A stretch of 63,186 nucleotides of DNA, counting the filler, from Methanobacteriota archaeon (lineage in GTDB: Archaea > JACRDV01): the NCBI GenBank assembly GCA_024860865.1. It is 10 parts of 10 records of this genome, joined end to end, with 100 filler letters (N's around TTAATTAATTAA, not from the genome) between each part and the next. Parts side by side here need not be neighbours in the genome. Positions count along the whole stretch, not along the records: positions 1 to 12,157 come from JACRDV010000141.1; 9 more parts are not named here. One strand, 5' to 3'. How positions within the stretch are numbered: position 1 is the first letter of the stretch; each line of letters starts with the position of its first letter. The position numbers and the translations under genes were made by a program. Below the pieces are notes generated by a model, which saw only the letters and a program-made list of their open reading frames with translations, made no database searches and had not been told where the DNA came from. Shown one piece after another: positions 1 through 63,186 of the stretch.

Positions 1-677
1 GCAAGTGCTTTTTTCATTAATACCGGATTTTTCACCTGAAATTCTGGAATCCCAATTTTAGATATAGGTTGGGATACTTCTTTTCGATAAAATAGAACTA
101 AAACTGAAAAAGCAATTAACAAACTAACAATTGAAACTGGGGCCAAATACATCGAAAATTTTGCAAATGTGATGTTTGAAGAAATCCCAATGAGCATATT
201 TTGAGGATTGCCAACTATTGTTGCAACGCTTCCAATATTAGCCGCCAAAATTTCTCCAATTAAAAAAGGAATTGGATTAAGCTTGTACAATCTGGCAACT
301 TTGATAATAACTGGCGTGAACAATAAAACTACAGTATCATTAACTAGAATTGCTGAAAGTCCAGCTGTTGCAACTACTACTAGTGCTAAGAATTTCAAAG
401 GAGTATCTGCAATCTTTACTGCTTTATAAGCTAGCCAATCAAAGAATCCAGCAATTGCCAAAATGCTAACTATAATCATCATCCCTAGCAAAAGTGTAAT
501 TGTGTTAAAGTCGATTGCTTGAAATGCTTCAGCTGGTTTTAAAATTCCAAAAAGAACCATCAATGTCGCTCCAAGCAAGGCAGCTGCTGGGCGGTCTATG
601 CTAATTCTTGGAACACGCTCAATAGTTGCGATAAGAAAATAAGTTAATAAAAAAATAGCTAGCGCTACAATTAGCAT
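1..677 (-). CDS. ArsB/NhaD/SLC13-family anion permease (3' end runs off the window)
   Basis: Hand translation from ATG 677: MLIVALAIFLLTYFLIAT...DRPAAALLGA...LSAILVNDT...AANIGSVATIVGNPQN, typical ion-transporter superfamily motifs. Confidence 0.85.
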   Translation of the reverse strand, partial: MLIVALAIFLLTYFLIATIERVPRISIDRPAAALLGATLMVLFGILKPAEAFQAIDFNTITLLLGMMIIVSILAIAGFFDWLAYKAVKIADTPLKFLALVVVATAGLSAILVNDTVVLLFTPVIIKVARLYKLNPIPFLIGEILAANIGSVATIVGNPQNMLIGISSNITFAKFSMYLAPVSIVSLLIAFSVLVLFYRKEVSQPISKIGIPEFQVKNPVLMKKAL

Positions 678-711
678 AAAAAAGCTCAATTAAAAAGAAA
701 AAAGAAAAAAA

Positions 712-984
712 TTATTCTTTCTTTTCTTCTTCTGAAGCAGGAGCAGCGGGTTTTTCGGGCTCTAGCGGCTTAGGAGCTGGAGTTGTCGCCATCTCATAAC
801 CTAGCCAAAATCCGATTCCAATCAAGACAAACATGGCCAGAACTACTGGTACGCCGATTCCCCATTTGAGAAGCTTAAGATTTGGCGGCGACATAAATGC
901 TTGGTAGATTGCATAAACATAAAACGCTGCTATAGCGACCATTATTAGGCAAATGAGCCCTCCAATTGCTTGGTCTTTGCTCAT
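712..984 (-). CDS. small two-TM archaeal membrane protein with Pro/Glu-rich tail
   Basis: MSKDQAIGGLI...; GGAGGTG RBS before ATG 984; two hydrophobic helices. Confidence 0.75.
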   Translation of the reverse strand: MSKDQAIGGLICLIMVAIAAFYVYAIYQAFMSPPNLKLLKWGIGVPVVLAMFVLIGIGFWLGYEMATTPAPKPLEPEKPAAPASEEEKKE

Positions 985-1037
985 TAATACACCTCCAAAC
1001 CGGTAAAATAGTCGCACTTCTGTAATAAAAAGTTTGC

Positions 1038-2588
1038 CTAAATAAAAGCGCCAGCATCCTTTTGTTGTTGGTTTGTTTTTTCTTCAAACATTAGGGCTGC
1101 CTTTTCTAAATTGACTCCGTGCTCTGAAGGATAGGAATTTCGCTCTCTAATCCTTACAAAAATGGGGTAATTTACCGCCTCTCCAACAATTAATGCCTCT
1201 CCAATTTTCAATGTAGAAATTGCATCGAGCACGTCACGGGTAATTCCTTCAGAGCTTTTGCCAATGTGTTCAAGATCATATGGATTAGTAACTCGCAATA
1301 TTATGTGGCTGTTACATTGGCTCAAAACAGTTGTTGAAAGCCTTACAGGACGCTGGCTAATTAAACAAAGTGAAGCATAGAACTTCCTGCCTTCACGAGC
1401 AATTGTTTCAATAATCCCTTTTGAAATTGCGCTTCCGCGACCAGCTTCAGGACAAAACTGGTGCGCCTCTTCTATTATTTCGACATAAGGAGGAATTTTT
1501 CCATCGCGCCTCAGATTAAACAATCGCCTAGAAAGATAGTTCACTATTATCTGTTTTTTTCGCAAATTTGTTATGCCACTTAAATCAATTATTGATGCTT
1601 GTCCCGGCTTAGCAATTTGATCTATTGGTGGATTATCATAGCGACCGAATAATCCAATTGTTTCTAAATTTTCAAGCCAACTAACTAAAGTTTCTTTAAT
1701 TTTGATGTTTATTTGCTCATCTTGTACAACCCTGCTCATCAAATCCCTCAAATCAAATGGGCCGCCACCGGAATACATCCGCGCTTTTAACTCTTTAATA
1801 ATTCTTGCCAGCTCACGTTTTTGAGGCGGGGTTATATCCGGTATGAACTCAGCTATTTGCTCAGGGCTCAGATTTGGCACTCCAATCTGAATTTCTTTGC
1901 TCTCAAAGACTTGAGTTCGATCAGAATAATCAGTATATTTTTTATCTTCAACACGTTTTGCAAAACCAGTGTACTCTCCATGGGCATCAATTACGACGAC
2001 TGCAACTCTGCCATGCTCAGGTGTTCGATTGACCAGTTCTTCGATCAACACACTAGCCAAATATGACTTGCCAGCCCCGCTTATCGCAAGAATTGCCACA
2101 TGCTTCTGAAGAAGTCTAGTCAAACTTAGCTTAACTTGTAGACCATGAAAACGGAGTGATCCAATAAACAGCCCCTTCTCTCTATCAAGCCCAATAAAAT
2201 CTTGTAAAGTTCTTTCATCTGCCAAATAAATCTTCTCACCTGGAGAAGGTGGAAAAGTTGCTCTATCTAGACCATCAGAATTGTAAACAGCTAGAGGTCT
2301 CGCCTCTGCAACAGTATACTCCCAACGAGCTGCCGGATAAATCGAAGTTAATGACTTGCCGCTTCGCTCATACTCCCTAACAGATTCTGCACGAGCAAAA
2401 TATTGGTTTGTTTTATATACATCGCTAACTGTTGCAACTAACTTTCCTTCTTTTGTTTTTAGCTCAACAAACTGACCTTTTCTAATAGGAATTACATCAA
2501 CTTCATCATTTATCACAAAGGAAAAAGTCATCGAAGAAGGCCCTTCTGGCGTTGAAATTACTGTCCCGATTTCCTTCATAGTTCTCAC
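1038..2588 (-). CDS. herA: HerA bipolar DNA helicase/ATPase
   Basis: HAS-barrel N-terminus, Walker A AISGAGKS, IIEEAHQF, IAREGRKF, SQRP; overlaps nurA. Confidence 0.9.
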   Translation of the reverse strand: MRTMKEIGTVISTPEGPSSMTFSFVINDEVDVIPIRKGQFVELKTKEGKLVATVSDVYKTNQYFARAESVREYERSGKSLTSIYPAARWEYTVAEARPLAVYNSDGLDRATFPPSPGEKIYLADERTLQDFIGLDREKGLFIGSLRFHGLQVKLSLTRLLQKHVAILAISGAGKSYLASVLIEELVNRTPEHGRVAVVVIDAHGEYTGFAKRVEDKKYTDYSDRTQVFESKEIQIGVPNLSPEQIAEFIPDITPPQKRELARIIKELKARMYSGGGPFDLRDLMSRVVQDEQINIKIKETLVSWLENLETIGLFGRYDNPPIDQIAKPGQASIIDLSGITNLRKKQIIVNYLSRRLFNLRRDGKIPPYVEIIEEAHQFCPEAGRGSAISKGIIETIAREGRKFYASLCLISQRPVRLSTTVLSQCNSHIILRVTNPYDLEHIGKSSEGITRDVLDAISTLKIGEALIVGEAVNYPIFVRIRERNSYPSEHGVNLEKAALMFEEKTNQQQKDAGAFI

Positions 2589-3730
2589 CTAAAAGGTCTC
2601 AGATTTCGGCGAAGTTCAAACAAAGATATCGCTCTTCCAACTCTATCCATTATCTGCCCATGAACAAATTCTAAATTATCTTCAGAAAGTTTTGCTCGCA
2701 CATCTGCTTCAGTTAAAACAGTTGGAAAAGCATAAGCATCATGATGTTTTGAAAGTGCAAATACAATCGAAGAGACAATATTTGCTGTTTTAGTGAGCTT
2801 ATCAGTGCACAAAAATTCAATCCGCAATGGTCGGTCAAACATAGCTGGTTTCAAGTAAAGAGTAAAAATCTTTGAAGCCCAATCTATGTGAATATCTTGA
2901 AGTGTTGGATGTTTTGCCGGTGCATCTGAATATCTAAAGGCATAGCTTCGCTCTCCAACATCTAGTATATAGTGCAAGAAATGAGTATCGCGAATTTTAT
3001 CAAAAATTTTGATAGATTTGTTGAACGTAACTCGGATTCCTTCATCAATGTGATTTTTCAATAATGATTCTAAAATTTTTCTTCTAAAAATGTCAATAAA
3101 GCGGGTGCCTCTGCTGTCTTCAACTACTCCAACTAAAAGTATCTTATTTTTTTCACATTGTTCATAAAGCTCCTCTAAAAGCTTGATTACCTCGGCATAT
3201 CTGCTTTGAATTTTAGAATTTTTGCTTGGCTTATCAGAATGTTGTGGTGCGATTGACCCATCCAAGAAAATCACATCAGCAGTATATTTTTTGAGAACGT
3301 CGTTTGCAGTTTTTAATTCAGCTTTTTGTCGCTCTAGCGATGTGCTAAGTCCAAAATCTAGATAGGATAACGAGTCAAGGAGCAAAATAGTTGAAGGCTC
3401 TGGCATAGCCTCTGGATAATATTGAACCTTTCTCAAAACCCCTTCTCGATAGTTAAAAATCGCAGCAACAGCCCGAACTAAAATTAGATCGAGACTATGA
3501 TAAGGCCGATTCACAACACCTCCATCGACCCCTATGGCCGTAAGTTGGTCCAAGTTGTGAGGATGAATTGAATAAACAAATTTATCTTCCGAAGTCTCAA
3601 ATTCTAGCCCAAATTTTGGAGGATTTATTTCCTGCTTGAGCGCCCTAACTGCATCGCCTATCTCTCTTAAACTCCATTCAAATTCGAGAATATTCTTTGC
3701 AATTAACTCTAAAACATCTTCAGACGGCAT
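2585..3730 (-). CDS. nurA: NurA 5'-3' nuclease
   Basis: GVDGG, IFLDGS, GVVEDS and FPTVLTEAD motifs; adjacent to herA. Confidence 0.88.
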   Translation of the reverse strand: MPSEDVLELIAKNILEFEWSLREIGDAVRALKQEINPPKFGLEFETSEDKFVYSIHPHNLDQLTAIGVDGGVVNRPYHSLDLILVRAVAAIFNYREGVLRKVQYYPEAMPEPSTILLLDSLSYLDFGLSTSLERQKAELKTANDVLKKYTADVIFLDGSIAPQHSDKPSKNSKIQSRYAEVIKLLEELYEQCEKNKILLVGVVEDSRGTRFIDIFRRKILESLLKNHIDEGIRVTFNKSIKIFDKIRDTHFLHYILDVGERSYAFRYSDAPAKHPTLQDIHIDWASKIFTLYLKPAMFDRPLRIEFLCTDKLTKTANIVSSIVFALSKHHDAYAFPTVLTEADVRAKLSEDNLEFVHGQIMDRVGRAISLFELRRNLRPFR

Positions 3731-3973
3731 TAAAGTCCTCGTATAGCATAAATCGGTTTATAATATCCCAGCTGTGGCTTAAATGCGTTTTTCTTTGTGT
3801 TTTTACGATTAAAAAGAAGGTTAATGTTATAGGGGGGGTTCACCGAAAGTATTCGAAAAGTTAATAAGAAAAAGCTAATAATAAAATTGTTTTTAACATG
3901 AAAGGAGTGAAAATTGTTTTTGTCGAATTTTCTACCCTAGCTTGGAAGCTATTATATCTTACGAATCTATAGA

Positions 3974-4331
3974 GGGCCCGTAGCTCAGCCAGGGAGAGCG
4001 CCTGGCTTTTAAAGGGGATGGCGAGAGATGAATCCCGAGTTTATTAAAGATGAAAGAAAATATAGAGCAAGAAGAGTGCATAAAGTATATAGAAAACTTG
4101 CTAAAGAAATATTAGCTAGGGTAAAGACCAGTAAAACACTAAAAAGAGATTTTGATTGGGCATTTTTTCCCACAAGTGTTTGCGATAGAAGAGCAGTAAA
4201 GGGTAATAAAACACATTCAATTGAAAATTTGACAAAAATACAAAATAAATTTCAAGAAATTCTAAAAAATTTTTATCTCGTCACCTCTTAAAGTAACCAG
4301 GTGGCCCGGGGTTCAAATCCCCGCGGGCCCG
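3974..4331 (+). tRNA. tRNA-Lys(UUU) with 284-nt intron at 37/38 (4012-4295)
   Basis: 5' exon GGGCCCGTAGCTCAGCCAGGGAGAGCGCCTGGCTTTTA; 3' exon ACCAGGTGGCCCGGGGTTCAAATCCCCGCGGGCCCG; BHB helix CTTT/AAAG with 3-nt bulges. Confidence 0.92.
4028..4291 (+). CDS. basic 87-aa hypothetical protein encoded inside the tRNA-Lys intron
   Basis: ORF fills 264 of the 284 intron nt; AGGGG upstream; no family recognised. Confidence 0.5.
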   Translation: MNPEFIKDERKYRARRVHKVYRKLAKEILARVKTSKTLKRDFDWAFFPTSVCDRRAVKGNKTHSIENLTKIQNKFQEILKNFYLVTS

Positions 4332-4353
4332 CTCTGATTTTGGAGGGAGTGGA

Positions 4354-4599
4354 TTGGCTGTAAAAAAAGTTGAAGTGCTCAAACACCAACTCGTGCCAGA
4401 ACATCGCGTTTTGAACGAAAAGGATGCGAAAAAAGTGCTTGCAAAATTTAATATACATCCAATACAATTGCCAAAAATCCTTGCAAATGACCCGGCTGCA
4501 AAATCTGTCGGCGCTAAACCTGGCGATATACTCGAGATAGCCCGAGAAAGTTCAACAGCTGGAAAAGCGTTAGCATATAGGCTTGTTGTGGAAGATTAG
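4354..4599 (+). CDS. rpoH: RNA polymerase subunit H (Rpo5)
   Basis: HQLVPEH...LPKI..NDP...GDILEI.RES.TAG...YRLV; GGAGGGAG RBS. Confidence 0.97.
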
Positions 4600-4609
4600 A
4601 GGTGGTTTT

Positions 4610-7600
4610 TTGAAATTCGGTACCAGCGACACATGGGTTTTAGTTGAAGCATATCTAAAAGAAAAAGAACTGGTAAGTCAACACTTGGATTCTTTTAATG
4701 ATTTTATTGAAAACAGGTTACAAAGAATTATTGACGAAATCGGAGAGATTGATCCAGGATTAGAGCGTTTTAAAGTTAGGCTTGGAGAGATAAGGATTGG
4801 AAAACCTCTCGCCAAAGAAGCCGATGGTGCTGTTAAAGACATCTATCCAATAGAAGCGCGCTTGCGAAATTTGACTTATGCTGCTCCAATTTTTTTAGAA
4901 ATAATCCCAGTTAGAGATGGAGTTGATCAAACACCTGTTGAAGTTCAAATAGGCATGCTTCCAGTCATGCTCAAATCCAAAGTTTGCCATCTGCATGGGT
5001 TATCTAATGAAGACTTAATTAAAGTTGGTGAAGACCCCCTCGAACCTGGCGGTTATTTCATAATTAATGGCTCTGAGCGAGGCCTAGTAACAATCGAGGA
5101 TTTAGCCCCAAACAGAATCATGGTTGAACGAACTGAACGCTATGGTAGAGTAGTTGAAGTCGCAAAAGTCTTTTCTAGGCGACGTGGCTATCGAGTTTTG
5201 GTTGTAGTTGAGCGGAAAAAAGACGGTATTCTAAGCGTATCCTTCCCTTCTGTACCCGGTCAAGTACCTTTTGTTATTTTGATGCGTGCTCTTGGAGTGG
5301 AAAAGGACCAAGATATTGTGAATGCAGTTTCAAGTGACCCAGAAATTGTTCGAGAAATGCTGGACAACATCGAAGCCGCAAGAGAAATTGAAAGTCAAGA
5401 AGATGCTCTCGAATATATTGGAAAGCGTGTTGCTGCAGGTCAAGCCAAAGAATATCGACTAAGGCGCGCTGCTCAAGTTGTTGATACCTATTTGCTCCCT
5501 CACATTGGTATATCAGCTGAAGATAGAATACGCAAAGCATACTATCTTGGAAGAATGACTGAGAGCACAATTGAGCTTGCACTTGGAAAACGCGGTGAAG
5601 ACGATAAAGACCACTATGCGAATAAAAGACTCAGACTCGCAGGGGATTTAATAGAAGATCTATTTCGTGCTGCTTTTCTAAATTTAGTGAGAGATGTTCG
5701 CTATCAACTAGAGCGTTCTTCAATGCGTGGGCGTGAACCTAATATTCAAACTGCAGTGAGAGCTGATGTTTTAACTGAACGATTGTTGCATGCTTTAGCA
5801 ACTGGGAATTGGGTTGGTGGTAGAGCCGGCGTGAGTCAGTTGCTTGACCGTACAAATTATCTTTCAGCTCTTTCTCACTTGCGGCGAGTTATTTCACCAT
5901 TAAGTCGAAGTCAACCTCACTTTGAAGCGAGAGACCTACATCCCACCCAATGGGGCAAAATCTGCCCTGCAGAAACTCCAGAAGGCCCTAATTGCGGTTT
6001 GGTAAAGAACTTAGCACTTTTAGTGAATACCTCAACAGGAGCAGAAGTTGGAACTATTTTAGAAACTCTCCAAGATCTTGGAGTAAAACCTCTACAACAG
6101 GTTGAACGGAAAAAACTAGCTCGTGTTTACCTAGATGGTAATTTAATCGGCATCCATGAAAATCCGGAAAGACTTACAAATCAAATCCGTGAAAAACGCA
6201 GAAAGGGCCAAATTTCAAGCGAAGTTAATGTTGCTTATTATCCTGAAACAAATGAAGTTCTAATTAACGCTGATGCTGGTCGAGCTAGAAGACCCCTTAT
6301 CATTGTTGAAGATGGAAAAACAAAGCTCACAGAAGACCACATCCAAAAATTAAAAAACAGAGAACTTCGCTGGAGTGATTTAATCAGACTTGGAGTCATC
6401 GAATATCTTGATGCTGAAGAAGAAGAGAATACCTTTATCGCACTTTCTGTTGACTCTCTAGCAAAAGAGCATACTCATCTTGAAATTGACCCGGCTGGAA
6501 TTCTTGGAGTTTGTGCCGGAGTTATTCCATATCCAGAACACAACTCTTCACCACGCAATACAATGGGGGCAGGAATGGCAAAGCAAGCGCTTGGACTATA
6601 TGTTGCTAACTTTAAATTTAGAGTTGACACTAGAGCACACCTCTTGCACTATCCTCAAGCACCAATTGTTAAAACAAAAGTGCTTGACGTAATCCATAGC
6701 GACGAACGGCCAGCAGGTCAAAATTTAATTGTCGCTGTAATGCCATTTGAAGGCTATAACATGGAAGATGCTGTAATTCTAAATAAATCCTCGATTGAGC
6801 GAGGGGTGAGTCGTTCAACTTTCTTTAGGACATATGAAGCAGAAGAACGGAGATATCCTGGCGGTCAAGAAGACAAATTTGAAATTCCGCCAAAAGATGT
6901 TCGAGGTTATAGAACTGAGGAAGTTTACAAGTTCTTAGATCAAGATGGATTAGTTTTAGTTGAGTCTGAAGTTGATGCAGGAGAGGTCCTAATAGGCAAA
7001 ACTAGCCCACCAAGATTTCTTGAAGAAGCTGAAGAGTTCGGGATAGTCGCAGAGAATCGCCGAGAAACTTCTGCCACAATTCGCCATGGTGAGCAGGGCG
7101 TCGTGGATCTGGTAATTCTAACGGAGAACTCAGATGGAAATAAACTTGCTAAAATTAGAGTGCGAGATTTAAGAATCCCGGAACTCGGAGATAAGTTTGC
7201 TTCTAGACACGGTCAAAAGGGGGTTGTTGGGTTAATAGTACCGCAAGAAGATATGCCATTTAATGGTGAAGGCATAGTCCCTGATTTAATAATCAATCCT
7301 CATGCAATTCCTTCAAGAATGACTGTTGGACAAGTCTTGGAAATGATAGGCGGTGTTGTCGGATCTACTGAAGGCAGAAGAGTTGATGGAACTGCTTTTA
7401 GTGGGGAAACCGAAAAAGATCTTAGAGAAGCGCTGAGAAAAGCTGGATTTAAACATAATGGAAAGACTATCTTTTACAATGGTACGAGTGGACAGATAAT
7501 CGATGCTGAAATTTTTGTTGGAATTTCATATTACCAAAAACTCCACCATATGGTTAGTGGAAAGCTTCATGCTCGCTCACGTGGTCCAGTTCAAGTCCTA

Positions 7601-7924
7601 ACTCGACAACCGACTGAAGGCCGTGCCAGAGAAGGTGGATTGCGATTTGGTGAAATGGAGCGAGATTGCTTAATTAGCCATGGTGTAGCATTAGTGCTAA
7701 AAGAAAGATTGCTTGATGAATCCGATAAATACCAAGTTCTTGTATGTTCAAAATGTGGGATGGTTGCAGTTCGTGATGAAGCTCGTGGCAGGGATTATTG
7801 CTCAGTTTGTGGCGATGAGAGCGAAATCTATTCTGTAGAAATGTCATATGCATTCAAATTGCTTTTAGATGAGCTCAAATCGCTATGCATTGCTCCGCGG
7901 CTTAGATTGCAAGATATTGTTTGA
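4610..7924 (+). CDS. rpoB: RNA polymerase subunit B (unsplit)
   Basis: [37 protein letters not shown]; likely TTG start at 4610 after GAGGTGG. Confidence 0.97.
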
Positions 7925-7934
7925 GGTGAAAATC

Positions 7935-10900
7935 GTGCCAATCGTAGGTGCTCCGAAAAGAATATCAAAAATTGATTTTGGAGTGCTCTCGCCCGACGAA
8001 ATCAGAAAGATGTCTGTCATCAAAATTATAACTGCTGATACATACGATGAAGACGGTTACCCTATTGAAAGAGGACTGATGGATCCAAAGCTTGGCGTCA
8101 TAGATCCTGGCCTCCGCTGCAAAACCTGCGGGGGACGAGTTGGCGAATGTCCCGGCCACTTTGGGCATATTGAGCTTGCAGCACCAGTTATACATGCTGG
8201 ATATGCAAAGCAAATCTATGAAATGCTTAGAGGCACTTGTCATGCTTGCAATAAAATTCTGTTATCTGGAAAACAAACTGAACATTTTAAGAAAACAATG
8301 GAAGAAGCTGAAAAAAATGGAGAGGATAAGTGGGTTATTTTGGATAAAATCTTACAAACTACCAGAAAAGCAAAAAAGTGCTTAAAATGCGGAACCGCAC
8401 AAAAAGAGATGAAATTTGAAAAACCGACTACTTTAATTGAAGATGGACATAGATTAACGCCATCTGATATTCGAGACCGTCTAGAAAAAATCCCGAACGA
8501 AGACGCCCAGTTATTAGGAATTGATACTAAAGTTGCGCGCCCAGAATGGATGGTTTTAACTGTTTTAACGGTTCCACCAGTGACTGTGCGTCCTTCTATC
8601 ACTTTAGAAACGGGAGAACGATCTGAAGATGATTTAACCCATAAGCTAGTTGATATCCTTAGAATTAATCAACGTTTGCGAGAAAACAGAGAGGCAGGAG
8701 CCCCTCAACTTATTATTGAGGACTTATGGGAATTACTACAATATCACATTACAACATATTTTGATAACGAAGTTTCTGGTGTTCCACCGGCAAGACACAG
8801 GTCTGGTCGCCCACTTAGAACACTTGCTCAGCGCTTAAAAGGAAAAGAAGGGAGGTTTAGGAGCAATCTTTCAGGTAAACGTGTTAACTTTTCTGCGAGA
8901 ACTGTCATATCTCCTGACCCAAATATCAGCATAAACGAAGTTGGCGTGCCTGAAGTAGCTGCAAAAGAACTCACTGTTCCTGAAAAAGTTACATCCCGCA
9001 ATATTGAGGCGCTAAAACAACTGATAATAAAGGGTCCAAATGTACACCCCGGGGCAAACTATGTTTTACGCCCAGATGATAGAAGAATTAAGATTACTGA
9101 TGAAAGTAAAGATAAAATTATTGCGGAATTGGCTCCGGGCTACACTGTTGAAAGGCATCTTGCAAATGGAGATCTTGTTCTTTTTAACAGGCAACCATCG
9201 CTTCATCGGATGTCAATAATGGCTCATGAAGTAAAAATCATGCCATATAAAACTTTTAGGCTAAACCTTTGCGTATGCGTAGCCCCTGAAACAAAACTAA
9301 CACTCGACGGATTTCAAAGACCTATAGAGCAACTTAAAAATTGTTGGAAGGAGTCTCAAGTAATAACCTATAAAAACAATCAAAAGATTTTTAAAACGTC
9401 TTTATCAGCTTTTTGGAGCTTGAAGCCAAAAGATTATGGCAAACGCATACTTAAGATAAATACAAACAACGAGAGAGAATTAATAGCAACTGAAGATCAT
9501 CCAATCTATACGATAAGGGGTTTGGTAAAAGCTGGTGATATAAAAATTGGTGATAGGGTTATCGTTTACCCAATAGAATTCCCTGAGTATGAAGATGTAG
9601 AAAAGGTAATTCTAACTGAAAATGATATAGTTAAAAGTGCTACAAAACAAACTTATGTTAAACATCTAATAAGTGAATTGAAAAAAAGAAATCTACTACC
9701 ACTTGCTCTATTAAACAACCCGAAAGCTTTGATATTAACTAAGTTACTTGGTCATATTTTTGGAGATGGGGCATTAATTTTGAAAGATGACGTAGGAAGA
9801 GCTGTATTCAGAAGTGATGTTGAGGATTTGGAAGATATACAAAATGATATTAGAATGCTTGGATTTGAGCCTGGTGAGATAAAAACAAGAGAATATAATG
9901 CTGAAATAACTACATACGAGAGCAAGAAATTAAAAGTTAGTTCTGTTGGAAGCAGTTTTGAAGTAAGAAACAAAGCATTTGCTACTTTGATGAAGGCTCT
10001 TGGTGCACCAAATGGGGATAAAGTTTTGTTAGATTATAAGGTTCCAAAATGGATTTTGGAATCGCCAAAATACGTTAAGAAAGTATTTTTGGCCGCATAT
10101 TTTGGTTCTGAATTGACAATACCTGCCCTAAGGAAAAATTGCAAAAAACTGTTCAGGGAACTTGTGTTTAAGATAAGTAAGATAGAAGATAAAATAAATT
10201 ATGCTGATGACTTTATTAAAGGTATCGAATTCTTGCTAAAAGAATTTGGCATATCCATATCGTCAATCTCAAGAGAAAATGGAAATATTAGAAAAGATGG
10301 TAAAAAGACAAAAATAACAATAGTAGCACTTTGCTCAGACTTAGAATCTGCTATCAATTTCTTTGGGAAAATAGGTTACATATACAATAGGAAAGCAGAT
10401 TCTATCGCAAGACTAGCATATCAATATCTGAAATTTAAGAAGGAAGAACTTAAAAAACGTAAGAAGATTCTATCTGACATAAAGGTTTGGAATAGAAAAA
10501 GTGAAAGCTTACTTTCTATAGCTAGAAGGAATGGTATAAGCGTAAGCACATTATATAATTGGAGAAGTAGGGGTGTTAACGAAGAATCACTTAACACATC
10601 GCCAGATTTCCTTGATTTTGATGAATGGTTAAAAACTAATTGCTATGATGTTAAAAGTGGGCTTGTAATTGAGAAAGTGATTAGTGTTAAAGATACTTTT
10701 ACACCATATGTTTATGATATAACTACAACTGCTGACACACATAATTTTATTGCTAATGGCTTTCTGACTGGAAACTGCCCTCCCTATAATGCAGACTTCG
10801 ATGGGGACGAAATGAACCTACATGTAATGCAAGGTGAAGAAGCGCAAGCTGAAGCACGAATTTTAATGCGTGTTCAAGAACAAATTCTTTCACCGCGCTT

Positions 10901-12077
10901 TGGTGGACCAATTATCGGCGGAATTCATGATCATATCTCTGGAGCATTTATATTGACTAGAAAAGAGACCGCCTTTACCAAAGGAGAAGCTTACCAATTG
11001 CTTAGAGCTGCTGGAATTGAAAAAGATCTCCCAGAACCAGCTATTAAAGAACGCAAAGCTGAATACTGGACTGGCAAACAACTTTTTAGTATGGCGTTGC
11101 CAGAAGACTTTAATCTTAGTTATAAAGCAAAATTTTGTACAAAATGCGAAAAGTGTCTGAAAGAAAAATGCCAAATTGATGCATATGTTGTGATAAAAAA
11201 TGGTCAGTTAATTTGTGGAGTTATGGATGAAAAATCATTTGGCGCTTTTGCTGGAGACTTACTTGATCGGATAGTTAAAGATTATGGTACTGATGTAGCA
11301 AGACAATTTCTAGATTCAGCAACTAAACTTGTAGTTAAATCGCTTATGAAAAAAGGTTTTAGTGTTGGAATTGATGAGGAAGATATACCAACTGAGGCAA
11401 AAGAACGAATCGAAGATATATTGGACCGCGCGAAACAAAAAGTTAACGACCTCATTGATGCCTACAAAAAGGGAGAACTTGAACCCCTACCAGGTAGAAC
11501 TCTAAAAGAAACTCTTGAAATGCAAATAATGAGAGTCTTAGGTGAATCCAGAGATAAAACTGGTAAAATTGCTAGCGAGTATTTGGGTCTTAGTAATCAC
11601 GCTGTTTTGATGGCTAAAAGCGGTGCACGCGGAAGTATGCTAAATCTTACCCAAATGGCCGCTTGTGTTGGACAGCAAGCAGTTCGAGGGGAACGGATTC
11701 ATCGTGGTTACCGCAATCGAACCTTACCTTATTTTAAGCCAGGAGACCTGGGTGCAGAAGCTCATGGATTTGTAAGATCAAATTACAAAAGTGGACTTAA
11801 TCCGCTCGAATTTTTCTTCCATTCAATGGGGGGTAGAGAAGGATTAGTTGATACTGCAGTCAGGACTTCACAAAGTGGTTACATGCAACGGAGATTAATA
11901 AATGCGCTCCAAGACCTCAAGGTTGAATTTGATGGAACAGTGCGCGATAATAGAGGCGTTATAATCCAATTTAGCTATGGCGAAGATGGAATTGATCCCT
12001 CAAAAAGTGATTGGGGTAAAGCAGTGAACGTTTATAAAATAATTGAGAAGGTTTTAGGTCCGGAGGCCAAAGCTTGA
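7935..12077 (+). CDS. rpoA1: RNA polymerase subunit A' containing an intein
   Basis: CKTC...CPGHFGH, NRQPSLH, NADFDGD, AVRTSQSGYMQRR; GTG start 7935 after GAGGTG. Confidence 0.96.
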   Translation: MPIVGAPKRISKIDFGVLSPDEIRKMSVIKIITADTYDEDGYPIERGLMDPKLGVIDPGLRCKTCGGRVGECPGHFGHIELAAPVIHAGYAKQIYEMLRGTCHACNKILLSGKQTEHFKKTMEEAEKNGEDKWVILDKILQTTRKAKKCLKCGTAQKEMKFEKPTTLIEDGHRLTPSDIRDRLEKIPNEDAQLLGIDTKVARPEWMVLTVLTVPPVTVRPSITLETGERSEDDLTHKLVDILRINQRLRENREAGAPQLIIEDLWELLQYHITTYFDNEVSGVPPARHRSGRPLRTLAQRLKGKEGRFRSNLSGKRVNFSARTVISPDPNISINEVGVPEVAAKELTVPEKVTSRNIEALKQLIIKGPNVHPGANYVLRPDDRRIKITDESKDKIIAELAPGYTVERHLANGDLVLFNRQPSLHRMSIMAHEVKIMPYKTFRLNLCVCVAPETKLTLDGFQRPIEQLKNCWKESQVITYKNNQKIFKTSLSAFWSLKPKDYGKRILKINTNNERELIATEDHPIYTIRGLVKAGDIKIGDRVIVYPIEFPEYEDVEKVILTENDIVKSATKQTYVKHLISELKKRNLLPLALLNNPKALILTKLLGHIFGDGALILKDDVGRAVFRSDVEDLEDIQNDIRMLGFEPGEIKTREYNAEITTYESKKLKVSSVGSSFEVRNKAFATLMKALGAPNGDKVLLDYKVPKWILESPKYVKKVFLAAYFGSELTIPALRKNCKKLFRELVFKISKIEDKINYADDFIKGIEFLLKEFGISISSISRENGNIRKDGKKTKITIVALCSDLESAINFFGKIGYIYNRKADSIARLAYQYLKFKKEELKKRKKILSDIKVWNRKSESLLSIARRNGISVSTLYNWRSRGVNEESLNTSPDFLDFDEWLKTNCYDVKSGLVIEKVISVKDTFTPYVYDITTTADTHNFIANGFLTGNCPPYNADFDGDEMNLHVMQGEEAQAEARILMRVQEQILSPRFGGPIIGGIHDHISGAFILTRKETAFTKGEAYQLLRAAGIEKDLPEPAIKERKAEYWTGKQLFSMALPEDFNLSYKAKFCTKCEKCLKEKCQIDAYVVIKNGQLICGVMDEKSFGAFAGDLLDRIVKDYGTDVARQFLDSATKLVVKSLMKKGFSVGIDEEDIPTEAKERIEDILDRAKQKVNDLIDAYKKGELEPLPGRTLKETLEMQIMRVLGESRDKTGKIASEYLGLSNHAVLMAKSGARGSMLNLTQMAACVGQQAVRGERIHRGYRNRTLPYFKPGDLGAEAHGFVRSNYKSGLNPLEFFFHSMGGREGLVDTAVRTSQSGYMQRRLINALQDLKVEFDGTVRDNRGVIIQFSYGEDGIDPSKSDWGKAVNVYKIIEKVLGPEAKA
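9276..10775 (+). mobile_element. 500-aa intein with LAGLIDADG homing-endonuclease region in RpoA'
   Basis: Starts CVAPET, ends HNFIANGFLTGN|C; LLGHIFGDG and FLAAYFGSE blocks; removal restores RLNLCV-CPPYNADFDGD. Confidence 0.95.
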
Positions 12078-12157
12078 AAAAAGAAGGTTCTAAGAATGAA
12101 CAAAAAATAAAAGCATTAAGAGATCATAAACAAAATAACAAAATAGAAGATTTAAAA

Positions 12158-12257
12158 NNNNNNNNNNNNNNNNNNNNNNNNNNNNNNNNNNNNNNNNNNN
12201 NTTAATTAATTAANNNNNNNNNNNNNNNNNNNNNNNNNNNNNNNNNNNNNNNNNNNN
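12158..12257. other. artificial contig linker (same linker at 24682, 30436, 37203, 40350, 45464, 49901, 55032, 58730)
   Basis: Identical 100-nt N-TTAATTAATTAA-N spacers with stops in all frames. Confidence 0.98.
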
Positions 12258-13078
12258 AGATCTCTTAACCTTGCGGGCATGAATGCGCCATCGCTCAAGC
12301 TTCCTCTGCTTCCATCTGCAATTCTAATTGCAGGTCCAGCTCCTAATTTTGCATAACCATATGCGTCTAAACTTGGAAAATCTGCAGCAGTAGTAGTGTC
12401 TATAATAATTGCAAGATCCGGATTGAGTTTAAAGGCAGAAACTGTTGCTCCTCTTAAACCAATTTCTTCTTGAACATTTCCAACTGCATATATTGTCGCA
12501 TCAATTGGATCCAATTGTTTTATAATTTCAATCAAAGCCAGGCAGCCCAACCTATCATCAAAGGCTTTCCCAACAATAAAGTCCTCATTCAAGTCAGCCA
12601 ATTCTCTATCCAGACTAATTGGAGATCCAACTTGAACTCCAATCTGTTTTGCATCTTCTTCATTCACACAACCAATATCAATAAACATTTCTTCAATTTC
12701 TGGTTGCTCTTTCTTTTTTTCTTGAGGTAAGAACTCAAATGGACTGAAAATTACCCCGGGATAATTTCCACTTTTGGCATGAACGACAACCCTTTGACCA
12801 AGCAAAGTTTGGTTTACTATCCCTCCAACTTTTGCAAATTTAGTAAATCCCTTTTTATCAACATACTTAACTAATAATCCAATTGTGTCGATGTGCGCAC
12901 TGAGCATTATAACGGGTCTGCCTTTTACTCCTTGCTTTTTTGCAATCAAATTTCCAAGATTATCAACTATTATTTCGTTAACATATGGTTTCAATTCGCG
13001 AGCCATTATGCTACGCACGTCGTCTTCAAACCCTGATATCCCGCTCGCTTGGACCAATTCTTTAAGCAAGTTTTTCAT
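12258..13078 (-). CDS. M42 family (TET-like) aminopeptidase, truncated by contig end
   Basis: SGISGFE, AHIDTIG, KAFDDRLG, VQEEIGLRGA. Confidence 0.93.
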
Positions 13079-13147
13079 AACCTATACCAAAAATAATATA
13101 GACTAAACTCATTCACTTTAAATTTAAATCCTTTATTGTGAGCGCAT

Positions 13148-13993
13148 ATGAGGCTTCAAATTACTTTAATTCCGCCTGAATCGAAAAAATTGATTGCAAA
13201 AGCAGTCGTGGAGCTTGATGTAGTGAAAAATGCCTTAAAAAATGGAATCATTGCCATAGCTTTGGGCACCACAACTAGCTACATTGCAGAGGCTCTAACA
13301 AACAAACAAATCCCTAAAGAGAAATATGTAGCTGGAATTGTAACCCAAGATAGAACTTGTGTAGTTCCAACAAATGAAAGAATTTCGGAGATAATTTTGA
13401 AAAATGGGCGACCATATCCAGTACCTATCGACAAAGCAGTTGCAGAGATGGATGGAAACGACGTTTTCATTAAAGGTGCAAATGCGGTTGATCCTGATAG
13501 ACATGCTGGAGTTTTTCTTGCAAGCACTGTTGGAGGAACAATCGGTCGCAACCTTGGAATTTTAATGGCGAGAGGCATAAATATAATCGTTCCTGTTAGC
13601 TTAGAAAAGTTGATCCCAATATCAGTAATAGAAGCGAGCAAAGAAGCGGGAATTACAAAAATTGATTATTCAATGGGAGTTCCTATCGGTATTATGCCAA
13701 TAGTTGGAGGAAAAGTTGTAACAGAAATAGAAGCGATTGAAATTTTAACTGGGGCACGTGCAATTCCGATTGGTGCAGGCGGGGTAAAGGGAGCAGAAGG
13801 CAGCATTACTTTAATTGTTAAGGGTACTGAAGAGCAAATTAAAAAAGCAATTGAGTTGATTGAAGGAATTAAAGGAGAGAAGGCAGCTGCTGTAAAGGCT
13901 GGAGATTGTGAAATTTGTACATATAGGCATTGCCCATTCTTTGGGCAAAAAGAGAGGACTACTTTCATAGGAAAGGTTAAGAGAGGTGGATGA
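13148..13993 (+). CDS. conserved hypothetical protein (possible NagB/RpiA/CoA-transferase-like fold), C-terminal Cys cluster
   Basis: GTTTSY, FIKGANAVD, PVSLEK; CEICTYRHC. Confidence 0.7.
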   Translation: MRLQITLIPPESKKLIAKAVVELDVVKNALKNGIIAIALGTTTSYIAEALTNKQIPKEKYVAGIVTQDRTCVVPTNERISEIILKNGRPYPVPIDKAVAEMDGNDVFIKGANAVDPDRHAGVFLASTVGGTIGRNLGILMARGINIIVPVSLEKLIPISVIEASKEAGITKIDYSMGVPIGIMPIVGGKVVTEIEAIEILTGARAIPIGAGGVKGAEGSITLIVKGTEEQIKKAIELIEGIKGEKAAAVKAGDCEICTYRHCPFFGQKERTTFIGKVKRGG

Positions 13994-14538
13994 TGCCAAA
14001 AGTAGTTGTTTTATTGGCACCAGGTTTTGAAGAGGTTGAAATGGCCTCAATTGTTGACACTTTAAGAAGAGCCGGAATAGATGTTACATTAGCTGGGCTT
14101 CAGAGCGGTACGATAACCGGAGCTCATGGATTAAGAGTTATAGCAGATACCTTAATTGACACGATAAATCCTGAAAAATTCGATTCTGTCATTTTGCCAG
14201 GTGGTTCGCCAGGTTGGATGAATCTCAAAAAAGATAACCGAGTAATTAAGCTAGTTCAGGAGTTTAACAAAAAGAGGAAGATTATTGCCGCAATTTGTGG
14301 TGCTTCAAGTGTTTTAGCTGCTGCAGGAGTCTTAAAGGATAAAAGAGCAACAATTTATCCTGGCATGGAAAGTGAGCTGACTGATGCAAAACCTGCTTCA
14401 GAGCGAGTTGTTGTGGATGGAAAAATAATAACTAGTCAAGGTCCAGGAACTGCAATTGAATTCGGATTGAAGCTTGCCGAAATCTTAGTTAGCAAATCAA
14501 GAGCTGAAGATGTAAAAAGAGCAATGGTTGTCAAGTAA
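13990..14538 (+). CDS. DJ-1/PfpI/YajL family protein
   Basis: GFEEVE, LPGG, AAICG, TSQGPGT. Confidence 0.93.
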   Translation: MMPKVVVLLAPGFEEVEMASIVDTLRRAGIDVTLAGLQSGTITGAHGLRVIADTLIDTINPEKFDSVILPGGSPGWMNLKKDNRVIKLVQEFNKKRKIIAAICGASSVLAAAGVLKDKRATIYPGMESELTDAKPASERVVVDGKIITSQGPGTAIEFGLKLAEILVSKSRAEDVKRAMVVK

Positions 14539-14551
14539 AGATGTTTCCAAT

Positions 14552-14641
14552 GGGCCCGTGTTATAGTCTGGATTAGCATCCAGGGCTCCGGTCTTCGGGA
14601 GATACCCTGGGACCCGGGTTCAAATCCCGGCGGGCCCGCCA
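14552..14641 (+). tRNA. tRNA-Arg(CCG) with 12-nt intron at 37/38 (14592-14603), encoded CCA
   Basis: GGGCCCG/CGGGCCC acceptor, CAGGG-CT-CCG-G|TCTTCGGGAGAT|A-CCCTG, BHB CTCC/GGAG; D-stem weak. Confidence 0.85.
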
Positions 14642-14692
14642 CAAAACTTATTCGGGTCCCTTATCTTTTATTTATGATCATGATAATTCTAT

Positions 14693-15027
14693 CTAGGAAA
14701 CTGCGGGGGGAGGGGTCAACCAATCAGTTGGCAGAGCCTCTACAAGTTTCTCCTTCTTTTTGTATGCACTCTCGTTTATGAGGGATATGAGTTTGTTGGT
14801 CACTTCCTTGTATGGCTCCACGATCTGACCGATGGAGTAGTCTAAAAACTCGTGTTTCAGGGTTTCTATGGCCACGTCCTCACTCTTCTCATAAATATAG
14901 ATGATATTTCCTTCCATTTTACCCGGGGTTGTCGAAGAAGATATCCAAAATTCTCAACTTTGGGGAGTAGCCGAAAGCCTTAATCAACAGTGATTCTCCG
15001 AGATTCTTGTACCTGACTTCGTTCACG
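14693..15027 (-). pseudogene. two gene fragments (HEFLDY-containing fragment and N-terminus of a winged-helix regulator)
   Basis: ESLLIKAFGYSPKLRILDIFFDNP followed by an early stop; 74-aa partial ORF. Confidence 0.4.
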
Positions 15028-15087
15028 CTCTCACAAATGTGGATTGGGGGCTTAAGTATTTATATGCTCTGAAAACTAATTTGAATA

Positions 15088-15333
15088 GTGACCCTTATGG
15101 CAGACGTTGGAGCTGAACGCTTGGCTCAGAAGCGGGTTGAGGATTTAATAGCGATAAGCCTATACCAGGCAAGGGCTAACAGGGTAAAGGAGTATGTGAG
15201 AGAGCTTTACAAGGGCTACGAACCCTACTTAAAACCATTAGAGAAAGTTAGGGAGATTTTAGCCAACGAAATAGCTGGAGAGAAAATGTTGAGCCAGGAG
15301 GTTGTTGAGCTTCGAAGAAGGGAGACACATTGA
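15088..15333 (+). CDS. putative antitoxin (VapB-like)
   Basis: Small ORF abutting a PIN gene; C-terminal LSQEVVELRR. Confidence 0.7.
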   Translation: MTLMADVGAERLAQKRVEDLIAISLYQARANRVKEYVRELYKGYEPYLKPLEKVREILANEIAGEKMLSQEVVELRRRETH

Positions 15334-15813
15334 ATGGCCACCTTCTACTTCGATACCTCTGCTATAGTAAAAAGATACCGTAAAGAAATTGGTTCTGAGA
15401 TTTTAGACAAGATATTTGAACGTAAGGAGCACGCTTTCACTATTTCGTTCTGGAGCGTACTTGAGTTTATAGTCGCCTTCTCAACTCGAATGAGAAGGGA
15501 AGGGTTGTCAAGAGAGGCTTTTAATGCTGTTGTCTCACGTTTCCTTAAGGATGTTTTAGACAGGTTTGCCATAACTACTGTGAATGATGAACTTGTTGCT
15601 TCAGCGACTCCGCTAGCAGTTGAGCACGCTTTACCTTCAGCAGACTGTCTACAATTGGCTAGTGTGATACATATGAAAAAGGCCTTAGAACCCATAAAAG
15701 AAGAGCTTATTCTCATATGCTCAGATAAGGAATTATGCAGGGCAGCCGAAAAAGAAGGAATAGAATTCATTGATCCAGAGGAAAGAGATGCCTTAGAAAA
15801 ATTAAGTATATAA
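15334..15813 (+). CDS. vapC: PIN-domain VapC toxin
   Basis: YFDTSAIVKRY, LPSADCLQLAS, CSDKEL. Confidence 0.9.
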   Translation: MATFYFDTSAIVKRYRKEIGSEILDKIFERKEHAFTISFWSVLEFIVAFSTRMRREGLSREAFNAVVSRFLKDVLDRFAITTVNDELVASATPLAVEHALPSADCLQLASVIHMKKALEPIKEELILICSDKELCRAAEKEGIEFIDPEERDALEKLSI

Positions 15814-16061
15814 TTTGTAGTGATAATACTACTAAAAACTTAGGTAATTCATCTCCAAATATGAAATTAACTGGTTGCATATGAATTTTAAAAAAACATT
15901 CAAAAAAATAATCCAACAGAGGTTTCCCACAGAGATCTAACTTATTATCCTCAATCCATTCATTATGTTCCCCCTATAAACCTGCCAACAAAATTACAAT
16001 TGGAACTTGACATGCCAATAAACTGTAAACTAGATAAGAATCCTGCTCAACTTTTTTAGTT

Positions 16062-16352
16062 TCAAACTTTTTCTACAGTAATTTTTTTGCCTTCTATACC
16101 GAGAACGACTTCTTTACCGGGTTTAAGTTTGATGTGTTTCACATAGCTTCTAGGAATCCTTATCGCAAGGCTTCCTCCATGTTTGAATATTTTTCTCCTC
16201 TCTAATTTTACCACTGGAATTTTATCAAATTCCTTTTCACTAATCCATTCTTCACCGCAGCTGGGACAAATTTCCCCTTTCACATAAACTCCTTTACGAA
16301 ACTCGATCATTTTTTCTTTCATTTCGTTTTCGCAAAATGGACATTTAGTCAT
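16062..16352 (-). CDS. Zn-ribbon plus AbrB/MazE DNA-binding protein (putative antitoxin)
   Basis: CPFC...CPSCGEE then KHGGSLAIRIP..Y...I.LKPG.EV. Confidence 0.8.
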   Translation of the reverse strand: MTKCPFCENEMKEKMIEFRKGVYVKGEICPSCGEEWISEKEFDKIPVVKLERRKIFKHGGSLAIRIPRSYVKHIKLKPGKEVVLGIEGKKITVEKV

Positions 16353-16369
16353 TTTTATTCCCTCAGTTA

Positions 16370-16612
16370 TTATTTTACAGTGATTACCCACAACCAACCT
16401 CTTCTTATCGTAAATTCTATTTTAACAACTGACTCGCCAATCTCTGTTTCTAAGGTGCCTACACTTCCCTCTTTCTCTGGTCTACGAATTATCTTTGCTA
16501 CCTTTAGATAATGCCTAAATTGTTCCGTTTTTTCAATTTTGTACCGTTCTTTCAACCTTATTGCAGCATGCCTAGAATATCTCAGCGGTAAATTATGTAA
16601 TTCCCACTTCAT
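16370..16612 (-). CDS. putative RelE/DUF4258-like toxin
   Basis: YSRHAAIRLKER...WVITVK pattern directly upstream of the antitoxin-like gene. Confidence 0.55.
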   Translation of the reverse strand: MKWELHNLPLRYSRHAAIRLKERYKIEKTEQFRHYLKVAKIIRRPEKEGSVGTLETEIGESVVKIEFTIRRGWLWVITVK

Positions 16613-17147
16613 CTTTTCCAGATTTAAATAGATACTTTGTGTATACTTAAAACTTTTTGTTCGACAGCTATTAAATAGAGTTGAATAAACCATTTTCTGA
16701 GAAATATCTCAGAAATAACCATTAAATTACCTAATCCTTGCTCAAATATTGCTTGCTAGTTCAAACGCTAGTATAAAGCTAAAAGGGCCGCTATAAATTG
16801 GATTCAAAACCCTTGTATTAGGACCCAGTACTAGTACTTTCGGTTCAGATGCCGAAGGAGAGCTGACTTCAGAGCACGACTATCTTCCGAGGACCCAGAT
16901 TTCCGGCGTTGGTATGAGGATGTTATCCATGGCAGCATTGTTACAGCTCACCCTGCTTCGCATTGGGTTCGTCCACAAGAAATTCGGGATGACTCCAAAA
17001 CAGATAGCATCATTCAATCCTAAGCAACTTTTTCCGCTATACCTCTCCTTCCTAACCTTTCTATATTTCCTTACCGCTAATGCCATTCGATTTATTAGTA
17101 AAAACTTTGTTAAAAATGCGGAGAGTAGATTTAACCTTTAGAATTAA

Positions 17148-17585
17148 TCATAACAACTTCTCTGGCAAAATAACTTTTATTTCCCCAATTTTTCTAAAAT
17201 CGTCATCTCTTGTAATTAATGCAGATCCTGTTTTTAAAGCGGTTGTGGCTATCAAACTATCCAATAAAGATAATTTGTATTTATTAATTAATTCAAGCAT
17301 TATTGGTATTAAATCTTCAGAAAGGGGAATCGTTTTTAAAACATTTAGTTGAGAAAGATCGCGAAGATAGCTTAAAGCTTCACTTGCTTTTTTATAACCT
17401 AGATCCTGAAAAACTACCCAAACTACTTCAGCTAGGGTTACTGTTGATACAAAAACAGATTCAAATTTCTTTTCTTCTACCTTTCTTAATAGCTCACTCG
17501 AAGCTTTAACAAAAGTCCTTTCTTCAAAAATTACGTTTAGGAAGATGTTTGCATCCAAAACTATCTTCTTAATCTTCGCTCCCAT
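17148..17585 (-). CDS. vapC: PIN-domain VapC toxin
   Basis: VLDANIF, TLAE, LLDSLIATTA, LITRDDDF. Confidence 0.92.
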   Translation of the reverse strand: MGAKIKKIVLDANIFLNVIFEERTFVKASSELLRKVEEKKFESVFVSTVTLAEVVWVVFQDLGYKKASEALSYLRDLSQLNVLKTIPLSEDLIPIMLELINKYKLSLLDSLIATTALKTGSALITRDDDFRKIGEIKVILPEKLL

Positions 17586-17815
17586 TCTTTCTCAAACTCT
17601 TTATGCCATTCTAAACTGCTTTTACTTGGTTTCCCTAAACCCTTTAATTTTTCAACAATGCTAACTCTTCTAGGCTTTAAAGCTATTTCTTCTTTACGTA
17701 ATTCTAAAATGACCTTACTCCCCTTACCGATAGCAAATGTTTCTCTTAGAGTTTTAGGCAAAGTTAATTGTCCTTTGCTTGTAACTTTAACTACATACTT
17801 TTCTTTTATTTTCAT
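17561..17815 (-). CDS. AbrB/MazE antitoxin
   Basis: KVTSKGQLTLPK.LRE.F.I..G.KV; overlaps vapC. Confidence 0.9.
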   Translation of the reverse strand: MKIKEKYVVKVTSKGQLTLPKTLRETFAIGKGSKVILELRKEEIALKPRRVSIVEKLKGLGKPSKSSLEWHKEFEKEWERRLRR

Positions 17816-18030
17816 AAGTAAGAATTATATTTTCTTACTTTATAAATTTAATTGCTTTAAAGAAAGTGCGGATGAAAAGAAACACTCGGTTTGAAAGCAC
17901 ACATGGAATTTCAGAAGGTTCCCCTTGCAGAGCCGAGATTATTGTTGGATATCTCTTCCTGAAGCCTGGAATTTTTTTCAAAAATTCTTTTAGAGCTATT
18001 TTGGTATTTGTTTTTCTTGGTTGTTTAAAA

Positions 18031-19218
18031 CTATCTTCTAGGAGATGGATATGGCACTGGAGAAGGTATAGGTGGTCTGGGAGTTGGAGGTCCTGGCAAT
18101 CCCTTTGGTTTCCCTAATGATGCAAATATGTTGCCGAAACCTTTGAAACTAGTGATATTTGCATAAACATAATTTTGAATGATGTTAACGCCGCTTCCAA
18201 GAACCATTTCCCAAGCTGTTCCATTGTACTTGTACATTCTTAAAGTAGGCTCAAATACGTCAGCTGCTTCTGTTCTATTATAATGAATTTTAAGATGGAC
18301 CCATGCTGGAGTGCTATTGGTTATCTTGAGATACTTACCAATGTTCTGCAAACCTGAAGGATCGCTTGCCAGAGCATAGGAAGAGTTTACTTTAATATCT
18401 CCAGAGTAAGTGAAGCTTGCCCTTGTATTTGTGAACAAGTTTTTGGTCATAGCATTGCCCGAGGAGCTCTCAGAGATGAAATCCCACCAATTATCGTTAA
18501 GAGTGTTGTTAGTAAGTATGTTGTTATCGGAAGAATCGAGGAAGATTCCATAGGAGTTATTTGTAATATTATTATTGGAGATTTTGCAATTGCTTCTCCC
18601 AAAGGCATATATCCCTGCTCTACCTGCAGCACCCTTAATAGTGAACCCGCTTATCTTTACATTGTTTGCAGAAATTGCAACTGCATTTTTGTTTGCAGAA
18701 ATTGTAACTATGATTGTATTACCCGGGTCTCCAGAGGTCGACCTTAGAATCAACTTCTTAGTTATATTCACATTCTCATTATACGTGCCTGGGTCTACTG
18801 TTATGACATGCCCATCTAGCGTATCCCCATCGTCTATTGCTGCTTGAATGGTTGCAAAATTTTCGCCAGTATTTAAGTTATGAACTGAATTTACAAATAT
18901 GCTCAGTTCAGCACTTTTTGTTGTTTGATTGGAATAAATGCTATGTATCAAAACAACAATTTCGTCAAAATATTTTACAACTTCTCCTGCTTTAGCATAT
19001 CCTGACTTAATAACAACTCCATCTTTTTTGATCTCAACGTAAGCCTTGTCAACACCACCGCTCGACATGACATCTACTAGCTTTACTGAATAAGCGCCAA
19101 CCGTTGTGCTTTCACCTAGGTTGAGGATTATATGCTCTTTAACAATAGCATCTACTTCCATTGGTACTAGTAAAACAAAAATAGCCAATGTGATGAAGAA
19201 AACAAATTTTATTCTCAT
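18031..19218 (-). CDS. secreted/cell-surface protein with S-layer-like and NosD beta-helix domains and a Pro-rich tail
   Basis: Signal peptide, TIQAAID...PGTYNENV, Asn-rich helix repeats, many N-x-S/T sites. Confidence 0.75.
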   Translation of the reverse strand: MRIKFVFFITLAIFVLLVPMEVDAIVKEHIILNLGESTTVGAYSVKLVDVMSSGGVDKAYVEIKKDGVVIKSGYAKAGEVVKYFDEIVVLIHSIYSNQTTKSAELSIFVNSVHNLNTGENFATIQAAIDDGDTLDGHVITVDPGTYNENVNITKKLILRSTSGDPGNTIIVTISANKNAVAISANNVKISGFTIKGAAGRAGIYAFGRSNCKISNNNITNNSYGIFLDSSDNNILTNNTLNDNWWDFISESSSGNAMTKNLFTNTRASFTYSGDIKVNSSYALASDPSGLQNIGKYLKITNSTPAWVHLKIHYNRTEAADVFEPTLRMYKYNGTAWEMVLGSGVNIIQNYVYANITSFKGFGNIFASLGKPKGLPGPPTPRPPIPSPVPYPSPRR

Positions 19219-19502
19219 ACTTCAGAGCGCCTAAAATTTATTATCTTTGATAATAATTACTTTAATTAGAGCATAGTTATGATGGATAAATGTGGGTAAA
19301 TATTATTATTTATATATTGCGCCCAAAAAAATTGGACAATTTAAAAATCGAAAATCGGAGAAAGCGTTTAATATAATTTTGAAAAGTTATATAATAAATA
19401 GCCAATGGGGAAAAAACCTCCTTCTTCTCCCCACTCTGCGAACAAATTTCAAAAATAGAGCTTTCACTAATTCAATTTATTTTTAAAATACTAGGCTCCG
19501 CA

Positions 19503-20447
19503 AATTTCTCTCAGTTTGTTTAGCTGATCATGAGTCCCAACCGCAACGATAACCATGTCTTCCTCGATAAATTTTCCTTCTTTGCTTGCTGCAATTACTG
19601 CAGTTCCAGTTTTTTCCTCAGATTTAACTCTTTTAATGTCTTTCCAATCATCGATGACCCTGATTTTACAATAAATTCTCCTATCTCGACCCCTTCAGCT
19701 AAACACAACCTGGTGATAAACTCAGCAACATGTGGTTTAATAGTGGCTTTTGCCATCACTCTGGCCCGCTATGGAAGGAGAGATTTACTTCATCAGCGCC
19801 AGCATGGTAGAGCTTGTTAATAGTTTTGGTCCTATTAGCCTTCACAATGACCTTGATATTTGGATTTAGATTTTTCGCTGTGAGCTATGAGTGTGACGAA
19901 AACATTTTGATGCATCATCATCGAGCGCACTGATCAATGATTGCGCTTTTTTATTCCAACTTCTTCAAGAATTTCATCGCTTGTTGCATCGCCATGAATT
20001 ACTTGAATTCCTTGCTCCACTAGTTCTCTAACTTTTTCTGTGTCCTCTTTATTACCACAAAGTTTGTGCCAATGGCATTTAGGTCTTCCACAGCAACACT
20101 GCCAACATCTCCATATCCACAGATTATCACGTGATTTTCAAATTCTTTTTTTGCTTTCACCAATCCAAGCTCCTCCTCTAAGCTTTCTTTAACCCTAGTT
20201 TCAAGTAATGGTGGCAAAATCCAAAAAATAAATCCAATCCCGATAATTACGATTATAGTTGAGAGCACTTTACCATAAGCTGTTTCCAATGGAGCATATC
20301 CAATTGTTGTAATAGTCGCCACAGCTAAGTGAAAAGCATCAACTAAATCTAATCCTTCTAAAAAAGAAAATGCAACGGTAGAAAATACCACTAGAGAAAC
20401 TAGACCTACAATTACAATGGTGAACTTATCTCTTAGTTTTTTTGCAT
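19503..20447 (-). pseudogene. frameshifted potassium channel (pore + TrkA-N + TrkA-C)
   Basis: ATITTIGY, HVIICGYGDVG and TrkA-C fragments spread over several frames; ATG 20447 out of frame at an A7 run. Confidence 0.75.
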
Positions 20448-21838
20448 TAAACTGCGCCAACCTTTTCTTTAAATCGTTTATAACTAAAAAGGGCTGCAAT
20501 CGCACGAGCGGCTCTTTCTGCTGAAGGAAAGGCGGGAACATTCTCCTTCTCTAGCCGCTTCCTTTGTTGTAAAAGCTCTTCTTTTCCGATCAATGCAACT
20601 GAAAACGGCTTATGGGGATAAATCCTGTTGAGCTCTATTAAAGCCCCAATCACTTCTAGGCCTATTAAAGCGCGCATAGTAGCTATTGCAATAACTCCCC
20701 CAACATTAGGATCATCTAAGACCGATTTCATAGCTACAGTAAATCGATTTGTATCGCAATCTCCGGAAAGGTCTACCGGATTTGCGGTTACAACCCAAGG
20801 TGGAGATATGCTTGATATTTTTTGTTTAGTAATATTTTCAAGCTTAGCAAGTTTCAATCCATATTCTTCACAAACATCAGCAGCCATTACAGCCGGCCCA
20901 CCAGCATTTGTAACAATTGCAACGCCATCGGAAGGCGGCAGCGGTTGATATGCCAATGATCTACCAAGGTCAAATAGCTCTTCTGAATCTCTTGCTCTAA
21001 TTATTCCACATTGCTTGAATACAGCATCATAAACCCTGTCTTGCCCAGCCAGTGCACCAGTGTGACTTGCCGCTGCTCTTGCACCAGCAATTGACCTTCC
21101 AGCTTTCAACACAAGAATTGGCTTAACCCTTGTAACTTCCTTTGCAATATTCATAAATTTTCGCCCGTCTTTAACGCCCTCTATGTACAAAGTTACGACC
21201 TTAGTTTGATCATCATGAGCGAGATACTCAATTAAGTCTGCATCATCAACATCGCACTTGTTACCAACACTTATGAATTTGCTTAATCCAATGCCCTCTG
21301 AAACCATCCACTCAACTAAAGCAACTGCAAATGCACCACTTTGAGCTATGAATGAAATTCCACCTTTTGTTGGCATATCTAACCTTGCAAAAGAAGTGTT
21401 TAAGTTGTTAGCAGTATTCAAGTGGCCAACACAATTTGGACCAACAATGCGAATCCCATGTTTTTTTGCAATCTCAACAACTTGTTGTTCGAGCTTTTTT
21501 CCTTCTTCATTAATCTCAGAAAAACCTGCAGACTCGATTACAACTGCCCTTATATCCTTTTCTCCACATTCTTCCAAAACTTGTGGCACAACATTAGCTG
21601 GCACAATTATTACGGCTAAATCAACTTTTTCAGGAATTTCTTTTATACTTGGGTAGGTTTTAAGGCCTAGAATTTCGGTTGATTTTGGGTTTACAGGAAA
21701 GATTTTTCCTTTAAACCTAGCTTCAAGCAAGTTTTTAACTATGTTGTTTCCAAGCTTACCCTCGGTGCGAGAAGCGCCAATTATTGCGATGGCATTTGGC
21801 TCGAAAAATAATTTTAGCTGAGAAACAATCGATTTCAT
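20447..21838 (-). CDS. acdA: ADP-forming acyl-CoA synthetase alpha subunit
   Basis: IIGASR, GPNCVG, QSGA, SHTGALAG, TNAGG. Confidence 0.92.
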   Translation of the reverse strand: MKSIVSQLKLFFEPNAIAIIGASRTEGKLGNNIVKNLLEARFKGKIFPVNPKSTEILGLKTYPSIKEIPEKVDLAVIIVPANVVPQVLEECGEKDIRAVVIESAGFSEINEEGKKLEQQVVEIAKKHGIRIVGPNCVGHLNTANNLNTSFARLDMPTKGGISFIAQSGAFAVALVEWMVSEGIGLSKFISVGNKCDVDDADLIEYLAHDDQTKVVTLYIEGVKDGRKFMNIAKEVTRVKPILVLKAGRSIAGARAAASHTGALAGQDRVYDAVFKQCGIIRARDSEELFDLGRSLAYQPLPPSDGVAIVTNAGGPAVMAADVCEEYGLKLAKLENITKQKISSISPPWVVTANPVDLSGDCDTNRFTVAMKSVLDDPNVGGVIAIATMRALIGLEVIGALIELNRIYPHKPFSVALIGKEELLQQRKRLEKENVPAFPSAERAARAIAALFSYKRFKEKVGAV

Positions 21839-21944
21839 ATAATTTCTTGAATGTAATTTAAATTTAAATTTGTTTTGAATGGATCCTTAATAAAATATAA
21901 ATAGAACACAAACGAACGCAACTAAAGAGTTTGAGGAAGTTTTA

Positions 21945-23162
21945 TTGAAAAAAATAGCAGTTTTTTCTGTAGTTATTGTAATGCTGTGTATATCCGCCTC
22001 GAAAGTTAGTGCTCAGACCCAGTATTCTACTTTTGATTTGTGGTTATATGGAAATGAAAAAATACAAATTGGAAAATACCAAATTCAGTTCGCAGATTTA
22101 TCATCAAAAGAGACATATGCATTTGTGGTTGTCTATAAGGATGGGAAATTTTTATCTAACAATTGGCTAGAACTAAACAAACCACTTGAAGCCGAAACTC
22201 TCAAGATAACCTTTATTGAAGGATTTCAAAGACCAATTTTAGTTGCGCGCTTTAAAATTGAAACATCGGGCTTTAAAAAAGAGACTTTAATCCAACTTCC
22301 AACATTTAGTTTTGAAATTTCAAACATCGAAAATAATGTAACAATATTTTATTTCCATAAAAATAACGAATCGTTTTTCAAAAGAGTAAATTTACGCGAA
22401 CCTATATTCATAGGCGGTTATAGAATTGAACCTATTAACATATCCGAGGAGTCTGTATTTATTCATGCTATAAAATCGTTAGTAGTATTTGATGGAGAAA
22501 TGCGAAGAGGCACAATAGTCAACTTATCTGAGTACCAACTTAAAATCTTGGATGCTCTAGCTAATGAAAGTAAAGTTGGATTTGGAATTTGTCGCGAAAA
22601 CTTTGTAATAAAACACTTATATCTGAGCAAGAATGATTTAGTTGATTTTAAGCTCTATAAGATTAAAGTCACTGGCGAGCCATTTATTGGCGTGGTAGAG
22701 ACAAAGCTCCCGATAAAGGTTTTTGTGTTTAATGCTTCTAAGCTTTCAATACCAGTTTTTCCAGAGCTTGGAATTATAAAAAAGGTTAACAGATCGATTG
22801 TGGAAGTGGATGATTCGGTTACAGTAACTGTCACTTTTAAAAACTTTGGCCCAATACCAGCAAAAAATGTCAGAGTCTTCGAAATTATGCCTCCAAATTT
22901 TGTGCTTACGACTGGTAAAACATATTGGGATGGAAACCTAGATGTTAACCAATCAGTGACGTATCGGTATTCACTTACTGCCTTGAAAGTTGGAGACTAT
23001 GAGTTGCCACCAACCCGAGCTATATTTTCCGATGAAAAGGGACAATATGAAACTTCTTCTGGATCGATTACTGGTTATGTAAAGAAGAAAGAGCTATTGC
23101 CATCTCTCGCAAAGTGGTTCAGAGATATTTTTAAAAAAATAGCTGAATTATTTTCGCGCTAA
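21945..23162 (+). CDS. exported protein with C-terminal DUF11/BatD-like Ig domain
   Basis: Signal peptide; V.V.VTFKNFG...AKNVRV.E..P..F...G.YELPP. Confidence 0.65.
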   Translation: MKKIAVFSVVIVMLCISASKVSAQTQYSTFDLWLYGNEKIQIGKYQIQFADLSSKETYAFVVVYKDGKFLSNNWLELNKPLEAETLKITFIEGFQRPILVARFKIETSGFKKETLIQLPTFSFEISNIENNVTIFYFHKNNESFFKRVNLREPIFIGGYRIEPINISEESVFIHAIKSLVVFDGEMRRGTIVNLSEYQLKILDALANESKVGFGICRENFVIKHLYLSKNDLVDFKLYKIKVTGEPFIGVVETKLPIKVFVFNASKLSIPVFPELGIIKKVNRSIVEVDDSVTVTVTFKNFGPIPAKNVRVFEIMPPNFVLTTGKTYWDGNLDVNQSVTYRYSLTALKVGDYELPPTRAIFSDEKGQYETSSGSITGYVKKKELLPSLAKWFRDIFKKIAELFSR

Positions 23163-24394
23163 ATCTCACTTGAGCGATTTATCATTTTAAATGCTACATA
23201 AACTACGAGAGCCCCGATGGCAACCGTAGCGGCTCCAAATAAAAATAAAACTTTAAAACCATAAAATTGTGAAATTAATCCACCTATTAACCCACCAAAT
23301 ATTGTTGAAATACCAATCACCGCATTGTAGACGCCTATTATCTCACCTTCTTTGTCTAATGGGGCTAATTTTATAACAACAGCAGATCCAGATACAGTAA
23401 TAATTGCCCATGTAACCCCGATAAGGGCAAAAAGGAACGTAACTTCCCATACAGATTGAGCCCAAACAAAAAATAAAAGGAAAATTCCTCTGCTCAAAAA
23501 TCCTGAAATCTGAACTTTCCGATGTCCAACTCTATCAGCTGCTTTTCCAACCCATTCATAACTTAGAGCTGAAGCCACAGCGTTAATAGTATAAACCAAA
23601 AAAATTTGTTGATTTGAAAGTTTTAATTGACTGGAAAGGAATACTGGAAATGGTGTAAAAACAGCTGTCCCTGCAACAAAAATTAGAAACGTGCCTGCTA
23701 AATAAAGAAAAAGTTCTTTTTCTACCATTGTTAGCTTTGGAACATGAAAGAGCATATGGGGATGATACTGACGTTTTTCAAAAAGTGAAGGGCGAGGCAT
23801 TATTACAGCTGCTCTTTTCTTCGCGAAAAAAGTTGGATCGCGTCCCCATTTTAAAATAAAATAACTTGCAATTAAAGACATGATTGCTGAGAGAATAAAC
23901 AAAGATTCTATTGAAAGCTTACCGATGGAAATAGCTCCGATGACTAAACCTAAAACCCAACCTATTCCGCAAATTTTATTGAATATCCCTATCTTCTCTC
24001 CAAGCTCTGCTGGAGCTACTGTATCTGCTATCAGAGCACCAACTGCAGGAACAGATGCTGCAACTAAAAATCCCTGCGCAGCTCTTATTAGAATTAATTG
24101 CTGAACATTTACAGCTAAAGCTAACAACAATGTTGAGATGCTCGTAAACAAAAATCCTAAAGCAATGAAAAGCATTCTCTTATGCAATAAATCTGAAATC
24201 TTGCCCCAAAAATAAGTAGCTGGAGTTGAGGCTAGAGAGAAAAGCGAAGCAAGCAATCCTACTTGGGTTAAAGAAGCCCCTAGGTTAACTGCATAAACCG
24301 GCAATATAGGTTCTATTATTCCGTTAGCAGCCTTATTTGGCAGAAATGCATGGAACCATCGTTGGTCGTTCTTTTGTGAGCTAAAGGTCAACAT
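23159..24394 (-). CDS. MFS transporter
   Basis: About 12 TM segments, WGKISD, GKAADRVG; start uncertain. Confidence 0.9.
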   Translation of the reverse strand: MLTFSSQKNDQRWFHAFLPNKAANGIIEPILPVYAVNLGASLTQVGLLASLFSLASTPATYFWGKISDLLHKRMLFIALGFLFTSISTLLLALAVNVQQLILIRAAQGFLVAASVPAVGALIADTVAPAELGEKIGIFNKICGIGWVLGLVIGAISIGKLSIESLFILSAIMSLIASYFILKWGRDPTFFAKKRAAVIMPRPSLFEKRQYHPHMLFHVPKLTMVEKELFLYLAGTFLIFVAGTAVFTPFPVFLSSQLKLSNQQIFLVYTINAVASALSYEWVGKAADRVGHRKVQISGFLSRGIFLLFFVWAQSVWEVTFLFALIGVTWAIITVSGSAVVIKLAPLDKEGEIIGVYNAVIGISTIFGGLIGGLISQFYGFKVLFLFGAATVAIGALVVYVAFKMINRSSEI

Positions 24395-24781
24395 AAGGAT
24401 GAGCTCTTTTATATAAGGATGAGATAAATCTTTCATTTCAATTTTAAAATAGAATTTTCTAACTGGAGTAAAAAAGGATTAAAAAACTTTAAGGAACATT
24501 TTTATATGTTAGTAGTCTAAAAAATTCTTCTGTGATAAAAGAACAAAACCCCTCCGGGGAAATAAGACTGTTGTTTATCCAGTTCTTTTGTTGAAGGGAT
24601 AATTGTTGTTTTTATTTTTTAACAATATTAGAAATTCTAAATTGATCCTATGTCAACAATTAAATGATTCTACTTAAATTGNNNNNNNNNNNNNNNNNNN
24701 NNNNNNNNNNNNNNNNNNNNNNNNNTTAATTAATTAANNNNNNNNNNNNNNNNNNNNNNNNNNNNNNNNNNNNNNNNNNNN

Positions 24782-25009
24782 ATAGACATTCACTCAATTT
24801 CAGCCCTGTCAATTGAGAGCGTTCAATTGGCCAAAGGTGAGAAAAAACCAGTTAGAATTGAAATTGAAATGTCCGAGTCAGCTGGAATTTTCCAGATTGG
24901 TGAATTATTGCAAAATAGAATTCAAAACTCAGGATTAAAAGATTTCATTGAAGTCTATGCAAAGGTAAAAGCAAGAGAGCGAACAATATTACAGGAAGTC
25001 CATATTTAA
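24782..25009 (+). CDS. C-terminal fragment of an HD-superfamily phosphohydrolase (COG3294-like)
   Basis: Open from contig start: IDIHSISALSIE...KPVRIEIEMSESAGIFQI. Confidence 0.65.
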   Translation: MDIHSISALSIESVQLAKGEKKPVRIEIEMSESAGIFQIGELLQNRIQNSGLKDFIEVYAKVKARERTILQEVHI

Positions 25010-25047
25010 TAAAACTAGGAATATTTTTCAATTTTTTTGGGCTAACT

Positions 25048-26748
25048 TTGCTTTATTCAAGTTTAGTTGAAGTTTTTCAGCAATTTGAGTCAACAACTAG
25101 TCGAATCAGATTAACGGATATAGTAAGCAAATTATTTAAGGGAAGCCCCATCAATCTTTTGCCCGTTATAATTTACATGTTGATTGGTAAAGTTTTTCCT
25201 TCTTGGGATTCAAGAAAGCTTGATGTAAGTGGATCTACTATTTTTGCTGCGCTTAAACAGGCCACAGGAGCAGATAATCCCACCATAATTAAAGCATTCA
25301 AGGAAACTGGTGATATAGGCTCAACTGCTGAGCTAATTTACAAAACTAAAAAACCAATTGCTCTGTTTTCAAAACAGCTAACTATTTCCGATGTTTATAA
25401 TGGATTCGTAGATATTGCAAGAGTAACGGGCCCCGGTTCTCGTAAGAAAAAAGAGCGGATATTGTTAGGGTTGTTAAACTCAGCCTCTTCATCTGAGGTA
25501 AAATACATTCTAAGAAACGTTATTGGCGATATGCGCCATGGAGTAAACGAGGGGATTGTGGAAGAAGCTATAGCTAAGGCCTTTCAAATTCCAGTTGATT
25601 TAGTGCAACGCAGTTATATGATAGCAAATGATCTAGGCTTAGTGGCTCAAGTTGCAAAAAATTCCGGAATAACTGGCCTTAAACAGCTAAAACTTACAAT
25701 AATGCGCCCAATAAAACCAATGCTAGCCCAGAGTGTATCCGATATTAAAGAGGCACTGTCTGAGATAAAGAAACCAGCATTTGAATGGAAACTCGATGGA
25801 GCAAGGGCTCAAATTCATAAGCAAAAAGATAAAATAAAAATTTTTAGCAGAGGAACAGAAGATATTACACAGGCTTTTCCTGAAATAGTCAAATCTCTAA
25901 AAGAGGGAATAGTTGCAAATGAAGCTATTCTAGAAGGAGAGATTGTTGCAATAGACCCATTGAATAGTAAACCGAGACCATTTCAATTCGTTTTAAGAAG
26001 GTTTAGAAGGAAATATTCGGTTTCTGAACTTGAAAAAATAATTCCAGTAAAGCTCTACTTGTTTGACTTGCTTTACTTAAACAGAAACTCGTTCCTAAAT
26101 AAGCCCTTTACTGAGCGCAGAAATACATTAGAAAAAATCATAGTTCAAAACCCAAAGATAGAATTGACCAAGTTGGTTATAACTAATGAAATATCTGTAG
26201 CTCAAACGATGTTCAATGAGGCCATAGAAATCGGGCATGAAGGGCTTATGATTAAAGATCCAAATGCTAGTTATATTCCAGGAATTCGTGGCAAAAAGAT
26301 GTTAAAAGTTAAGGCAGCGCTTGAAACTCTCGATTTAGCGGTAATTGAGGCTGATTATGGCTACGGGAGGAAGCACAAATGGCTTTCAAGTTATGCGTTA
26401 GTAGCTATGGATGAAACATCAGGTAAGTTGGTGGCAGTTGGCAGAGTTTTTACAGGTTTATCTGATGAAGAGCTCGAAGAGATCACAAAAAAGCTGAAAG
26501 AAATAGCAATTCAAGAGATTGGCAGGAGCGTTATAGTTAGACCAGAAATCGTTTTAGAAGTTGGCTTTGGTGAAATACAGAAAAGTCCAGTCTATGACTC
26601 CGGATTTGCGCTGAGATTCCCTAGGATAATCGCCATAAGAGAAGACCTAAGCTTGGAAGATATCGATTCGTTACAAAAAATTAAAGAACTTTACAAAAGG
26701 CAAACAAAGGCTCAATCTGGCGCAATTAATCAAATTAAAACACCTTGA
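25048..26748 (+). CDS. lig: ATP-dependent DNA ligase
   Basis: PMLAQ, EWKLDGAR, EGLMIK, LRFPRI. Confidence 0.96.
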   Translation: MLYSSLVEVFQQFESTTSRIRLTDIVSKLFKGSPINLLPVIIYMLIGKVFPSWDSRKLDVSGSTIFAALKQATGADNPTIIKAFKETGDIGSTAELIYKTKKPIALFSKQLTISDVYNGFVDIARVTGPGSRKKKERILLGLLNSASSSEVKYILRNVIGDMRHGVNEGIVEEAIAKAFQIPVDLVQRSYMIANDLGLVAQVAKNSGITGLKQLKLTIMRPIKPMLAQSVSDIKEALSEIKKPAFEWKLDGARAQIHKQKDKIKIFSRGTEDITQAFPEIVKSLKEGIVANEAILEGEIVAIDPLNSKPRPFQFVLRRFRRKYSVSELEKIIPVKLYLFDLLYLNRNSFLNKPFTERRNTLEKIIVQNPKIELTKLVITNEISVAQTMFNEAIEIGHEGLMIKDPNASYIPGIRGKKMLKVKAALETLDLAVIEADYGYGRKHKWLSSYALVAMDETSGKLVAVGRVFTGLSDEELEEITKKLKEIAIQEIGRSVIVRPEIVLEVGFGEIQKSPVYDSGFALRFPRIIAIREDLSLEDIDSLQKIKELYKRQTKAQSGAINQIKTP

Positions 26749-27031
26749 AAGGCTTTAAATAGAATTTTAGAATTAGAAACTTCAATTTCAGCTTCTTCAG
26801 ATGTTCAAACAAGAGAAGTTTGAATTTGAAAAGACCGAAGGGTTTTTATTTAAGTTTTGAATATCTGACTACCCACGCTTATGTTATTTTTGTTTAGTTA
26901 AACTTAGAATATGGTGATAAAATGAGATTTGATGCTATTGTAACTAAAAAAGTATACAAATTTGGTTGCCTCTTCAATTTTAAAAAATAATTTCATGAAA
27001 ATTCTCTTTTTTAAGATATTTAGGTGGACGA

Positions 27032-27259
27032 GTGTACCCTCCAAAAAAACTTACACGATTTGAAAGAGCGAGAATTATTGGAGCGCGAGCGCTTCAAATT
27101 TCATTGGGTGCGCCAGTTTTAGTAGATGTTCCTCCTGATATGACTACTCCAATTGAAATTGCACTGTATGAACTTAAAAAAGGAGTGATTCCAATAACAG
27201 TTATTCGCAAACATCCTAGTGGCAAAATTGAAATTGTCGATTTAAAAAACAAATTATAA
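27032..27259 (+). CDS. rpoK: RNA polymerase subunit K (Rpo6)
   Basis: [22 protein letters not shown]. Confidence 0.96.
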
Positions 27260-27359
27260 TTGAAATTTTAATAAAATACTTATAAAATTATTTTTTGTTA
27301 GTATGTTTGTACATTACTATATAAACCTTGAGAATAAGCTAATTAATTGAGGTGGCAAT

Positions 27360-27578
27360 TTGGGTCGAATTAGACAATTGTTTATCAAGCGTGCAGCATC
27401 GGAAGTCTATGAAAAGTTTAGAGAACAATTTTCAGCTGATTTTGAAAATAATAAAAAAATACTTGCAGAAGTAGCAAAGATTGATTCAAAGATGCTGAGA
27501 AATCGGATGGCTGGTTACATAACAAATTTAGTTAGGCTCAAGCAAAAAGGTGCTAGAGCAGTGGCACCTTCTGAATAA
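27360..27578 (+). CDS. rps17e: 30S ribosomal protein S17e
   Basis: MGRIR...DFENNK...LRNRMAGYIT. Confidence 0.96.
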   Translation: MGRIRQLFIKRAASEVYEKFREQFSADFENNKKILAEVAKIDSKMLRNRMAGYITNLVRLKQKGARAVAPSE

Positions 27579-27593
27579 TTAGGTTTTTTTAAA

Positions 27594-28379
27594 ATGAAAA
27601 CCAAAGAAATAATGACTCCCAATCCAGTTTCAATAAAAGCCGATGATGCTGCCACCAAGGCTCGTTCTTTGATGCGAATGGTTAACTATCGTGGATTACC
27701 TGTAGTCAATGATGCAAATAATTTAATTGGAGTTGTCACTCGCGGAGATTTACTCAAAATCACATCTACACGTTCTAATATTCCAGTTCGTGGGATAATG
27801 TCATTACCCAATGTAACTTTAACACCCGAAATCGACCTTTTTGATGCGGCTAAAATTTTGTTTGAGAGCAATGTGAATCGAGCTTTTGTAGTTAAAAGCA
27901 ACACAGAAAAAGAATTAGTTGGTGTTGTTAGTTCTTTTAATATTATTAAAGCATTTTTAAAACTTGAACTTAAACCAAAGAAAAAAACTGCAAAAGAAAT
28001 AATGACAACCAAAGTTGTGATTGCTGATGCTGGAGAACCCATCTCAAAGGTTTGGGAGAAAATGGATGAATATGGCCATTCTGGGTTACCTGTCGTTAAG
28101 GATGGTAAATTGATTGGGATGATTACAAGGAAAGACATAATTGAAGCTGGTTGTATTAGAATTGAAAAAGAATCTGAACGGCGCGGTCGTTTGAAAACCC
28201 CTCCTAAGAAAATCGAACGCACAATGACTACACCGGCAATTACAGTAACTCCAAATACTCCAGTTGAGGAGATTGCGAAAATTATGATTGAACGAGATAT
28301 TGGTAGAATCCCAGTGGTAGAAAGAAATGAATTAGTTGGTATAGTAGCCCAAATGAATTTACTTCAGGCTTTTCTTTAG
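27594..28379 (+). CDS. protein with four CBS domains
   Basis: Repeated IMT...LPVV...LIG.IT motifs. Confidence 0.92.
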   Translation: MKTKEIMTPNPVSIKADDAATKARSLMRMVNYRGLPVVNDANNLIGVVTRGDLLKITSTRSNIPVRGIMSLPNVTLTPEIDLFDAAKILFESNVNRAFVVKSNTEKELVGVVSSFNIIKAFLKLELKPKKKTAKEIMTTKVVIADAGEPISKVWEKMDEYGHSGLPVVKDGKLIGMITRKDIIEAGCIRIEKESERRGRLKTPPKKIERTMTTPAITVTPNTPVEEIAKIMIERDIGRIPVVERNELVGIVAQMNLLQAFL

Positions 28380-28421
28380 ATATTCGCTAACAATTCTTCG
28401 AATTTTGATTTTTTGTTAATT

Positions 28422-29039
28422 TCAAACCAAAAATTTGTTGACGATTTTCCAGATAGCAGCATGAACATTTTTAACTGACTTTTCTCCATCAATAACTGCC
28501 CATTTGAACTTTCTTGATAACTTCAAATAAGCTTCTCTCACTTTAGTAAGGTAGTCTAGATCCATTTCATAAATGTCTCTATTTTTCTGTTTTCTTTTAT
28601 ATGATGTCTGTGGTGATACGTCTATCACTATCGCTAAGTCTGCTCGGGGCAATCCTTTTTCTAAATTAAATAGCCATTGCAAACTTAAACCATGAGCGAG
28701 CCCATATGCCAAATTTGACTGACTGTATCTATCGATTATAACAATTTTTCCTTGATTAAGCCAGCTTTCTATATCTTCCTTCTTTTCCCACCTATTTGCT
28801 GCATATAACATATGTCTTAGCCTAAGATAATATGCCCTCTTACCTTGCAGAAAGGCTTCAATCTCTTTTCCAATTGGAGTGCTATAATCTGGAAAGGCTA
28901 TTTTTTGAAATCTATATTTCTCATTTTCCAGTCTTTTAGCCAACAATTTTATTTGCGTTTCCTTGCCGGACTGATCTAAACCTTCAAGTACGATAAGACT
29001 GCCTTTTATCTTCTTATTAATAGAGGATTTTTTTTTCAA
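28422..29039 (-). CDS. tmk: thymidylate kinase
   Basis: EGLDQSGKET, FPDY, DRY..SNLAY. Confidence 0.94.
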   Translation of the reverse strand: MKKKSSINKKIKGSLIVLEGLDQSGKETQIKLLAKRLENEKYRFQKIAFPDYSTPIGKEIEAFLQGKRAYYLRLRHMLYAANRWEKKEDIESWLNQGKIVIIDRYSQSNLAYGLAHGLSLQWLFNLEKGLPRADLAIVIDVSPQTSYKRKQKNRDIYEMDLDYLTKVREAYLKLSRKFKWAVIDGEKSVKNVHAAIWKIVNKFLV

Positions 29040-29085
29040 GTAATACCCCGAAGCAGCGGTATGGTCCTAGAGGAAGTTATTTTCG

Positions 29086-29388
29086 CTAATGTCGTGACAA
29101 CTCCAGCACTTTCTTACCTTGGCTTTCATTTTTGCCAGAGGCTTTTGAAAGGTCAGAGAATAGCTCTTCCAGTTCCTTCAAATAATCTTCGCACTCTACC
29201 GGAGACCTTATTCCTCCTTTTTCCTCTTTGGATAGCACTATTGACTCCGCCTCGCCTTTGCCAAGGTCGAGGTATTTCCTTATCTTTCCGCATATCGTTT
29301 TTGAACTTATTTTTTCTTTTTTCCGTTTTCGATATATGAAGAGATAGTTTGGCAAAATCTTGAATATGTTAGCCAAAATTTGTCGCAT
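29086..29388 (-). pseudogene. degraded PIN-domain fragment
   Basis: LDLGKGEAESIVLS motif only. Confidence 0.4.
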
Positions 29389-29513
29389 TGTTTTTTATCC
29401 ATGTTATAAGTATAAAATATTTAGCGAGGACCACTGCTCATGTTTCTACCATTAGATTATTAACTATAACTAGTTATTAAAGCAACTTAATTCTGATAAA
29501 TAGGTGTCAAATA

Positions 29514-30431
29514 ATGGTTCTTGCTGAGATTAAAATTAAGCCATTAGCTTTCGAAAGCTTTGGCGTCCGGTCAATGGCAACTTTCGTGGAAACACCAGAT
29601 CTAAAAGCACTAATAGACCCTGGGACTTCACTCGGCCCAAGGTTCAGACTTCCACCCCATGAGCTCGAGTACAAGGCTTTAGATCAAACAAGGAAAGCAA
29701 TCCAAAAGACGGCAAAAAAAGCTGACGTTTTAGTAGTATCTCATTATCATTTTGATCATTATACTCCAAATTTTGAGGAAAATATCTGGCTAAAAACTAA
29801 GCCGGAGTTTGCGGAAGAACTTTACTCAAATAAAGTAATTTTTGCAAAAGATGCTAAGAAAAACATAAACTTTTCACAGCGCAGACGAGGGTATATGTTT
29901 TATAAATTAAATGAAAAAATTGATAAGAAAATTGAAGTAGCCGATGGCGGGTTATTCCAGTTTGATAATACTTTGCTCAAATTTTCAACTCCAGTTTTTC
30001 ATGGACCGGCTGATTCAAAGCTCGGGTGGATTTTAGTTACAACTATTAGAACTAAAAAAGAGACTTTCATTCATGCTCCCGATGTTCAAGGTCCAGTAAT
30101 AGAAGAAACACTTTCTATTATACTAAAAGAGAAGCCAGATGTTTTGTTTATTGGAGGACCGCCAACTTATTTAGCTGGATTTAAGTACGAATATACAGAT
30201 TTAGTTGTTGCTCAAAAAAACTTGATTGAACTAGCTAAAAAATTACCAGTGATGGTAGTTGATCATCATCTATTGCGCGACTTAAATTACAAAAGCTACC
30301 TTCAGCCAATTATAGATGTCGCTAATATATATAATCATAAGCTGCTTTCTGCAGCAGAATTTATTGGAAAGGAGCCAAAGTTACTAGAAGCTCATCGAAA
30401 AGAACTGCATTCAATAGGAAACCTGACGTAA
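29514..30431 (+). CDS. UPF0282-type metallo-beta-lactamase-fold hydrolase
   Basis: ESFGVRSM, SHYHFDH, DVQGP, DHHLLRD. Confidence 0.9.
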   Translation: MVLAEIKIKPLAFESFGVRSMATFVETPDLKALIDPGTSLGPRFRLPPHELEYKALDQTRKAIQKTAKKADVLVVSHYHFDHYTPNFEENIWLKTKPEFAEELYSNKVIFAKDAKKNINFSQRRRGYMFYKLNEKIDKKIEVADGGLFQFDNTLLKFSTPVFHGPADSKLGWILVTTIRTKKETFIHAPDVQGPVIEETLSIILKEKPDVLFIGGPPTYLAGFKYEYTDLVVAQKNLIELAKKLPVMVVDHHLLRDLNYKSYLQPIIDVANIYNHKLLSAAEFIGKEPKLLEAHRKELHSIGNLT

Positions 30432-30574
30432 TAATNNNNNNNNNNNNNNNNNNNNNNNNNNNNNNNNNNNNNNNNNNNNTTAATTAATTAANNNNNNNNN
30501 NNNNNNNNNNNNNNNNNNNNNNNNNNNNNNNNNNNAAGTTTAGAGGATTTAGACTTAAAATTTTTATTCTCGCC

Positions 30575-30864
30575 GAAATAGTATACAGTCCCTTTAGAAG
30601 AGATGAATTTCGGGTTTTTAAATATTTTTATGGTAATCATCCCTTAGAGCTGTGCTATGCGCACTGCTCGTACTAGCTGCACTGGGCAGCGGAGGCTGGA
30701 CTCGAATTAACGAGCCGTTTGTAACTCAGTCCAGAAGTTGGGATGAACGGGATAAGGACTGGCCGTGCCAACAAGATCCCCTGCGGACCAGCAACCTCGC
30801 AAGCAATAGTGAACCTCGCCTCTGCGACTGGATGCCAAATGCTTTAGCGTTAGGAGGAAGTCAC
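30575..30864 (+). mobile_element. ORF-less IS200/IS605-derived element, divergent copy 1
   Basis: Left-end-like GAGATGAATT; right end GGATGCCAAATGCTTTAGCGTTAGGAGGAAGTCAC; shares GGCTGGACT with the other copies. Confidence 0.7.
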
Positions 30865-32265
30865 TATAATGCCTTTAGGAGTGATCTCAAACTCCCGAAC
30901 TTCTGTATCATAATTGCTGCCTTTCATCTTTGGGATTGCCATTACTCTTTTAATTTTGGACTCGATTTCAGCAAAGCGTAATAGAATAACAGCATCTACA
31001 ATGATAGAAGCTCCAACGTCTGTTGTTCCTATCGGCCCAATGATCTGAGGTGTATCAATTGTGAAAATTGAAGTTATATTATGGCTTTCAAATAACATAC
31101 ATAAAGAATGGATGTAGTCTTTTAATTTATCTGGATCTTGGAGAGCAAGTGGTAAACCTGTTAAGCCATCAATTAATACTCTTTTTATACCAGTAGCTTC
31201 GGCTATTTCTTTTATCTTTAATGCAAGCTCCTCTATACATAAATCAGTTGGAGACGAGTATAATATTTTGAGCAGACCTTTCTTTTCTAACTCCTCAAGA
31301 TTCCAACCGAAACCGCTCACATTTTTTAACAATTTGTTTGGAGTCTCTTCAAAAATAACAATTAAACCGGGTTCATTGTTCATCGCTCCAGTTACTATGA
31401 ACTGCAACCCAAGGACAGTCTTTCCTACTCCAGTCGGACCTGTAACTACCGCAGAATATCCGCTCCAAAATCCACCACCAAGCATTCGGTCAAGTCCCTC
31501 TATTCCAGACTTCACTCTTTTTCTAGGCAGGTCTTTGGTTGGTTCAGCTCTTAATTTTGGAAAGACTTTTATTCCATTATTGGTGATTTTAAAGGGCAGA
31601 ACATCTAAAGGATGTTTTGTTCCGCGCATTTTTACTATGCGCATTTTTCGAACATCGCGAGCATTAGGAGAAAGCTGCAGTTCTAACACTCCATGGGCAA
31701 GGTACTCCTCATGTGTATACTCGCCTATTTTTGATTCACCTATCAAAAGAGTTGTGCACTTAAGATTTGCCAATCCAGCAATTAGTTCATGAATGCTTTG
31801 TCTAATTTTCATTTCTGACTTAGGCAGAAGTTCGAAATAAGTTATTGAGTCAATAACAACTCGCTTTGCATCGATTTGTTCAACATATTTTTTTATTATT
31901 TCAAGCAACATTGTAGCAGAAAACTTAGGACGACCTACTGGAGTAAAAATGGGAAGGATGTACTCATCCCTTCCCTCTTCAACTGAAACTGGAGCAGCAT
32001 TAATGATTTTAATTTTGTTTTCTTTCATTAATTTCTCTAAATTCCAGCCAAATTTTGACATGTTAAGTATGATATCCTCTGGAAATTCTGCTAAAGTCAC
32101 AAGAAGCCCATTTTCTCCGAGCTTTATCCCTTCAACCAAAAATTGCATTCCCAAAGTAGTTTTTCCAGAGCCAGGTGTACCGCTTAGAAGGGTGATTCTG
32201 CCTTTCGGAAAACCCCCTTCCATTAATTCATCTAAGCCAGGTATTCCGCTTGCGACTCTTTCCAT
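30850..32265 (-). CDS. KaiC-like double-domain ATPase
   Basis: Two RecA-type domains: GTPGSGKT and GPTGVGKT, KMRG/KMKG fingers. Confidence 0.92.
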   Translation of the reverse strand: MERVASGIPGLDELMEGGFPKGRITLLSGTPGSGKTTLGMQFLVEGIKLGENGLLVTLAEFPEDIILNMSKFGWNLEKLMKENKIKIINAAPVSVEEGRDEYILPIFTPVGRPKFSATMLLEIIKKYVEQIDAKRVVIDSITYFELLPKSEMKIRQSIHELIAGLANLKCTTLLIGESKIGEYTHEEYLAHGVLELQLSPNARDVRKMRIVKMRGTKHPLDVLPFKITNNGIKVFPKLRAEPTKDLPRKRVKSGIEGLDRMLGGGFWSGYSAVVTGPTGVGKTVLGLQFIVTGAMNNEPGLIVIFEETPNKLLKNVSGFGWNLEELEKKGLLKILYSSPTDLCIEELALKIKEIAEATGIKRVLIDGLTGLPLALQDPDKLKDYIHSLCMLFESHNITSIFTIDTPQIIGPIGTTDVGASIIVDAVILLRFAEIESKIKRVMAIPKMKGSNYDTEVREFEITPKGIIVTSS

Positions 32266-32455
32266 AGTAACCACTAAACAATGCATAAAAGTATACATAG
32301 TTTTTCAATTGAATCTAAAAAGGAAAAGTTTAAAAGAGTAAAGTCTTTAGGGCAAAGAATTTTTTCTTTGCTATAGCTATTTTGTATTTATTTTTTAACC
32401 ATTGTTTTATTATTTTTTGTTTGCTAAAAATAGGCTAGTAAAAGTAAAAAGCATA

Positions 32456-32568
32456 TGCGGGGGCAGGGATTCGAACCCCGGAAAGGCCTACGCCTACAGG
32501 ATTTCTTAGGCGGCTCTTAAGTTTGGCAGAATTATCTCCTGCCCTTTTAACCGCTCAGGCACCCCCGC
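32456..32568 (-). tRNA. tRNA-Leu(UAA) with introns at 30/31 (32523-32537) and 37/38 (32503-32515)
   Basis: Spliced: GCGGGGGTGCCTGAGCGGTTAAAAGGGCAGGACTTAAGATCCTG...GTTCGAATCCCTGCCCCCGCA; BHB helices GGCA/TGCC and CTTA/TAAG. Confidence 0.88.
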
Positions 32569-32664
32569 ACAAAGATATTTTGTTTTCTTAATGTTTAGTT
32601 ATTGCTATTATGATGGTCTATTATGCAAACATTAGATTCTCAGCGGAATCCGATAATTAAGATG

Positions 32665-32784
32665 TGCCTCGGACGGGATTTGAACCCGTGTTCTCGGCTC
32701 GATTGGCCACAGGTTTGGAGACCACCTGTTGAGGCCGAGATCCTTAACCGGGCTAGACTACCTTAGCCAGCTTACGCTTGAGGC
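32665..32784 (-). tRNA. tRNA-Glu(CUC) with introns at 5/6 (32763-32779) and 34/35 (32703-32730); duplicated acceptor strand at 32803-32809
   Basis: Spliced: GCCTCGGTAGTCTAGCCCGGTTAAGGATCTCGGCCTCTCGAGCCGAGAACACGGGTTCAAATCCCGTCCGAGGCA. Confidence 0.85.
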
Positions 32785-33612
32785 AGTATTTAACCTTCAA
32801 ATCCGAGGCATTTAATTTTTAAACCGCTCTAAATATTTGAGCTTTTCACCGAAAAATAGAAAAATGAAAATAGGAACAATAGCACTAGAGCTGATTTAAA
32901 TGTGTAAAACATGTGCAAAACATAACCCAAAGAAAAAGTCCAGAAAAAAATAAAGATTACACTCAGTTGATGCTAAGAGAGGATTATTAGATACAAAGTA
33001 CCTACAGCAAATTGTCTCTATCCCCAGCAGGGACCCATTTAGATTGAAACTAGCGTTTAAGGCTTAAATTGGATTAGAGGTTGAAAAGGGAAAAGGAAAT
33101 CTTGTTTATTTCATTCAGGCTTACTGGGTTTTCGCAAATTTGCTTATACAAAAGCTTGCAATATTAACTCCGAAGAACGCACTAGTAAGTGGATTTCAAA
33201 GTTACAAGAATTTGAGATCTGAGATCAACATTATGCAGTGTTTACTTTTCAATTTTTTTTGTTAAGTAAAACTTTTGGTTATTCCTCACTTGTTTTTTAA
33301 CTAGTCTTGCCCTCAGAAGATTTTTAATTAAAAACTTCTAATTTTATTTTTGAGGTATCTATTTTAAATAATTGCTATAGAGTTAAACTTGAAGGTCTTC
33401 TTTATTGAAGGAATATTAGGTTAGTTTAGAAGAATTAGCAAATTAATTATATTTAAAGCATAAAACTTTAATGTTACAATCTTAGTAAATTATTGCTGAT
33501 CGCTGTCAATACTTGTATATGGTAAAACCCAGAAAAATATATTAGGCCAATAAATTACTGGATGAATTTTGATATAACAGAGTAATTTAATACTATATTT
33601 TGAGGGGCAACT

Positions 33613-34158
33613 TTGAAAGAGATTCGATTTCATGGGCGCGGCGGGCAAGGAGTCGTAACCGCTGCTGAAATTCTAGCTGCTGCAGCTTTTAAAAATGGGA
33701 AGTATGCGCAAGCATTTCCTTATTTTGGACCGGAAAGGCGCGGAGCTCCAACAACTGCTTTTACAAGGATAGATGATAAGCCCATTCGCACCCGTTCTCA
33801 AGTTAAAAAACCAGACTATGTTGTTGTTCAAGATTCTTCTCTTTTTGATGTTGTAGATGTATTAGATGGTTTAAAAAACGATGGTTTAGTTTTAATCAAT
33901 AGTAATAAATCACCTAAAGATTTCAAAGTTAAAAATGCTAAAGTTTATGCTATTGATGCTACTTCACTTGCTGAAAAAATTTTACACGCTCCTTTTGTCA
34001 ATACAATAATACTTGGAGCTCTTGCTGCTGTAACAAATGAGGTAACTCTTGAATCAATTAAAGCCGCAGTAAAAGAAAGGCTCGCGGGCAAAGCTGTTGA
34101 AGGCAACATTAGAGCAGTAGAAGAAGCATATAAATTAATGAAGGGAAGCATTGAATAG
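33613..34158 (+). CDS. porG: pyruvate/ketoisovalerate ferredoxin oxidoreductase gamma subunit
   Basis: EIRFHGRGGQG, FGPERRGAP. Confidence 0.95.
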   Translation: MKEIRFHGRGGQGVVTAAEILAAAAFKNGKYAQAFPYFGPERRGAPTTAFTRIDDKPIRTRSQVKKPDYVVVQDSSLFDVVDVLDGLKNDGLVLINSNKSPKDFKVKNAKVYAIDATSLAEKILHAPFVNTIILGALAAVTNEVTLESIKAAVKERLAGKAVEGNIRAVEEAYKLMKGSIE

Positions 34159-34159
34159 C

Positions 34160-34426
34160 ATGCGCGAGTTAACAATAGGAGCCGTAATCAAAAAGCCAGG
34201 ATCTTCTCGCAGAAATAAAACAGGGACGTGGAGAAATCTAAAGCCAGTTATCGATATTGACAAATGTCTCCAATGTGATAACTGTCAACTTTTTTGTCCA
34301 GAAGGTATTATTAAGAAAGCAAAAAAGGGCATGGAAATCGATTATGATTACTGCAAGGGATGTGGAATCTGTGCAAATGAATGCCCAACCAGAGCAATCC
34401 AAATGGTTAAAGAGGGGATTGATTGA
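34160..34426 (+). CDS. porD: oxidoreductase delta subunit (2x4Fe-4S)
   Basis: KTGTWR, CLQCDNC..FCP, YCKGCGICANECP. Confidence 0.95.
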   Translation: MRELTIGAVIKKPGSSRRNKTGTWRNLKPVIDIDKCLQCDNCQLFCPEGIIKKAKKGMEIDYDYCKGCGICANECPTRAIQMVKEGID

Positions 34427-35595
34427 GCAAAAAAGTCGTAATTCATGGCTCACGGGCAGTAGCAGAAGCGGCAAAACTAGCTAAGGTAAATGTAATTTCC
34501 GCATACCCAATCACACCTCAAACTCACATAGTTGCAGATCTAGCTGAAATGATTGCAAACGGTGAGCTTAAGGCAGAATATATTCGAGCAGAATCAGAAC
34601 ACTCTGCAATCTCAGCTTGCATCGGAGCTTCAGCTGTTGGAGTTAGAACTTTTACTTCTACATCATCTCAAGGGATTGCACTCATGCATGAGGTTTTATT
34701 TATCGCTTCTGGGCTTAGACTTCCGATTGTAATGTCAGTTGCTAATCGTGCCATATCTGCCCCACTTAACATATGGTGTGATCACCAAGATTCTATTTCA
34801 CAACGCGATACTGGCTGGATTCAGTTATACATAGAGGATAACCAAGAAGCGCTTGATACAACTTTACAAGCTTTTAAAATTTCTGAAAATTCAGAAGTAT
34901 TGTTACCAACAATGGTCTGTATGGATGGATTTATTTTAACTCATACTGTTGAACCAGTTGAAATACCAGATCAATCGTTAGCAGACCAATTCTTGCCGAA
35001 GTATAAGGCGCAAATTTCCTTAGACCCAAAAATACCGAGCACATTTGGAGCATATGCTGATCCTGAGTGGTATATGGAATTTAGGTACATGCAGAATGAA
35101 GCAATGGAGCGAGCGAAAAAAGCAATCCTAGATGTGGACAATCAATTCAAAAAAATTTTCAATCGAAGTTATGGCGGATTAATTTCTGAATATAAGTGCA
35201 ATGACGCAGAGGTAATATTTATTGCAATGGGTTCTGTTGTAGGGACGATAAAAGAGGTCATCGATAGATTTAGGGCAAATGGTATTAAAGTCGGTGTTTT
35301 AAAAGTTAGATCATTTAGACCATTTCCAAAAGAAGAAATAAAAAAAGCCGTCTCAAATGCAAAGGTTTTGGCTGTTGTTGAGCGTTCTCTATCTATCGGT
35401 TCTGATAGCCCATTGTATGCGGAAGTTAAAAACACAGTTGGTCCTGAACTTAAAACAATCTGTTTTGTGGCTGGACTTGGTGGAAGAGATATCACTGAAT
35501 TAGATATTGAAGAAATAATTAAGAGAGCATATAATGCGATAAAAACTGGCAAAATTGAACGAGAAGTTGAATGGATTGGATTGAGGTTAAAGTAA
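34423..35595 (+). CDS. porA: oxidoreductase alpha subunit
   Basis: [23 protein letters not shown]. Confidence 0.95.
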
Positions 35596-37202
35596 TGAAG
35601 CTTGGTTTTGTAGGCACCGGTTGCCAAGTGCAAGGAATTAAAAAATTGCAAGCATGCTCTAAGATGATTGATTTGCTTTCAAGTCAATTTACTTGGCCAG
35701 AACAAATCAAATTTACCATTGGTTTATTCTGTTATGAAAATTTTCCATATGAATACTTAAAATCTTTTCTTGAAAAACGTGGAGTTAAATTGGAAGACAT
35801 AAATAAAATGTATATCAAAGGAAGACACTTCTGGGTTATCCTAAAAAGCGGAAAAACAATTCAGCTTTCCCTTGATGAGTTGAAATCGATTGCTCGCACT
35901 AGCTGTAAATTTTGCCCAGATTTTTCGGCTGAGTTAGCTGATATTTCAATTGGATCAATAGGTTCGCCCTCAGGTTGGTCAACTGTATTAATTCGAAATG
36001 AAGTTGGTGAAAAAATTTTTAATAAGGCTCTAGAGCTAGGCTATATTGAAGCAAACGAAATCACTGATCCAAAATCAAGGCTTAAAGTTGAAAGATTAGC
36101 ATTAAAAAAGAAAAAAGAAAGCATTTCTACAATTAATAAATTCAAGCCTGTATCTGCTAAAAAATTTGAATTACCTCCAAAGGAAAGCCCGTCTAATTTT
36201 GATAAATTAGTTAAATCAGTAGTGGACGCTGATTTATGCACGCTCTGTGGAACATGCATTTCGGCTTGCCCAGCTAATATCATTCGTATGGAAAATGAAA
36301 AATTGAAGTTAATTGGCGAATGCCAAGTTGGATGCAGTGCATGTTTTGTCTCTTGTCCAAGAACTGGGTTGCCGGATGAGCTAAAAATATCCGTTAAAGA
36401 ACCCTTAGGTAGATACATAAAATGTTACTCAGCTAGGGCTAAAGATGAAAAAATCTTGAAACGTAGCCAAGATGGTGGAGTTGCAACAGCAATTTTAGCT
36501 GCTGCACTTGATGCAGAGCTCATTGATGGTGCTGTAGTTAGTTCCACTGAAATAACTGAACCATGGAAACCCTTCCCAAAGATAGCAACTAATTTCGAGG
36601 AATTGTTAGCAGCTGCTGGTTCTCGTTATTCTTTTTCACCAAACGTCTCGTTAGTAAAAGAAGCGAAGCCAAAAATATTTGAAAAGGAGCTATTCGCCCC
36701 GGGACATAGAGCTTGCGCTGGATGTGGAGGAGTTCTCGCGATTCGACATGGATTAAAGGCACTTGGGAAAAATGTTATTGCAGTTAGTCCAACCGGCTGT
36801 ATGGAAGTGGTCTCAAGCCCATATCCTGAAACTGCTTGGGAAGTCCCATGGATTCACGTAGCTTTTGAAAATTCAGCTGCAGTTGCTTCTGGTATCGAAG
36901 CTGCTCTCAAAGTTTTAGGCAAAAAAGAAAATATAAATGTTGTATGTTTTTCTGGAGACGGTGGTACGGTCGATATAGGTTTTCAAGCTCTGTCTGGAGC
37001 TGCAGAGCGGGCTCACAATTTCATTTATGTCTGCTATGATAATGAAGCTTACATGAATACAGGCATTCAAAGAAGTGGAGCAACTCCATATGGGGCCAGA
37101 ACAACGACTTCTCCACCCGGTAAATTCAGCATTGGAAATGAAAGACCTAAAAAAGATATGGTAATGATCATGGCTGCGCATGAAGTGCCTTATGTAGCTA
37201 CA
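35595..37202 (+). CDS. fusion of circularly permuted FrhB/FdhB (F420-binding) module + ferredoxin + PorB-like beta subunit (truncated by contig end)
   Basis: Order: [51 protein letters not shown]; then [29 protein letters not shown]. Confidence 0.9.
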
Positions 37203-37302
37203 NNNNNNNNNNNNNNNNNNNNNNNNNNNNNNNNNNNNNNNNNNNNTTAATTAATTAANNNNNNNNNNNNNNNNNNNNNNNNNNNNNNNNNNNNNNNNNN
37301 NN

Positions 37303-37881
37303 AACCTAAAAGAACTGGAACTAAAAGGCTATATTGATGCCTACATCCCTGATGGTAAATATCAGGCAAATCAGCGCGGCAATCTAACCGATGAAGATTC
37401 TCCTTTTCATAAGAAGCACTTCATCTATAATCCAGAAAAAGACGTATACCTATGTCCTGATCAAAAAGAGCTTATCTTTAGATACAGAAAAACAGATGAT
37501 AGAAAAAGGCGTCTTTCTGTTTACAGCTACCGTGGCTGCCAATCCTGTAAGTACTTCGGCCAATGCACTAAAAGTCCTAACGGCAGAGAAATCAGGGTAT
37601 ATGATAATATAGGATACATCTATAAAATGCGTCAAAAACTAAGTACCGCTTACGGAAGACGAATCTACAATAAGCGTATGTGTATTATCGAACCTGTTTT
37701 TGGCAATATTAAGCACAACTTAAAATTTAGGGAATTCCTCCTGCGTGGCCTAAAGAAAGTCAAAGCTGAATTTATGCTCATTGCCATTGTCCATAACATT
37801 CAAAAAATAGCCAAGTTCTTAAGAAGACTTTTGTTTTTCAAGCTGCCCACGGTAGCATTGGTTCCTTTACCAGCAACATAA
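37303..37881 (+). mobile_element. C-terminal part of an IS1182-like DDE transposase
   Basis: Open from contig start; Y.CP...C..C...C; Y.KR...IEPVFGNIK...FR.F.LRG..KV. Confidence 0.85.
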
Positions 37882-38100
37882 ACGAGGCGGTTCAAGATTT
37901 ACGTGTAAGAAATAAGAAAACATAGAAAGAACAAAAGATTTAGGCATTATCTTAGCCCTAAAAACCATCTTGAAACCTAATTATCGGACAGCCACCTTGG
38001 GGCGCTTCCGTATCTCGCGTGCATCGTTCGGCTTTGCTGGGGCAAAGCCTCACTTGGCGTTCGCTTGGTCGCTCACTTCTTGCTAATGCAATGCGTGTGC

Positions 38101-38300
38101 GGCTCTGCTACGGCTGGCGGCTGACCGCACCCAGCCGCCAGCCGCTTGCGTCCAAAATCAATTTGTTAATAAGAACGGTTTGTCCGCTTTGCCGCTACAA
38201 CACTCTAAAAAATCTATGGTCGCGGCAATGCAGAGCCTATTGCGAACAATGCTTGAGAACAACCTGCTTGGGGCGGGCGTGGTGCGGGCACGCCCGCCCC
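38101..38300. repeat. two GC-rich perfect hairpins
   Basis: CGGCTGGCGGCTG/CAGCCGCCAGCCG (38111-38144) and GGGGCGGGCGTG/CACGCCCGCCCC (38270-38300). Confidence 0.8.
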
Positions 38301-38498
38301 CACGACTACCTTTACGTTTGGCAAATTTTTCCGCCACCAAAAATTTGCCATTTTACATATTTCAAGCACGAAAATTCTTAGAAGCTCGAGAGAAAGATTT
38401 TGGTTTATTTCTAATACATTTATTGTATAATATAACTAAAGAATAAGTGCTATTTGTGGCTGGTGTTATAATACCATATTGATAATTAAAGTCAAGAA

Positions 38499-38708
38499 AT
38501 GTTATCTGTTAATCTGAAAAAACTAAGGAAGCAAAGGAAAATTTCTCAAGATAAGCTTGCCAGACTAGCTGATCTTCCCTACAATACTCTAGTTAAGATC
38601 GAATCGGGGAAGTCAAATAACCCCACATTTGAGACACTATCAAAGCTAGCTGATGTTTTTAATATTTCCATTGATAAATTGACAGGGAGAGAAAGAAACA
38701 ATAAATAG
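38499..38708 (+). CDS. XRE-family HTH regulator
   Basis: LKKLR...SQDKLAR...KIESG...NPTFETL.KLA. Confidence 0.92.
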   Translation: MLSVNLKKLRKQRKISQDKLARLADLPYNTLVKIESGKSNNPTFETLSKLADVFNISIDKLTGRERNNK

Positions 38709-38760
38709 AAATGAAAAAGCAAGAAAAAACTAATAATAATTTACGACTAGATACAAAAAA

Positions 38761-39786
38761 ATGACAACTCTTGTAGCATTATCTACAAAAGATGCACTTG
38801 TGTTAGGTTGTGATAGTTTGGGCTCGAGAACTAGGAGAGTCATCGATCCCGGAGATTTAATTGATTTTTTTAATCTAGATGATAAAGAGTTTCCATTAAA
38901 ATTAGATAAGGATGGAAAACCTCTGTTGAAATCATTCAATGAAGTATACCTAAGGTCAGTTTCCACCCCCGTTGAGCATATGACGCACATGGCAAAGTTA
39001 TTTTTGTTAGAGCCATTAAAAATAGGTATCATGCTTACCGGGATTACTTCTATTGGCGAAAGGACAATAAAAAGCCTAGTTGAGGAATTTAAAACTAAGA
39101 AAATAAAATTGATAAAATCAAAAAGTTATACTGTAAAAGACATAGCCGAGAAAATACTGGAGCATATTTTACTATACTATGAGAAAGAATACCCCGATGA
39201 AAAGTCTAGGCCAGAATTGGAATTAATTCTTGGTGGCTATGGGAAAAAAGAAGTTTTACCTGAGATTTATAGAATCAAGCTTCCAGTCAAAAATATAGAA
39301 CTACAATTAGGAAGTCAGGGAGAGAGCCGTTTCGGTATAGTTTTTGGTGGTCAAATGAAGGAAATACAACGTATCGTGTTCGGTACTGACTATGGCAATA
39401 CACTAGAACTACGAAAAAGACATATTGAGTTATTAAAAAAATATAGAGAAAAAATAATGGAACTCCTGAAAAGTAACAGCATTACTTTTCAGATCCCTGA
39501 GTTTTCGAAAGACGAACTGTCAGAGTTGGATATTTTTACGAAAGATTGGAAATTGGAAGGATTCGAAGCTAACTGGGGAGATTTCTCTGAACAAAATGCT
39601 ATCGAATGTGTTGACTTCTTTGTTAATATCATGATAAAATCTCAACAATTTGGCGGTGGTATGCCTACAGTTGGCGGAGAGGTACATATCGCTCTCATAA
39701 CCAAAGATAAAGCTAGATTTGTTTCAAAAGAAGAATATTACCACTCTGGTCATTTTACGCCTAAGCATATACAAGAAGCCGTATAA
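38761..39786 (+). CDS. hypothetical protein with Ntn-hydrolase/proteasome-beta-like features
   Basis: M-T-T-L-V-A...LVLGCDS N-terminus, LILGGY, C-terminal TVGGEVHIA.I. Confidence 0.6.
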   Translation: MTTLVALSTKDALVLGCDSLGSRTRRVIDPGDLIDFFNLDDKEFPLKLDKDGKPLLKSFNEVYLRSVSTPVEHMTHMAKLFLLEPLKIGIMLTGITSIGERTIKSLVEEFKTKKIKLIKSKSYTVKDIAEKILEHILLYYEKEYPDEKSRPELELILGGYGKKEVLPEIYRIKLPVKNIELQLGSQGESRFGIVFGGQMKEIQRIVFGTDYGNTLELRKRHIELLKKYREKIMELLKSNSITFQIPEFSKDELSELDIFTKDWKLEGFEANWGDFSEQNAIECVDFFVNIMIKSQQFGGGMPTVGGEVHIALITKDKARFVSKEEYYHSGHFTPKHIQEAV

Positions 39787-39821
39787 TTAAATAAAAATTA
39801 TTTTTAATAAAGGAGTTAACA

Positions 39822-40151
39822 ATGATAGGTCCTATTAGTTTTACCGACGCGGATATTGATAAATCAGTTAAAGATAAAGATATCGGAGCGTATATTCTTT
39901 CGAAAGGTAATAACGTAGCCAATTATGTTGGGCGTTCAGACTCAAGTCTTAAGCAACGCTTAAAGCAACATTTGCAGAATGGAATTTATACACAGTTTTG
40001 GTTTGAGACTGTTACTTCTGCGTTGGATGCTTATTATTTGGAGTGTCAATGGTATCACAAATATAGCCCAAAAGATAATGAAAACCATCCTGCAATTCCT
40101 CCTGGATCTGCTTGGAAATGTCCTGTTGCCGGCTGTCCTTATTCAACATAG
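39822..40151 (+). CDS. small GIY-YIG-like nuclease
   Basis: GAYIL...YVGRS...L.QRL.QH...LE; C-terminal H/C cluster. Confidence 0.7.
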   Translation: MIGPISFTDADIDKSVKDKDIGAYILSKGNNVANYVGRSDSSLKQRLKQHLQNGIYTQFWFETVTSALDAYYLECQWYHKYSPKDNENHPAIPPGSAWKCPVAGCPYST

Positions 40152-40186
40152 ATTAGTACATATGGGATAAAAAAAAGGAGCAAATT

Positions 40187-40349
40187 ATGTCAGAAGATAA
40201 ATTACAGACTCATAGAAGTGCAGAGAAAATAGGCAAAGAAAGTAGACAAAGATTTCATGATTGGTTGAATTCTAATTGTCTTAAAGCTGTGTCGCATGAA
40301 GAGGCAAGAAAAATAACTGGGAAGATTAAAAAAGATATTGGCAAAATTG
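40187..40349 (+). CDS. hypothetical protein, truncated by contig end
   Basis: AGGAG RBS, open to the gap. Confidence 0.5.
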
Positions 40350-40497
40350 NNNNNNNNNNNNNNNNNNNNNNNNNNNNNNNNNNNNNNNNNNNNTTAATTA
40401 ATTAANNNNNNNNNNNNNNNNNNNNNNNNNNNNNNNNNNNNNNNNNNNNAAAAGCGAGTCACTCAATTATAATAGCTAAAACATACTAAGGCCCCTA

Positions 40498-40932
40498 GTG
40501 ACCTCCTCCCAACGCTAAAAGCATTGGGCATCCACCACTTCAAGGACTCGCTCCGTCACCGGAGGCGCAGGTCCGCTCTTGCTTACGGATGCTTTCGAGG
40601 TCGCTGCCTTTACTCGGCTATCAACTGCCCTCTTTTCTCCACAGGAGCCCAAAGGGCTAAAGCCTTACCCTGCCCTAACTCGCTTTGCACTTTCACTGCG
40701 GGAGGAGCGGCAGCTTAGGGGCTGGGTCACAAATGACTTGTAGGCTCAAGTCCAGCCCTGCCTTGCAGCATATAGCCGCAGGCCTGGCGGCAAAGCGCAA
40801 AGAAAATTAAGACTTAAAAATATTAAAATTTTTGAAATTTATTTAGATTCGAACAAAAAACAAGTGGAGAGAGGTGACCGAAAGTATCGCAATTCATCTC
40901 TCAGCTAAGCAAAGAGTATTCTTGCAAAATTA
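40498..40932 (-). mobile_element. ORF-less IS200/IS605-derived element, complete copy 2
   Basis: Right end GGATGCCCAATGCTTTTAGCGTTGGGAGGAGGTCAC; left-end hairpin GCAATTCATCTCTCAGCTAAGCAAAGAGTATTCTTGC; near-identical to 54693-55031. Confidence 0.82.
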
Positions 40933-41212
40933 TTTGTAAATTTTAAAATGTTCATAAATGCTTAAAATTACGAAATTATTCTTCCTGATTTCTTGGAAAA
41001 CTTGAAATTGAGATAATATTGTGAAGATAAAATGTTCATAAGATTGGACAGAGTTAAGATGTTTAAGAATGGAAATCCATATTTTAAGTAGAACTATTTT
41101 CTTAAAGAGTAAATACTAAAACAGCAGAAATAATCCTAAAGGAAAAGCCTTATATAATGGAAAATGGACTAAAAGTCTTTTAGACTAATTTTCTTGTTTT
41201 GTCTGAGGTGAC

Positions 41213-41848
41213 TTGATGACTATTAAGCGGACTGAAGGTACAACAACAGTAGGTTTAGTTTGCAAGGACGGAGTTGTGTTAGCAACTGAAAAACGAGCGT
41301 TGGCAGGTTATCTTATAGCCAGTAAAAGGGCTAAAAAAATCTATGAAGTAGATTTACATTTAGGAGCAACAATTGCCGGCGGAGTTGGCGACTCGCAAGC
41401 TTTGGTTAGAATTATACAGGCAAATGCAAAACTTTACAAGTATGAGCACGGCCTTCCAATTTCAGTAGAAGCTGTAGCAAATTTAGCTTCAAATGTCTTA
41501 TTTAATCAGCGATGGTTCCCATTTATAACTGAACTGATAGTTGGCGGAGTAGACCGAACTGGTTATAGGTTATTTTTCTTAGACCCTGTGGGGGGATTAC
41601 TAGAAGATAAAATGATTTCAACTGGTTCTGGTTCTCCTCTTGCTTATGGAGTTTTAGAGGATCAATTTCAAGAAGATTTGCCTGTTGATACGGGAGTAAA
41701 CTTAGCAATCAGAGCATTGAGAGTTGCAATGGAACGAGATGCAGCTTCTGGTAATGGTATTGAAGTTGTAACCATTACTAAGGAAGCAGGTTTCAAAACT
41801 TTACCACAAAAAGATGTTGAAGATCGGTTGAAGAAGATTAAAGGCTAA
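41213..41848 (+). CDS. psmB: proteasome beta subunit
   Basis: EG|TTTVG, STGSGS, RDAASG. Confidence 0.96.
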   Translation: MMTIKRTEGTTTVGLVCKDGVVLATEKRALAGYLIASKRAKKIYEVDLHLGATIAGGVGDSQALVRIIQANAKLYKYEHGLPISVEAVANLASNVLFNQRWFPFITELIVGGVDRTGYRLFFLDPVGGLLEDKMISTGSGSPLAYGVLEDQFQEDLPVDTGVNLAIRALRVAMERDAASGNGIEVVTITKEAGFKTLPQKDVEDRLKKIKG

Positions 41849-41904
41849 AAAATTTCTGTCGGTTATCTCTTTCGATTTTTATAGTAAAAGGTAGTGGATA
41901 CTAG

Positions 41905-43812
41905 ATGGGAGCAGAAGAAGTACTAAATGAAATCAAGCAGGCAATTAAACAACATTTGCCTAGTAATGTCTCTATTGTTAATATTGATTTCGAAGGTCCG
42001 GAAATAGTAGTCTATACCGACAATCCAAGTATATTTGCAGAAGATGGCGAGCTAATTCGCGAGTTAGCAAAAGTTATCAGACGCAGGATAGTTGTTCGTC
42101 CAGACCCTTCAGTCCTTGCAGATCCAGAGGATGCAGAGAGAAGAATACGGGAAATTGCGCCAGAAGATGCTAACATTACCAGTATTTCATTTGATCCAGA
42201 AACTGGTGAAGTGATAATTGAAGCAAAAAAACCAGGTCTAGTGATCGGCAAATATGGAAAAACTCTCAAAGAAATAACTAAAACAATCGGTTGGAGACCA
42301 AAAGTCACAAGAGCCCCCCCGATTCCCTCAAAGATAGTTAATAGCACGCGCCACATTTTAACTCGTGAGCGCGAAGAGCGGAAAAAAAATTTGCAGAGAA
42401 TAGGGCGTAGGATTTATCGAACGCCTTCTGGTCGCGGTGATTGGATTAGAGTTACCTCTCTAGGCGGTTTTAGGGAGGTTGGTAGAACAGCAGTATTAGT
42501 ACAAACTCCTTCAAGTAAGGTGTTGATTGACTGCGGTATTAACGTAGCCTCAGAAGAGAATGCATATCCTTACCTTAATGTTTCTGAGTTCAGAATTGAA
42601 GAGCTAGAAGCCGTAATTGTTACTCATTCACATTTAGATCACTGCGGTCTGGTTCCTTATCTTTTTAAATATGGTTATGACGGCCCAGTCTATTGCACTT
42701 CACCAACCAGAGATTTGATGTCACTATTACAGCTAGATTACATCGAAGTAACCCATCGCGAAGGCAAGGAAACACCCTATACCTCTAAGGATATTAAAGA
42801 AATGATTAAGCATACGATCCCGCTGGAGTATGGTGAAGTAACTGATATAGCTCCTGGGATTAGGTTAACTCTTCACAATGCAGGTCATATTCTCGGGAGT
42901 GCGATCGTTCACCTTCACATTGGAGATGGACTTTACAATTTCGCATACACTGGAGACGTAAAATTCGAACCGACAAGACTTTTTGAGCCAGCTGTTTTTA
43001 GGTTTCCAAGGCTTGAGACTCTGATTATAGAAAGCACTTATGGTGGACTTGAGGACATACAGCCCTCAAGACAAGATGCTGAAAGAGAACTTATTAAGAC
43101 AATTCGAGAGACCATTGCACGAGGCGGCAAAGTATTAATTCCAGTTTTTGCTGTTGGAAGAGCTCAAGAACTTATGATACTCCTTGAGGAAAGCATTAGA
43201 CTTGGTATATTCGAAAAGGTTCCTGTTTATATGGATGGTATGATTTGGGAGGCAGCAGCGATTCATACGGCTTACCCAGAATATCTTTGTAAAGATTTGC
43301 GCGACCAAATTTTCCATAAGGGGTTTAATCCATTTGTGTCAGATATGTTTATTCAAGTTGGAAGTTCAGAGGAGCGGACAAAAATAATTGAAGGTGAGCC
43401 ATCCGTTATTGTCGCTACCTCTGGTATGATGACTGGGGGACCTGTTCTAGAATATTTCAAAAAGTTGGCAGAAGATCCAAAGAATATCCTACTTTTCGTT
43501 GGATATCAAGCCGAAGGGTCACTTGGTCGAAGAATCCAAAAAGGGTGGAAAGAAATTCCAATGAGCGGAGCTAATGGAAAAACTGAAGTCATAAAAAATA
43601 ATATGGAAGTTAAAACAATCCGGGGCTTTTCCGGCCATTCGGATCGGAACCAACTAATAGAATATATCCGTAGGCTCTCTCCTAAACCTGAAAGGTTGAT
43701 AATTTGTCACGGCGAAAATCAAAAGTGTGTAGAATTTGCTAGCGCAATCCATAAGCTTTTTAAACTAGAAACTAAAGCTCCACTAAATCTAGAAACTATT
43801 AGAATTAAATAG
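41905..43812 (+). CDS. beta-CASP ribonuclease aCPSF1 (FttA)
   Basis: KH domains, THSHLDH, AGHILGS, FSGHSD; downstream of psmB. Confidence 0.96.
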
Positions 43813-43862
43813 ATTGAAAAAGAAAAAAATATTTAAATTAAAAACAATTTTATTACAATTCC

Positions 43863-44453
43863 CTAGCGAAGTGTCTGTGGCATTCGATATTGCTCAATTT
43901 CAGAAAAAGATAATCTTTTCTTCTCAATTTTTGCTTCATTTTCTGAAACAATTGCTGAGTTCCCAAATGGATCTTCAATAATTAAAGTTAAACTTGTTTG
44001 CCCGTCTTTAGCCAACTTAATTAAATTTAAAACTTCTTCTCCTTTCCTTTTCTGATCAGTCGTATCTGCCCACTTTATGGTCATTTTTACAACATCAGCA
44101 ACCCTTTCTAACACACCTTCGATATTTGAAATATATCCCTCAGCTTGAGGGCCAGGAGTTATCGTTATTCCAAGTTCTGGAATTTTAATGACTCCGGTGC
44201 TTGATCGAACTACTTTAATGAACAAATCCTGAGGATTACTGACTTTATACTTATATCTAGTTGGCTCTTTTTGTTCTAAACACATGATGTCGGACGACCG
44301 CAACCCACAGTTTTTACACTGAAGCATAGTCTCCATAACTTCTCCAAAATACGGAATCTTTTCTGTGCGACCAAATAGAGTGAAGGCATCCTCCGCTTGA
44401 CAAGCAGGGCACCTTAACTCAGCAGACAGTAATGTAAATTTACGTTCTTCCAT
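43863..44453 (-). CDS. ZPR1 zinc-finger protein
   Basis: CPAC, IPYFGE, CKNCG, NIEGVL, EDPFGNS. Confidence 0.93.
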   Translation of the reverse strand: MEERKFTLLSAELRCPACQAEDAFTLFGRTEKIPYFGEVMETMLQCKNCGLRSSDIMCLEQKEPTRYKYKVSNPQDLFIKVVRSSTGVIKIPELGITITPGPQAEGYISNIEGVLERVADVVKMTIKWADTTDQKRKGEEVLNLIKLAKDGQTSLTLIIEDPFGNSAIVSENEAKIEKKRLSFSEIEQYRMPQTLR

Positions 44454-44479
44454 TTAATTTATTCACCAAAAAATAGAAA

Positions 44480-44851
44480 TTAGGCTTTGTGCTCTTCGCG
44501 ATAAATCTTAACTGCTTGAGGCGTCAAAATATATCTGTCTTTATCTATGCCCGCAATATCTCCGCCTATGCTTTGGCAAACTCCTTTTAATGTTTCAAGC
44601 GCTCGTTTTAGTTCTTCAGCATCTTTACTTGCTATCGCTTGCACGTTTACAACCAAAATGTTACCTTGATTCAATTCTTCAATGGCTTTTTGCACATCAG
44701 TGAAATCCTTAAGCCTCGCTGTTTTTACAAAAGCAGGTCTTGAGCTGTAAATTCCTCTATCGTATCCTGGTGCCTCTACTTCTATATAATCTTCAAAATT
44801 TTTTGTGCTACGATATTCTCCAAATAATTTACCAAGAAAACCTTTGCTCAT
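44480..44851 (-). CDS. sepF: archaeal SepF cell-division protein
   Basis: GNILVV...L.RA...LK...GGDIAG....YILTP. Confidence 0.88.
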   Translation of the reverse strand: MSKGFLGKLFGEYRSTKNFEDYIEVEAPGYDRGIYSSRPAFVKTARLKDFTDVQKAIEELNQGNILVVNVQAIASKDAEELKRALETLKGVCQSIGGDIAGIDKDRYILTPQAVKIYREEHKA

Positions 44852-45014
44852 ATTGATCCTCCTAAGAACTATTGGGAAGATAGAAAATTTAAATCTTTGT
44901 CAGACTTTGAGCAGACTTTAATTTCTTATTACAGATGAGTTAGTAAAATTTTGAGTATCCTCATAAAACTTTTTAAATACTATATGCTTCTTTTAGCCAA
45001 CCAACTTGTTTTGA

Positions 45015-45311
<297 letters not shown>

Positions 45312-45320
45312 GCATGGAGA

Positions 45321-45463
45321 ATGACCAAAGGAACACCGTCTTTCGGAAAGTATCAAAAGAAAGTTCATATTCGTTGTCGACGTTGCGGTAGGCGGTCATA
45401 TAATATGACTAAAAAATACTGTTCCGCCTGTGGTTTTGGTAGATCAAAAAGGATACGAGAGTA
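45321..45463 (+). CDS. rpl37e: 50S ribosomal protein L37e (truncated by gap)
   Basis: [10 protein letters not shown]...CRRCG...CSACGFG. Confidence 0.96.
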
Positions 45464-45937
45464 NNNNNNNNNNNNNNNNNNNNNNNNNNNNNNNNNNNNN
45501 NNNNNNNTTAATTAATTAANNNNNNNNNNNNNNNNNNNNNNNNNNNNNNNNNNNNNNNNNNNNAAAATTCTAGTGAAATTTATGCCAAAATTAAATAATC
45601 AATAAAAATAATTAAGGTTCCAAAGGTCAACAGAGATTTGTGCAAGAGGAACTAAAGAACAAACCCCTTCGGGAAATTATAGAGAGATTGGACTACTTGC
45701 AATGTAGTTCCAATCAGTTATTCTTTCAAAATTTAGATCTGAAGGAGGTTCTCCCCCTCCGAAAAGAATGAGCTTCATTCTTGCTCCACACTTAGGGCAA
45801 TTCGGAGCCCATGAGAAGAATTCAGTAAGTTTTTTCTGAACTATTTACTTACCAAGCCAAGTAGTCTTTTGAAGACGGTTAGAGAGTCAGTAAACGTAGA
45901 CGTATACTTTATATAATTGGAATAATTTATGGAATAA

Positions 45938-46228
45938 ATGGTGAAAATTATGCCATATATAAAGGTAGACAAGCAAGGTCGGATAGTTCTGCCCAAGGAA
46001 GTAAAGAGAGCCTTAGGGATAGAAGGGCGTTCCAGACTGGTCTACAGGACAATCGGGGGCAAAATTGTGTTCGAGAAGTTTAGTGTGGAAAGGCTCGAGG
46101 AGGCTTTCGCGAGACTTGTGGAAATCGCCCCCAGCCTTGACACCGATAGGGTGAAAATCTCGGGTGAGGACAAATATGTGGACAGGGAATACGCGCTCCG
46201 TAAAATTGGGCTTAGAAGGAGTAGTTGA
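45938..46228 (+). CDS. AbrB/MazE antitoxin
   Basis: KVDKQGRIVLPKEV..ALGI. Confidence 0.85.
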   Translation: MVKIMPYIKVDKQGRIVLPKEVKRALGIEGRSRLVYRTIGGKIVFEKFSVERLEEAFARLVEIAPSLDTDRVKISGEDKYVDREYALRKIGLRRSS

Positions 46229-46676
46229 TGTAGGTATAATCGTAATTGCGCATTTCAGGAATCCGGCACGCGAGTTCGTTGCTCGATTCCTTCAAGATGT
46301 GCTCTCCTTCAGAAAACGTATCATAATACCCTTAAGCGCTTATCTTGGAGCGTACGTGGTCATGACTAGGTACTTGAGACTCAAGGGGAACCGCGTTGGG
46401 GCCGCTCTTGGAGAGACCCTCTCGGTTGAATCTCCAGCCTTTTACGAAAATATACCGAAATTGGTTGCTGAAAAAGCAATAAGGGCGGCATCCGAGCTAA
46501 ACCTATCTTCATGGGACTGCTATTTGGTTGAGCTTGCAAGGGAGCTCGCTATACCCAAAATATACAGCGTGGATGAAGAGTTGGCAGAGAAAGTTAAGGA
46601 GGTAAAGGTCGTGAACCCAATTCCAAGGGCCTTGATGGAGGAATATCACGTTTTCTTAAAGGAGAGAATCAAATGA
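46164..46676 (+). CDS. PIN-domain toxin
   Basis: VVDVG, SSWDCYL, IYSVDE; start uncertain. Confidence 0.8.
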   Translation: MRTNMWTGNTRSVKLGLEGVVDVGIIVIAHFRNPAREFVARFLQDVLSFRKRIIIPLSAYLGAYVVMTRYLRLKGNRVGAALGETLSVESPAFYENIPKLVAEKAIRAASELNLSSWDCYLVELARELAIPKIYSVDEELAEKVKEVKVVNPIPRALMEEYHVFLKERIK

Positions 46677-46859
46677 GATATAAGAGGGGAAACCAGTTGA
46701 GTCGAACCAAACGGGTCTGCTGTGAACTTTTCTAATCTGGTGATCGAGTTCTTGAGCATTCGGTGAGGTAGAAGTTTTATTTCGTCATGTCCCCGATCAA
46801 GAGTATAGCAATCTTAAATTAAATCTTACGTCTAAGCTATTTGCCTATCACGCTCACCA

Positions 46860-47050
46860 AAACTCTGCGTTGGCTAGGCCATAGCGAACCGGAAAAAGTT
46901 GAAAAAGTTTTGTTAGATATTGTTAAGGAAGCTTCACGAGACCAAAATTTAAAAATATTAGAAAATCCTGCTTCAACGGTTAGATTTCTTGAATATGGAG
47001 ATTTCTCTCTTAAAATTTAGATTGCTTACGGACAGTAACCGACATTAAAG
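46860..47050 (+). pseudogene. MscS mechanosensitive-channel remnant
   Basis: EKVEKVLLDIV...P..VRFLEYGDFSL fragment with stops. Confidence 0.5.
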
Positions 47051-47318
47051 GACCTCTTATTCCTTAAAAAAATCAAACTAGAAAATTTTTTTAGAAAAAT
47101 TTTATGCACAGAAGTTTATAAGTTAAATAGCTTTTCTAGCTAGAATTCTTAGCTCTTTGTGGTTATATCTAACTGATTGGTTAATAAAACCAAATTTTTA
47201 ACTATTTTTTTGTTAGATTTTTACCTTACGTAAGAATCTCTAATTTGCAGTAAAATAACTTTAATCCAAAAGTATTGTACACCATTTTGCTATTTAACCT
47301 AATTAATTTTTCAAAAAT

Positions 47319-49322
47319 TTGGCGGTGATTGGAATATCAGCAATTGATGCGAAAATCAAAGAAAATTCTGGCCAAATGGATTCTAATACAAAAGTAAGAA
47401 AAGATGCAACCGACATTGCACTATTCGTAAAAGTTTCACGCGAAGATGTCGTCAAATGGGATCGTAAAAGAATAGTCGATGCTTTGCTCCGTGAAACAAA
47501 CATTTCTCCAGAGCTAGCTGATCAAATAAGCAAAGAGGTTGAAGAAATAATTGTAAATTCCAAGATAAAATTCATCACAGCTCCACTTATTAGAGAAGTA
47601 GTAAATGAAAAATTAATAGAGTATGGCCTGGAAGAGGAAAGAAAATTACACACAAGATTAGGATTGCCAGTATATGATGTTGATCAAATATTAGTGTCTC
47701 AAAACAAAGAAAATGCAAATGTCCCTCATGGGCCAGAAGCTACGAATCTTTCATTGGCAGAATCAATTAAAAAACAATATGCCTTATTAAAAGTATTTTC
47801 TCCAGATGTTGCAATCGCACATGAAAGGGGAGATTTCCATCTTCACGATTTAGGATTTGTAGACAGACCTTACTGTAGTGGCAACTCATTAGAATATGTC
47901 AAAAAATTTGGCCTCAGTTTACCTAATGCTATATCGATCTCAAAACCAGCGAAACATCCTGAAGTGCTTATAGGTCAAATGATTAAGTTTTCAGCAGCAT
48001 TGCAAGGAACTTTTGCGGGTGCTATTGGCTGGGATGCGGTTAATCTTTTCTTTGCTCCATTTTTAGTCGGCATAGACGACAAACGAATGGAACAATTGGC
48101 ACAGATGCTAATATTCGAGTTTGCACAGCAAGCAGTTGCAAGAGGAGGTCAATCAATTTTCAGCGATTTGAACATTTACTGGGAAATTCCAAAACATTTT
48201 GAAGATGTTCCTGCAATCGGGCCAGGAGGTGAATTTACCGGCAGTAATTACGAAGATTATATTGAAGAATCGCAACGATTTGCGCACGCATTATTTAGAG
48301 TTTATAAACAAGGCGATGGACTTGGAAGGCCATTCTTCTTTCCAAAGCCAGAAGTGCATATAACTGAGAAACTTTTCCAAATACCCGGGCATGAGGATTT
48401 TCTATACCAAATAGCTGAAGTCTCTTCAGAAAGGGGCAATACATACTATGTTTTTGATCGCGGAAGTACTGCAAAAATTTCAGAATGTTGCAGATTATCA
48501 TTCAAATTAGAAAAATCCGACTTCGATGATGCAAAAACACCTTGGAAGATGAGATACTCTGCAATGCAAAATGTTACAGTTAACCTTCCAAGAATTGCCT
48601 ATGAAGCTAGTGGCAACGATGATAAACTATTCGAGATATTGAGAGATCGCATGGAACTTATGGCGAAGGCACACATTCAAAAGAGAACTTTTATTAAAAA
48701 ATTGCTTGATCTAGAAAATCGCGGACCATTGAGTTTACTGGCTATGAAAAAAGATGGTGAACCTTATTATAGGATACACCGAGCAACATTTCTTTTTGGA
48801 ATGCTTGGCCTTAATGAAATGGTGCAATATCATTTTGGTCAAGAAATGCACGAGTCCAACGATGCGCTAAAGTTTGGACTAAAGATAATTGCGTACATGA
48901 AAAAAGAGGCCGAAAGGCTGGGCGAAAAATACGGGATGAGATTTGTTTTAGAACAGACACCTGCTGAGTCGACTTGCTTTAGATTAGCAAAATTAGATTT
49001 AGAACATTATCCAGAGCAAGCTAAACAAGTTATCAAGGGGCGAACAGATAGAAATGAGGTTTACTATACTAATTCTACTTATCTCAATGTTGGCGTGCGC
49101 ATAAATCCAATTGAGCGTGTTAAGAAAGAAGGCATGTTCCATCCATTGATTGAAGCAGGCTCATTATCGCATGTGTGGCTGGGCGAAGCAAGACCTGATC
49201 CAAAATCTATTGCAAATTTTGTGACTAAAACCTTTAACCACACAACTAACGACCAAATCGCTTTTAGCCCTGAATTTACAAGCTGCCTGGATTGCGGTAA
49301 AACATCGCGTGGCTTATACTAG
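47319..49322 (+). CDS. nrdD: class III anaerobic ribonucleotide reductase large part (ATP cone; lacks glycyl-radical C-terminus)
   Basis: HLHDL...RPYC, ARGGQ, SECCRL, EQTPAES, YYTNS; ends CLDCGKTSRGLY*. Confidence 0.93.
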   Translation: MAVIGISAIDAKIKENSGQMDSNTKVRKDATDIALFVKVSREDVVKWDRKRIVDALLRETNISPELADQISKEVEEIIVNSKIKFITAPLIREVVNEKLIEYGLEEERKLHTRLGLPVYDVDQILVSQNKENANVPHGPEATNLSLAESIKKQYALLKVFSPDVAIAHERGDFHLHDLGFVDRPYCSGNSLEYVKKFGLSLPNAISISKPAKHPEVLIGQMIKFSAALQGTFAGAIGWDAVNLFFAPFLVGIDDKRMEQLAQMLIFEFAQQAVARGGQSIFSDLNIYWEIPKHFEDVPAIGPGGEFTGSNYEDYIEESQRFAHALFRVYKQGDGLGRPFFFPKPEVHITEKLFQIPGHEDFLYQIAEVSSERGNTYYVFDRGSTAKISECCRLSFKLEKSDFDDAKTPWKMRYSAMQNVTVNLPRIAYEASGNDDKLFEILRDRMELMAKAHIQKRTFIKKLLDLENRGPLSLLAMKKDGEPYYRIHRATFLFGMLGLNEMVQYHFGQEMHESNDALKFGLKIIAYMKKEAERLGEKYGMRFVLEQTPAESTCFRLAKLDLEHYPEQAKQVIKGRTDRNEVYYTNSTYLNVGVRINPIERVKKEGMFHPLIEAGSLSHVWLGEARPDPKSIANFVTKTFNHTTNDQIAFSPEFTSCLDCGKTSRGLY

Positions 49323-49334
49323 GGGGTGATTATT

Positions 49335-49499
49335 ATGGAAGAAATCACAAAGGGAGAATGTCCTTATTGCGGGTCGACGAATGTTGAGCACGTAACCAGA
49401 GTGACTGGATTCTTCTCCAAAATAGAAGGCTGGAATAAAGGAAAAATTGGGGAACTAAAGGACAGAAGAGCTAGAGATAAAGAATTTTTTACGAGATGA
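49335..49499 (+). CDS. NrdD glycyl-radical C-terminal domain as a separate 54-aa ORF
   Basis: MEEITKGECPYCGSTNVEHVTRVTGFFSKIEGWNKGKIGELKDR; GGGGGTGA RBS; same frame as nrdD. Confidence 0.88.
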   Translation: MEEITKGECPYCGSTNVEHVTRVTGFFSKIEGWNKGKIGELKDRRARDKEFFTR

Positions 49500-49570
49500 A
49501 AAATTAAGTTAAAATCAATTTTTTATTTTTTCTTTTTGTTTATTATTTTAAAAATTTTTAGGTTTAAATT

Positions 49571-49831
49571 ATGAGCATCAAATTATTTTGGAAGGAAAAT
49601 TGCCCTTATTGCCCTCAAGCAAAAGAAGTTTGCGAAAAGCTTCAAAAGCAAGGAATGTATGTTGAATACCTAGATATTGATACAATTAACGGTATGGCAG
49701 AAGCTAATTTTTACGGAATAATGAGCACACCCACGGTTATTATCGTAGACAAAGAAGGAAATGAAATTACTTCTTGGCATGGCCAAATACCAGATGAACA
49801 AAAAATCATTAAATTACTTAATAAAAACTAA
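49571..49831 (+). CDS. thioredoxin/NrdH-like redoxin
   Basis: CPYC, STPT, in the nrdD operon. Confidence 0.85.
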   Translation: MSIKLFWKENCPYCPQAKEVCEKLQKQGMYVEYLDIDTINGMAEANFYGIMSTPTVIIVDKEGNEITSWHGQIPDEQKIIKLLNKN

Positions 49832-49851
49832 TTTTTTAGGGAAGTATTTTA

Positions 49852-49900
49852 ATGGATATAAGAGGTTTTATTGAAACAAGCTTTGTGGACTGGGATGGCA
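49852..49900 (+). CDS. nrdG: N-terminus of NrdG radical-SAM activase (cut by gap)
   Basis: MDIRGFIETSFVDWDG plus operon position. Confidence 0.65.
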
Positions 49901-50000
49901 NNNNNNNNNNNNNNNNNNNNNNNNNNNNNNNNNNNNNNNNNNNNTTAATTAATTAANNNNNNNNNNNNNNNNNNNNNNNNNNNNNNNNNNNNNNNNNNNN

Positions 50001-50261
50001 AAGTTTAATGTAATTTACACAGCTAAACCAGCTATGCTTTACCTTATTCTAGGAGGACTACTTGGCGGTACAGTAGGAGTAGTTGGATTTTACGCTGCTC
50101 TAAAGTTCATTAGTGTTTCAAAAGCTGTGCCAATAATTAGTACCTTTCCGCTTTTAGCCGCATTATTTGCAGTTATATCTCTTGGTGAGAAACTAACACC
50201 TCAGCTATTGGTTGGGACTGCATTAGTTGTTGCAGGCATTGCATTGGTTGGGTACTCTTAA
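50001..50261 (+). CDS. EamA/DMT transporter C-terminal fragment
   Basis: FYAALK..VS...PI...P......LGE.LT. Confidence 0.8.
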   Translation, partial: KFNVIYTAKPAMLYLILGGLLGGTVGVVGFYAALKFISVSKAVPIISTFPLLAALFAVISLGEKLTPQLLVGTALVVAGIALVGYS

Positions 50262-50264
50262 GAA

Positions 50265-50867
50265 GTGATTAATCTCCACACAAAAGCATTGGTAAAGCTA
50301 AAATTTTTTGAAGTGATTTATATAATTTTAAAATTACTTCCAATTGAATCAGTTCAACATTCAGTTTTAGAAAATATTTCATCTGGCATAAAAGAAATTT
50401 TTGGAGAAATTTTTGAAGTCCAAACTGCTAAAGAGGGACTAGAGGTTCCTAAAGATGCTTATAATTCTTCACGCAAGCAGTATAAATCTGAAGCCTTTCT
50501 TGAATTAGCTCAAAAGTTGCCAAAGCACTCGAGGGTTGATCGTATTTTAGCTGTTACAAATGTTGATCTTTATGCTCATCCTTTAAATTTTATTTTTGGC
50601 CAAGCACAAAAACCTGGCAAAGTTGCATTAATTTCTATTTATAGATTAAACCCAAGATTCTACGGTCAAACTTTTGATGAGCAACTCTATAAAGATCGAA
50701 TAGTTAAAGAAGCTGTTCATGAGTTGGGTCATACTCTTGGACTTGCTCATTGCAAAGATATAAAATGTGTAATGGTATTTTCTAACAGCATTATTGAAGT
50801 GGATAGAAAAAAGAAGTATTTTTGTGAAAAATGTTGGAGCGAAGTAATTAAATGGAAGTCAAAATAA
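50265..50867 (+). CDS. amzA: archaemetzincin Zn protease
   Basis: KEAVHELGHTLGLAHC...CVM.FS...D.K...FC..C. Confidence 0.93.
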   Translation: MINLHTKALVKLKFFEVIYIILKLLPIESVQHSVLENISSGIKEIFGEIFEVQTAKEGLEVPKDAYNSSRKQYKSEAFLELAQKLPKHSRVDRILAVTNVDLYAHPLNFIFGQAQKPGKVALISIYRLNPRFYGQTFDEQLYKDRIVKEAVHELGHTLGLAHCKDIKCVMVFSNSIIEVDRKKKYFCEKCWSEVIKWKSK

Positions 50868-51292
50868 GACAAGTGAGGTCTAGCGACCTCTTTCGAGTAA
50901 TCGAAATTGAATACGCTTCTTTTAAAGATGCTTATGCTCCATTTTTGCTCCTAGAGCTTTACGAGACTTGTTACAATGGATTTTTAGTGGCTGAGATAGA
51001 TGAAATGGTCGTTGGATATGCAATTGGAATTTCTGATAGAAATCACGGAAGGCTCATATCCATCGCTGTGGATCCAAAATACCGAAAGCGCGGGGCGGGA
51101 AGTGCGCTTATGAGGGCTATTTTGGAACAATTAAAACAAATTGGTGCCAAAGAAGTGATGTTAGAGGTTAGAGAGGGCAATACTGAAGCAATAGAGCTGT
51201 ATTTAAGCTTTGGCTTTGAAAAAAAAGGGCGAATGAAAAGCTATTATTCTGACGGAGAAGATGCAATAATAATGGAAAAAAAGTTAATTTAA
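50852..51292 (+). CDS. RimI/Ard1-like N-acetyltransferase
   Basis: SIAV.P.YR.RG.G, LEVR..N..AI.LY, YY.DGEDA. Confidence 0.92.
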   Translation: MEVKIRQVRSSDLFRVIEIEYASFKDAYAPFLLLELYETCYNGFLVAEIDEMVVGYAIGISDRNHGRLISIAVDPKYRKRGAGSALMRAILEQLKQIGAKEVMLEVREGNTEAIELYLSFGFEKKGRMKSYYSDGEDAIIMEKKLI

Positions 51293-51595
51293 TGGTTTTC
51301 TCAATTCAATTGTAGCTTCTTTCTTAGAACGATTTGCAAGCTCTCCAAGTCTCTTCGTGATCAATTTTATTTCATTTGGGTTCCGTTGAGAAAGCGCTTG
51401 TGTGATTTGCCTAGCTAAAATGAAAATCGCATATTTATGCTCAGCTTTTGTGCGATGGATGTGATGCGGACAAATATTCAAATTTTCATATTCTTGAAAA
51501 AAATCTGTTGAAACCCCATCCACCCTGATGTGTTCCATCACATTCACAAGAACTTTGTGTAAATGAATGAGCTCATCTTTATAGATTACACGCAC
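51284..51595 (-). CDS. UPF0058 family protein
   Basis: KDELIHLH...F.EY..L.I.P.HIHR.K.EHKYAIF. Confidence 0.85.
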   Translation of the reverse strand: MRVIYKDELIHLHKVLVNVMEHIRVDGVSTDFFQEYENLNICPHHIHRTKAEHKYAIFILARQITQALSQRNPNEIKLITKRLGELANRSKKEATIELRKPLN

Positions 51596-51703
51596 TCTCC
51601 AAAAAATAAAATCACAACTATACTACAGTAAACAACTTACTCATAAAAGTTTCTGCCAGAAAAAAATTTTGCAAAGAAAAAAAATTTAATTCAATTTTAT
51701 AAT

Positions 51704-53014
51704 TTATCTTTTCTCAAAATTTCCAGACGATAAAATTTTAAGCGCGGGTGGGCGATTGATTATATTCCCGGTTTTCACACCAACTAAGAAGCTAATGCCT
51801 TTCTCATTTGCTAAATCAATTAATCGTTGCGTAACAACACCATCAAACACTACTGCATAAATTTTGTTCGTTGATTCTTGCAACGTTTTTGTTAAATCAC
51901 GCACTATAACTTCGCCCATTAAGTTTAAATCACTATCGAGCAAATGTGCTTTTAAACTTCCTGTTAGAGATTCTAATATATTCAACAGCCTCTCAGATTT
52001 TTCATCCAATTTTTCTTCTTGCTCAAATCTTGGCGGTGCTCGCTCAAAATATTCTCTTCGCTCAAAATATTCTCTTCGCCGTGGTATGTGGGGCCTTCTT
52101 TTGAATTCTGCCCTCTCTGGTTCGATATGCTCAAGAGATAACATTGGTGTTGCCTGTTCGGCTGGAATTTTATTCCTCAATGCTTTTATTATTTCTTTAT
52201 AAGTTAATTCTTCGACTTCTTTGCCCTCTGGAGCGCGAGCCACGTAATCAACTTCTGCAACTTGCAACAATTCCTTTAGTATAAGTTCCCCGCCTCTATC
52301 TCCGTCAACAAAAGCAGTAACTGTTTTTTCTTTACTAATGTCGATAATAGTTTGTGGGATGTTTGTTCCTTCAACAGCTATTGCATTTTTAATGCCGTGC
52401 TTTAATAGAATTAGCACATCAGCTCGTCCCTCAACAACGATTATAGCATCCGATTCCCCAACTGCAGGTCCTGCTGGTAACCTTTCAGAACCGTAGTCAA
52501 TGATTTCGCTAGTTCTAATTGACTGCTTAACTTCTTCTGTAATTTCCTGACTTTCTGGAGTAATTTCTTCAAAAAGAGTTGTTAAAATCTCTCTTGCACG
52601 GTCAATTACCATTCTTCGCTTAGCTGCTCTAACATCCTCAATTTTTAAAACAGATATCTCTGCTTTACACGGACCAACTTTATCGATTGATTCAAGCGCA
52701 GCAGCCAAAACAGCAGTTTCAACCTTGTCTAAGCTAGAAGGTATTATTATTGACCCGTGAGTTTTGCCGCCTGTAGAGCGTATCTCAACTTCGATTCTTC
52801 CTATGCGACCTGTCTTTTGTAACTCACGTAAGTCTAAATCCTCACCCAATAAACCCTCTGTTTGTCCAAAAATAGCCCCGACAACGTCGGGCTTTTCAAC
52901 AATGCCATCAGCATCAATTTCAGCATGTGTAACATATTTTGTAGTAGTAACCTCACCTTTTTCCACGTAAATACCCTCCAATTGTAAACTACCTTGTTCC
53001 AAATTCTCAACCAA
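51704..53014 (-). CDS. dnaG: archaeal DnaG (primase-like, exosome-associated)
   Basis: DVVGAIFGQTEG, VVEGRADV, DGDRGG. Confidence 0.95.
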   Translation of the reverse strand: MVENLEQGSLQLEGIYVEKGEVTTTKYVTHAEIDADGIVEKPDVVGAIFGQTEGLLGEDLDLRELQKTGRIGRIEVEIRSTGGKTHGSIIIPSSLDKVETAVLAAALESIDKVGPCKAEISVLKIEDVRAAKRRMVIDRAREILTTLFEEITPESQEITEEVKQSIRTSEIIDYGSERLPAGPAVGESDAIIVVEGRADVLILLKHGIKNAIAVEGTNIPQTIIDISKEKTVTAFVDGDRGGELILKELLQVAEVDYVARAPEGKEVEELTYKEIIKALRNKIPAEQATPMLSLEHIEPERAEFKRRPHIPRRREYFERREYFERAPPRFEQEEKLDEKSERLLNILESLTGSLKAHLLDSDLNLMGEVIVRDLTKTLQESTNKIYAVVFDGVVTQRLIDLANEKGISFLVGVKTGNIINRPPALKILSSGNFEKR

Positions 53015-53076
53015 TTTTCCAAAAAGAAATTAGAATAAATGGTCATAATTTTTCATTTGGTTTTATATTACATCAT

Positions 53077-53517
53077 CTATAATAAATTATCATAGAAAGA
53101 CAAGCTTAATTTTTTAGTCTTGGCCTGTTTTAGGACATTTTCGAAGTGAACTGCTAAGCTTTCAACATCTTTCAATCCTTTTTTAACTAATTTTTTGAAA
53201 TTTTTTCTAAGTTCTAAATTTGGAGCCACACCTTCTCCTTGAAGGCAAGCGGCCAATTTTTTAGCCGTCTTTTCACCTCTTTTGTCAAAATCGGTCAAAA
53301 TAACCGCTTTAGAAGCTTTTTCTGAGATTTTTTCAGCAAGTGAAAGTAATGATTTGCCTTGAGCTATGGTAATGAATTTTCCGCGTATGCCGAGCTTTTT
53401 TAAAGCACTAACATCACGCCTACCTTCAACAATAATGGGAATTTCATCACTTGACAGTGTTTGAAGCCTCTTTAACAAGGAAAAGAGCTCCTCAATCTGG
53501 GCTTCAGTGTATTTCAA
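53077..53517 (-). CDS. small toprim-domain protein (UPF0292-like)
   Basis: IIVEGRRD, ILTDFDKRG. Confidence 0.9.
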   Translation of the reverse strand: MKYTEAQIEELFSLLKRLQTLSSDEIPIIVEGRRDVSALKKLGIRGKFITIAQGKSLLSLAEKISEKASKAVILTDFDKRGEKTAKKLAACLQGEGVAPNLELRKNFKKLVKKGLKDVESLAVHFENVLKQAKTKKLSLSFYDNLL

Positions 53518-53531
53518 TTAAAATCACCAAA

Positions 53532-53810
53532 TATGGGGCCTGCCTATGCCCTACTGATAACCCTTAGCTATCAGCGGTAGAATTCTTCAATTCCTCCTGC
53601 CAAGTAACCCTCCAGTAGGATAATAGCAGGTCCCGCTCTTGCTAGTGTGCTAGGTCGGGGTTGTCCTTTAATCATTGTTAGGCGTCACGCCAAGTTCATA
53701 AAGGGACCCTAGAAACTTCGGCCTAAATACCCAGCAAGAGGCTCAAATGTTGCCGCAAAGCTTGCTTAAGCGCTCATAAAATCCCGCTTATCCTCGATCC
53801 TGCGGCTTAT
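53532..53810 (-). ncRNA. H/ACA-type guide RNA hairpin (53748-53806) followed by two further long hairpins
   Basis: GCCGCAGG/CTTTGCGGC stem, pocket ATCGAGG/GCAAG, TAAGCG/CGCTTA stem with GA..ATGA K-loop, ACA 15 nt from the pocket; BRE/TATA-like sequence upstream. Confidence 0.7.
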
Positions 53811-54002
53811 GATTTCATTGCATTTATAATATTGTACTGGTTTTTTTAAGAACTTTGCGTTCTAAGCGGAATACTCCTTTTTAAGGTTCTATGTCAATTT
53901 TTCTATCAGATTTAAAAAAGTTTATCAGATTTAAGAGAAAAGCCTTTTTGATTAAAACTTAAATTCAAAATTGGAAAGTGTGTTTTAGTCCTCAGGAGAC
54001 AT

Positions 54003-54203
54003 CTAACGTTTCATCTCTAGATGAATCAACATCAGATTCCGGTTCAGCTTTAGCAAATAATTACTCATCACATCTATCCCGGCTATAAGAAACCTAAAGT
54101 ATGTATCGACAAACGCTCTATTCATATCCACAAATGGGGCAAATGGAAGTAACTTCACATTCTCCTCTGATTGTTGTTTTGTTTTTCTTATTTTAGTTTT
54201 CAC
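54003..54203 (-). CDS. hypothetical protein
   Basis: 66-aa ORF with GTGGTGA RBS-like sequence. Confidence 0.35.
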   Translation of the reverse strand: MKTKIRKTKQQSEENVKLLPFAPFVDMNRAFVDTYFRFLIAGIDVMSNYLLKLNRNLMLIHLEMKR

Positions 54204-54692
54204 TTTTTGTCACCACTCATAGAGCATTTTTAAAAAATATTAAAAGATAACCCAAAGAATCATACAAAAATTACAATTTTGGTAAGAATTTTTTTCAACC
54301 TTATTCAATCCAATTTTAATGATATTTAAGAAAAAAGCCTTTTTGGATTTGATTTCACCATAAATCAGTAGACCATAAGAGCAGTTGTACCTTTTGGAAA
54401 TCCCATTTTTAAGAAAATAACGATGAACCATATCCTGATTATCCATGAGAATAATTCCGCTAATAGAATTAATTACAAGTTGATTCCCTTGGATTTTTAG
54501 GGTATTCACGATGAAATTTAAGCTCGACGAGGTAATGAGAGACAGATCGAGGAACACAGATTTCATAAAAAGAGCATTGCCAAGATTATCTCTTGGGTTA
54601 ATGAGTCAGAAAAGATATTTCCCAGTTATGTTCTTGATGGAAGCAACAACCTATGAGTATGGTTTTGATGTTTCATCAATTTTTTATAATAA

Positions 54693-55031
54693 AATTTCGC
54701 GAGAATACCATTTGTTTTAACTGATGGATGAATCGCTAATACTTCCGGTGACCTCCCCCTCCACTTGTTCCTTGTTCAAATCCAAATTAATTTCAAAAAT
54801 TTTTAATATTTTTAAGTTCTTAATTTCCTTGCGCTTTGCCACCAGGCCTGTGGCTATATGCTACAAGGCAGGGCTGGACTTGAGTTTACGAGTCATTTGT
54901 GACCCAGCCCAAAAGCTGCCGCTCCTCCCGCAGTGAAAGTGCAAAGCGAGTTAGGGCAGGGTAAGGCTTTAGCCCTTTGGGCTCCTGTGGAGAAAAGAGG
55001 GCAGTTGATAGCCGAGTAAAGGCAGCGACCT
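54693..55031 (+). mobile_element. ORF-less IS200/IS605-derived element, copy 3 (cut by gap)
   Basis: Near-identical to the reverse complement of about 40590-40932. Confidence 0.82.
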
Positions 55032-55198
55032 NNNNNNNNNNNNNNNNNNNNNNNNNNNNNNNNNNNNNNNNNNNNTTAATTAATTAANNNNNNNNNNNNN
55101 NNNNNNNNNNNNNNNNNNNNNNNNNNNNNNNATTATACCTCAGAAACCTGTTTAAGCGGTGAAAAGCCAGCAGAAACCTGCATTTATATCAAATCCCT

Positions 55199-55825
55199 TT
55201 ATGACCTCGGCTTGTACATTCTTAGTTTCGGCCTAATCAAAAACCTCTCTTTTTTATTAACATCCCTTACCTTTCCCGCATTTTCCAATCCAAATGCCTT
55301 AGCCATCATTCCCAGTTCTTGATAACTGATTACCTTACCTTTAAGATCTTTCACTAAAGCCTTGAAAGCTTCCTCTTCTCTTTCTTCTAAGTAGAGTATA
55401 CTTCTTCTTTTTATCCTAGTTATCTTGACTGGAAAATACTTTTTTAGCATAGTTTTCGTGTATCGAGAAACAGTTTTCATGCTATAGCCCTTTTCCATGA
55501 GATCCTGGATTATTTTTAAACTTCTTCCCCTTATCCCCTTGTTGCCTTGACCTACAGTTATATCTCTTGTCCAGTTTAAGATAGTAGAATAGCAAATGCC
55601 AATATCTTCAGCCACTGATATCTTTGATCCTTCCTTGCTAACCCTTTCTCTAACTTCTTGTTTTATCTCTTGAGAATAGCTTTTTCTTCTTTTAATATCG
55701 CCAGTCCAAGTGAGGATTGTTCCGTAAGGTACATCCATATCTTGAGAAACTGACAATTTGCTCTCTCTGTTGATTATTCTTTCTCTTACTTCTTTCTTAA
55801 TCATCTCTGGATACTTTCTTGGCAT
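55199..55825 (-). CDS. protein with two tandem HTH repeats
   Basis: Repeats Y..EIK.EVRER......K.SV..D....Y.TIL.WT.DI. Confidence 0.65.
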   Translation of the reverse strand: MPRKYPEMIKKEVRERIINRESKLSVSQDMDVPYGTILTWTGDIKRRKSYSQEIKQEVRERVSKEGSKISVAEDIGICYSTILNWTRDITVGQGNKGIRGRSLKIIQDLMEKGYSMKTVSRYTKTMLKKYFPVKITRIKRRSILYLEEREEEAFKALVKDLKGKVISYQELGMMAKAFGLENAGKVRDVNKKERFLIRPKLRMYKPRS

Positions 55826-55989
55826 TATCTACAATCTTGTAAAGCATGATAAAGGTAGTTTCTTTCATTGGTAGAATGAACTCTAGTAAAAGTTAGATAT
55901 TGAACAATTAAAAATCAGAAAAATGGACTTTCAGAGCCTATACTCAAAGAATTTGTCTTTCATTGGTAGATTTTTACTTTGCGATCTAC

Positions 55990-56262
55990 TGATCTAAAGA
56001 TGATTTTGATGAAGAGCTCTCTAAAATTAGAATTAAAATAAAACAATTATCTTTAGATTTAGCAGATAAAATCACAAAAAATGCAATAAAGTACCGAAGC
56101 CATTATCCATTTATTCATCATGCCAGAGATTATGTCATTGGAACTACTGCTCAAGATGAAGAAGCAATATTGATTACCTATAATGTCAATCACTTTAATT
56201 GGCTAAAAGATGAAGGTATTGAAGTAATGACTCCAGAACAATTTGCTTCCATAACTGTGTAA
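55990..56262 (+). pseudogene. PIN-domain remnant
   Basis: ARDYVIGTTA....AILITYNVNHF...VMTPEQF with no intact 5' end. Confidence 0.55.
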
Positions 56263-56264
56263 GA

Positions 56265-56518
56265 TAATTTCACGAGAATATCATTTGTTTTTAGCTGATG
56301 GATGGATATTACTTCCGGTGACTTTTCTCCACTTCTTTGTTCGAATTCAAATGCCTTCAAAAATTTTTAATATTGTCAAGCTCTTAATCTTCCTTGCGCT
56401 TTGCCACTAGGCCTGTGGCTATACGCTAGCAGGGCTGGACTTGAGCCCATAGGTCACTTGGGACCCGGCCACTAAGCTGCCGCTGTGATGCCATTGGCTT
56501 TAACTGCAGGTAGTTCAC
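56265..56518 (+). mobile_element. ORF-less IS200/IS605-derived element, short copy 4
   Basis: Same left end, promoter and CCTTGCGCTTTGCCAC..GGCCTGTGGCTA start; ends GATGCCATTGGCTTTAACTGCAGGTAGTTCAC. Confidence 0.78.
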
Positions 56519-56611
56519 TCTTCAATTGATTTGATATTAGAGCCAAATAAAAAGAATTTAATCTTTAACTTTTTATATGGAATTGGCGAAGAGAGAGTGA
56601 GGAAAGCAATT

Positions 56612-57178
56612 TTGAAAATTATTGCAATCGCAGGAATGTGCGGCTCTGGTAAAGATATTACGATTGAAAAATTTGTTAGCAGTTCAAAAATTCCAGTAGT
56701 AAATATGGGCGATATAGTGAGAAGAGAAGCTGAGATGATAGGATTAGCTCCAAATACGGAGACTTTAGGAAAAATTGCCACTGAGCTAAGAGAAGATGAA
56801 GGCCCCAGTATAATTGCTGAGCGATGCATTCCAATAGTTAGAGAATTCATGGAACAAAATCCAAAGGCAATAATTATCCTAGGGTTGCGAAGCTTAGCTG
56901 AAGTTGAGACATTTAAAAGAGCTTTTGGCGAAAATTTTAGTTTAATTGCAGTTCACGCTTCACCAAGAGTTCGATTTGAAAGATTAAAGAAAAGAGGGCG
57001 TTCTGATGACCCAACAGAATGGAAGAAATTTGAAGAGCGCGATATCCGAGAGCTAAAATTTGGATTAGGAGAAGTTATTGCGTTAGCTGATTATGTAATT
57101 GTAAATGAAGGCGCACTTATTGAGGCTCAAAAACAAGCCGAAGAAATTCTTAATAGGATTGTTGCTGATAATATATGA
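56612..57178 (+). CDS. UPF0200-type P-loop nucleotide kinase
   Basis: IAGMCGSGK, MGD.VR, RGRSDD, RD.REL.FG. Confidence 0.88.
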   Translation: MKIIAIAGMCGSGKDITIEKFVSSSKIPVVNMGDIVRREAEMIGLAPNTETLGKIATELREDEGPSIIAERCIPIVREFMEQNPKAIIILGLRSLAEVETFKRAFGENFSLIAVHASPRVRFERLKKRGRSDDPTEWKKFEERDIRELKFGLGEVIALADYVIVNEGALIEAQKQAEEILNRIVADNI

Positions 57179-57609
57179 TTATCCACAAAGTTCGAGCTGA
57201 AACAATTATCTGTCCAACTGAAGATGAAAAAAAAGTCAGAGCTGCGCTGGAGAACATAATCGTTTTAAAGCAATTTGCTGAGGAGGAACAAGAGCTAGGA
57301 AAGTTACTCTTTGTAGAAACAACGGAGGGAAAAATTATTTTGAGTAAGCTTCACAAATTAATGCGCACGCAGAGGATTCTTGATACAGCTAGAGAATTTA
57401 TGAAAAAGTATCAATTGAGCAATGAAATCACTCTTAAACTAAATAAGCAAGCAGCTTTAATGGGAGTTGTTAGTTTTACTGAAGGAGAAACCTCCCTTGG
57501 GCCTATTGTTATAAAAATTACTACTAGCAAACCAGAACAAGTAATTGATTGGCTAGCCCCGAAAACTAAAGATGGAAAACCATTGTATGAAATTGAACTT
57601 GAGGGTTAA
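57175..57609 (+). CDS. UPF0201 RNA-binding protein
   Basis: PTED..KV..AL.N, QRILDTAR, LNKQAA, IDWLAP.T. Confidence 0.88.
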   Translation: MIIHKVRAETIICPTEDEKKVRAALENIIVLKQFAEEEQELGKLLFVETTEGKIILSKLHKLMRTQRILDTAREFMKKYQLSNEITLKLNKQAALMGVVSFTEGETSLGPIVIKITTSKPEQVIDWLAPKTKDGKPLYEIELEG

Positions 57610-57611
57610 CC

Positions 57612-58412
57612 TTGAAAATTGGTATGTCAACTCTTGCATTGATTCTTGACCCTATAGAGAAGGCACTTAAAAAAATTGAAGCAATGAAATTCGATTGTTG
57701 GGAAATAATTGCTGAAGGTCCGCATCGATTAACAACTCATAATCTAAAAGAGTTAAAAAAAATCAAAGAACTTAATTCGATTGAACTTACGATTCATGCG
57801 CCATATTCAGATCTCAATTTAGCTAGTTTAAATCCAGAAATCTTGGCTGAAACAATTAAACAAACAAAAGAAAGCATAACTGCCGCTCATAAATTGGGCG
57901 CTAAAATAGTTACGCTTCATCCAGGCCGCTTGTCACCTTACGGAATGTTTATCCCTAAGCAAGCATGGAAAACGAATCTTGAATCAATTGCCATATGTGC
58001 CGATTTTGCAAAAGATCTTGATATTATAATCGCTATTGAAAATATGCCGAAATTTTTTGGGGTATTTGGGCAGACTCCAGAGGAACTTTTAGAGATGATT
58101 GATAATATTAATTCTAAAAATTTGCAACTAACTTTTGATGTTGGTCATGCGTATATTGTGAACCCAGCAGTCATGGAGTTTATTGAAAAAATAAAGGACT
58201 TTATAGCAAGTATACATCTTCACAATAACGATGGCGCTCAAGATTTGCATTTTTCACTTAAAAAAGGTATAATTAGCTATAAGGAAATCCTTCAGAAGTT
58301 TCATGAAATAAACTACAATGGTTTATTGATAATTGAAACTCGCTCGTTAGATGATGCTATAGAGAGCAAAGCTTTTCTTGAAGCTTTTAGTAAGAATTAT
58401 TTTTCTAGTTAG
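57612..58412 (+). CDS. sugar-phosphate isomerase/epimerase (AP-endonuclease-2 TIM barrel)
   Basis: HAPY.DLN, HPG, IENM, FDVGH, HLHNNDG..D.H. Confidence 0.88.
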   Translation: MKIGMSTLALILDPIEKALKKIEAMKFDCWEIIAEGPHRLTTHNLKELKKIKELNSIELTIHAPYSDLNLASLNPEILAETIKQTKESITAAHKLGAKIVTLHPGRLSPYGMFIPKQAWKTNLESIAICADFAKDLDIIIAIENMPKFFGVFGQTPEELLEMIDNINSKNLQLTFDVGHAYIVNPAVMEFIEKIKDFIASIHLHNNDGAQDLHFSLKKGIISYKEILQKFHEINYNGLLIIETRSLDDAIESKAFLEAFSKNYFSS

Positions 58413-58443
58413 CTGTTTTCTTAAAACTTAAAATTGAGTTAGT

Positions 58444-58653
58444 TTACATCGGTGCGGCTAACTTAACATCTTCGGCTACAATGGTTTTCCTTCCACTACT
58501 TTTTGCAATAGCAGCCGCTTTTTCTGCAATTTTTTTGGAGAGTTCTTCCATTAATGCAGCCATTTCTCTGGCAGCTTTAGGACTTACTCTTTCAGCGTAT
58601 AAATGGAGAATTCTCGCAAAGGGAGCAGTAGCCAATTCTTTCTTGGGACCCAT
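58444..58653 (-). CDS. archaeal histone (divergent)
   Basis: ELA.APFARI...AERVS..A...GRKTI.AEDV.LA. Confidence 0.88.
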   Translation of the reverse strand: MGPKKELATAPFARILHLYAERVSPKAAREMAALMEELSKKIAEKAAAIAKSSGRKTIVAEDVKLAAPM

Positions 58654-58829
58654 GCCTTTCACCTCTAACTAAAAATTGAGAGCTTCCTGCTTTTTTTGTT
58701 TTTTATTTTAATTTGGGATAGTTTAGAAANNNNNNNNNNNNNNNNNNNNNNNNNNNNNNNNNNNNNNNNNNNNTTAATTAATTAANNNNNNNNNNNNNNN
58801 NNNNNNNNNNNNNNNNNNNNNNNNNNNNN

Positions 58830-59261
58830 AAGGATGTCTGCATTCAGAATAACTACAGGGCATTTGATTTCAAGACAATAGATGAGCGTGCTTACACCCT
58901 TGAAAGAGAGCCCATCTTTCTGATCAATAAAAAAGATAGATATGGTTCAATACAAATCGGTGATGTCAGGACAGCAACAGTAGAAAAAACGATAGTTGAC
59001 ATGATATTTTTAGTCACCAGAAAAAATTATCCGCTTTCTGGCAGGGAAATAGGGAGGACAATTTACAACATCCTCGAAACAAAGTCCTTGAACATCGGCT
59101 TGATGATACGCTATGCAACAAGAAGAAACATGAGCGCAGAAGTCACAAGAATACTCGCAAAGCTATACCAGAGATACCCTCACCTAAAGGTTTTGGAAAG
59201 ATTTGCAGCCAGAGAAAAAAGCATAGAAAAAGTTGTAAACGAAATCACAGGAGAATACTGA
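58830..59261 (+). CDS. type IV TA antitoxin (AbiEi-like), 5' cut by gap
   Basis: Open from contig start; ATVEKTIVD motif; coupled to the downstream toxin. Confidence 0.65.
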   Translation, partial: KDVCIQNNYRAFDFKTIDERAYTLEREPIFLINKKDRYGSIQIGDVRTATVEKTIVDMIFLVTRKNYPLSGREIGRTIYNILETKSLNIGLMIRYATRRNMSAEVTRILAKLYQRYPHLKVLERFAAREKSIEKVVNEITGEY

Positions 59262-60415
59262 TGGCTACGCTGTTTGGAGAACATGAATCAAAATTGTTGG
59301 GTAATAAAAAGTCCTTCGAAAGAAGGAATGTCGAAAAATTCAGAAGAAAGTATCGAGATGTGCAACTGATAGAGAAAGCCATTTATGTATTAGAATACTT
59401 GTCACAGTTGCGAAGTGTTGGCTTAAATCCATTGTTTAGAGGCGGTTCTGCCACACAGTTTATGCTTCCCACTCCCATAAGAAGGCTCAGCATCGATCTT
59501 GATATAGCAACAAGCCAACCAGAGAAGTTGCTAGAATGCATGAAGTCGATTAATCTAAAATTTGATAAAAAGTTTTTTGATTTTACTAAAGACAGAAGGC
59601 CTGGACTGCATTACAGGATAACAACCCCAACATATTACACCCCTGGGTTTTCTGGATTCTTTTTGTTGGATGTGTTTGAAAAAGAACCGAAATATAAAAC
59701 ACGGATGATGAAACTAAAAACAGAGTACTATGAATCCAACGCAAGAGCAAAAATACCCACAGTAAATTCAATGCTAGGAGATAAGCTATCCACACTTGGT
59801 CTTAGAACAATTGGTCTTCATAAAAACAGGCCGTCAATGGAACAAAGCAAGCAACTTTACGACATAATTCAGCTGTTAGACCATGCAACTGATTTTAGAG
59901 ACATATATGATGCATATTCTAATTGCTTCAAGATTCAAGTGGGTTTCCGAGGATTAAAAATCTGTCTAGATGACGCTCTAGATGACTTGGCATATACGTT
60001 AAAATTATTTGTAATAAGCCAACCAACTGGAGCTCTTCCAGCTAAAATGAGGGATGACGCTGCGTACATAAGAGATGGTATAAGAAAAGTTGAGAGTCAT
60101 CTGAGAAGGGATATAAGGTTTACATATCTCTCAGCGCGGGTTGGTGCTGCAAAAACACTGTTTGCATCTAGGGTTCTAAAGTTAGTAAATGAGAGAAAAC
60201 TTACGAGCAAAGAAGCAACTCAGATATTAAGACTTCTAAAAGATATAAGCGGAAAAGTTGCTGATAAAGATTTTATTGAAAAAATCATACCAAAAGTGAG
60301 ACAAAAGGAAAAAGCGATTAATCCAAATGAACTGAGAGGAAATGCTCCGCTAGCGCTCATATACATATACGGCTACTGGTACCCCTTTGAGCTGGTTGAC
60401 GAAGTAAGAACATGA
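59261..60415 (+). CDS. AbiEii-like nucleotidyltransferase toxin
   Basis: FRGGSA...RRLSIDLD, GDKLST, KQLYDI. Confidence 0.85.
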   Translation: MATLFGEHESKLLGNKKSFERRNVEKFRRKYRDVQLIEKAIYVLEYLSQLRSVGLNPLFRGGSATQFMLPTPIRRLSIDLDIATSQPEKLLECMKSINLKFDKKFFDFTKDRRPGLHYRITTPTYYTPGFSGFFLLDVFEKEPKYKTRMMKLKTEYYESNARAKIPTVNSMLGDKLSTLGLRTIGLHKNRPSMEQSKQLYDIIQLLDHATDFRDIYDAYSNCFKIQVGFRGLKICLDDALDDLAYTLKLFVISQPTGALPAKMRDDAAYIRDGIRKVESHLRRDIRFTYLSARVGAAKTLFASRVLKLVNERKLTSKEATQILRLLKDISGKVADKDFIEKIIPKVRQKEKAINPNELRGNAPLALIYIYGYWYPFELVDEVRT

Positions 60416-60700
60416 ACACCAATCCTTCTTCTACGTTATCCACGTCCTACCCTTTATAATATATTGAGCAAAAAAAGCACTCGTGCTATAATCAATAGGT
60501 ATTTGGGAAAGTGGGGTATTCACACCCAATTAGGCCCACTATTTTGAATATTCGACCCAATGTTCTAAAAAACTGAATGTTTTAGCGTAAATTCATTGAT
60601 TCTATCGCAACCTACAAGAACTTTTAAAAATAATAATGAGATAAATTATTATAGGAAACTGGTCTTTCATACTTTAGCGGGGTTAATCGGGCTCCACCTT

Positions 60701-60866
60701 AGCGGGGACCGCAGCATTTGCGGCCGCAATAGGGTAGCCAGGAAATCCCGTCGGACGTATGCTAAATATAGCATATGGGCAAAGCTCATAAGGTCGTCCT
60801 AGACCAATGAGGTCAAGGATTTCCTAAGAGACCCGAAGATCGGAAGTTCAAATCTTCCCCCCGCTA
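60701..60866 (+). tRNA. initiator tRNA-Met(CAU) with introns at 7/8 (60708-60729), 30/31 (60755-60783) and 37/38 (60791-60830); duplicated acceptor strand at 60676-60682
   Basis: Spliced: AGCGGGGTAGGGTAGCCAGGAAATCCCGTCGGGCTCATAACCCGAAGATCGGAAGTTCAAATCTTCCCCCCGCTA; A1-U72 and three G-C anticodon pairs. Confidence 0.88.
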
Positions 60867-61018
60867 TCAAAATTTGACAACCCATACTTTCTGTAATTTA
60901 AAAAAAATAACTTCTTGCAAAAACTAAAACAAACTTTTTCCTAGCCATCAAAATGAGTAAACTTTAAAACCTAAGAAGTTGTTTATTAGAAGAATTTAGT
61001 TTGAATAGGGGTGTTGAA

Positions 61019-61288
61019 ATGTCCGCTAGTGAACTTGTAATAGCTGAAAACTGCAAAAAGGCCGGCCTTTCTGACGATGAAACAAAGGTCTATATCGCTA
61101 TGGTTAAAATTGGAGCGCGTCAAGCTTCTCCTAAGGAAGTTGAAGCAATAATGAAGGAAAGCAAGATCCCGGCTAAAGGAAAATTCACTAGTGTGCTTCA
61201 GCAACTGGTCAGTAAAGGATATGCTAAGCGCGAAGTTCGAGAAAAACGTTCTCGTTATTACCTCAACGAAGGGAAAAAACTCTTCTAA
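61019..61288 (+). CDS. winged-helix (TrmB-like) DNA-binding protein
   Basis: GLS..E.KVY.A...L..LV.KG...R. Confidence 0.7.
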   Translation: MSASELVIAENCKKAGLSDDETKVYIAMVKIGARQASPKEVEAIMKESKIPAKGKFTSVLQQLVSKGYAKREVREKRSRYYLNEGKKLF

Positions 61289-61458
61289 TTTTTAAAAATC
61301 TTTACAAATCGCTCTCTTATACTCTTCTTAAGCTGACATACATTTGGCTTGTTGCTTTAGCTGCTTCGTGCTCTTACACAACTCTCAACGAGAGAGAAAT
61401 CTCCAGTATACTAATTCATCAATTAGCTGATGCTATCTATTTAAATTTATACAACCAA

Positions 61459-62961
61459 TCACTTTAGCTGGCCCGATAAATCTCGTATAATAATTGGGAT
61501 CTTTAAAAGCAAGTCAGAGGCAATTAATTGATAGCCATGCTCTTTTGCGCACATATCGCCAGCTAATCCATTAATAAAAGCTCCCGCAACTGCTGCTCTA
61601 AAAGGTTCAATTCCTTGTGACAGAAAAGCACCGACTACTCCTGCCAATACATCTCCAGTCCCACCAACGGTCATTCCGGGATTTCCAGTTAGATTAATTT
61701 TAACTCGGCCAGCAGGATCAGCTATTATATCTTTGTTTGCCTTCAACAAAAAAGTAATTTCAAGTTTTTTTGCTTGCTCTTTTACTATCTTAATTCTGGA
61801 TTCCAATTCTAATGGCAAAGTGACGCCAGTTAAAATTCTAAATTCTCCGGAATGCGGGGTAACGACACAAGGAGCGCCTGCAAGTGCAGTTGGTTTGCTA
61901 GCTAAAGCTTTAATTGCATCAGCATCGACTAAAAGGGGCAATTTTAATTCTTTTACCGCTTCAAATACCTCTAAAACAACCTCAAACGTCTTTGGGTCGG
62001 TTCCCAATCCAGGACCTATCACTACTGCTGTTGATTTCTTAATTGAATCTAACAGTTTAGGAAGTGCCCCACGCGAAAGAATATCGCCAGGCATTTTTCT
62101 CGTAATTATATCAGGTGATATTGCATTAATTGCCCAAGCAACTTTTTCTGGTGCAGCAACAATCGCAAGGTCAACCCCAGCCCTAAGAGCTCCCAATGCT
62201 GTGAGAGCCGGTGCTCCTACATAATCGATACTCCCACCGATTATTAGCAATTTTCCAAAATCGCCTTTATGTGAATTAAGCGGTCTTGATTTAATTGCAA
62301 GTGTAACATCACCTGGTCCAGCATAAATCTCAGCTTCTTTAGGAATTCCAATATCAGCCACAATAATTTCTCCAATATATTGTTCTGCTTTCACCATTCC
62401 AATTTTTTTATCATGAAAAGTTATAGTAAGATCAGATTTAATAGCAGTTCCTAAAACTTCCCCAGTGTCAGCATTAATACCAGTTGGTATATCAATTGAA
62501 ACTTTGAATGGTTTAGCAGAATTAATTAACTCAACAATTTGTGCGAACAAACCTTTCACTGGAGTTTTGAGCCCAATTCCTAAAATTGAGTCAATAATTA
62601 CATCAACATCTACGGCCTTAAGCTGTAAGAGCCCAGAAATAGGATTCAAAGTTACATTTGGAGCTTTTTCAAGAGCTCTCCAGTTCTTCTGTGCCTCAGA
62701 TGAACGAATTGACTCTGGTCGACCAAGCAAAATCACTTCTACGTTAGCGCCAGCTTGCGCTAAGTATCTGGCTGCAACAAAACCATCTCCCCCATTGCCT
62801 CCTAACCCTGCGAACACTTTAACTCCAAGATTTTTTGGGTTGAAACGCTTGGCAATTACTTCAGCAATTTTCTTGCCTGCATTTTCCATTAATTGTAATT
62901 TAGAGACTCCAAAGTATTCAGAATTAAATTCTAAGGCTCGCATCTCCTCAACAGATAACAT
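61459..62961 (-). CDS. nnr: bifunctional NAD(P)HX epimerase/dehydratase
   Basis: LMENAG, GNGGDG, DIPTG, HKGDFG, TPHSGE, GGTGDVLAG. Confidence 0.95.
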   Translation of the reverse strand: MLSVEEMRALEFNSEYFGVSKLQLMENAGKKIAEVIAKRFNPKNLGVKVFAGLGGNGGDGFVAARYLAQAGANVEVILLGRPESIRSSEAQKNWRALEKAPNVTLNPISGLLQLKAVDVDVIIDSILGIGLKTPVKGLFAQIVELINSAKPFKVSIDIPTGINADTGEVLGTAIKSDLTITFHDKKIGMVKAEQYIGEIIVADIGIPKEAEIYAGPGDVTLAIKSRPLNSHKGDFGKLLIIGGSIDYVGAPALTALGALRAGVDLAIVAAPEKVAWAINAISPDIITRKMPGDILSRGALPKLLDSIKKSTAVVIGPGLGTDPKTFEVVLEVFEAVKELKLPLLVDADAIKALASKPTALAGAPCVVTPHSGEFRILTGVTLPLELESRIKIVKEQAKKLEITFLLKANKDIIADPAGRVKINLTGNPGMTVGGTGDVLAGVVGAFLSQGIEPFRAAVAGAFINGLAGDMCAKEHGYQLIASDLLLKIPIIIRDLSGQLK

Positions 62962-63029
62962 TTGTTAAGTTTGACCTCCGAAAGTTTAATCTGCTTTTGG
63001 TAGCGTTAATATTTTCTAAAGATAGTGTT

Positions 63030-63186
63030 GTATATGAGAGTGATACCTCACCCAAACCGGACATGAAGATTTCCCTCATCCGGCTTTTTCCACTGTTACC
63101 GCTTTGCACGGAGTCAATGTTTTGTTGCCGCCACATTGACCGGTTGATTCCATTCGGTGCCTCAGTTCGGTTTTATATTAACCTAC
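63030..63186 (-). ncRNA. 3' part of a group II intron-like RNA (D3-like, D5, short D6), no ORF visible
   Basis: D5-like AAGCCGGATGAGGGAAATCTTCATGTCCGGTTT (63054-63086); TGAGGCACCG...CGGTAACAG just upstream. Confidence 0.6.

Follow-up and report, generated by a model that had tools for sequence, protein, structure and literature searches.

A tRNA-Lys(UUU) gene with a 284-nt BHB intron, probably a degenerating member of a small nuclease-encoding intron family of archaea

Introns in archaeal tRNA genes usually measure tens of nucleotides and contain no gene. Larger cargo is found in the bulge-helix-bulge (BHB) introns of rRNA genes, which we take to house LAGLIDADG homing endonucleases such as I-DmoI and I-PorI, and, outside the archaea, in the group I intron of the cyanobacterial tRNA-fMet gene, whose I-Ssp6803I is a homing endonuclease of the PD-(D/E)xK type. 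The occurrence of homing-endonuclease genes in archaeal BHB introns is described in PMC6125680, and both the ORF-bearing archaeal rRNA BHB introns and the tRNA-Trp intron of Haloferax and other Euryarchaeota, which carries a box C/D guide RNA, are reported in the account of PMC3326292 to be stable as circles after splicing. For Asgard archaea, a 2026 census gives a median tRNA intron length of 22-23 nt and states the route by which these introns arrived to be open (bioRxiv 10.64898/2026.10.13.758758). A full-text literature search, with supplementary tables (where long introns may be listed) outside its scope, yielded no published case of a tRNA gene whose BHB intron codes for a protein, nor of an archaeal intron of any kind that encodes a PD-(D/E)xK / VRR-Nuc nuclease.

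The tRNA-Lys introns described here, of 284-352 nt, resemble the rRNA BHB introns in that both are protein-spliced and largely filled by an endonuclease gene, and differ from them in that the host is a tRNA gene, in their much smaller size and in encoding a PD-(D/E)xK / VRR-Nuc-like protein of ~110 aa rather than a LAGLIDADG protein; homing is, in our case, a proposal. With I-Ssp6803I they share a PD-(D/E)xK gene in an anticodon-loop intron and, putatively, an oligomeric enzyme with a tRNA gene as its target, whereas the bacterial intron is a self-splicing group I ribozyme and the archaeal one a BHB intron cut by a protein enzyme. The tRNA-Trp intron is likewise a canonical-position archaeal tRNA intron with cargo, in its case functional, but that cargo is a small RNA and not a protein gene, and no C/D box was found in the tRNA-Lys intron. 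As in the transposing introns of Thermoproteales and those of Asgard archaea, in so far as they are set out in bioRxiv 10.64898/2026.10.13.758758, related BHB introns occupy different tRNA genes, at places shaped by the BHB requirement; those introns, however, are short and gene-free, whereas the nuclease of the tRNA-Lys intron is a candidate for a DNA-level route.

The gene lies at positions 3974-4331 of the window, by which we mean the whole 63,186-nt stretch of DNA that was analysed. It is missed by ARAGORN with default settings and by Rfam at the gathering score; with introns allowed, ARAGORN returned a tRNA at 3974-4332, setting the intron 2 nt off and miscalling the anticodon. The spliced RNA of 75 nt (exons 3974-4011 and 4296-4331) folds into a cloverleaf of -37.9 kcal/mol, and the anticodon loop left after removal of the intron has 7 nt, CUUUUAA, as in tRNA-Lys(UUU). 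Thus, the intact tRNA halves recognised in an earlier, sequence-only reading of this DNA were confirmed by intron-aware ARAGORN and by the cloverleaf. The gene and its intron comprise the following features:

3950..3957, + strand: TATA-like box TATTATAT, 17-24 nt 5' of the tRNA, possibly an archaeal promoter as read from the sequence
3974..4011, + strand: 5' exon of tRNA-Lys(UUU), tRNA positions 1-37, with the anticodon TTT at 4008-4010 (ARAGORN, spliced fold)
4006..4009, + strand: 5' strand, CTTT, of the central 4-bp BHB helix, tRNA positions 32-35, pairing with 4290-4293
4010..4012, + strand: 5' three-nt bulge TA/A, containing the 5' splice site 4011/4012
4012..4295, + strand: BHB intron of 284 nt at the canonical position 37/38, G+C 30% as against 71% in the exons
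4013..4026, + strand: 5' arm of the closing stem, AGGGGATGGCGAGA, purine-rich and just 5' of the ATG
4276..4289, + strand: 3' arm of the closing stem, TCTCGTCACCTCTT, which also codes for the last residues of the ORF
4290..4293, + strand: 3' strand, AAAG, of the central BHB helix, its first two bases being the last two of the ORF stop codon
4294..4296, + strand: 3' three-nt bulge TA/A, containing the 3' splice site 4295/4296
4296..4331, + strand: 3' exon of tRNA-Lys(UUU), tRNA positions 38-73, with the discriminator G at 4331 (ARAGORN, spliced fold)
4338..4341, + strand: T-run 3' of the tRNA and directly before rpoH, a possible terminator as read from the sequence

The splice sites lie in a 3-4-3 bulge-helix-bulge with a CUUU/AAAG helix and UA/A bulges, bordered by the anticodon stem CCUGG/CCAGG on one side and the imperfect closing stem on the other. 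The corresponding mini-substrate folds at -28.4 kcal/mol in RNAfold, which draws the 5' bulge with 2 nt, the 3-nt register being equally possible. Sequence reading and fold together uphold the 284-nt BHB intron at 37/38, with its CTTT/AAAG helix and imperfect closing stem, that had been proposed from the sequence. A permissive Rfam scan of 3800-4500 gave only chance-level matches (best E > 1 for the intron), with neither a group I intron nor a convincing C/D-box RNA among them, and blastn and tblastn found no second copy of the intron or its ORF within the 63-kb window. It had also been foreseen that circularisation would not extend the ORF, and indeed a TAA forms at the circle junction from intron positions 283, 284 and 1, the longest open run of the hypothetical circle staying at 92 codons.

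Most of the intron is taken up by the 87-codon ORF that the earlier reading had described as rich in Lys and Arg, and its product does contain 22 K+R, with a pI of 10.3; the absence of a LAGLIDADG or HNH motif likewise stands, as Pfam gave no match. The ORF stop (4289-4291) lies inside the intron, and the closing-stem arm at 4013-4026, which precedes the ATG, may act in a Shine-Dalgarno-like manner. Among 5000 dinucleotide shuffles of the intron, an ATG-ORF of at least 87 codons arose in 6 and a stop-free run of at least 92 in 50, which makes the length alone only moderately unusual. The features of the ORF are:

4028..4291, + strand: 87-codon ORF, a shortened homologue of a 110-aa intron-encoded VRR-Nuc-like nuclease (sequence, protein alignments)
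4138..4139, + strand: junction of T37 and L38, where 18 aa (54 nt) of the long form are missing through an in-frame deletion (protein alignments)
4166..4171, + strand: T6 run, one base of which is missing in a contig of sequencing run X5, cutting the ORF to 56 codons
4225..4226, + strand: point at which the six residues IKKPGS of the long form, and with them the Lys of ExK, are lost through an in-frame deletion (protein alignments)

The small possibility, which we regard as very improbable, that the frame is open by chance, in an intron that is A-rich and non-coding and has a role, if any, as RNA, draws on the moderate outcome of the shuffle test, since the stop-free length is reached so often, and on the final codons and the stop, whose sequence the closing stem and the BHB helix prescribe. 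Because homologues exist, however, the ORF is not a chance frame: a homologue aligns over its full length at 38% identity with codon-sized gaps, the long form has an omega of 0.05 and matches a nuclease family, and no significant Rfam family is present in 3800-4500. At the level of the family, this explanation is largely refuted.

Homologues are few. A phmmer search of 1.84 billion representatives gave two proteins at E<=0.001, P0001, which is 95% identical to the window ORF, and P0002, a 110-aa protein (E 5.7e-9) that BLASTP aligns to the window ORF at E 2e-19 with gaps of whole codons only. A further protein, P0004, recorded from an NCBI contig, is identical to the window ORF, and the frame is open in the window, P0004 and P0001 alike. 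Identity to the long forms is 38-49%, and the invariant FPTSVCDR block is kept in the window ORF together with D53 (4184-4186), E66 (4223-4225) and Q72 (4241-4243). Among 334 candidate stretches from JGI metagenomes there were three relatives, L001, L002 and L003. The ORFs of L001 and L002, at 776-1108 and 5040-5372 respectively, encode 110-aa proteins inside 352-nt introns of tRNA-Lys(CUU) genes of other uncultured archaea, at the same position as the window intron, and L003 is 5'-truncated and ends just before a tRNA 3' exon; the long forms have AGGAG 9 nt upstream of the ATG. The look for homologues within other tRNA introns, which the earlier reading had called for as a check, found them in tRNA-Lys introns of the JGI contigs, and wherever the DNA context is readable the ORF family sits inside a tRNA-Lys intron.

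The relatives also bear on the RNA. L001 and L002 fold unaided into an exact 3-4-3 BHB in RNAfold, and the central helix is CUCU/AGAG in L001-L003 as against CUUU/AAAG in the window. Because the DNA of L001-L003 reads CTCT/AGAG, the intron strand of this helix differs together with anticodon base 34 (U34 versus C34). The closing stem, AGGGGAUGGCGAGA/UCUCGUCACCUCUU in the window versus AGGAGACAACUAAA/UUUAGUUGUCUCUU in L001, pairs in both, and pairing is kept through compensatory changes between homologues, a comparison of only 3-4 independent sequences.

The family is very rare. It amounts to three clusters among 5.8 billion proteins and occurs in both CUU and UUU tRNA-Lys genes. A genome-contig scan with the window ORF (214 pattern matches) and a viral-contig scan with the family alignment (141 pattern matches) gave no relatives, and a six-frame profile search, run without a positive control, had no match in ~844 archaeal genomes, namely 5 chosen, 37 further Hydrothermarchaeota, 400 Asgard archaea and a sample of 401 Thermoproteota, with DPANN and Altiarchaeota outside this set. 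Within the same population, the sequencing-run contigs showed no version of this tRNA gene that lacks the intron; intron-skipping tRNA-Lys pieces in these runs were not counted as such, because they carry several exon mismatches and belong to other organisms.

Several lines of evidence point to a PD-(D/E)xK nuclease core of the VRR-Nuc type in the 110-aa protein. The core of the long form reads D-x12-ExK with a Q ten residues after the K, and CDR...IEIK (D70, E83, K85) is present in all nine long-form rows. Q95 follows K85 at +10, just as Q57 follows K47 in the solved stand-alone VRR-Nuc protein (as given in PMC4103454), and the window keeps this Gln as Q72. Three of five family members, all of them long forms, match PHROG 93 'endonuclease' (best E 4.5e-7), and the best PDB match of the family profile is 4qbo_A 'Nuclease' (E 0.055), aligned over D...ExK...Q, 4QBO being cited in the paper on stand-alone VRR-Nuc structures (PMC4103454). 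A tblastn search against phages gave one phage, listed twice, at E 0.03, which served only as a handle for hhalign; in hhalign the family aligned to the 'endonuclease' of Proteus phage Saba (CPT_Saba_070) with a probability of 94.9% and E 4.4e-8 over 31 columns, and the Saba protein in turn matches PHROG 93 at E 1.3e-27. In Pfam, neither the phage endonuclease nor, even at E<=10, any of the window ORF, P0001 and P0002 had a match, and hence formal membership of PF08774 VRR_NUC is not assigned; of the classical homing-endonuclease families (LAGLIDADG, HNH, GIY-YIG, His-Cys box), none was matched in Pfam. ESM Atlas feature matches to clusters of Mrr_cat, NOV_C, VRR_NUC and Hjc, at 0.80-0.84, do not reach the counting level and are leads only. 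AlphaFold2, run on the 110-aa form with a 5-row alignment, gave an element order H-H-H-E-E-E-H that is compatible with the VRR-Nuc type, at a pLDDT of 41 that makes it unreliable.

The 110-aa protein is also predicted to dimerise through its central sheet, as VRR-Nuc and Holliday-junction-resolvase-like enzymes do. In homodimer prediction it scored 0.80 versus 0.00 for the best of three controls, with a contact agreement between runs of at least 82% and a partner pLDDT of at least 72, a mark that in calibration was reached by 20 of 30 proteins solved as same-chain pairs and 1 of 23 solved as single chains, counts that hold only roughly because our own alignment was used. The residues predicted to form the interface, 58-82 and 97-102, correspond to the sheet-plus-helix contact described in PMC4103454, and the pass may reflect no more than likeness to solved VRR-Nuc/Hjc dimers. 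Stand-alone VRR-Nuc proteins (4QBO, PMC4103454; PHROG 93) thus resemble the tRNA-intron family in the D...ExK core, in the Q at K+10, in a size of ~90-110 aa and in a dimer built from the central sheet and a flanking helix, which for our family is a prediction. They differ in being, by the same account, free-standing phage or bacterial genes for junction resolvases, whereas the tRNA-intron family is intron-housed, has an extra basic N-terminal region of ~55 aa and falls below Pfam VRR_NUC; the window copy, furthermore, is without the catalytic Lys.

Selection sets the long form and the window copy apart. The 110-aa long form is, judging by its substitutions, under strong purifying selection: L001 and L002 differ by 9 synonymous and 2 non-synonymous changes (omega 0.05), and both differ from L003 with a saturated pS of 0.79 and a pN of 0.13. 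Between the window and L001/L002 the omega is 0.12-0.20, a value that averages over the constrained branch of the long form. Close variants of the window ORF show 10 distinct substitutions, 9 non-synonymous (L24P and A45P among them) and 1 synonymous, counts that fit neutrality (P=0.35) and differ from the 2:9 of the long form (Fisher P=0.0019). The dN/dS below 1 that had been called for as a check was therefore obtained for the long form and not for the window variants. Loss of the reading frame, which had been named as evidence against a coding intron, is seen in part, in the 9:1 variants and in one low-depth contig with a frameshift, both deletions being in frame. That frameshift, of run X5, comes from a single contig of depth 3.1 and may be an error (the contig of run X3 has a depth of 3.3).

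Taken together, we favour, with some but by no means full confidence, the reading that the window holds a functional tRNA-Lys(UUU) gene whose 284-nt BHB intron belongs, as a degenerating member, to a small nuclease-encoding tRNA-Lys intron family. The family appears to be previously undescribed and nuclease-encoding, and is probably a homing one. The window ORF is most likely an inactive relic and not a working gene, as suggested by its two deletions, one of 18 aa and one of 6 aa that includes the catalytic Lys, and by the neutral-looking substitutions of its variants; D53 and E66 are present there, but the ExK motif is broken. The idea of a mobile or protein-coding tRNA intron, with which the sequence-only reading began, is thus supported in part: it fits the family, which is a real protein family and a probable nuclease, and is not supported for the window copy, which has lost the Lys of ExK and 18 aa.

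On this degenerating-member reading, EndA would cut the pre-tRNA at both bulges, the exons would be ligated into the tRNA and the intron would be released, probably as a circle, with either the pre-tRNA or the released intron taking the role of mRNA. In the long forms, the dimeric nuclease would then cut intron-less tRNA-Lys genes at the inverted repeat of the anticodon stem, and the intron would be copied in during repair from an intron-bearing allele, which is homing. The window intron may persist because it does no harm once spliced from the RNA, and because its removal would take an exact deletion of DNA.

Here we further speculate, more tentatively and at less than even confidence, that these introns are the first of the BHB kind in archaeal tRNA genes to code for a protein, that a VRR-Nuc-type dimer drives their homing and that the window represents the decay phase. 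The VRR-Nuc-type nuclease family fits the idea of a mobile intron, and the putative endonuclease ORF is housed within a presumably spliced intron of a conserved gene. The inverted repeat of the anticodon stem might be recognised as an extruded hairpin or cruciform, which intron-bearing alleles could not form since its arms are 284-352 bp apart. It counts against homing that stand-alone VRR-Nuc proteins are not known as sequence-specific homing enzymes, and the omega of 0.05 would equally fit a gene that benefits the host. If the 110-aa protein were a homing enzyme, it would link tRNA introns to a DNA-level mobility mechanism and add a new protein fold to the archaeal intron endonucleases. The system would be compact and testable, with a 352-nt intron, a 110-aa enzyme and a ~20-bp palindromic tRNA target, and the window copy would document a degenerate stage of the same element. 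Homing of this kind would thus offer a concrete DNA-level mechanism for the arrival and spread of archaeal tRNA introns.

The strongest alternative, which we nevertheless consider unlikely, is that the 87-aa ORF encodes a working small basic protein, for instance a nuclease derivative that binds DNA or RNA but is catalytically dead, with the pre-tRNA or the excised circle as its mRNA. Both deletions are in frame, the frame has stayed open across a large divergence and is so in the window, P0004 and P0001, and the FPTSVCDR block, E66 and Q72 have been kept despite only 38-49% identity to the long form; the omega of 0.12-0.20 against the long form and the rarity of so long an ATG-ORF (6 of 5000 shuffles) are also supportive of this view, and the variant substitutions that speak for a relic number only 10. 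That omega, however, includes the constrained branch of the long form, the close variants run 9 non-synonymous to 1 synonymous with L24P and A45P among them, one contig has a frameshift that brings the ORF down to 56 codons, and the Lys of ExK and the 18-aa segment are gone.

Slightly less likely again is that the nuclease is a junction resolvase or repair enzyme useful to the host and co-expressed with the tRNA, the intron being inherited vertically and not homing. The closest characterised relatives, the stand-alone VRR-Nuc proteins, are dimeric, structure-specific Holliday-junction resolvases, as far as PMC4103454 describes them. The long form is under very strong purifying selection (omega 0.05), the sequencing-run contigs showed no intron-less allele, and the loci are ordinary chromosomal ones, SMC/ScpA for L002 and rpoH-rpoB for the window. 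A resolvase of this kind would sit less easily with an ORF that is found in the genes of both the CUU and the UUU isoacceptor, that is very rare (three clusters among 5.8 billion proteins, none in the ~844 archaeal genomes searched without a positive control) and that is being lost in the lineage of the window. A pattern so patchy, and with decay, is what the life cycle of homing endonucleases typically gives for selfish endonuclease genes, and is not typical of a housekeeping resolvase.

An assembly artefact or chimeric join within the tRNA gene, also named at the outset as a way in which the locus could mislead, is ruled out and has next to no probability left, as a 7196-nt contig of a different study spans 3400-5000 with the intron present and only 19 differences, a 284-nt contig of a third study crosses the 5' junction of the intron, the identical protein P0004 lies on an NCBI contig and three JGI contigs have the same architecture. 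Contigs of the likely source run break inside the intron, and in run X1 no contig extends over ~4056-4294, a missing cover that proves nothing.

In an RpoB tree the window is placed deep, its nearest relative among the matches listed being a Hydrothermarchaeota MAG at 65-66% identity, with a branching that is not resolved. Downstream of the tRNA gene, rpoH was identified via Pfam at 4354-4599, and the window locus has the ordinary chromosomal surroundings of rpoH-rpoB, as the L002 locus has those of SMC/ScpA.

Our comparisons show that a conserved, putatively nuclease-encoding family of introns sits in tRNA-Lys genes of two isoacceptors, of which the window holds what is most likely a relic. 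At 3974-4331 of the window, whose sequence is archaeal and of 36.9% G+C overall, two tRNA halves of 71% G+C flank 284 nt of 30% G+C. The gene was missed by default ARAGORN and by Rfam at its gathering score; with introns allowed, ARAGORN called a tRNA at 3974-4332 with a wrong anticodon, because the intron was displaced by 2 nt. Once correctly spliced, the RNA forms a cloverleaf whose loop reads CUUUUAA, which identifies it as tRNA-Lys(UUU). The gene has the following elements:

3974-4011 and 4296-4331: tRNA-Lys(UUU) exons, from the cloverleaf of the spliced RNA
4012-4295: bulge-helix-bulge (BHB) intron, at position 37/38
CCUGG/CCAGG: anticodon stem of the BHB
4006-4009 and 4290-4293: central helix of the BHB, CUUU/AAAG
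4010-4012 and 4294-4296: bulges, each UA/A with the slash at the splice site
4013-4026 and 4276-4289: closing stem, imperfect
4028-4291: ORF of 87 codons

The observation made in the sequence-only reading is confirmed, including the anticodon stem, central helix, bulges and imperfect closing stem. The ORF begins 1 base past the 5' arm of the closing stem, the 3' arm encodes its last codons, and its TAA stop overlaps the central helix. Its claim that circularisation does not extend the ORF also holds, as the in-frame codon at the junction is TAA and the open frame becomes no longer.

Mis-assembly, the objection foreseen in that reading, is ruled out by a 7196-nt contig from another study that spans 3400-5000 with the intron (19 differences), and a third study supplies a further contig across the 5' junction, so that the insert is genuine; a protein identical to the window ORF is also recorded from an NCBI contig. 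Judged by shuffles alone, the length of the ORF is only moderately unusual, as dinucleotide shuffles of the intron gave an ATG-initiated ORF of at least 87 codons in 6 of 5000 cases and a stop-free run of at least 92 in 50 of 5000. It is the existence of homologues that makes the ORF more than chance. A word-based search yielded five candidates from 5.8 billion proteins, of which one is a relative, the short-form protein P0001 (87 aa, 95% identical), and phmmer against 1.84 billion representatives gave two matches at E<=0.001, namely P0001 and the 110-aa protein P0002 (E 5.7e-9). BLASTP aligned the window ORF with P0002 over its full length at 38% identity (E 2e-19); two gaps interrupt the alignment, one of 18 and one of 6 whole codons. 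Searching with P0002 added the long-type record P0003, and a profile search of the 5.8 billion proteins returned the same three clusters among 186 candidates; the family is thus rare. Cluster look-up gave six near-identical long-form members, one of the P0002 type and two short forms, while the 128-aa length of P0003 and of a further record, P0005, reflects gene-caller starts within the tRNA 5' exon. No relatives were found in genome contigs queried with the window ORF or in viral contigs, nor by a profile search of 844 archaeal genomes run without a positive control. The window RpoB has at most 65-66% identity among the 80 matches listed, the nearest being a Hydrothermarchaeota MAG.

Scanning JGI metagenome contigs with P0003 gave three loci out of 334 pattern matches. 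In two of them, L001 and L002, a homologous 110-aa ORF fills a 352-nt intron at 37/38 of a tRNA-Lys(CUU) gene, so that homologues do occur inside other tRNA introns, where the sequence-only reading had proposed to look; the third, L003, has its 5' end cut off, and its ORF likewise terminates directly before a tRNA 3' exon. The mini-substrates of L001 and L002 alone fold as a perfect 3-4-3 BHB with the central helix CUCU/AGAG and a closing stem of 14 bp, AGGAGACAACUAAA/UUUAGUUGUCUCUU. The closing stems of the window and the long forms differ in sequence and keep their pairing, and in the intron strand of the central helix the A of the window is G in L001-L003, exactly where anticodon U34 is replaced by C34; the same change converts the ORF stop from TAA to TAG. 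In the long forms the purine-rich 5' arm carries AGGAG 9 nt upstream of the ATG. Given this conserved and co-varying BHB architecture, the intron layout is fixed: splice site, purine-rich 5' arm, ORF, 3' arm formed by the last codons, stop in the BHB helix, and splice site.

The long form is a real gene, and its product is probably a VRR-Nuc-type member of the PD-(D/E)xK nucleases. L001 and L002 differ by nine synonymous and two non-synonymous changes (omega 0.05), and against L003 pS is 0.79, which is saturated, and pN 0.13, a pattern that shows the mark of purifying selection. Its C-terminal half reads FPTSVCDRIAV-G-KVYLIEIKKPGS-L--DQ, with D70, then E83-x-K85, then Q95 as motif residues; D70, E83 and K85 are present in all nine long-form rows of the alignment, L001 and L002 included. 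According to PMC4103454, stand-alone VRR-Nuc proteins are dimers that resolve junctions and are marked by a Gln 10 residues after the catalytic Lys (K47/Q57), and the K85/Q95 spacing equals this. PHROG 93 'endonuclease' matched three of five family members, the long forms (best E 4.5e-7), and PHROG 5702 'Holliday junction resolvase' matched three of five at 0.026. The best PDB match of the family profile, spanning the motif, was 4qbo_A 'Nuclease' (E 0.055), an entry cited in the same paper on stand-alone VRR-Nuc structures (PMC4103454). Among phages, tblastn found a 96-aa 'endonuclease' of Proteus phage Saba (E 0.03), encoded between DNA polymerase and helicase genes; hhalign paired it with the family at a probability of 94.9% and E 4.4e-8, with 31 columns aligned at 55% identity, and it matches PHROG 93 at E 1.3e-27. 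Pfam recognised neither the family nor the Saba protein. An AlphaFold2 model of the 110-aa form reached a pLDDT of 41 with a 5-row alignment, too low to be of use. Homodimer prediction passed with a score of 0.80 against 0.00 for the best of three controls (partner pLDDT at least 72, contact agreement between runs at least 82%). In calibration, the passing mark was attained by 20 of the 30 proteins whose structures are pairs of one chain and by 1 of the 23 solved as single chains, counts that hold only roughly because our own alignment was used. The predicted interface, residues 58-82 and 97-102, resembles the sheet-plus-helix dimer interface of VRR-Nuc enzymes, so that the pass may simply reflect this likeness.

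The copy in the window is a shortened and probably dead derivative. Compared with the long form, 18 aa are missing after its T37 and the six residues IKKPGS after its E66; it therefore keeps Asp, Glu and Gln and has no Lys at the ExK position. Both deletions are in frame. Omega between window and long form is 0.12-0.20, so that the ORF was probably constrained through much of its history. Logan contigs of four runs, compared with 3400-5000, fell into three variant types: one identical to the window and probably derived from the source sample; the P0001 type, from two studies, with five intron differences (four non-synonymous, one synonymous); and a hot-spring contig of depth 3.1 with seven substitutions, L24P and A45P among them, none of which is synonymous; in this contig the T6 run at 4166-4171 has lost 1 nt, which leaves an ORF of 56 codons. 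Counting each distinct change once gives nine non-synonymous and one synonymous, a ratio compatible with neutrality (P=0.35) and unlike the 2:9 of the long form (Fisher P=0.0019), although counts are small and low-depth contigs may hold errors. Of the expectations raised from sequence alone, a dN/dS below 1 and a frame kept in orthologous introns are borne out for the 110-aa long form; window-type variants run partly against them, with substitutions that fit neutrality and the frameshift in one low-depth contig. These comparisons show relaxed constraint and the loss of a putative catalytic residue in the window copy.

We suggest that EndA would cut within the two bulges and a ligase would join the exons and circularise the intron, as in established archaeal biology; PMC3326292 describes tRNA introns in circular form, as well as rRNA introns that carry ORFs and are stable as circles. 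The long-form protein might be translated from either the pre-tRNA or the excised intron and might cut intron-less tRNA-Lys DNA, repair of which would copy the intron in, by analogy with the endonuclease-bearing BHB and group I introns treated in PMC6125680. We speculate that a dimer with two-fold symmetry would match the inverted repeat in the anticodon stem, whose halves are separated by the intron in immune alleles. In the window, the enzyme would have decayed and the intron would persist as a passive, harmlessly spliced insert. The earlier interpretation was thus right as to the kind of element, a protein-coding and probably mobile tRNA intron, but not as to its state, and the main value of this window lies in the intact 110-aa family reached through it. 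The element probably operates in the manner of BHB introns in archaeal rRNA genes that carry LAGLIDADG enzymes, and it resembles the bacterial tRNA-fMet group I intron that carries the PD-(D/E)xK enzyme I-Ssp6803I; what sets it apart from both is the combination of a VRR-Nuc-like enzyme with a BHB intron and a tRNA as host. In the literature searched we found no report of a tRNA gene with a protein-coding BHB intron; supplementary files might list long introns.

A HerA-NurA gene pair (DNA end-resection helicase and nuclease; 1038-3730, minus strand) lies directly upstream of the tRNA gene, and rpoH, rpoB and rpoA' lie downstream. RpoA' (1402 aa; 7869-12077, plus strand) contains an intein at about residues 483-967, between Rpb1 domains 2 and 3 (Pfam Intein_splicing, E 2.4e-14), which gives the operon of the tRNA intron another selfish element; rpoA'' does not follow here, as rpoA' is succeeded by an M42 peptidase gene in the opposite orientation. 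At 63034-63088 (minus strand), an Rfam match to the Group II catalytic intron (RF00029) scores 41.7 bits (E 8.1e-5), which exceeds the gathering score; it adjoins a gene for a YjeF/NAD(P)HX dehydratase (61459-62961), and the remainder of the intron would extend beyond the window. The other three tRNA genes of the window (14552-14641, plus strand; 32455-32569 and 32664-32767, minus strand) also look interrupted, which suggests an intron-rich lineage: in the ARAGORN output, tRNA-Val(CAC) and a tRNA-Ser call each have a 28-nt intron, whose position in the latter looks odd, and about 15 extra nt of the 90-nt tRNA-Arg(CCG) are drawn as an extra arm. In runs X2 and X5, with loose ends at window 4012 and 4296, other contigs match the tRNA-Lys exons only (2-6 mismatches) and diverge exactly at 37/38, one with 39 other letters between the exons and others with longer, unrelated sequence (30 letters listed); other organisms in those samples may hold different introns there.

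L001 (701-760) and L002 (4987-5024) come from the same metagenome and share the tRNA-Lys(CUU) gene with its nuclease intron; only L001 has an extra 22-nt D-loop insert, and the miscalled N-termini of P0003 and P0005 point to this insert in at least two variants. The insert has the appearance of a second, non-canonical intron that is polymorphic for presence and absence. Beside the intact intron, L002 carries ordinary chromosome (5925-9115, plus strand) encoding a short (830-aa) SMC, ScpA, MGMT-domain, radical-SAM and DUF5654 proteins, and its SMC region has 44-49% G+C against 31-41% elsewhere.

Follow-up and report, generated by a model that had tools for sequence, protein, structure and literature searches.

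The window, the whole stretch of 63,186 nucleotides that was analysed, consists of ten contigs joined by N spacers. On two different contigs, as the preliminary description had it, lie a tRNA-iMet gene on the plus strand and a tRNA-Glu(CUC) gene on the minus strand, both interrupted by several introns (Table 1). In both genes the 5′ strand of the acceptor stem occurs twice, once in its place at the start of the tRNA and once in the leader. Direct reading and a script agree on the positions given for these duplicates in that description: AGCGGGG is found on the plus strand at 60676 and 60701 only, and GCCTCGG on the minus strand at 32809–32803 only. In tRNA-iMet the repeat is really 12 nt long (AC[T/C]TTAGCGGGG, 11/12 identities).

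Table 1. Features of the tRNA-iMet and tRNA-Glu genes, with positions in the window
Feature	Positions	Strand	Remarks
iMet TATA-like box TTATTATA	60646–60653	+	By reading; centre about 26 nt upstream of copy 1
iMet copy 1, AGCGGGG, duplicate 5′ acceptor strand in leader	60676–60682	+	Proposed surrogate partner of 60859–60865
iMet spacer, 18 nt	60683–60700	+	
iMet exon 1, nt 1–7, the copy sitting in the BHB	60701–60707	+	Central helix GCGG:CCGC, 4/4 pairs
iMet intron 1, 22 nt, at 7/8	60708–60729	+	Full BHB, both flanking helices
iMet exon 2, begins TAGGGTAGCC	60730–60754	+	By reading
iMet intron 2, in anticodon-stem 5′ strand, about 30/31 (own numbering)	60755–60783	+	Central helix 3/4 by hand
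iMet exon 3, GCTCATAA, anticodon CAT	60784–60791	+	By reading
iMet intron 3, 40 nt, directly after anticodon loop	60792–60831	+	By reading
iMet exon 4	60832–60866	+	3′ acceptor strand CCCCGCT 60859–60865, discriminator A 60866
Glu TATA-like box AAATATTT	32831–32838	-	Inferred, by reading; centre about 26 nt upstream of copy 1
Glu copy 1, GCCTCGG, complete 7-nt 5′ acceptor strand in leader	32803–32809	-	
Glu spacer, 18 nt	32785–32802	-	TAC pairs with exon 2 GTA
Glu exon 1, GCCTC, nt 1–5	32780–32784	-	By reading
Glu intron 1, 17 nt, at 5/6, followed by GG TAGTC	32763–32779	-	By reading; relaxed BHB
Glu exon 2	32731–32762	-	By reading and Rfam
Glu intron 2, 28 nt, at 34/35	32703–32730	-	Central helix GGCC:GGCC
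Glu exon 3	32665–32702	-	3′ acceptor strand CCGAGGC 32666–32672, discriminator A 32665

The four iMet exons, joined in silico, give a tRNA of 75–76 nt with the anticodon CAT. The BHB at 7/8 has the bulges GG^A and AA^T, an inner helix CCGC:GCGG and an outer helix ACCTTA:TAGGGT, in which leader bases 60696–60700 together with A60701 pair with exon 2. Copy 1 is paired with the 3′ strand in both the minimum-energy fold and the ensemble (P = 0.98). Within the spacer, 60687–60694 (TCGGGCTC) duplicates the anticodon stem's 5′ strand, itself interrupted by intron 2, and the start of the loop; this 8-mer match to the spliced tRNA was equalled in 590 of 100,000 shuffles of the spacer. At both genes the flank of the TATA-like box is AT-rich, so alternative boxes are possible.

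The tRNA-Glu gene is matched by the Rfam tRNA model at 32665–32767 (37.6 bits). ARAGORN gives it a Val identity, which we rejected: only a splice at 34/35 yields a paired central helix, and the anticodon is thus CUC (CTC in the 75-nt product of the exons joined in silico). At 5/6 the central helix UGCC:GGCU consists of three pairs and a U–U mismatch, a relaxed form, with an inner helix AGC-GTAA-GCT (GTAA loop) and TAC:GTA as outer helix; both leader/exon 2 pairings of the preliminary description are thus present. In the fold, copy 1 pairs with 32666–32672 (P = 0.999) and GGTTA of the spacer with TAGCC of the D region. The spacer match to this tRNA, a 6-mer, is not significant (7542 of 100,000 shuffles), and a second AT-rich stretch lies directly upstream of copy 1.

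In the archaeal BHB (hBHBh′), as defined by Marck and Grosjean (2003) in the form quoted in an excerpt of preprint 10.64898/2026.10.13.758758, a 4-bp central helix joins four exon bases, the last of them 2 nt ahead of the 5′ cut, to four intron bases, the last of them 2 nt ahead of the 3′ cut. By this definition the introns of both genes read as archaeal BHB introns, in their central helices, in their bulges and flanking helices and in the canonical tRNA that splicing would leave. Given the composition of the window, each 7-mer is expected with p = 1.3 × 10⁻⁵ per position, and at least one start within 40 nt upstream with P = 5.3 × 10⁻⁴ per gene. The three other tRNAs in the window, Lys (3974–4331), Arg (14552–14641) and Ser (32455–32569), have the acceptor strand in a single copy, as had been reported. 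The TATA-like boxes, announced at about 25 nt before the first copy, were read with their centres about 26 nt upstream of copy 1 rather than of the true nt 1; at the Bathyarchaeota-class loci a TTTAAG-type box, also identified by reading, ends 22–25 nt upstream of the copy.

The same layout was found in other archaeal tRNA genes, drawn from a Bathyarchaeota class sample, one Asgard genome and unplaced contigs and not selected through the copy. A copy lies 10–25 nt upstream in 29 of 35 tRNA genes whose BHB uses bases of the 5′ acceptor strand (including the two of the window and L083/L111, L154, L108 and L135), and within 45 nt in none of 74 tRNAs with an uninterrupted 5′ part (3 from the window, 14 Bathyarchaeota-class iMet, 26 from genome G273, 2 from G326, 12 from G434 and 17 from G003). 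It is present in all 16 split iMet genes of the Bathyarchaeota class sample (401 genomes), which by our own reading fall into about seven spacer/intron types; many positives are thus related genes, and the counts overstate the number of independent events. Genome G273 has five further copy-bearing tRNAs (two Gln, one Glu and two class II); in the same genome, a tRNA at 111386 has a masked upstream region and one at 1100877 is not resolvable. In G326 the copy is carried by L200 and L203. The preliminary description had pointed to acceptor-stem-intron tRNAs lacking the duplicate as the cases that would speak against it. Such genes exist, six of the 35: four iMet genes of the 9/10 type (L098, L119, L132 and L144), L201 with an 8/9 intron, and L202 with a 4/5 intron, whose own 3′ strand is also split. 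The copy is hence not obligatory, and the expectation holds in part only.

The spacing of exactly 25 nt did not survive as a rule: the offset from copy to exon is 25 nt in both window genes and 10–22 nt elsewhere, with spacers of 18 and 3–15 nt, respectively, and no remnant of an element. The leader is unchanged in the related strain X2, which is for that reason uninformative. In most of the Bathyarchaeota-class genes read, CCA is encoded after the discriminator. In L108, three tandem 10-nt units each contain AGCGGGG.

The copies follow the acceptor stem of their own gene. In ten genes, which between them have seven acceptor sequences, the copy can pair with the gene's own 3′ strand at 69 of 70 positions, against a mean of 4.36 of 7 when copies are combined with foreign 3′ strands. 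The homology to the mature tRNA ends at nt 6–7 in the ten tabulated genes (one shares nt 8), and this boundary holds for introns at 3/4, 4/5, 5/6, 7/8, 8/9, 9/10 and 10/11; the copy has the length of the seven helix-forming bases (six in L200). Among the 16 Bathyarchaeota-class iMet copies, positions 2–7 are invariant while flanks, spacers and introns have diverged, and position 1 is A in six, G in nine and T in one. Three of the four differences between copy and true strand preserve pairing (G in place of A faces U and, in the Glu gene of G273, U in place of C faces G); the terminal pair is broken by the single T at position 1 and by G7 to A in L200.

In every transcript folded, the copy is paired with the 3′ strand with P = 0.97–0.999. 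When the downstream copy is taken as the exon, the central helix has 4/4 pairs in the window iMet gene and in all 17 metagenome iMet genes of the 4/5 type. The cost of a forced BHB core is lowered by the copy by +1.9 to +6.1 kcal/mol in genes of the 7/8 type (four rows, three distinct genes), whereas for the 4/5 type the median benefit is -0.1 kcal/mol (range -2.1 to +3.0; 17 genes). These simple folding energies lend partial support to the reading of the copy as a surrogate strand. After in silico splicing, the two-dimensional model keeps the pairing of copy and 3′ strand over the true acceptor stem (P = 0.965 for iMet and 0.999 for Glu); either release needs a factor beyond this model, or the scheme is incomplete.

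We consider it probable, at roughly 60%, that selection has kept the upstream copy as an RNA element of the 5′ leader, a surrogate or decoy 5′ acceptor strand, and judging from the sequences it may hold the 3′ acceptor strand until splicing. Transcription would start at the copy or within a few bases of it, as the TATA spacing suggests. The sequences show that, before splicing, the true 5′ acceptor bases sit in the BHB, paired with the intron in the central helix, and that the final leader bases pair with exon 2 as the outer helix. The copy would then pair with the otherwise partnerless 3′ acceptor strand beside the T arm, so that the precursor would retain an acceptor/T-arm helix and the 3′ strand would be kept from invading the BHB. 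The splicing endonuclease would cleave at the downstream copy and the exons would be ligated. In the last and weakest step, the true 5′ strand would displace the copy, and RNase P would remove the 10–25-nt leader together with it. Leader removal by RNase P is plausible: Rpp29 is present in G273 and G326 and RNase P RNA in G326 (157.6 bits); the RNA was looked for without success in G273, whose scaffold contains 101 gaps, and in the 63 kb of the window. The surrogate strand proposed in the preliminary description thus gains from the comparison, with a copy that is complementary to the 3′ strand, covaries with it and is tied to introns engaging the real 5′ strand, and with a downstream copy that forms the full BHB, its outer helix supplied by the adjacent leader. 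That the copy frees the exon for the BHB is favoured energetically for 7/8 introns but not for 4/5 introns, and the claim that it is given up after splicing runs against the two-dimensional model.

The copy could instead be a functionless scar of the event that brought the intron, be it a mobile element with a tRNA segment that integrated and was later lost, an allele with the intron that served as donor in gene conversion, or a tandem duplication on the spot. There is a precedent, in excerpts of PMC3293823, for a 5′ tRNA fragment left as an upstream direct repeat after element-mediated intron gain, and both the tandem units of L108 and the iMet repeat, which continues for 5 nt beyond nt 1 into the leader, have the look of a recent duplication in place; six genes with such introns also cope without a copy, and the energy model grants little benefit to 4/5 introns. 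A scar should, however, end at the crossover or intron site, whereas in the ten tabulated genes the copy ends at nt 6–7 (once at nt 8) with introns anywhere from 3/4 to 10/11. Nor would it be expected to stay invariant at positions 2–7 in 16/16 copies amid diverged surroundings, or to accept mostly substitutions that preserve pairing with the 3′ strand, and the spacers of 3–18 nt contain no element remnant. The window ORFs scanned beside the two tRNA genes (KaiC-like, 30850–32298; AbiEii-like, 59261–60415; Nnr-like, 61459–62961) have no integrase-like domain. Duplication may account for the origin of the copy, not for its maintenance, and we regard the scar as unlikely.

A different possibility is that the copy pairs with the 3′ strand without serving the BHB: it might shield the 3′ end, including the encoded CCA, against exonucleases, prevent RNase P from cutting or the tRNA from being aminoacylated before splicing is complete, or form an acceptor/T-arm minihelix that an enzyme of processing or modification recognizes. 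Such roles draw on the same pairing, covariation and association as the surrogate strand. They also fit the encoded CCA of most Bathyarchaeota-class genes read and the absent energetic effect in 4/5-type genes, in which the true strand, being interrupted, is a poor competitor of the BHB. By themselves, however, they leave the restriction of the copy to introns engaging the 5′ acceptor strand unexplained, although every such intron also deprives the 3′ strand of its partner, so that the two conditions coincide. These roles appear doubtful to us.

The preliminary description had also allowed that copy 1 might be the exon of a nested intron. Copy 1 would then be the real 5′ exon, a second endonuclease reaction, following the first splicing or acting on a relaxed motif, would remove the spacer with the second copy, the mature 5′ end would be the first transcript base and RNase P would be unneeded. 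This is structurally possible in the window iMet gene, where an in-register inter-copy BHB exists at 4/5 (UUAG:UUAG, 4/4, with flanks of 3 and 4 pairs) and copy 1 can also pair with the intron CCGC. The TATA spacing places copy 1 at the expected start of a leaderless tRNA (in the leaderless tRNA genes of Nanoarchaeum equitans the promoter reportedly lies at a fixed distance from the mature 5′ end), and in the two-dimensional model copy 1 stays paired with the 3′ strand once the introns are out. Yet this motif is the only one in 27 cases tested; it is absent from the window Glu gene, 16 Bathyarchaeota-class iMet genes, four G273 genes and five copy/exon pairs of four metagenome 7/8 genes. It would moreover require at least six transcribed bases before copy 1, in conflict with a start at copy 1, and in the 17 metagenome genes of the 4/5 type the central helix has just 1–2 of 4 pairs if the exon is read from the upstream copy. 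Archaeal initiator tRNAs generally have A1, and a copy beginning with G in 9/16 and T in 1/16 iMet genes would give a product without A1. We hold this reading to be very improbable. That both repeats of the window are chance matches, suggested by nothing beyond their shortness (7 nt), is effectively refuted by two such genes in one window at about 5 × 10⁻⁴ each and by 27 further genes with the layout, each matching its own acceptor.

Among the closest known systems are the multi-intron archaeal tRNA genes with BHB introns at noncanonical positions, treated in the reviews PMC4090602 and PMC4033280. The window genes resemble them in having several introns, a 4-bp central helix, two 3-nt bulges and flanking helices, and in that removal of the introns yields a normal tRNA. 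The excerpts of these reviews do not mention a second complete leader copy of the 5′ acceptor strand, and set against these excerpts the window leaders do double duty, their 3′ bases forming the outer BHB helix and their 5′ bases the acceptor copy. In the split tRNA genes of N. equitans and others, as set out in excerpts of PMC4090602, PMC4033280 and PMC3218864, a leader and a trailer pair and build the BHB; there too, a transcribed part foreign to the mature tRNA folds into helices that make the precursor fit for the splicing endonuclease, and is lost afterwards. From what those excerpts describe, the present system differs in acting in cis on a single transcript, and its extra element has the sequence of an exon strand and pairs with the mature 3′ acceptor strand instead of being complementary to a partner leader. 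The window genes are themselves neither split nor permuted, since all exons follow in linear order downstream of one TATA-like box, over 191 nt in iMet and 145 nt in Glu.

Caldiarchaeum tRNA-Thr, according to excerpts of PMC3293823, has a direct repeat of a tRNA 5′ fragment that arose through an integrating element, with intron gain; a distance of 1.8 kb, or of >500 kb, and a recombinase gene separate the fragment from the tRNA. Both cases show a duplicate of the tRNA 5′ end upstream of an intron-bearing copy, but judged against those excerpts the distance here is 10–25 nt without an element, and the copy is trimmed to seven bases (six in L200) and conserved with pairing-compatible changes. 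An att-site direct repeat, whose limits would be the recombination site and which would have element DNA or an integrase gene between or next to its units, was likewise set aside, given the short spacers, a copy end independent of the intron site and the KaiC-, AbiEii- and Nnr-like neighbours. In N. equitans, which lacks RNase P, tRNAs are transcribed leaderless (excerpts of PMC3491384). Here, too, the transcript seems to start with the strand of an acceptor-type helix, though to go by those excerpts the starting strand there is the mature 5′ end and here a copy that would have to be removed, and components of RNase P are present in the relatives tested (G273 and G326). We found no published description of a leader copy of the tRNA acceptor strand, and the feature is apparently previously undescribed. 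The arrangement looks like a built-in folding aid, since the same layout recurs where an intron ties up the acceptor strand.

The window (63,186 bases in ten short contigs separated by N spacers, G+C content about 37%) is archaeal, and DNA runs with its sequence include a groundwater metagenome. The RpoB of the organism is unsplit; among the matches listed (Hydrothermarchaeota, Hadarchaeota and Asgard records of the species collection) the closest RpoB shares 65% identity. The tRNA-Lys(UUU) gene adjoins the RNA polymerase operon on its upstream side, with a tRNA at the same place in several relatives, and in the RNA polymerase A′ ORF (1402 aa) an intein splicing domain separates Rpb1 domains 2 and 3. 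At the last contig's end, adjoining an Nnr-like gene, Rfam matched a group II intron catalytic domain (41.7 bits for a gathering score of 40); elsewhere it matched, weakly, an H/ACA-type HgcG RNA (25.4 bits for a gathering score of 77, E = 0.004).

tRNA genes and other features of the window, and tRNA genes of the Bathyarchaeota-class genome G273 with a leader copy (intron x/y lies between tRNA nucleotides x and y)
Feature	Source	Position	Strand	Introns	Leader copy
tRNA-Lys(UUU)	window	3974-4331	+	one, about 280 nt, canonical position	
RNA polymerase A′ ORF	window	7869-12077	+		
tRNA-Arg(CCG)	window	14552-14641			
tRNA-Ser	window	32455-32569	−		
tRNA-Glu (3 exons)	window		−	32779-32763, 32730-32703	present
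HgcG RNA, weak match	window	53529-53857	−		
tRNA-iMet (4 exons)	window		+	60708-60729, 60755-60783, 60792-60831	present
Group II intron domain	window	63034-63088	−		
tRNA-Glu	G273			10/11	present
tRNA-Gln, first	G273			10/11	present
tRNA-Gln, second	G273			10/11	present
Class II tRNA	G273			8/9	present
Class II tRNA	G273			3/4	present
tRNA-iMet	G273			4/5	present

A default ARAGORN run finds one tRNA in the window and misses both the iMet and the Glu genes, and at the Rfam gathering score the Glu gene is the only one matched as a tRNA. With introns allowed, ARAGORN proposes a tRNA-Val(CAC) starting within intron 1 of the Glu gene and, at a lowered threshold, a tRNA-Leu starting 1 nt upstream of the first copy in the iMet gene; a hand check of the bulge–helix–bulge (BHB) splicing motifs led us to reject both. 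The anticodon of the Glu gene is CUC, because the paired central helix (GGCC:GGCC) arises only from a cut at 34/35.

The preliminary description held that both of these genes repeat their 5′ acceptor strand exactly 25 nt upstream, and that this copy acts as a surrogate strand during splicing. The coordinates of both genes bear out the duplication itself: AGCGGGG occurs at 60676 and 60701 in iMet and nowhere else on that strand, and in Glu GCCTCGG at 32809-32803 is followed by GCCTC at 32784-32780. The chance of finding each 7-mer is 1.3e-5 at a given position and 5.3e-4 at any of the starts within 40 nt upstream. The TATA-like boxes reported at the same time (60646-60653 for iMet, 32838-32831 for Glu) are indeed centred about 26 nt before the copy, but their flanks are AT-rich and the spacing is suggestive only. 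The iMet spacer also contains, at 60687-60694, the sequence TCGGGCTC, which duplicates the 5′ anticodon-stem strand together with the start of its loop, itself split by intron 2, and which pairs with the 3′ strand of this stem in the predicted fold. This match to the tRNA, a single case, is equalled by 590 of 100000 spacer shuffles. The iMet leader may also mimic the interrupted 5′ anticodon-stem strand and so represent the entire 5′ half in condensed form. We rejected a second surrogate in the Glu spacer, where the 6-mer match is not significant and nothing resembles the iMet spacer repeat. When DNA contigs of the runs or strains X1–X4 were compared, the related X2 differed over 32300-33100 by 15 substitutions and 5 indels; the only change within the Glu gene (32727 A->G) keeps an intron 2 pair and 32728-32963 is unchanged, which makes the comparison uninformative on constraint of the copy.

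By definition of the motif, the central helix joins two runs of four bases, one in the exon that stops 2 nt short of the 5′ cut and one in the intron that stops 2 nt short of the 3′ cut (as quoted in the available text of preprint 10.64898/2026.10.13.758758). The downstream copy of iMet forms a complete BHB of this kind, with central helix GCGG:CCGC, bulges GG^A and AA^T, and inner helix CCGC:GCGG; pairing of the upstream copy with this CCGC is possible too, but no inner helix accompanies it. The 5/6 intron of Glu has a relaxed BHB (UGCC:GGCU with one U-U mismatch, inner helix AGC-GTAA-GCT, outer helix TAC:GTA). The end of the spacer pairs with exon 2 as the outer helix in both genes, as had been proposed (ACCTTA:TAGGGT in iMet, TAC:GTA in Glu). 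Since the BHB lies at the downstream copy, cutting and joining would leave a 25-nt leader that starts with the upstream copy. Removal of the iMet leader by the endonuclease at nucleotide 1 was rejected by hand reading, since no sequence after the 3′ strand could partner the helix that it needs. We read the arrangement as BHB splicing with help from the leader.

To see how iMet genes are organized elsewhere, metagenomes were scanned for an iMet acceptor strand 12–42 nt from exon 2, which yielded 86 stretches and 24 distinct genuine iMet genes in three groups. In the first (n = 17, 4/5 intron), a full copy is followed by a spacer of 7–10 nt and by AGCG^intron^GGG, and the central helix has 4/4 pairs at the split copy compared with 1–2/4 if the full copy is taken as the exon; this group is left out of our counts because it was ascertained through the copy. 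The second (n = 4) is of the window type, with a 7/8 intron ending in ..CCGCAA or ..CCGAA[AT], and has an upstream copy in 4/4, at offsets of 10 (L083/L111), 11 (L154), 10 and 20 (L108, with three tandem units) and 15 nt (L135). The AT-rich third group (n = 4; L098, L119, L132 and L144) has no copy; by hand reading its introns lie at 9/10 (central helix GGGG:CCUU/CCCU/CCUC), and the leader plus nucleotides 1–3 pairs with the D arm. The metagenome contigs L109 and L161 carry an iMet gene whose acceptor is AGCGGCG:CGCCGCT and lacks an intron. A leader AGCGGGG lies 7 nt upstream of this gene and a trailer CCCCGCT follows it after ACCTT, so that the two resemble a ‘ghost’ outer acceptor pair enclosing an intact tRNA.

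An unbiased test used a pattern anchored on the split exon alone in 401 genomes of a class containing a Bathyarchaeota record. Sixteen of the 30 iMet loci found are split at 4/5, and all 16 have [A/G/T]GCGGGG 14–20 nt before the true nucleotide 1, whereas GCGGGG is absent from the 146 nt upstream of the 14 uninterrupted iMet genes. A spacing of 25 nt is no general rule, the distance elsewhere being 10–22 nt. Positions 2–7 of the copy are invariant in the 16 split genes despite varying flanks, spacers and introns, and position 1 is A in six, G in nine and T in one. A TTTAAG-type box ends 22–25 nt upstream of the copy in these loci, so that position 1 of the copy is likely to be the initiating purine. 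Of 201 genomes sampled from the Asgard phylum, one matched the iMet pattern: G434, whose iMet is of the L135 type with a copy; its 12 other tRNAs have uninterrupted 5′ ends and none has a copy.

Other tRNAs were drawn from partial Rfam tRNA matches in two Bathyarchaeota-class genomes (G273 and G326) and from a whole-scaffold scan of G273. In all six G273 genes with a copy, 5′ acceptor-strand bases lie in the central helix, although in the 3/4 gene this is nucleotide 1 only, with three leader bases. None of the 26 G273 tRNAs with an uninterrupted 5′ part has a copy, a count that omits one gene without a resolved structure and one with masked sequence. G326 has a copy at loci L200 and L203 and none at L201 (8/9 intron); nor, by hand reading, does its tRNA-Asp L202 (G326:C10:20600-21200), with BHB introns in both acceptor strands, at 4/5 (GCGC:GCGU) and within the 3′ strand (CCA^..^GGGC, CGCC:GGCG). 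Among 17 tRNAs of the Thermofilaceae genome G003 we found no acceptor-engaging intron, i.e. one whose BHB uses 5′ acceptor-strand bases, and no nearby copy. Without the copy-ascertained set, a copy is present in 29 of 35 genes with acceptor-engaging introns and, within 45 nt, in none of 74 control tRNAs.

It should be noted that one uninterrupted G003 tRNA (L308, G003:C6:39320-39840) has a leader whose first bases, 22 nt downstream of a TATA-like box, are GGGTCCG; lying 56 nt upstream of the tRNA, they would be able to pair with its 3′ acceptor strand, but they also complement GGACCC in the same 56-nt leader (hairpin). G273 also contains three tRNA 3′ halves (T arm, acceptor strand and CCA), with T arms at 21826 (+), 726220 (−) and 911123 (−), for which no 5′ strand that matches was found in the 450 nt upstream. 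Split tRNA genes and pseudogenes are both candidate explanations, and the half at 911123 is similar to that of the nearby tRNA-Gln.

Selection for pairing is suggested by 10 genes with seven different acceptor sequences, in which the copy pairs with the 3′ strand of its own gene at 69 of 70 positions, compared with a mean of 4.36 of 7 for cross-combinations with foreign 3′ strands. Of the differences between copy and true strand, A->G opposite U72 and C->U opposite G68 keep pairing; a T at position 1 and an A at position 7, seen once each, break a terminal pair. With introns ranging from 3/4 to 10/11, homology to the mature tRNA ends at nucleotides 6–7 in these genes (one shares nucleotide 8): as the sequences read, the copy ends at the helix boundary, unlike the boundary expected from a recombination scar. 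A scar of intron gain, as in the Caldiarchaeum tRNA-Thr model (available text of PMC3293823), may explain the origin of the copy, and L108 shows that local tandem duplication clearly happens; yet neither accounts for the exact 7-nt limits or for the conservation. A scar origin of the L200 copy from a spliced copy was rejected, since its apparent extension into the D arm is accounted for by the palindrome CTAG, which the outer helix needs. The other alternative, a nested intron in which the first copy is the real exon, had in its favour an in-register BHB between the copies of the window iMet at 4/5 (UUAG:UUAG, flanking helices of three and four pairs), but we consider it very improbable: such a BHB occurs in one of 27 cases, requires at least 6 transcribed bases upstream of the copy and would yield G1 or U1 initiators in 10 of the 16 Bathyarchaeota-class genes.

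We return to the surrogate strand. In predicted folds of transcripts starting at the copy, it sits on the 3′ acceptor strand beside the T arm (P = 0.98 for iMet, 0.999 for Glu), and after splicing in silico the 2D model still places it there (P = 0.965 and 0.999). Takeover by the true strand would have to precede RNase P, and tertiary contacts, which the model ignores, are an obvious candidate for driving it. Blocking the copy raises the cost of forcing the BHB core by 1.9–6.1 kcal/mol in 7/8 genes (four rows, three distinct genes). In 4/5 genes the median benefit of the copy is −0.1 kcal/mol (n = 17), and therefore ‘relief of competition’ is not general; both energy tests (central-helix probability and forcing cost) are informative for 7/8 introns only. 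On these modelled energies, a role of the copy as partner of an otherwise orphaned 3′ strand is the better fit. The surrogate reading is partly supported: it gains from the association and the pairing, and is weakened by the six genes without a copy and by an energy benefit confined to 7/8 introns.

A further-reaching reading, to which we give a little less than an even chance (about 45%), is that the copy is a candidate widespread and unrecognized cis-acting element of archaeal pre-tRNAs, a 5′ acceptor-strand mimic in the leader acting as an intramolecular chaperone. Starting at the first transcribed base, the mimic would occupy the 3′ acceptor strand, would permit introns to colonize the acceptor/D junction and be spliced there, and would set the order of processing from splicing through strand exchange to RNase P. 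This scheme predicts a testable order, with 5′ trimming last. An RNase P RNA was found in G326 but not in the scaffold of G273, which has 101 gaps and does encode Rpp29.

No description of an upstream acceptor-strand copy was found in full-text searches of the openly available main literature texts. The available texts of two reviews (PMC4090602 and PMC4033280), of the permuted tRNA (PMC3218864) and Caldiarchaeum (PMC3293823) papers and of a 2026 Asgard intron preprint do not mention it; the preprint refers its acceptor-stem cases to a supplementary note. Genes of this kind offer two candidate 5′ ends, and automated tRNA annotation can choose the wrong one or miss the gene; if the mimic reading is true, a 5′ end put at the wrong copy would be a side effect of the element. 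The pattern spans the Bathyarchaeota class sample, one Asgard genome and the lineage of the window, and is either old or easily re-invented. The copy also offers a way into the question of why some tRNA positions keep introns while others do not. Introns within the acceptor stem or beside it pose a folding problem, the same bases being needed by the splicing motif and by the acceptor stem. If the surrogate reading is true, cells would solve this problem with a conserved spare strand in the leader, and archaeal tRNA leaders could carry structural information rather than being mere throw-away sequence.

Follow-up and report, generated by a model that had tools for sequence, protein, structure and literature searches.

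The closest described systems are archaeal tRNA genes that carry several introns or non-canonical BHB motifs (PMC4090602; 10.64898/2026.10.13.758758; here and below, these sources and those named next are cited for the accessible part of their text). The canonical splice motif, hBHBh', has a 4-bp central helix, two 3-nt bulges that carry the cuts, and flanking helices that each have two or more pairs (10.64898/2026.10.13.758758), and the route by which introns arrive is stated to be open in this same preprint of 2026 on Asgard tRNA introns. In Nanoarchaeum equitans, which has split tRNA genes, the 5' half carries a trailer complementary to the leader of the 3' half, and these flanks pair together, create the cut site and are taken off by the endonuclease (PMC4090602). 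In Caldiarchaeum subterraneum, a 5' fragment of tRNA-Thr lies 1.8 kb upstream, across a recombinase-bearing element, of an intron-gaining tRNA-Thr gene (PMC3293823). As for the order of processing, the ends are trimmed before introns are removed in Methanopyrus (PMC3695527), and bacterial RNase P is hindered when the leader pairs with the 3' end (PMC9433436).

In this study, we have analysed a window of 63,186 nt (the whole stretch of DNA, filler included, made of ten parts of one archaeal genome, assembly GCA_024860865.1, joined end to end) and found in it an initiator tRNA-Met gene whose leader carries spare copies of two strands of the spliced tRNA. With three protein-spliced introns and both hBHBh' and relaxed HBh' motifs, the gene resembles the multi-intron and non-canonical genes described earlier (PMC4090602; 10.64898/2026.10.13.758758), whereas a leader that copies exon strands is present here and goes unmentioned in the accessible text of both sources. 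The word "leader" is absent from the accessible text of the preprint, its Supplementary Note 3 (on acceptor-stem cases) aside, and our literature search returned no description of a leader copying exon strands in the accessible texts, supplements (including this possibly relevant Note 3) aside. As in the split tRNAs of N. equitans, sequence outside the mature tRNA would pair to build or present a splice motif; unlike there, the leader here would pair with exon strands in cis and mimic a 5' half, and it makes no cut site with the 3' half. A split or permuted tRNA was considered and rejected, as the exons lie in order on a single strand over 166 nt and the predicted helices between leader and 3' half have a 1-nt bulge only. 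As in the tRNA-Thr of Caldiarchaeum, a less interrupted 5' copy stands upstream of a more interrupted gene; in contrast to that case, the copy here is 18 nt away, inside the probable transcript, lacks the D arm and comes without a mobile element. We also rejected an att duplication by an integrating element, given the 18 nt between the copies, the AbiEii-, DUF6577- and TrmB-like neighbours and the single other AGCGGGG, at 2075-81.

The gene occupies 60701-60866 (+) and consists of four exons separated by introns of 22 nt (at 7/8), 29 nt (at 30/31) and 40 nt (at 37/38). When the exons are joined in silico, ARAGORN recognises a 75-nt tRNA-Met(CAT), the cloverleaf of which has A1:U72 and three G:C pairs at the foot of the anticodon stem. 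Both are features of archaeal initiator tRNAs. In its unspliced form, the gene is missed by ARAGORN and by the Rfam tRNA model. Exon 4 includes the acceptor 3' strand (60859-65) and the discriminator A (60866), and CCA is not encoded. From the spacing of a TATA-like element, read by the usual archaeal promoter geometry, we infer that transcription begins near 60676 and takes in the leader. The coordinates of all these features, together with those of a second gene discussed below, are collected in the table.

Table. Features of the initiator tRNA-Met locus and of the tRNA-Val gene's 5' end, in window coordinates
Feature	Position	Strand	Basis
TATA-like TTATTATA; implied transcription start ~60676, spacing -30 to -23	60646-60653	+	reading by eye
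Spare acceptor 5' strand AGCGGGG, exact copy, 25 nt upstream of exon 1	60676-60682	+	sequence, repeats
TTAA connector, unpaired in the predicted fold	60683-60686	+	fold
TCGGGCTC, spare copy of spliced positions 27-34	60687-60694	+	sequence
ACCTT, outer helix of intron 1, pairs with AGGGT 60731-35	60696-60700	+	sequence, folds
Exon 1, positions 1-7, AGCGGGG	60701-60707	+	in-silico splicing
Intron 1 at 7/8, hBHBh'	60708-60729	+	motif reading and BHB scan
Exon 2, positions 8-30	60730-60754	+	in-silico splicing
Intron 2 at 30/31, relaxed HBh'	60755-60783	+	sequence reading, fold
Exon 3, positions 31-37, anticodon CAT	60784-60790	+	in-silico splicing
Intron 3 at 37/38	60791-60830	+	fold, inverted-repeat search
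GAGACCCGA (GAG-A-CCCGA), predicted partner of TCGGGCTC	60828-60836	+	sequence, fold
Exon 4, positions 38-73	60831-60866	+	in-silico splicing
tRNA-Val(CAC), spare spliced-form acceptor strand GCCTCGG, 25 nt upstream of exon 1	32803-32809	-	sequence, splicing
tRNA-Val(CAC), exon 1 GCCTC (32784-80) and 17-nt intron at 5/6 (32779-63)	32763-32784	-	BHB scan, in-silico splicing

The three introns differ in the motifs that surround them. Intron 1 has a textbook hBHBh' motif, with a central helix of 60702-05 and 60724-27 (4/4 pairs), bulges GG|A and AA|T, and an inner helix of 60709-13 with 60719-23 (5 bp, or 6 in the BHB scan; as this scanner is too permissive to rank sites alone, we used it only jointly with the requirement that splicing yields a tRNA). 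Its outer helix joins ACCTT of the leader to AGGGT of the D stem, for which A60701 needs to bulge out. Because of this outer helix, and because the central helix is built on 60702-05, the motif also needs the leader and the real acceptor bases 2-5. Intron 2 has a 9-bp inner hairpin (60756-64/60769-77), a bulge GG|A and 3/4 central pairs, without an outer helix; by this sequence reading, it is of the relaxed HBh' class. For intron 3 we found no canonical hBHBh' motif, the best candidate having 3/4 central pairs and costing 9-11 kcal/mol in every context, and its 5' site makes a good half-motif with 60808-11 only. In the predicted fold, ATGAG (60807-11) of this intron is paired with the anticodon loop, and the intron's bases 60817-25 are a perfect 9-nt complement of the gene's own D arm at 60740-48 (AGGAAATCC with GGATTTCCT, found in an inverted-repeat search), an arrangement that would hold the precursor out of the cloverleaf fold. 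A nested-intron reading of intron 3, in which 60791-60813 are removed first, was considered.

The leader is 25 nt long and lies directly 5' of the gene. After the copied acceptor strand and the connector comes TCGGGCTC, which equals the anticodon-stem 5' strand plus CTC, and then CACCTT, followed by the second AGCGGGG at 60701-07. The initial annotation had described AGCGGGG-TTAA-TCGGGCTC in the same order, and it had recognised the 8-mer as mature positions 27-34, split in the gene by the 30/31 intron; the junction of exons 2 and 3 bears this out. The 8-mer matches the spliced form only, because TCGG (27-30) ends exon 2 at 60754 and GCTC (31-34) opens exon 3 at 60784. Its predicted partner, GAG-A-CCCGA, runs from the final 3 nt of intron 3 through A38 to positions 39-43. 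The repeat takes in 5 nt of the flank as well (ACTTTAGCGGGG, 60671-82, compared with ACCTTAGCGGGG, 60696-707; 11/12 identical), the acceptor-strand copies of these flank-inclusive repeats lie 18 nt apart, and 18 nt of D arm that separate the copied pieces in the tRNA are missing from the leader. Since flank bases are copied too, the leader probably stems from a local duplication of DNA at the 5' end of the gene. An 8-nt direct repeat, CATACTTT (60668-60675 and 60883-60890), brackets the unit of leader and tRNA; we did not retain it as a target duplication, since a repeat of this length is expected by chance, although it could still be one.

The spare acceptor strand recurs in other genes. Among the five tRNA genes tallied in the window, both of those whose acceptor 5' strand contains or adjoins an intron (initiator tRNA-Met and tRNA-Val) have an exact spliced-form 7-mer 25 nt upstream, and none of the three without such an intron has a second copy of that strand. 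Splicing of the gene at 32665-32809 (-) in silico yields tRNA-Val(CAC). The motif of its 5/6 intron has a central helix of 3/4 pairs, an inner helix of 3 and an outer helix of 3; the upstream GCCTCGG pairs with 32666-72 at a probability of ~1.0, and this leader contributes -13.0 kcal/mol, where shuffled ones give -2.5 +/- 1.9 (0/300 as low). The 17-nt intron at 5/6 is unannotated and occurs besides a canonical intron of 28 nt, and what Rfam and ARAGORN align as the acceptor strand of this gene, the mismatched GCTAAGG, is really the end of the intron with the first 2 nt of exon 2.

Outside the window, two acceptor-strand copies stand upstream in a metagenome initiator gene (L111) with a 7/8 intron and the same CCGCAA end. 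A pattern search in 400 Asgard genomes gave matches in two, one of which (G007) was a false hit in non-tRNA sequence; in the other (G012), the initiator gene has a 7/8 intron and an acceptor-strand copy 15 nt upstream. The FttA of G012 is 61% identical to that of the window, so this is not a close relative. Only one of the 31 tRNA candidates of G012 has two copies, namely the initiator gene, and none of 13 other long tRNA genes that we read in this genome has an intron beside the acceptor strand. The leader-and-intron part of the G012 gene has no match in the 40 relatives searched and, on this sequence comparison, may be young. In a set of distinct tRNA-like genes, 66/68 have a single exact acceptor-strand copy, more being present only in the gene studied here and L111. 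In the predicted folds, the 3' acceptor strand is paired with the leader in 3/11 intron-bearing initiator genes, which are exactly those with exact copies. The spare strand is absent from L099, L103, L139 and L170 despite their 5'-proximal introns, and L164 has a copy with one mismatch. Our initiator gene combines an exact acceptor-strand copy within ~30 nt with an intron-1 central helix that uses positions 2-5. We also observed a different arrangement in the metagenome initiator gene L116 (~12030-12220; 7/8 intron), where TAGCGAG of the leader pairs with CTCGCTA of the trailer just outside the acceptor stem, resembling a second, degenerate acceptor stem. At L205, G012, TTAGCGGGG (initiator acceptor strand plus flank) stands ~50 nt upstream of an unrelated tRNA gene.

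The copy of positions 27-34 has a narrower distribution. Upstream of seven other genes with a 29/30 or 30/31 intron (L099, L102, L103, L105, L116, L139 and L212; up to 60 nt, one mismatch allowed), no such copy was found. An exact spare acceptor strand is present in four leaders; of the genes concerned, our initiator gene is the only one with an interrupted anticodon-stem 5' strand and also the only one with the 8-mer, a pattern that fits, on one case, one placeholder per disabled strand. As to conservation, the strain contigs that cover the leader (X1, X2 and X3, 3/3) are identical over it; these are strain-level relatives only, and one of the three runs may be the source sample. X1 matches throughout 60673-60877 but shows 18 differences in the other 394 non-coding bases, a rate at which ~9 would be expected in the 191-nt precursor and ~1 in the 25-nt leader. 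The whole precursor is thus constrained, and with only ~1 change expected in 25 nt, the strain data do not count for the leader or the 8-mer separately. The only differences of X3 are those at 60713 and 60716, where the intron-1 hairpin has its tip. Among 185,579 species genomes, there was no match to an exact 28-mer from the 3' exon, and scanning metagenomes with a 24-mer yielded 80 loci, of which none is a close relative. The best identity of the window's FttA among the species genomes scanned was 64% (Hydrothermarchaeota, Jord- and Freyarchaeia, Methanoperedens), and the initiator genes of these groups are unrelated in structure. On these two grounds, the lineage has no close relative in the collections scanned; the source archaeon is poorly sampled.

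The predicted fold gives the copied strands a place. The minimum-energy fold of 60676-60866 reaches -81.2 kcal/mol (z = -6.12; 0/200 shuffles as stable), forms all three leader helices and keeps the T arm intact. In it, the leader 7-mer has the 3' acceptor strand 60859-65 as its partner (probability 0.89-1.0), the 8-mer pairs with 60828-30 and 60832-36 (0.81-0.93), and ACCTT pairs with the D stem. It had been suggested in the initial annotation that the 8-mer can pair with GAG-A-CCCGA and that leader and 3' exon make up a D-armless tRNA-like scaffold; the former is predicted at a probability of ~0.9 and the latter matches the minimum-energy fold. The leader stabilises the precursor by -13.9 kcal/mol, against -5.3 +/- 2.1 for shuffled leaders (1/300 as low), and with ACCTT kept its contribution is -13.1 kcal/mol (0/300 shuffles as low). 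In the model, the intron-1 motif costs 7.5 kcal/mol with no leader, 8.3 with ACCTT only, 2.5 with the 8-mer present and 1.4 with the whole leader (0-0.1 kcal/mol at 55-70 C), whereas for the intron-2 motif the cost is 0.3 kcal/mol whether the leader is there or not. Without the leader, the true acceptor stem is closed in the fold and the D-stem strand is paired with 60831-34, and for this reason the modelled intron-1 motif could not form. Scrambling of single modules changes the intron-1 cost little (1.5 against 1.4 kcal/mol for the 8-mer alone, 2.2 for the 7-mer alone), so the leader modules are redundant in the model.

On this evidence, our proposal is that the leader most likely serves as a surrogate 5' half through which the 7/8 intron can be spliced, the 8-mer being its second module, a reading to which we give an even chance. 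Taken more loosely, the folding model suggests that the leader probably holds the tRNA's 3' half in place during intron removal. It would act in cis on the precursor through three modules: AGCGGGG would occupy the 3' acceptor strand, TCGGGCTC would occupy the anticodon-stem 3' strand with the last three bases of intron 3, and ACCTT would pair with AGGGT of the D stem to give the outer helix of the intron-1 splice motif. The 7/8 motif requires the real acceptor bases 2-5 to be paired with the intron, and the real anticodon-stem 5' strand is cut in two by the 30/31 intron. Were the leader absent, the free strands of the 3' half would capture exon 1 and the D-stem strand and thereby prevent the motif; with the leader in place, the acceptor-plus-T-arm part would stay folded and exon 1 would be free for the splicing endonuclease. 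Splicing of intron 1 would then have to precede 5' trimming, and after splicing the real strands would replace the leader, which RNase P would remove. We infer that this pairing takes place in vivo, that the events would follow in this order and that the cell would gain some benefit from them.

The order that intron 1 would need is opposite to that of Methanopyrus (PMC3695527). Pairing of a leader with the 3' end can delay 5' trimming, as in the bacterial case (PMC9433436), which differs in that the enzyme is bacterial, the pairing is with the 3' RCCA and extends the acceptor stem, and there are no introns. The leader could also hinder maturation, as in the model, even when all introns are removed, the leader copy is preferred to the true acceptor strand, by 3.0 kcal/mol. 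A stand-in of this kind would explain how an intron is spliced whose motif uses the acceptor strand. The question bears on how archaeal tRNA genes tolerate introns inside stems and on the processing order of multi-intron precursors, and a leader copy could serve as an annotation signature for hidden acceptor-stem introns, such as the one in this gene that escaped both ARAGORN and Rfam. More tentatively, and leaning against it ourselves for the present, we can extend the proposal to heavily interrupted archaeal pre-tRNAs in general: these would carry a modular leader surrogate with one placeholder per 5'-side stem strand disabled by an intron (here an acceptor strand for the 7/8 intron and an anticodon-stem strand for the 30/31 intron), which would keep the 3' half folded, free the real strands for the motifs and have splicing come before 5' trimming. 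Such a surrogate would be an RNA chaperone, acting in cis, thanks to which introns could settle within stems.

A serious rival to the surrogate 5' half, although we consider it somewhat unlikely, is a neutral relic: duplication or recombination would have put an intron-free copy of the 5' end before a working gene (flank, positions 1-8 and then, after an internal deletion, 27-34), and the leader would pair only because it is a copy and do nothing useful. What makes this rival serious is that copied flank bases, here and likewise in G012 and L111, point to local duplication, the copies of L111 being a plain 10-nt tandem repeat. The 5' tRNA-Thr fragment upstream of the intron-gaining gene of Caldiarchaeum (PMC3293823) would be in line with such an origin, as would the leader-and-intron part of G012, unmatched among its searched relatives, and an 8-mer that has been seen once. 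A relic does not readily account for the fact that the two pieces retained are exactly those that pair with the 3' half, both at 100% identity, while the 18 nt of D arm are gone; if the copy predates introns 1 and 2, it would moreover have stayed perfect through two intron gains. In tRNA-Val, too, a perfect 7-mer stands in a leader that otherwise looks little like the tRNA, and copies occur only beside genes with an intron in or next to the acceptor strand and not at the 66 other tRNA-like genes. The stretch between the copies also lacks an integrase or mobile element, and the neighbouring ORFs are AbiEii- and TrmB-like. If the leader is merely a duplication relic, it would still be a footprint of the rebuilding of the 5' end at the arrival of the introns.

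Other readings concern what the leader would do or whether it is a leader at all. The initial annotation had held that the scaffold blocks the 37/38 site and orders splicing: with the 3' splice site buried in a CTC:GAG helix, intron 3 would stay uncut until the leader is displaced. The predicted fold does place G60830|A60831 inside this helix, with only A60831 bulged and a helix probability of ~0.9; yet the 37/38 motif costs 9.3 kcal/mol with the leader and 9.6 without it, and 9.6-11.6 after in-silico removal of introns 1 and 2, a test that is weak because intron 3 has no definable canonical motif. As the leader leaves this cost unaffected, the model lends no support to a specific block, and the real 27-34 strand would make the same helix once intron 2 is removed. 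We therefore keep, in silico, the scaffold of the initial annotation and set aside its 37/38 block and its splicing order, which we regard as doubtful. The upstream AGCGGGG could alternatively be the real exon 1, transcribed from the mature 5' end, so that 60683-60729 would be a single 47-nt intron with a pseudo-exon inside. By eye, this upstream copy lies about as far from the promoter as is usual, pairing of its bases 2-5 with 60724-27 can give the same central helix, and the same mature tRNA results from either choice; still, only the downstream copy yields the 3-nt bulges with an adjoining inner helix (6), whereas past the upstream copy a single wobble pair could follow the bulge, and in tRNA-Val the BHB scan likewise favours the downstream copy. 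This makes an upstream exon 1 very improbable in our view. Finally, short G+C-rich words recur, and a chance resemblance has to be weighed: TCGGGCTC occurs twice in the window against 0.61 expected, a count reached by 11/100 shuffles, and AGCGGGG four times against 2.56. Three of these four AGCGGGG sites belong to the initiator gene, the fourth lying on the opposite strand at 2075-81, and of all 25-nt windows (both strands, gene excluded, the leader's own windows included) only 31/126,134 have at least 15 bases covered by exact words of the spliced tRNA (7-mers or longer). Chance is unlikely on these counts; with two collinear exact words within one 25-nt leader and the same design in tRNA-Val, L111 and G012, we find it hardly credible.

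Several further loci came to light during this analysis. Directly upstream of the initiator tRNA gene, an ORF at 59001-60415 (+) encodes an AbiEii-like toxin, and a small ORF that weakly matches DUF6577 comes before it; judged by these matches, the two are a possible type IV toxin-antitoxin pair. Elsewhere in the window, a tRNA-Lys(UUU)-like gene at 3975-4332 (+), missed by ARAGORN and Rfam, has its parts ~283 nt apart at 37/38 (4013-4295), and another tRNA gene missed by the tools, at 32457-32568 (-), is of the long-variable-arm type, with internal extra sequence and the acceptor strand GCGGGGG. In genomes G400 and G120, initiator 3' halves (L207 and L213) stand without an acceptor 5' strand within 300 nt upstream and may represent split genes, genes whose introns are very long, or the ends of contigs. 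Near the end of the window, at 63034-63088 (-), Rfam reports a group II intron match of 41.7 bits against a gathering threshold of 40.

Follow-up and report, generated by a model that had tools for sequence, protein, structure and literature searches.

A candidate initiator tRNA gene with three introns, at positions 7/8, 30/31 and 37/38, in an archaeal genome

Can an initiator tRNA gene that is cut into four pieces still give rise to a working tRNA, and how would its introns be removed if one of them carries only a weak splice motif? This question is raised by positions 60701-60866 on the plus strand of an archaeal sequence of 63,186 nt (the whole stretch of DNA that was analysed, hereafter the window), which has ~37% G+C and encodes, among other proteins, an unsplit RpoB, RpoA' with an intein, aCPSF1/FttA, a proteasome subunit and HerA/NurA. 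An initial annotation had read the locus as an initiator tRNA with three introns, the third of them possibly compound. Our analysis confirms, at the level of sequence, the observation of a three-intron initiator tRNA gene, and we think it likely that this is a working tRNA-Met gene whose transcript would be spliced by the ordinary archaeal protein pathway, with the third intron leaving as a single piece.

When the four exons were joined (Table 1), a 75-nt cloverleaf was obtained and ARAGORN called the spliced product tRNA-Met(CAT), so the coordinates, the intron lengths and the positions 7/8, 30/31 and 37/38 that had first been assigned were all correct. Archaeal initiator tRNAs are marked by an A1:U72 pair and by an anticodon stem closed with three consecutive G:C pairs (29-31:39-41), and in the ARAGORN drawing the spliced product shows both marks. 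Read from the sequence of 60701-60866, the gene encodes no CCA at its 3′ end. Compared with two uninterrupted Asgard initiator genes (L097 and L098), the spliced product is identical at 66/75 positions, and the differences that fall in helices, at 7:66, 27:43 and 28:42, are compensatory.

The spliced product was also scored on a profile whose 33 members are distinct uninterrupted initiator genes of 75 nt, drawn from 58 metagenome loci. The product aligned end to end (profile 1-75) with 79.1 bits, a score that is not independent over positions 8-30, since a pattern derived from exon 2 had served to retrieve the profile genes. When three segments with the lengths of the introns were removed at random, this value was not reached in any of 200 trials, the top score being 59.7 bits. 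The cloverleaf, the splice-motif geometry described below, the 66/75 identity and the profile score together support the reading as an initiator tRNA with three introns. On the whole window, at E<0.01, the profile found only 60831-60866 (profile 40-75) and 60730-60758 (profile 8-36), and no second initiator-like sequence was detected within the 63 kb by this search.

It had been expected that standard scanners would miss this gene, and this was borne out for ARAGORN as well as for Rfam, both at gathering score and at E<=10, where a single 14-bit partial match over the T-arm was all that Rfam returned for 60701-60866. On the window, ARAGORN reported a single tRNA, tRNA-Arg at 14552-14641, and Rfam at gathering score reported one other, at 32665-32767. 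Because the gene is cut into four pieces, standard annotation misses an essential tRNA gene, and after automatic annotation a genome would appear to have no initiator tRNA.

Table 1. Positions of the features discussed, counted along the window
Feature	Positions	Strand	Description	Basis
TATA-like box TTATTATA	60646-60653	+	23-30 nt before the AGCGGGG copy at 60676	by eye
Probable 5′ leader	60676-60700	+		8-mer matches to spliced product; folds; strain contigs
Exon 1	60701-60707	+	tRNA positions 1-7, 5′ acceptor strand	ARAGORN, comparison, profile
Intron 1	60708-60729	+	22 nt at 7/8	HBh' motif
Exon 2	60730-60754	+	positions 8-30, D-arm plus most of the anticodon stem's 5′ strand	
Intron 2	60755-60783	+	29 nt at 30/31	
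Exon 3	60784-60790	+	positions 31-37; anticodon CAT at 60787-60789	ARAGORN
Intron 3	60791-60830	+	40 nt at 37/38	relaxed hBHBh'
TGAG in intron 3	60808-60811	+	perfect CTCA partner, out of register for the splice motif	
GGATTTCCT in intron 3	60817-60825	+	perfect 9-bp complement of exon 2 60740-60748 (D-loop, D-stem)	
Exon 4	60831-60866	+	positions 38-73: 3′ anticodon strand, variable loop, T-arm, 3′ acceptor strand, discriminator A	
tRNA-Lys(UUU)	3974-4331	+	284-nt intron 4012-4295 at 37/38	
tRNA-Arg(CCG)	14552-14641	+	apparent 12-nt mini-intron at 37/38, CTCC/GGAG central helix	by eye
tRNA candidate	32568-32456	-	113 nt; looks class II with an insertion; missed by both scanners	
tRNA-like candidate	32809-32665	-	145 nt; Rfam aligns 32767-32665 only, with two acceptor mismatches	

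Evidence on whether this host splices tRNA introns comes from the other tRNA genes of the window. A scan for a T-arm followed by an acceptor strand gave five tRNA candidates, of 87, 113, 145, 166 and 358 nt. The longest, tRNA-Lys, was missed in the window by ARAGORN and by Rfam, and its intron is bounded by a perfect hBHBh' motif with CTTT/AAAG paired 4/4, an outer helix of 7 bp and an inner helix of 5 bp; its spliced form of 74 nt is tRNA-Lys(ttt) by ARAGORN. Because this intron is of the textbook hBHBh' type and four of the five candidates are longer than 110 nt, the host clearly splices tRNA introns. The tRNA-Lys intron is nearly filled by an open frame of 87 codons (4028-4291), to which no Pfam match was found. 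In the case of the candidate at 32809-32665, the 7-nt acceptor strand found 42 nt further upstream is perfect, and no convincing splice motif was found for the gap, the best 5′ register having 3/4 central pairs and an inner helix of 1 bp.

As set out in the Yoshihisa review (PMC4090602), the motif named bulge-helix-bulge (BHB) consists of a 4-bp central helix between two 3-nt bulges and is cut two nucleotides 3′ of the strands of that helix, and in introns at 37/38 the first two anticodon bases sit in the central helix. With this geometry, each motif was scored exactly at the boundary that the cloverleaf sets. All three pairs of boundaries fit, those of introns 2 and 3 in relaxed form, with 4/4, 3/4 and 3/4 central pairs and inner helices of 6, 9 and 2 bp for introns 1, 2 and 3, respectively, and each intron has at least one flanking helix of at least 2 bp. 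By the counts of central pairs intron 1 is canonical and introns 2 and 3 belong to the relaxed class. For intron 1, the helix GCGG/CCGC noted at the outset pairs 4/4 in the register of the splice motif, with an inner hairpin of 4-6 bp and without a strict outer helix. The long hairpin that had been noted in intron 2 is present as a 9-bp inner hairpin; the central helix has 3/4 pairs (one of them G-U) and no outer helix accompanies it. For intron 3, CUCA (60785-88) faces UAAG (60825-28) with 3/4 pairs and a C-A mismatch, the inner helix is formed by GG (60792-93) with CC (60823-24), and the outer helix is the anticodon stem itself, which amounts to 1 bp in the unspliced transcript and, after removal of introns 1 and 2, to 5 bp. 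Moving a boundary by 1-2 nt, in any of the introns, abolished the motif or altered the product, except for the equivalent 38/39 register of intron 3, in which the outer helix is lost.

How often such geometry arises by chance was estimated from decoys, i.e. 'introns' of the same length placed at every window position on both strands. The observed geometry was reached by 17/126208 decoys for intron 1, by 8/126194 for intron 2 and by 1086/126172 for intron 3. The third motif is thus the least informative when taken alone; if the 5-bp anticodon stem is demanded as well, 33/126172 decoys remain. By the null models of the Asgard census preprint itself (10.64898/2026.10.13.758758), the relaxed class with 3 of 4 central pairs is permissive.

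The sequence in front of the gene shares segments with the tRNA. Within the probable leader, AGCGGGGT (60676-60683) equals spliced positions 1-8 and so spans the intron-1 junction, TCGGGCTC (60687-60694) does likewise for spliced positions 27-34 and the intron-2 junction, and ACCTT (60696-60700) is complementary to positions 9-13 in exon 2 (60731-60735). For comparison, an 8-mer in common with the spliced tRNA is present in only 35/3510 18-nt segments of the window. When 60676-60866 was folded, the best structure had the 3′ acceptor and anticodon strands paired with the leader copies, and 60696-60701 with 60730-60735. The copies of the 5′ half upstream of the gene may be the remnant of an intron-less 5′ half. 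The transcript probably starts near 60673-60676, which would give a leader of ~25 nt, and the TATA-like box in front of it may act as a promoter element; by eye, TATTATAT occupies -24..-17 of the window's tRNA-Lys gene. A direct repeat of 9 nt, TTAGCGGGG, lies at 60674-60682 and 60699-60707, 25 nt apart, and its upstream copy runs on into the match to spliced positions 1-8.

Contigs of three DNA runs (X1, X2 and X3) cover the gene region and allow related strains to be compared. X2 (record 7), which spans 60400-61100, carries 12 substitutions and 7 indel events, none of them between 60673 and 60877, and X3 (record 9, 60535-60871) has four of these flank events in common with X2 and no difference in the gene. 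In X1 (record 2), the only differing positions are 60713 and 60716, both in intron 1 and outside the 4-bp core of its hairpin; the change at 60713 breaks one of the two outer pairs of this hairpin. With 19 events in 496 flank bases, ~7.9 would be expected in the 205-base block under a Poisson distribution (P ~4e-4). The conserved block begins three bases before the upstream exon copy, which fits a transcript start there and constraint on the leader and the introns besides the exons. In the DNA contigs of the runs that cover the region, no joints were seen that would reveal polymorphism in intron presence.

The weak point of the gene is its third intron. When the anticodon arm and intron 3 were folded locally, the best structure had -27.7 kcal/mol and used a shifted CUC/GAG register, the relaxed motif had -18.1 kcal/mol, i.e. 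9.6 kcal/mol above the best, and the CTCA/TGAG arrangement had -16.7 kcal/mol. By the same measure, the motif folds of seven other 37/38 introns from initiator genes lie 0.6-6.4 kcal/mol above their best folds (two further rows of that table were left out), so that among the eight introns compared the present motif is energetically the weakest. When the cloverleaf was enforced, the intron-free fold had -50.1 kcal/mol, nearly the same as the -51.3 of the unconstrained fold, and cloverleaf plus motif gave -40.5. Two competitors of the motif appear in the folds, the shifted CUC/GAG register and a 9-bp duplex with the D-arm. The latter is formed by GGATTTCCT, a segment that overlaps the 3′ strands of the intron-3 motif and pairs with the D-arm in the best folds; 9 bp were reached by 16/2000 shuffles and by 6/1539 window pieces, pieces with masked N runs of the window being skipped. 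The unease of the initial annotation about this intron was therefore justified with respect to the strength of the motif, which is the weakest of the eight, but the nested structure that it proposed instead found no support.

In that nested reading, a 17-nt inner piece at about 60811-60827 would leave first, and a canonical motif would then remove the other 23 nt. Several of the observations behind it were accurate: TGAG does lie about 20 nt from the 3′ splice site (19 nt before it), and deletion of 60811-60827 does bring CTCA/TGAG into the canonical register. Moreover, CTCAT pairs with ATGAG in the best fold of the whole precursor. We tried all 465 inner pieces of at least 10 nt within intron 3, and five of them, all of 17 nt and starting at 60810-60814, produced CTCA/TGAG with 4/4 pairs and a 5-bp outer helix. 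As the initial annotation had already noted for 60811-60827, no clean inner BHB comes with them, 60811-60827 having 0/4 central pairs and the four equivalent deletions at most 2/4, with flanking helices of 0-1 bp throughout; thus, no inner piece that creates a canonical outer motif has a BHB of its own. In addition, the outer motif would have no inner helix after the 17-nt deletion, and the intact 40 nt already carry the relaxed 3/4 motif CUCA/UAAG, correctly placed at the outer boundaries. A literature search on nested tRNA introns in archaea turned up no such case. Since its inner intron would be without a splice signal, we rate the nested model as very unlikely. The two strands TGAG and TAAG could also serve one intron in two conformers, the splice sites being independent half-motifs in two folds: the 5′ cut would be made with CTCA:TGAG (60808-11) beside a GGTC/GACC hairpin and the 3′ cut with CTCA:TAAG beside the anticodon stem. 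Both partner strands exist, but with the TGAG partner the 5′ site is placed not in a 3-nt bulge but in an internal loop (3x2 or 2x1), and this fold has -16.7 kcal/mol vs -18.1 for the single relaxed motif; cutting in two conformers therefore seems to us improbable. A weak motif with strong competing folds might instead mark a decaying copy in which intron 3 can no longer be removed, the initiator tRNA being supplied by another gene. Against this, the four exons are perfect and their changes with respect to relatives compensatory, the contigs of diverged strains show no differences across the gene apart from the two intron-1 changes of X1, and no other initiator-like sequence is present in the 63-kb window by profile; we give a decaying copy very little credence. 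Intron 3 appears to be a single intron whose marks are weak, rather than one intron nested in another.

A further alternative concerns the 5′ end. If the upstream copy were the real exon 1, the mature 5′ end would lie at 60676 and intron 1 would be 47 nt long (60683-60729), with a decoy copy of the exon inside it. The mature product would be unchanged, as AGCGGGGT is identical to spliced positions 1-8, and both the distance to the TATA-like box (by eye) and the best fold, which pairs the upstream copy and not 60701-07 with the 3′ acceptor strand, agree with this arrangement. The splice motif argues otherwise: with the upstream copy the central pairs are again 4/4, but the inner helix has 1 bp and there is no outer helix, whereas the inner helix of the downstream copy has 6 bp. 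We thus regard an upstream exon 1 as unlikely and keep exon 1 at 60701-60707.

For the preferred reading, with exon 1 downstream and a single intron 3, we infer that the transcript is spliced, and spliced by enzymes of the protein type. A splicing endonuclease (EndA) would cut two nucleotides 3′ of each strand of the short central helices, and an RNA ligase would join the exons; neither a gene for a broad-specificity EndA nor one for an RtcB-type ligase was found among the 31 window proteins scanned. Introns 1 and 2 would be recognized through self-contained motifs of the HBh' type, in which exon bases contribute to the central helix and the intron has a hairpin of its own, and intron 3 as a single intron through a relaxed hBHBh' motif with the anticodon stem as outer helix. 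A stretch of 7 nt separates introns 2 and 3, and G31 is both the third bulge base of the 3′ site of intron 2 and the first pair of the outer helix of intron 3. Because intron 2 interrupts the anticodon stem, which is the outer helix of intron 3, the order of removal we infer is that intron 2 would most likely leave before intron 3 is cut. An obligatory order of removal for closely spaced tRNA introns is described in the tRNAscan-SE 2.0 paper (PMC8450103).

The complementarities of leader and intron might themselves take part in such ordering. The leader could be a conserved 'surrogate 5′ half', whose pairings, together with the match between intron 3 and the D-arm, build the order of splicing into the transcript; this is a speculative proposal that we consider unlikely as it stands. 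Its copies of the two 5′ strands that are occupied by introns 1 and 2 (positions 1-8 and 27-34), with the complement to positions 9-13, could keep the precursor's 3′ half in shape and provide intron 1 with an outer helix, and the 9-bp match could keep the third motif closed until the D-arm folds. The order encoded by these pairings would be introns 1, 2, then 3, followed by 5′ trimming. Alternatively, an intron-less ancestor gene may have left the leader as a fossil, which would then testify to a later gain of introns 1 and 2. The junction-spanning exon copies of the leader and the complement between intron and exon are small leads on ordered removal or on the gain of closely spaced introns.

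Relatives of the gene were searched by its exons. With the 3′ exon and up to 3 mismatches, 9/400 genomes of the phylum around a Freyarchaeia genome were matched, all at 3 mismatches, and the 3′ exons of these Asgard initiator genes (L091-L099) are accordingly 33/36 identical to that of the window gene. They contain 0, 1 or 2 introns, which lie in the D-loop and at 37/38; positions 7/8 and 30/31 are uninterrupted in all of them. In contrast to the window gene, they encode CCA. An intron at 37/38 is present in 6/9 of them, and its central helix on CUCA has 3/4 pairs in five and 4/4 in one, so an imperfect central helix is common at this position. A metagenome search with a degenerate exon-2 pattern gave at least 82 matches in at least 80 loci (L106-L185). 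Introns at 7/8 or 30/31 were absent from the 82 metagenomic matches listed, as from the nine Asgard genes, and the window gene widens the catalogue of initiator-tRNA intron positions with respect to the 91 other initiator genes listed here. The exact 36-nt 3′ exon had no match in genome contigs and none in metagenome contigs, and with the whole 166-nt gene as BLAST query, five genomes yielded chance-level matches only, of which the two inspected were other tRNAs.

Among the 82 metagenomic matches listed, 60 are uninterrupted at the sites examined and 15 have a 37/38 intron, most of these 15 also with an insertion in the T-loop (by eye). Another 7 have an intron of ~31 nt after acceptor-stem position 4 together with C33 in the anticodon loop. 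By eye, these 7 (e.g. L122, L129 and L143) resemble the window gene in that the initiator tRNA is interrupted within its first eight positions, but the intron follows position 4 and not 7, the genes have a single intron, and they carry C33.

Multi-intron tRNA genes are already known; what belongs to the present gene is the 7/8 and 30/31 positions, the weak third motif and the complementarities of leader and intron. Three-intron genes are textbook knowledge for Thermoproteales (PMC4090602, PMC8450103, PMC4033280), with 'up to three' given in two of these sources (PMC8450103, PMC4033280), an example from the Yoshihisa review being tRNA-Pro(UGG) of Pyrobaculum islandicum with introns at 25/26, 56/57 and 37/38 (PMC4090602). 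In the features these sources describe, the window gene is similar, with three introns predicted to be spliced by proteins, one at the canonical and two at non-canonical positions, with HBh'-type and relaxed motifs and with neighbouring introns that would need ordered removal. It differs from the Thermoproteales example in the tRNA concerned, in the positions 7/8 and 30/31 and in the ~37% G+C of its host, which does not group with Thermoproteota in an RpoB tree that leaves it unplaced. In Atabeyarchaeia and Freyarchaeia, introns are reported in 92-95% of tRNA genes, with several introns in more than half (PMC11291895), and the census preprint gives up to five intervening sequences per tRNA gene and shows that annotators miss about 30% of these (10.64898/2026.10.13.758758). 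Like the tRNA genes of the Asgard classes Atabeyarchaeia, Freyarchaeia and Jordarchaeia as these two sources present them (PMC11291895; 10.64898/2026.10.13.758758), the window gene is interrupted by several introns, is missed by standard annotators and has relaxed motifs with 3 of 4 central pairs, which are common there.

The host lineage appears without a close relative among the matches listed in the collections searched. None was found for the window among the 400 genomes of the phylum of the Freyarchaeia genome, in which a primase-like protein of the window is matched by 364/400 genomes at E<=1e-60, with a best full-length identity of 57-59%. RpoB has at most 65% identity to the matches listed in the sampled collection, and the RpoB tree, built from 75 rows including the window after 5 of 80 fetched loci with a longest frame of at most 900 aa had been left out, leaves the window unplaced.

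Some further features of the window were noted. The frame of RNA polymerase subunit A' (7869-12077, plus strand) contains an intein, matched by Intein_splicing over residues 483-967 and placed between Rpb1 domains 2 and 3. Downstream of the initiator tRNA gene, a match to a group II intron domain (63034-63088, minus strand) scores 41.7 bits vs the Rfam gathering value of 40 and adjoins an NAD(P)H-hydrate repair gene (61459-62961); no reverse-transcriptase frame was seen beside it up to the end of the window. On the upstream side, a gene for an AbiEii-like nucleotidyltransferase toxin (59261-60415, plus strand) ends 285 nt before the initiator tRNA gene.
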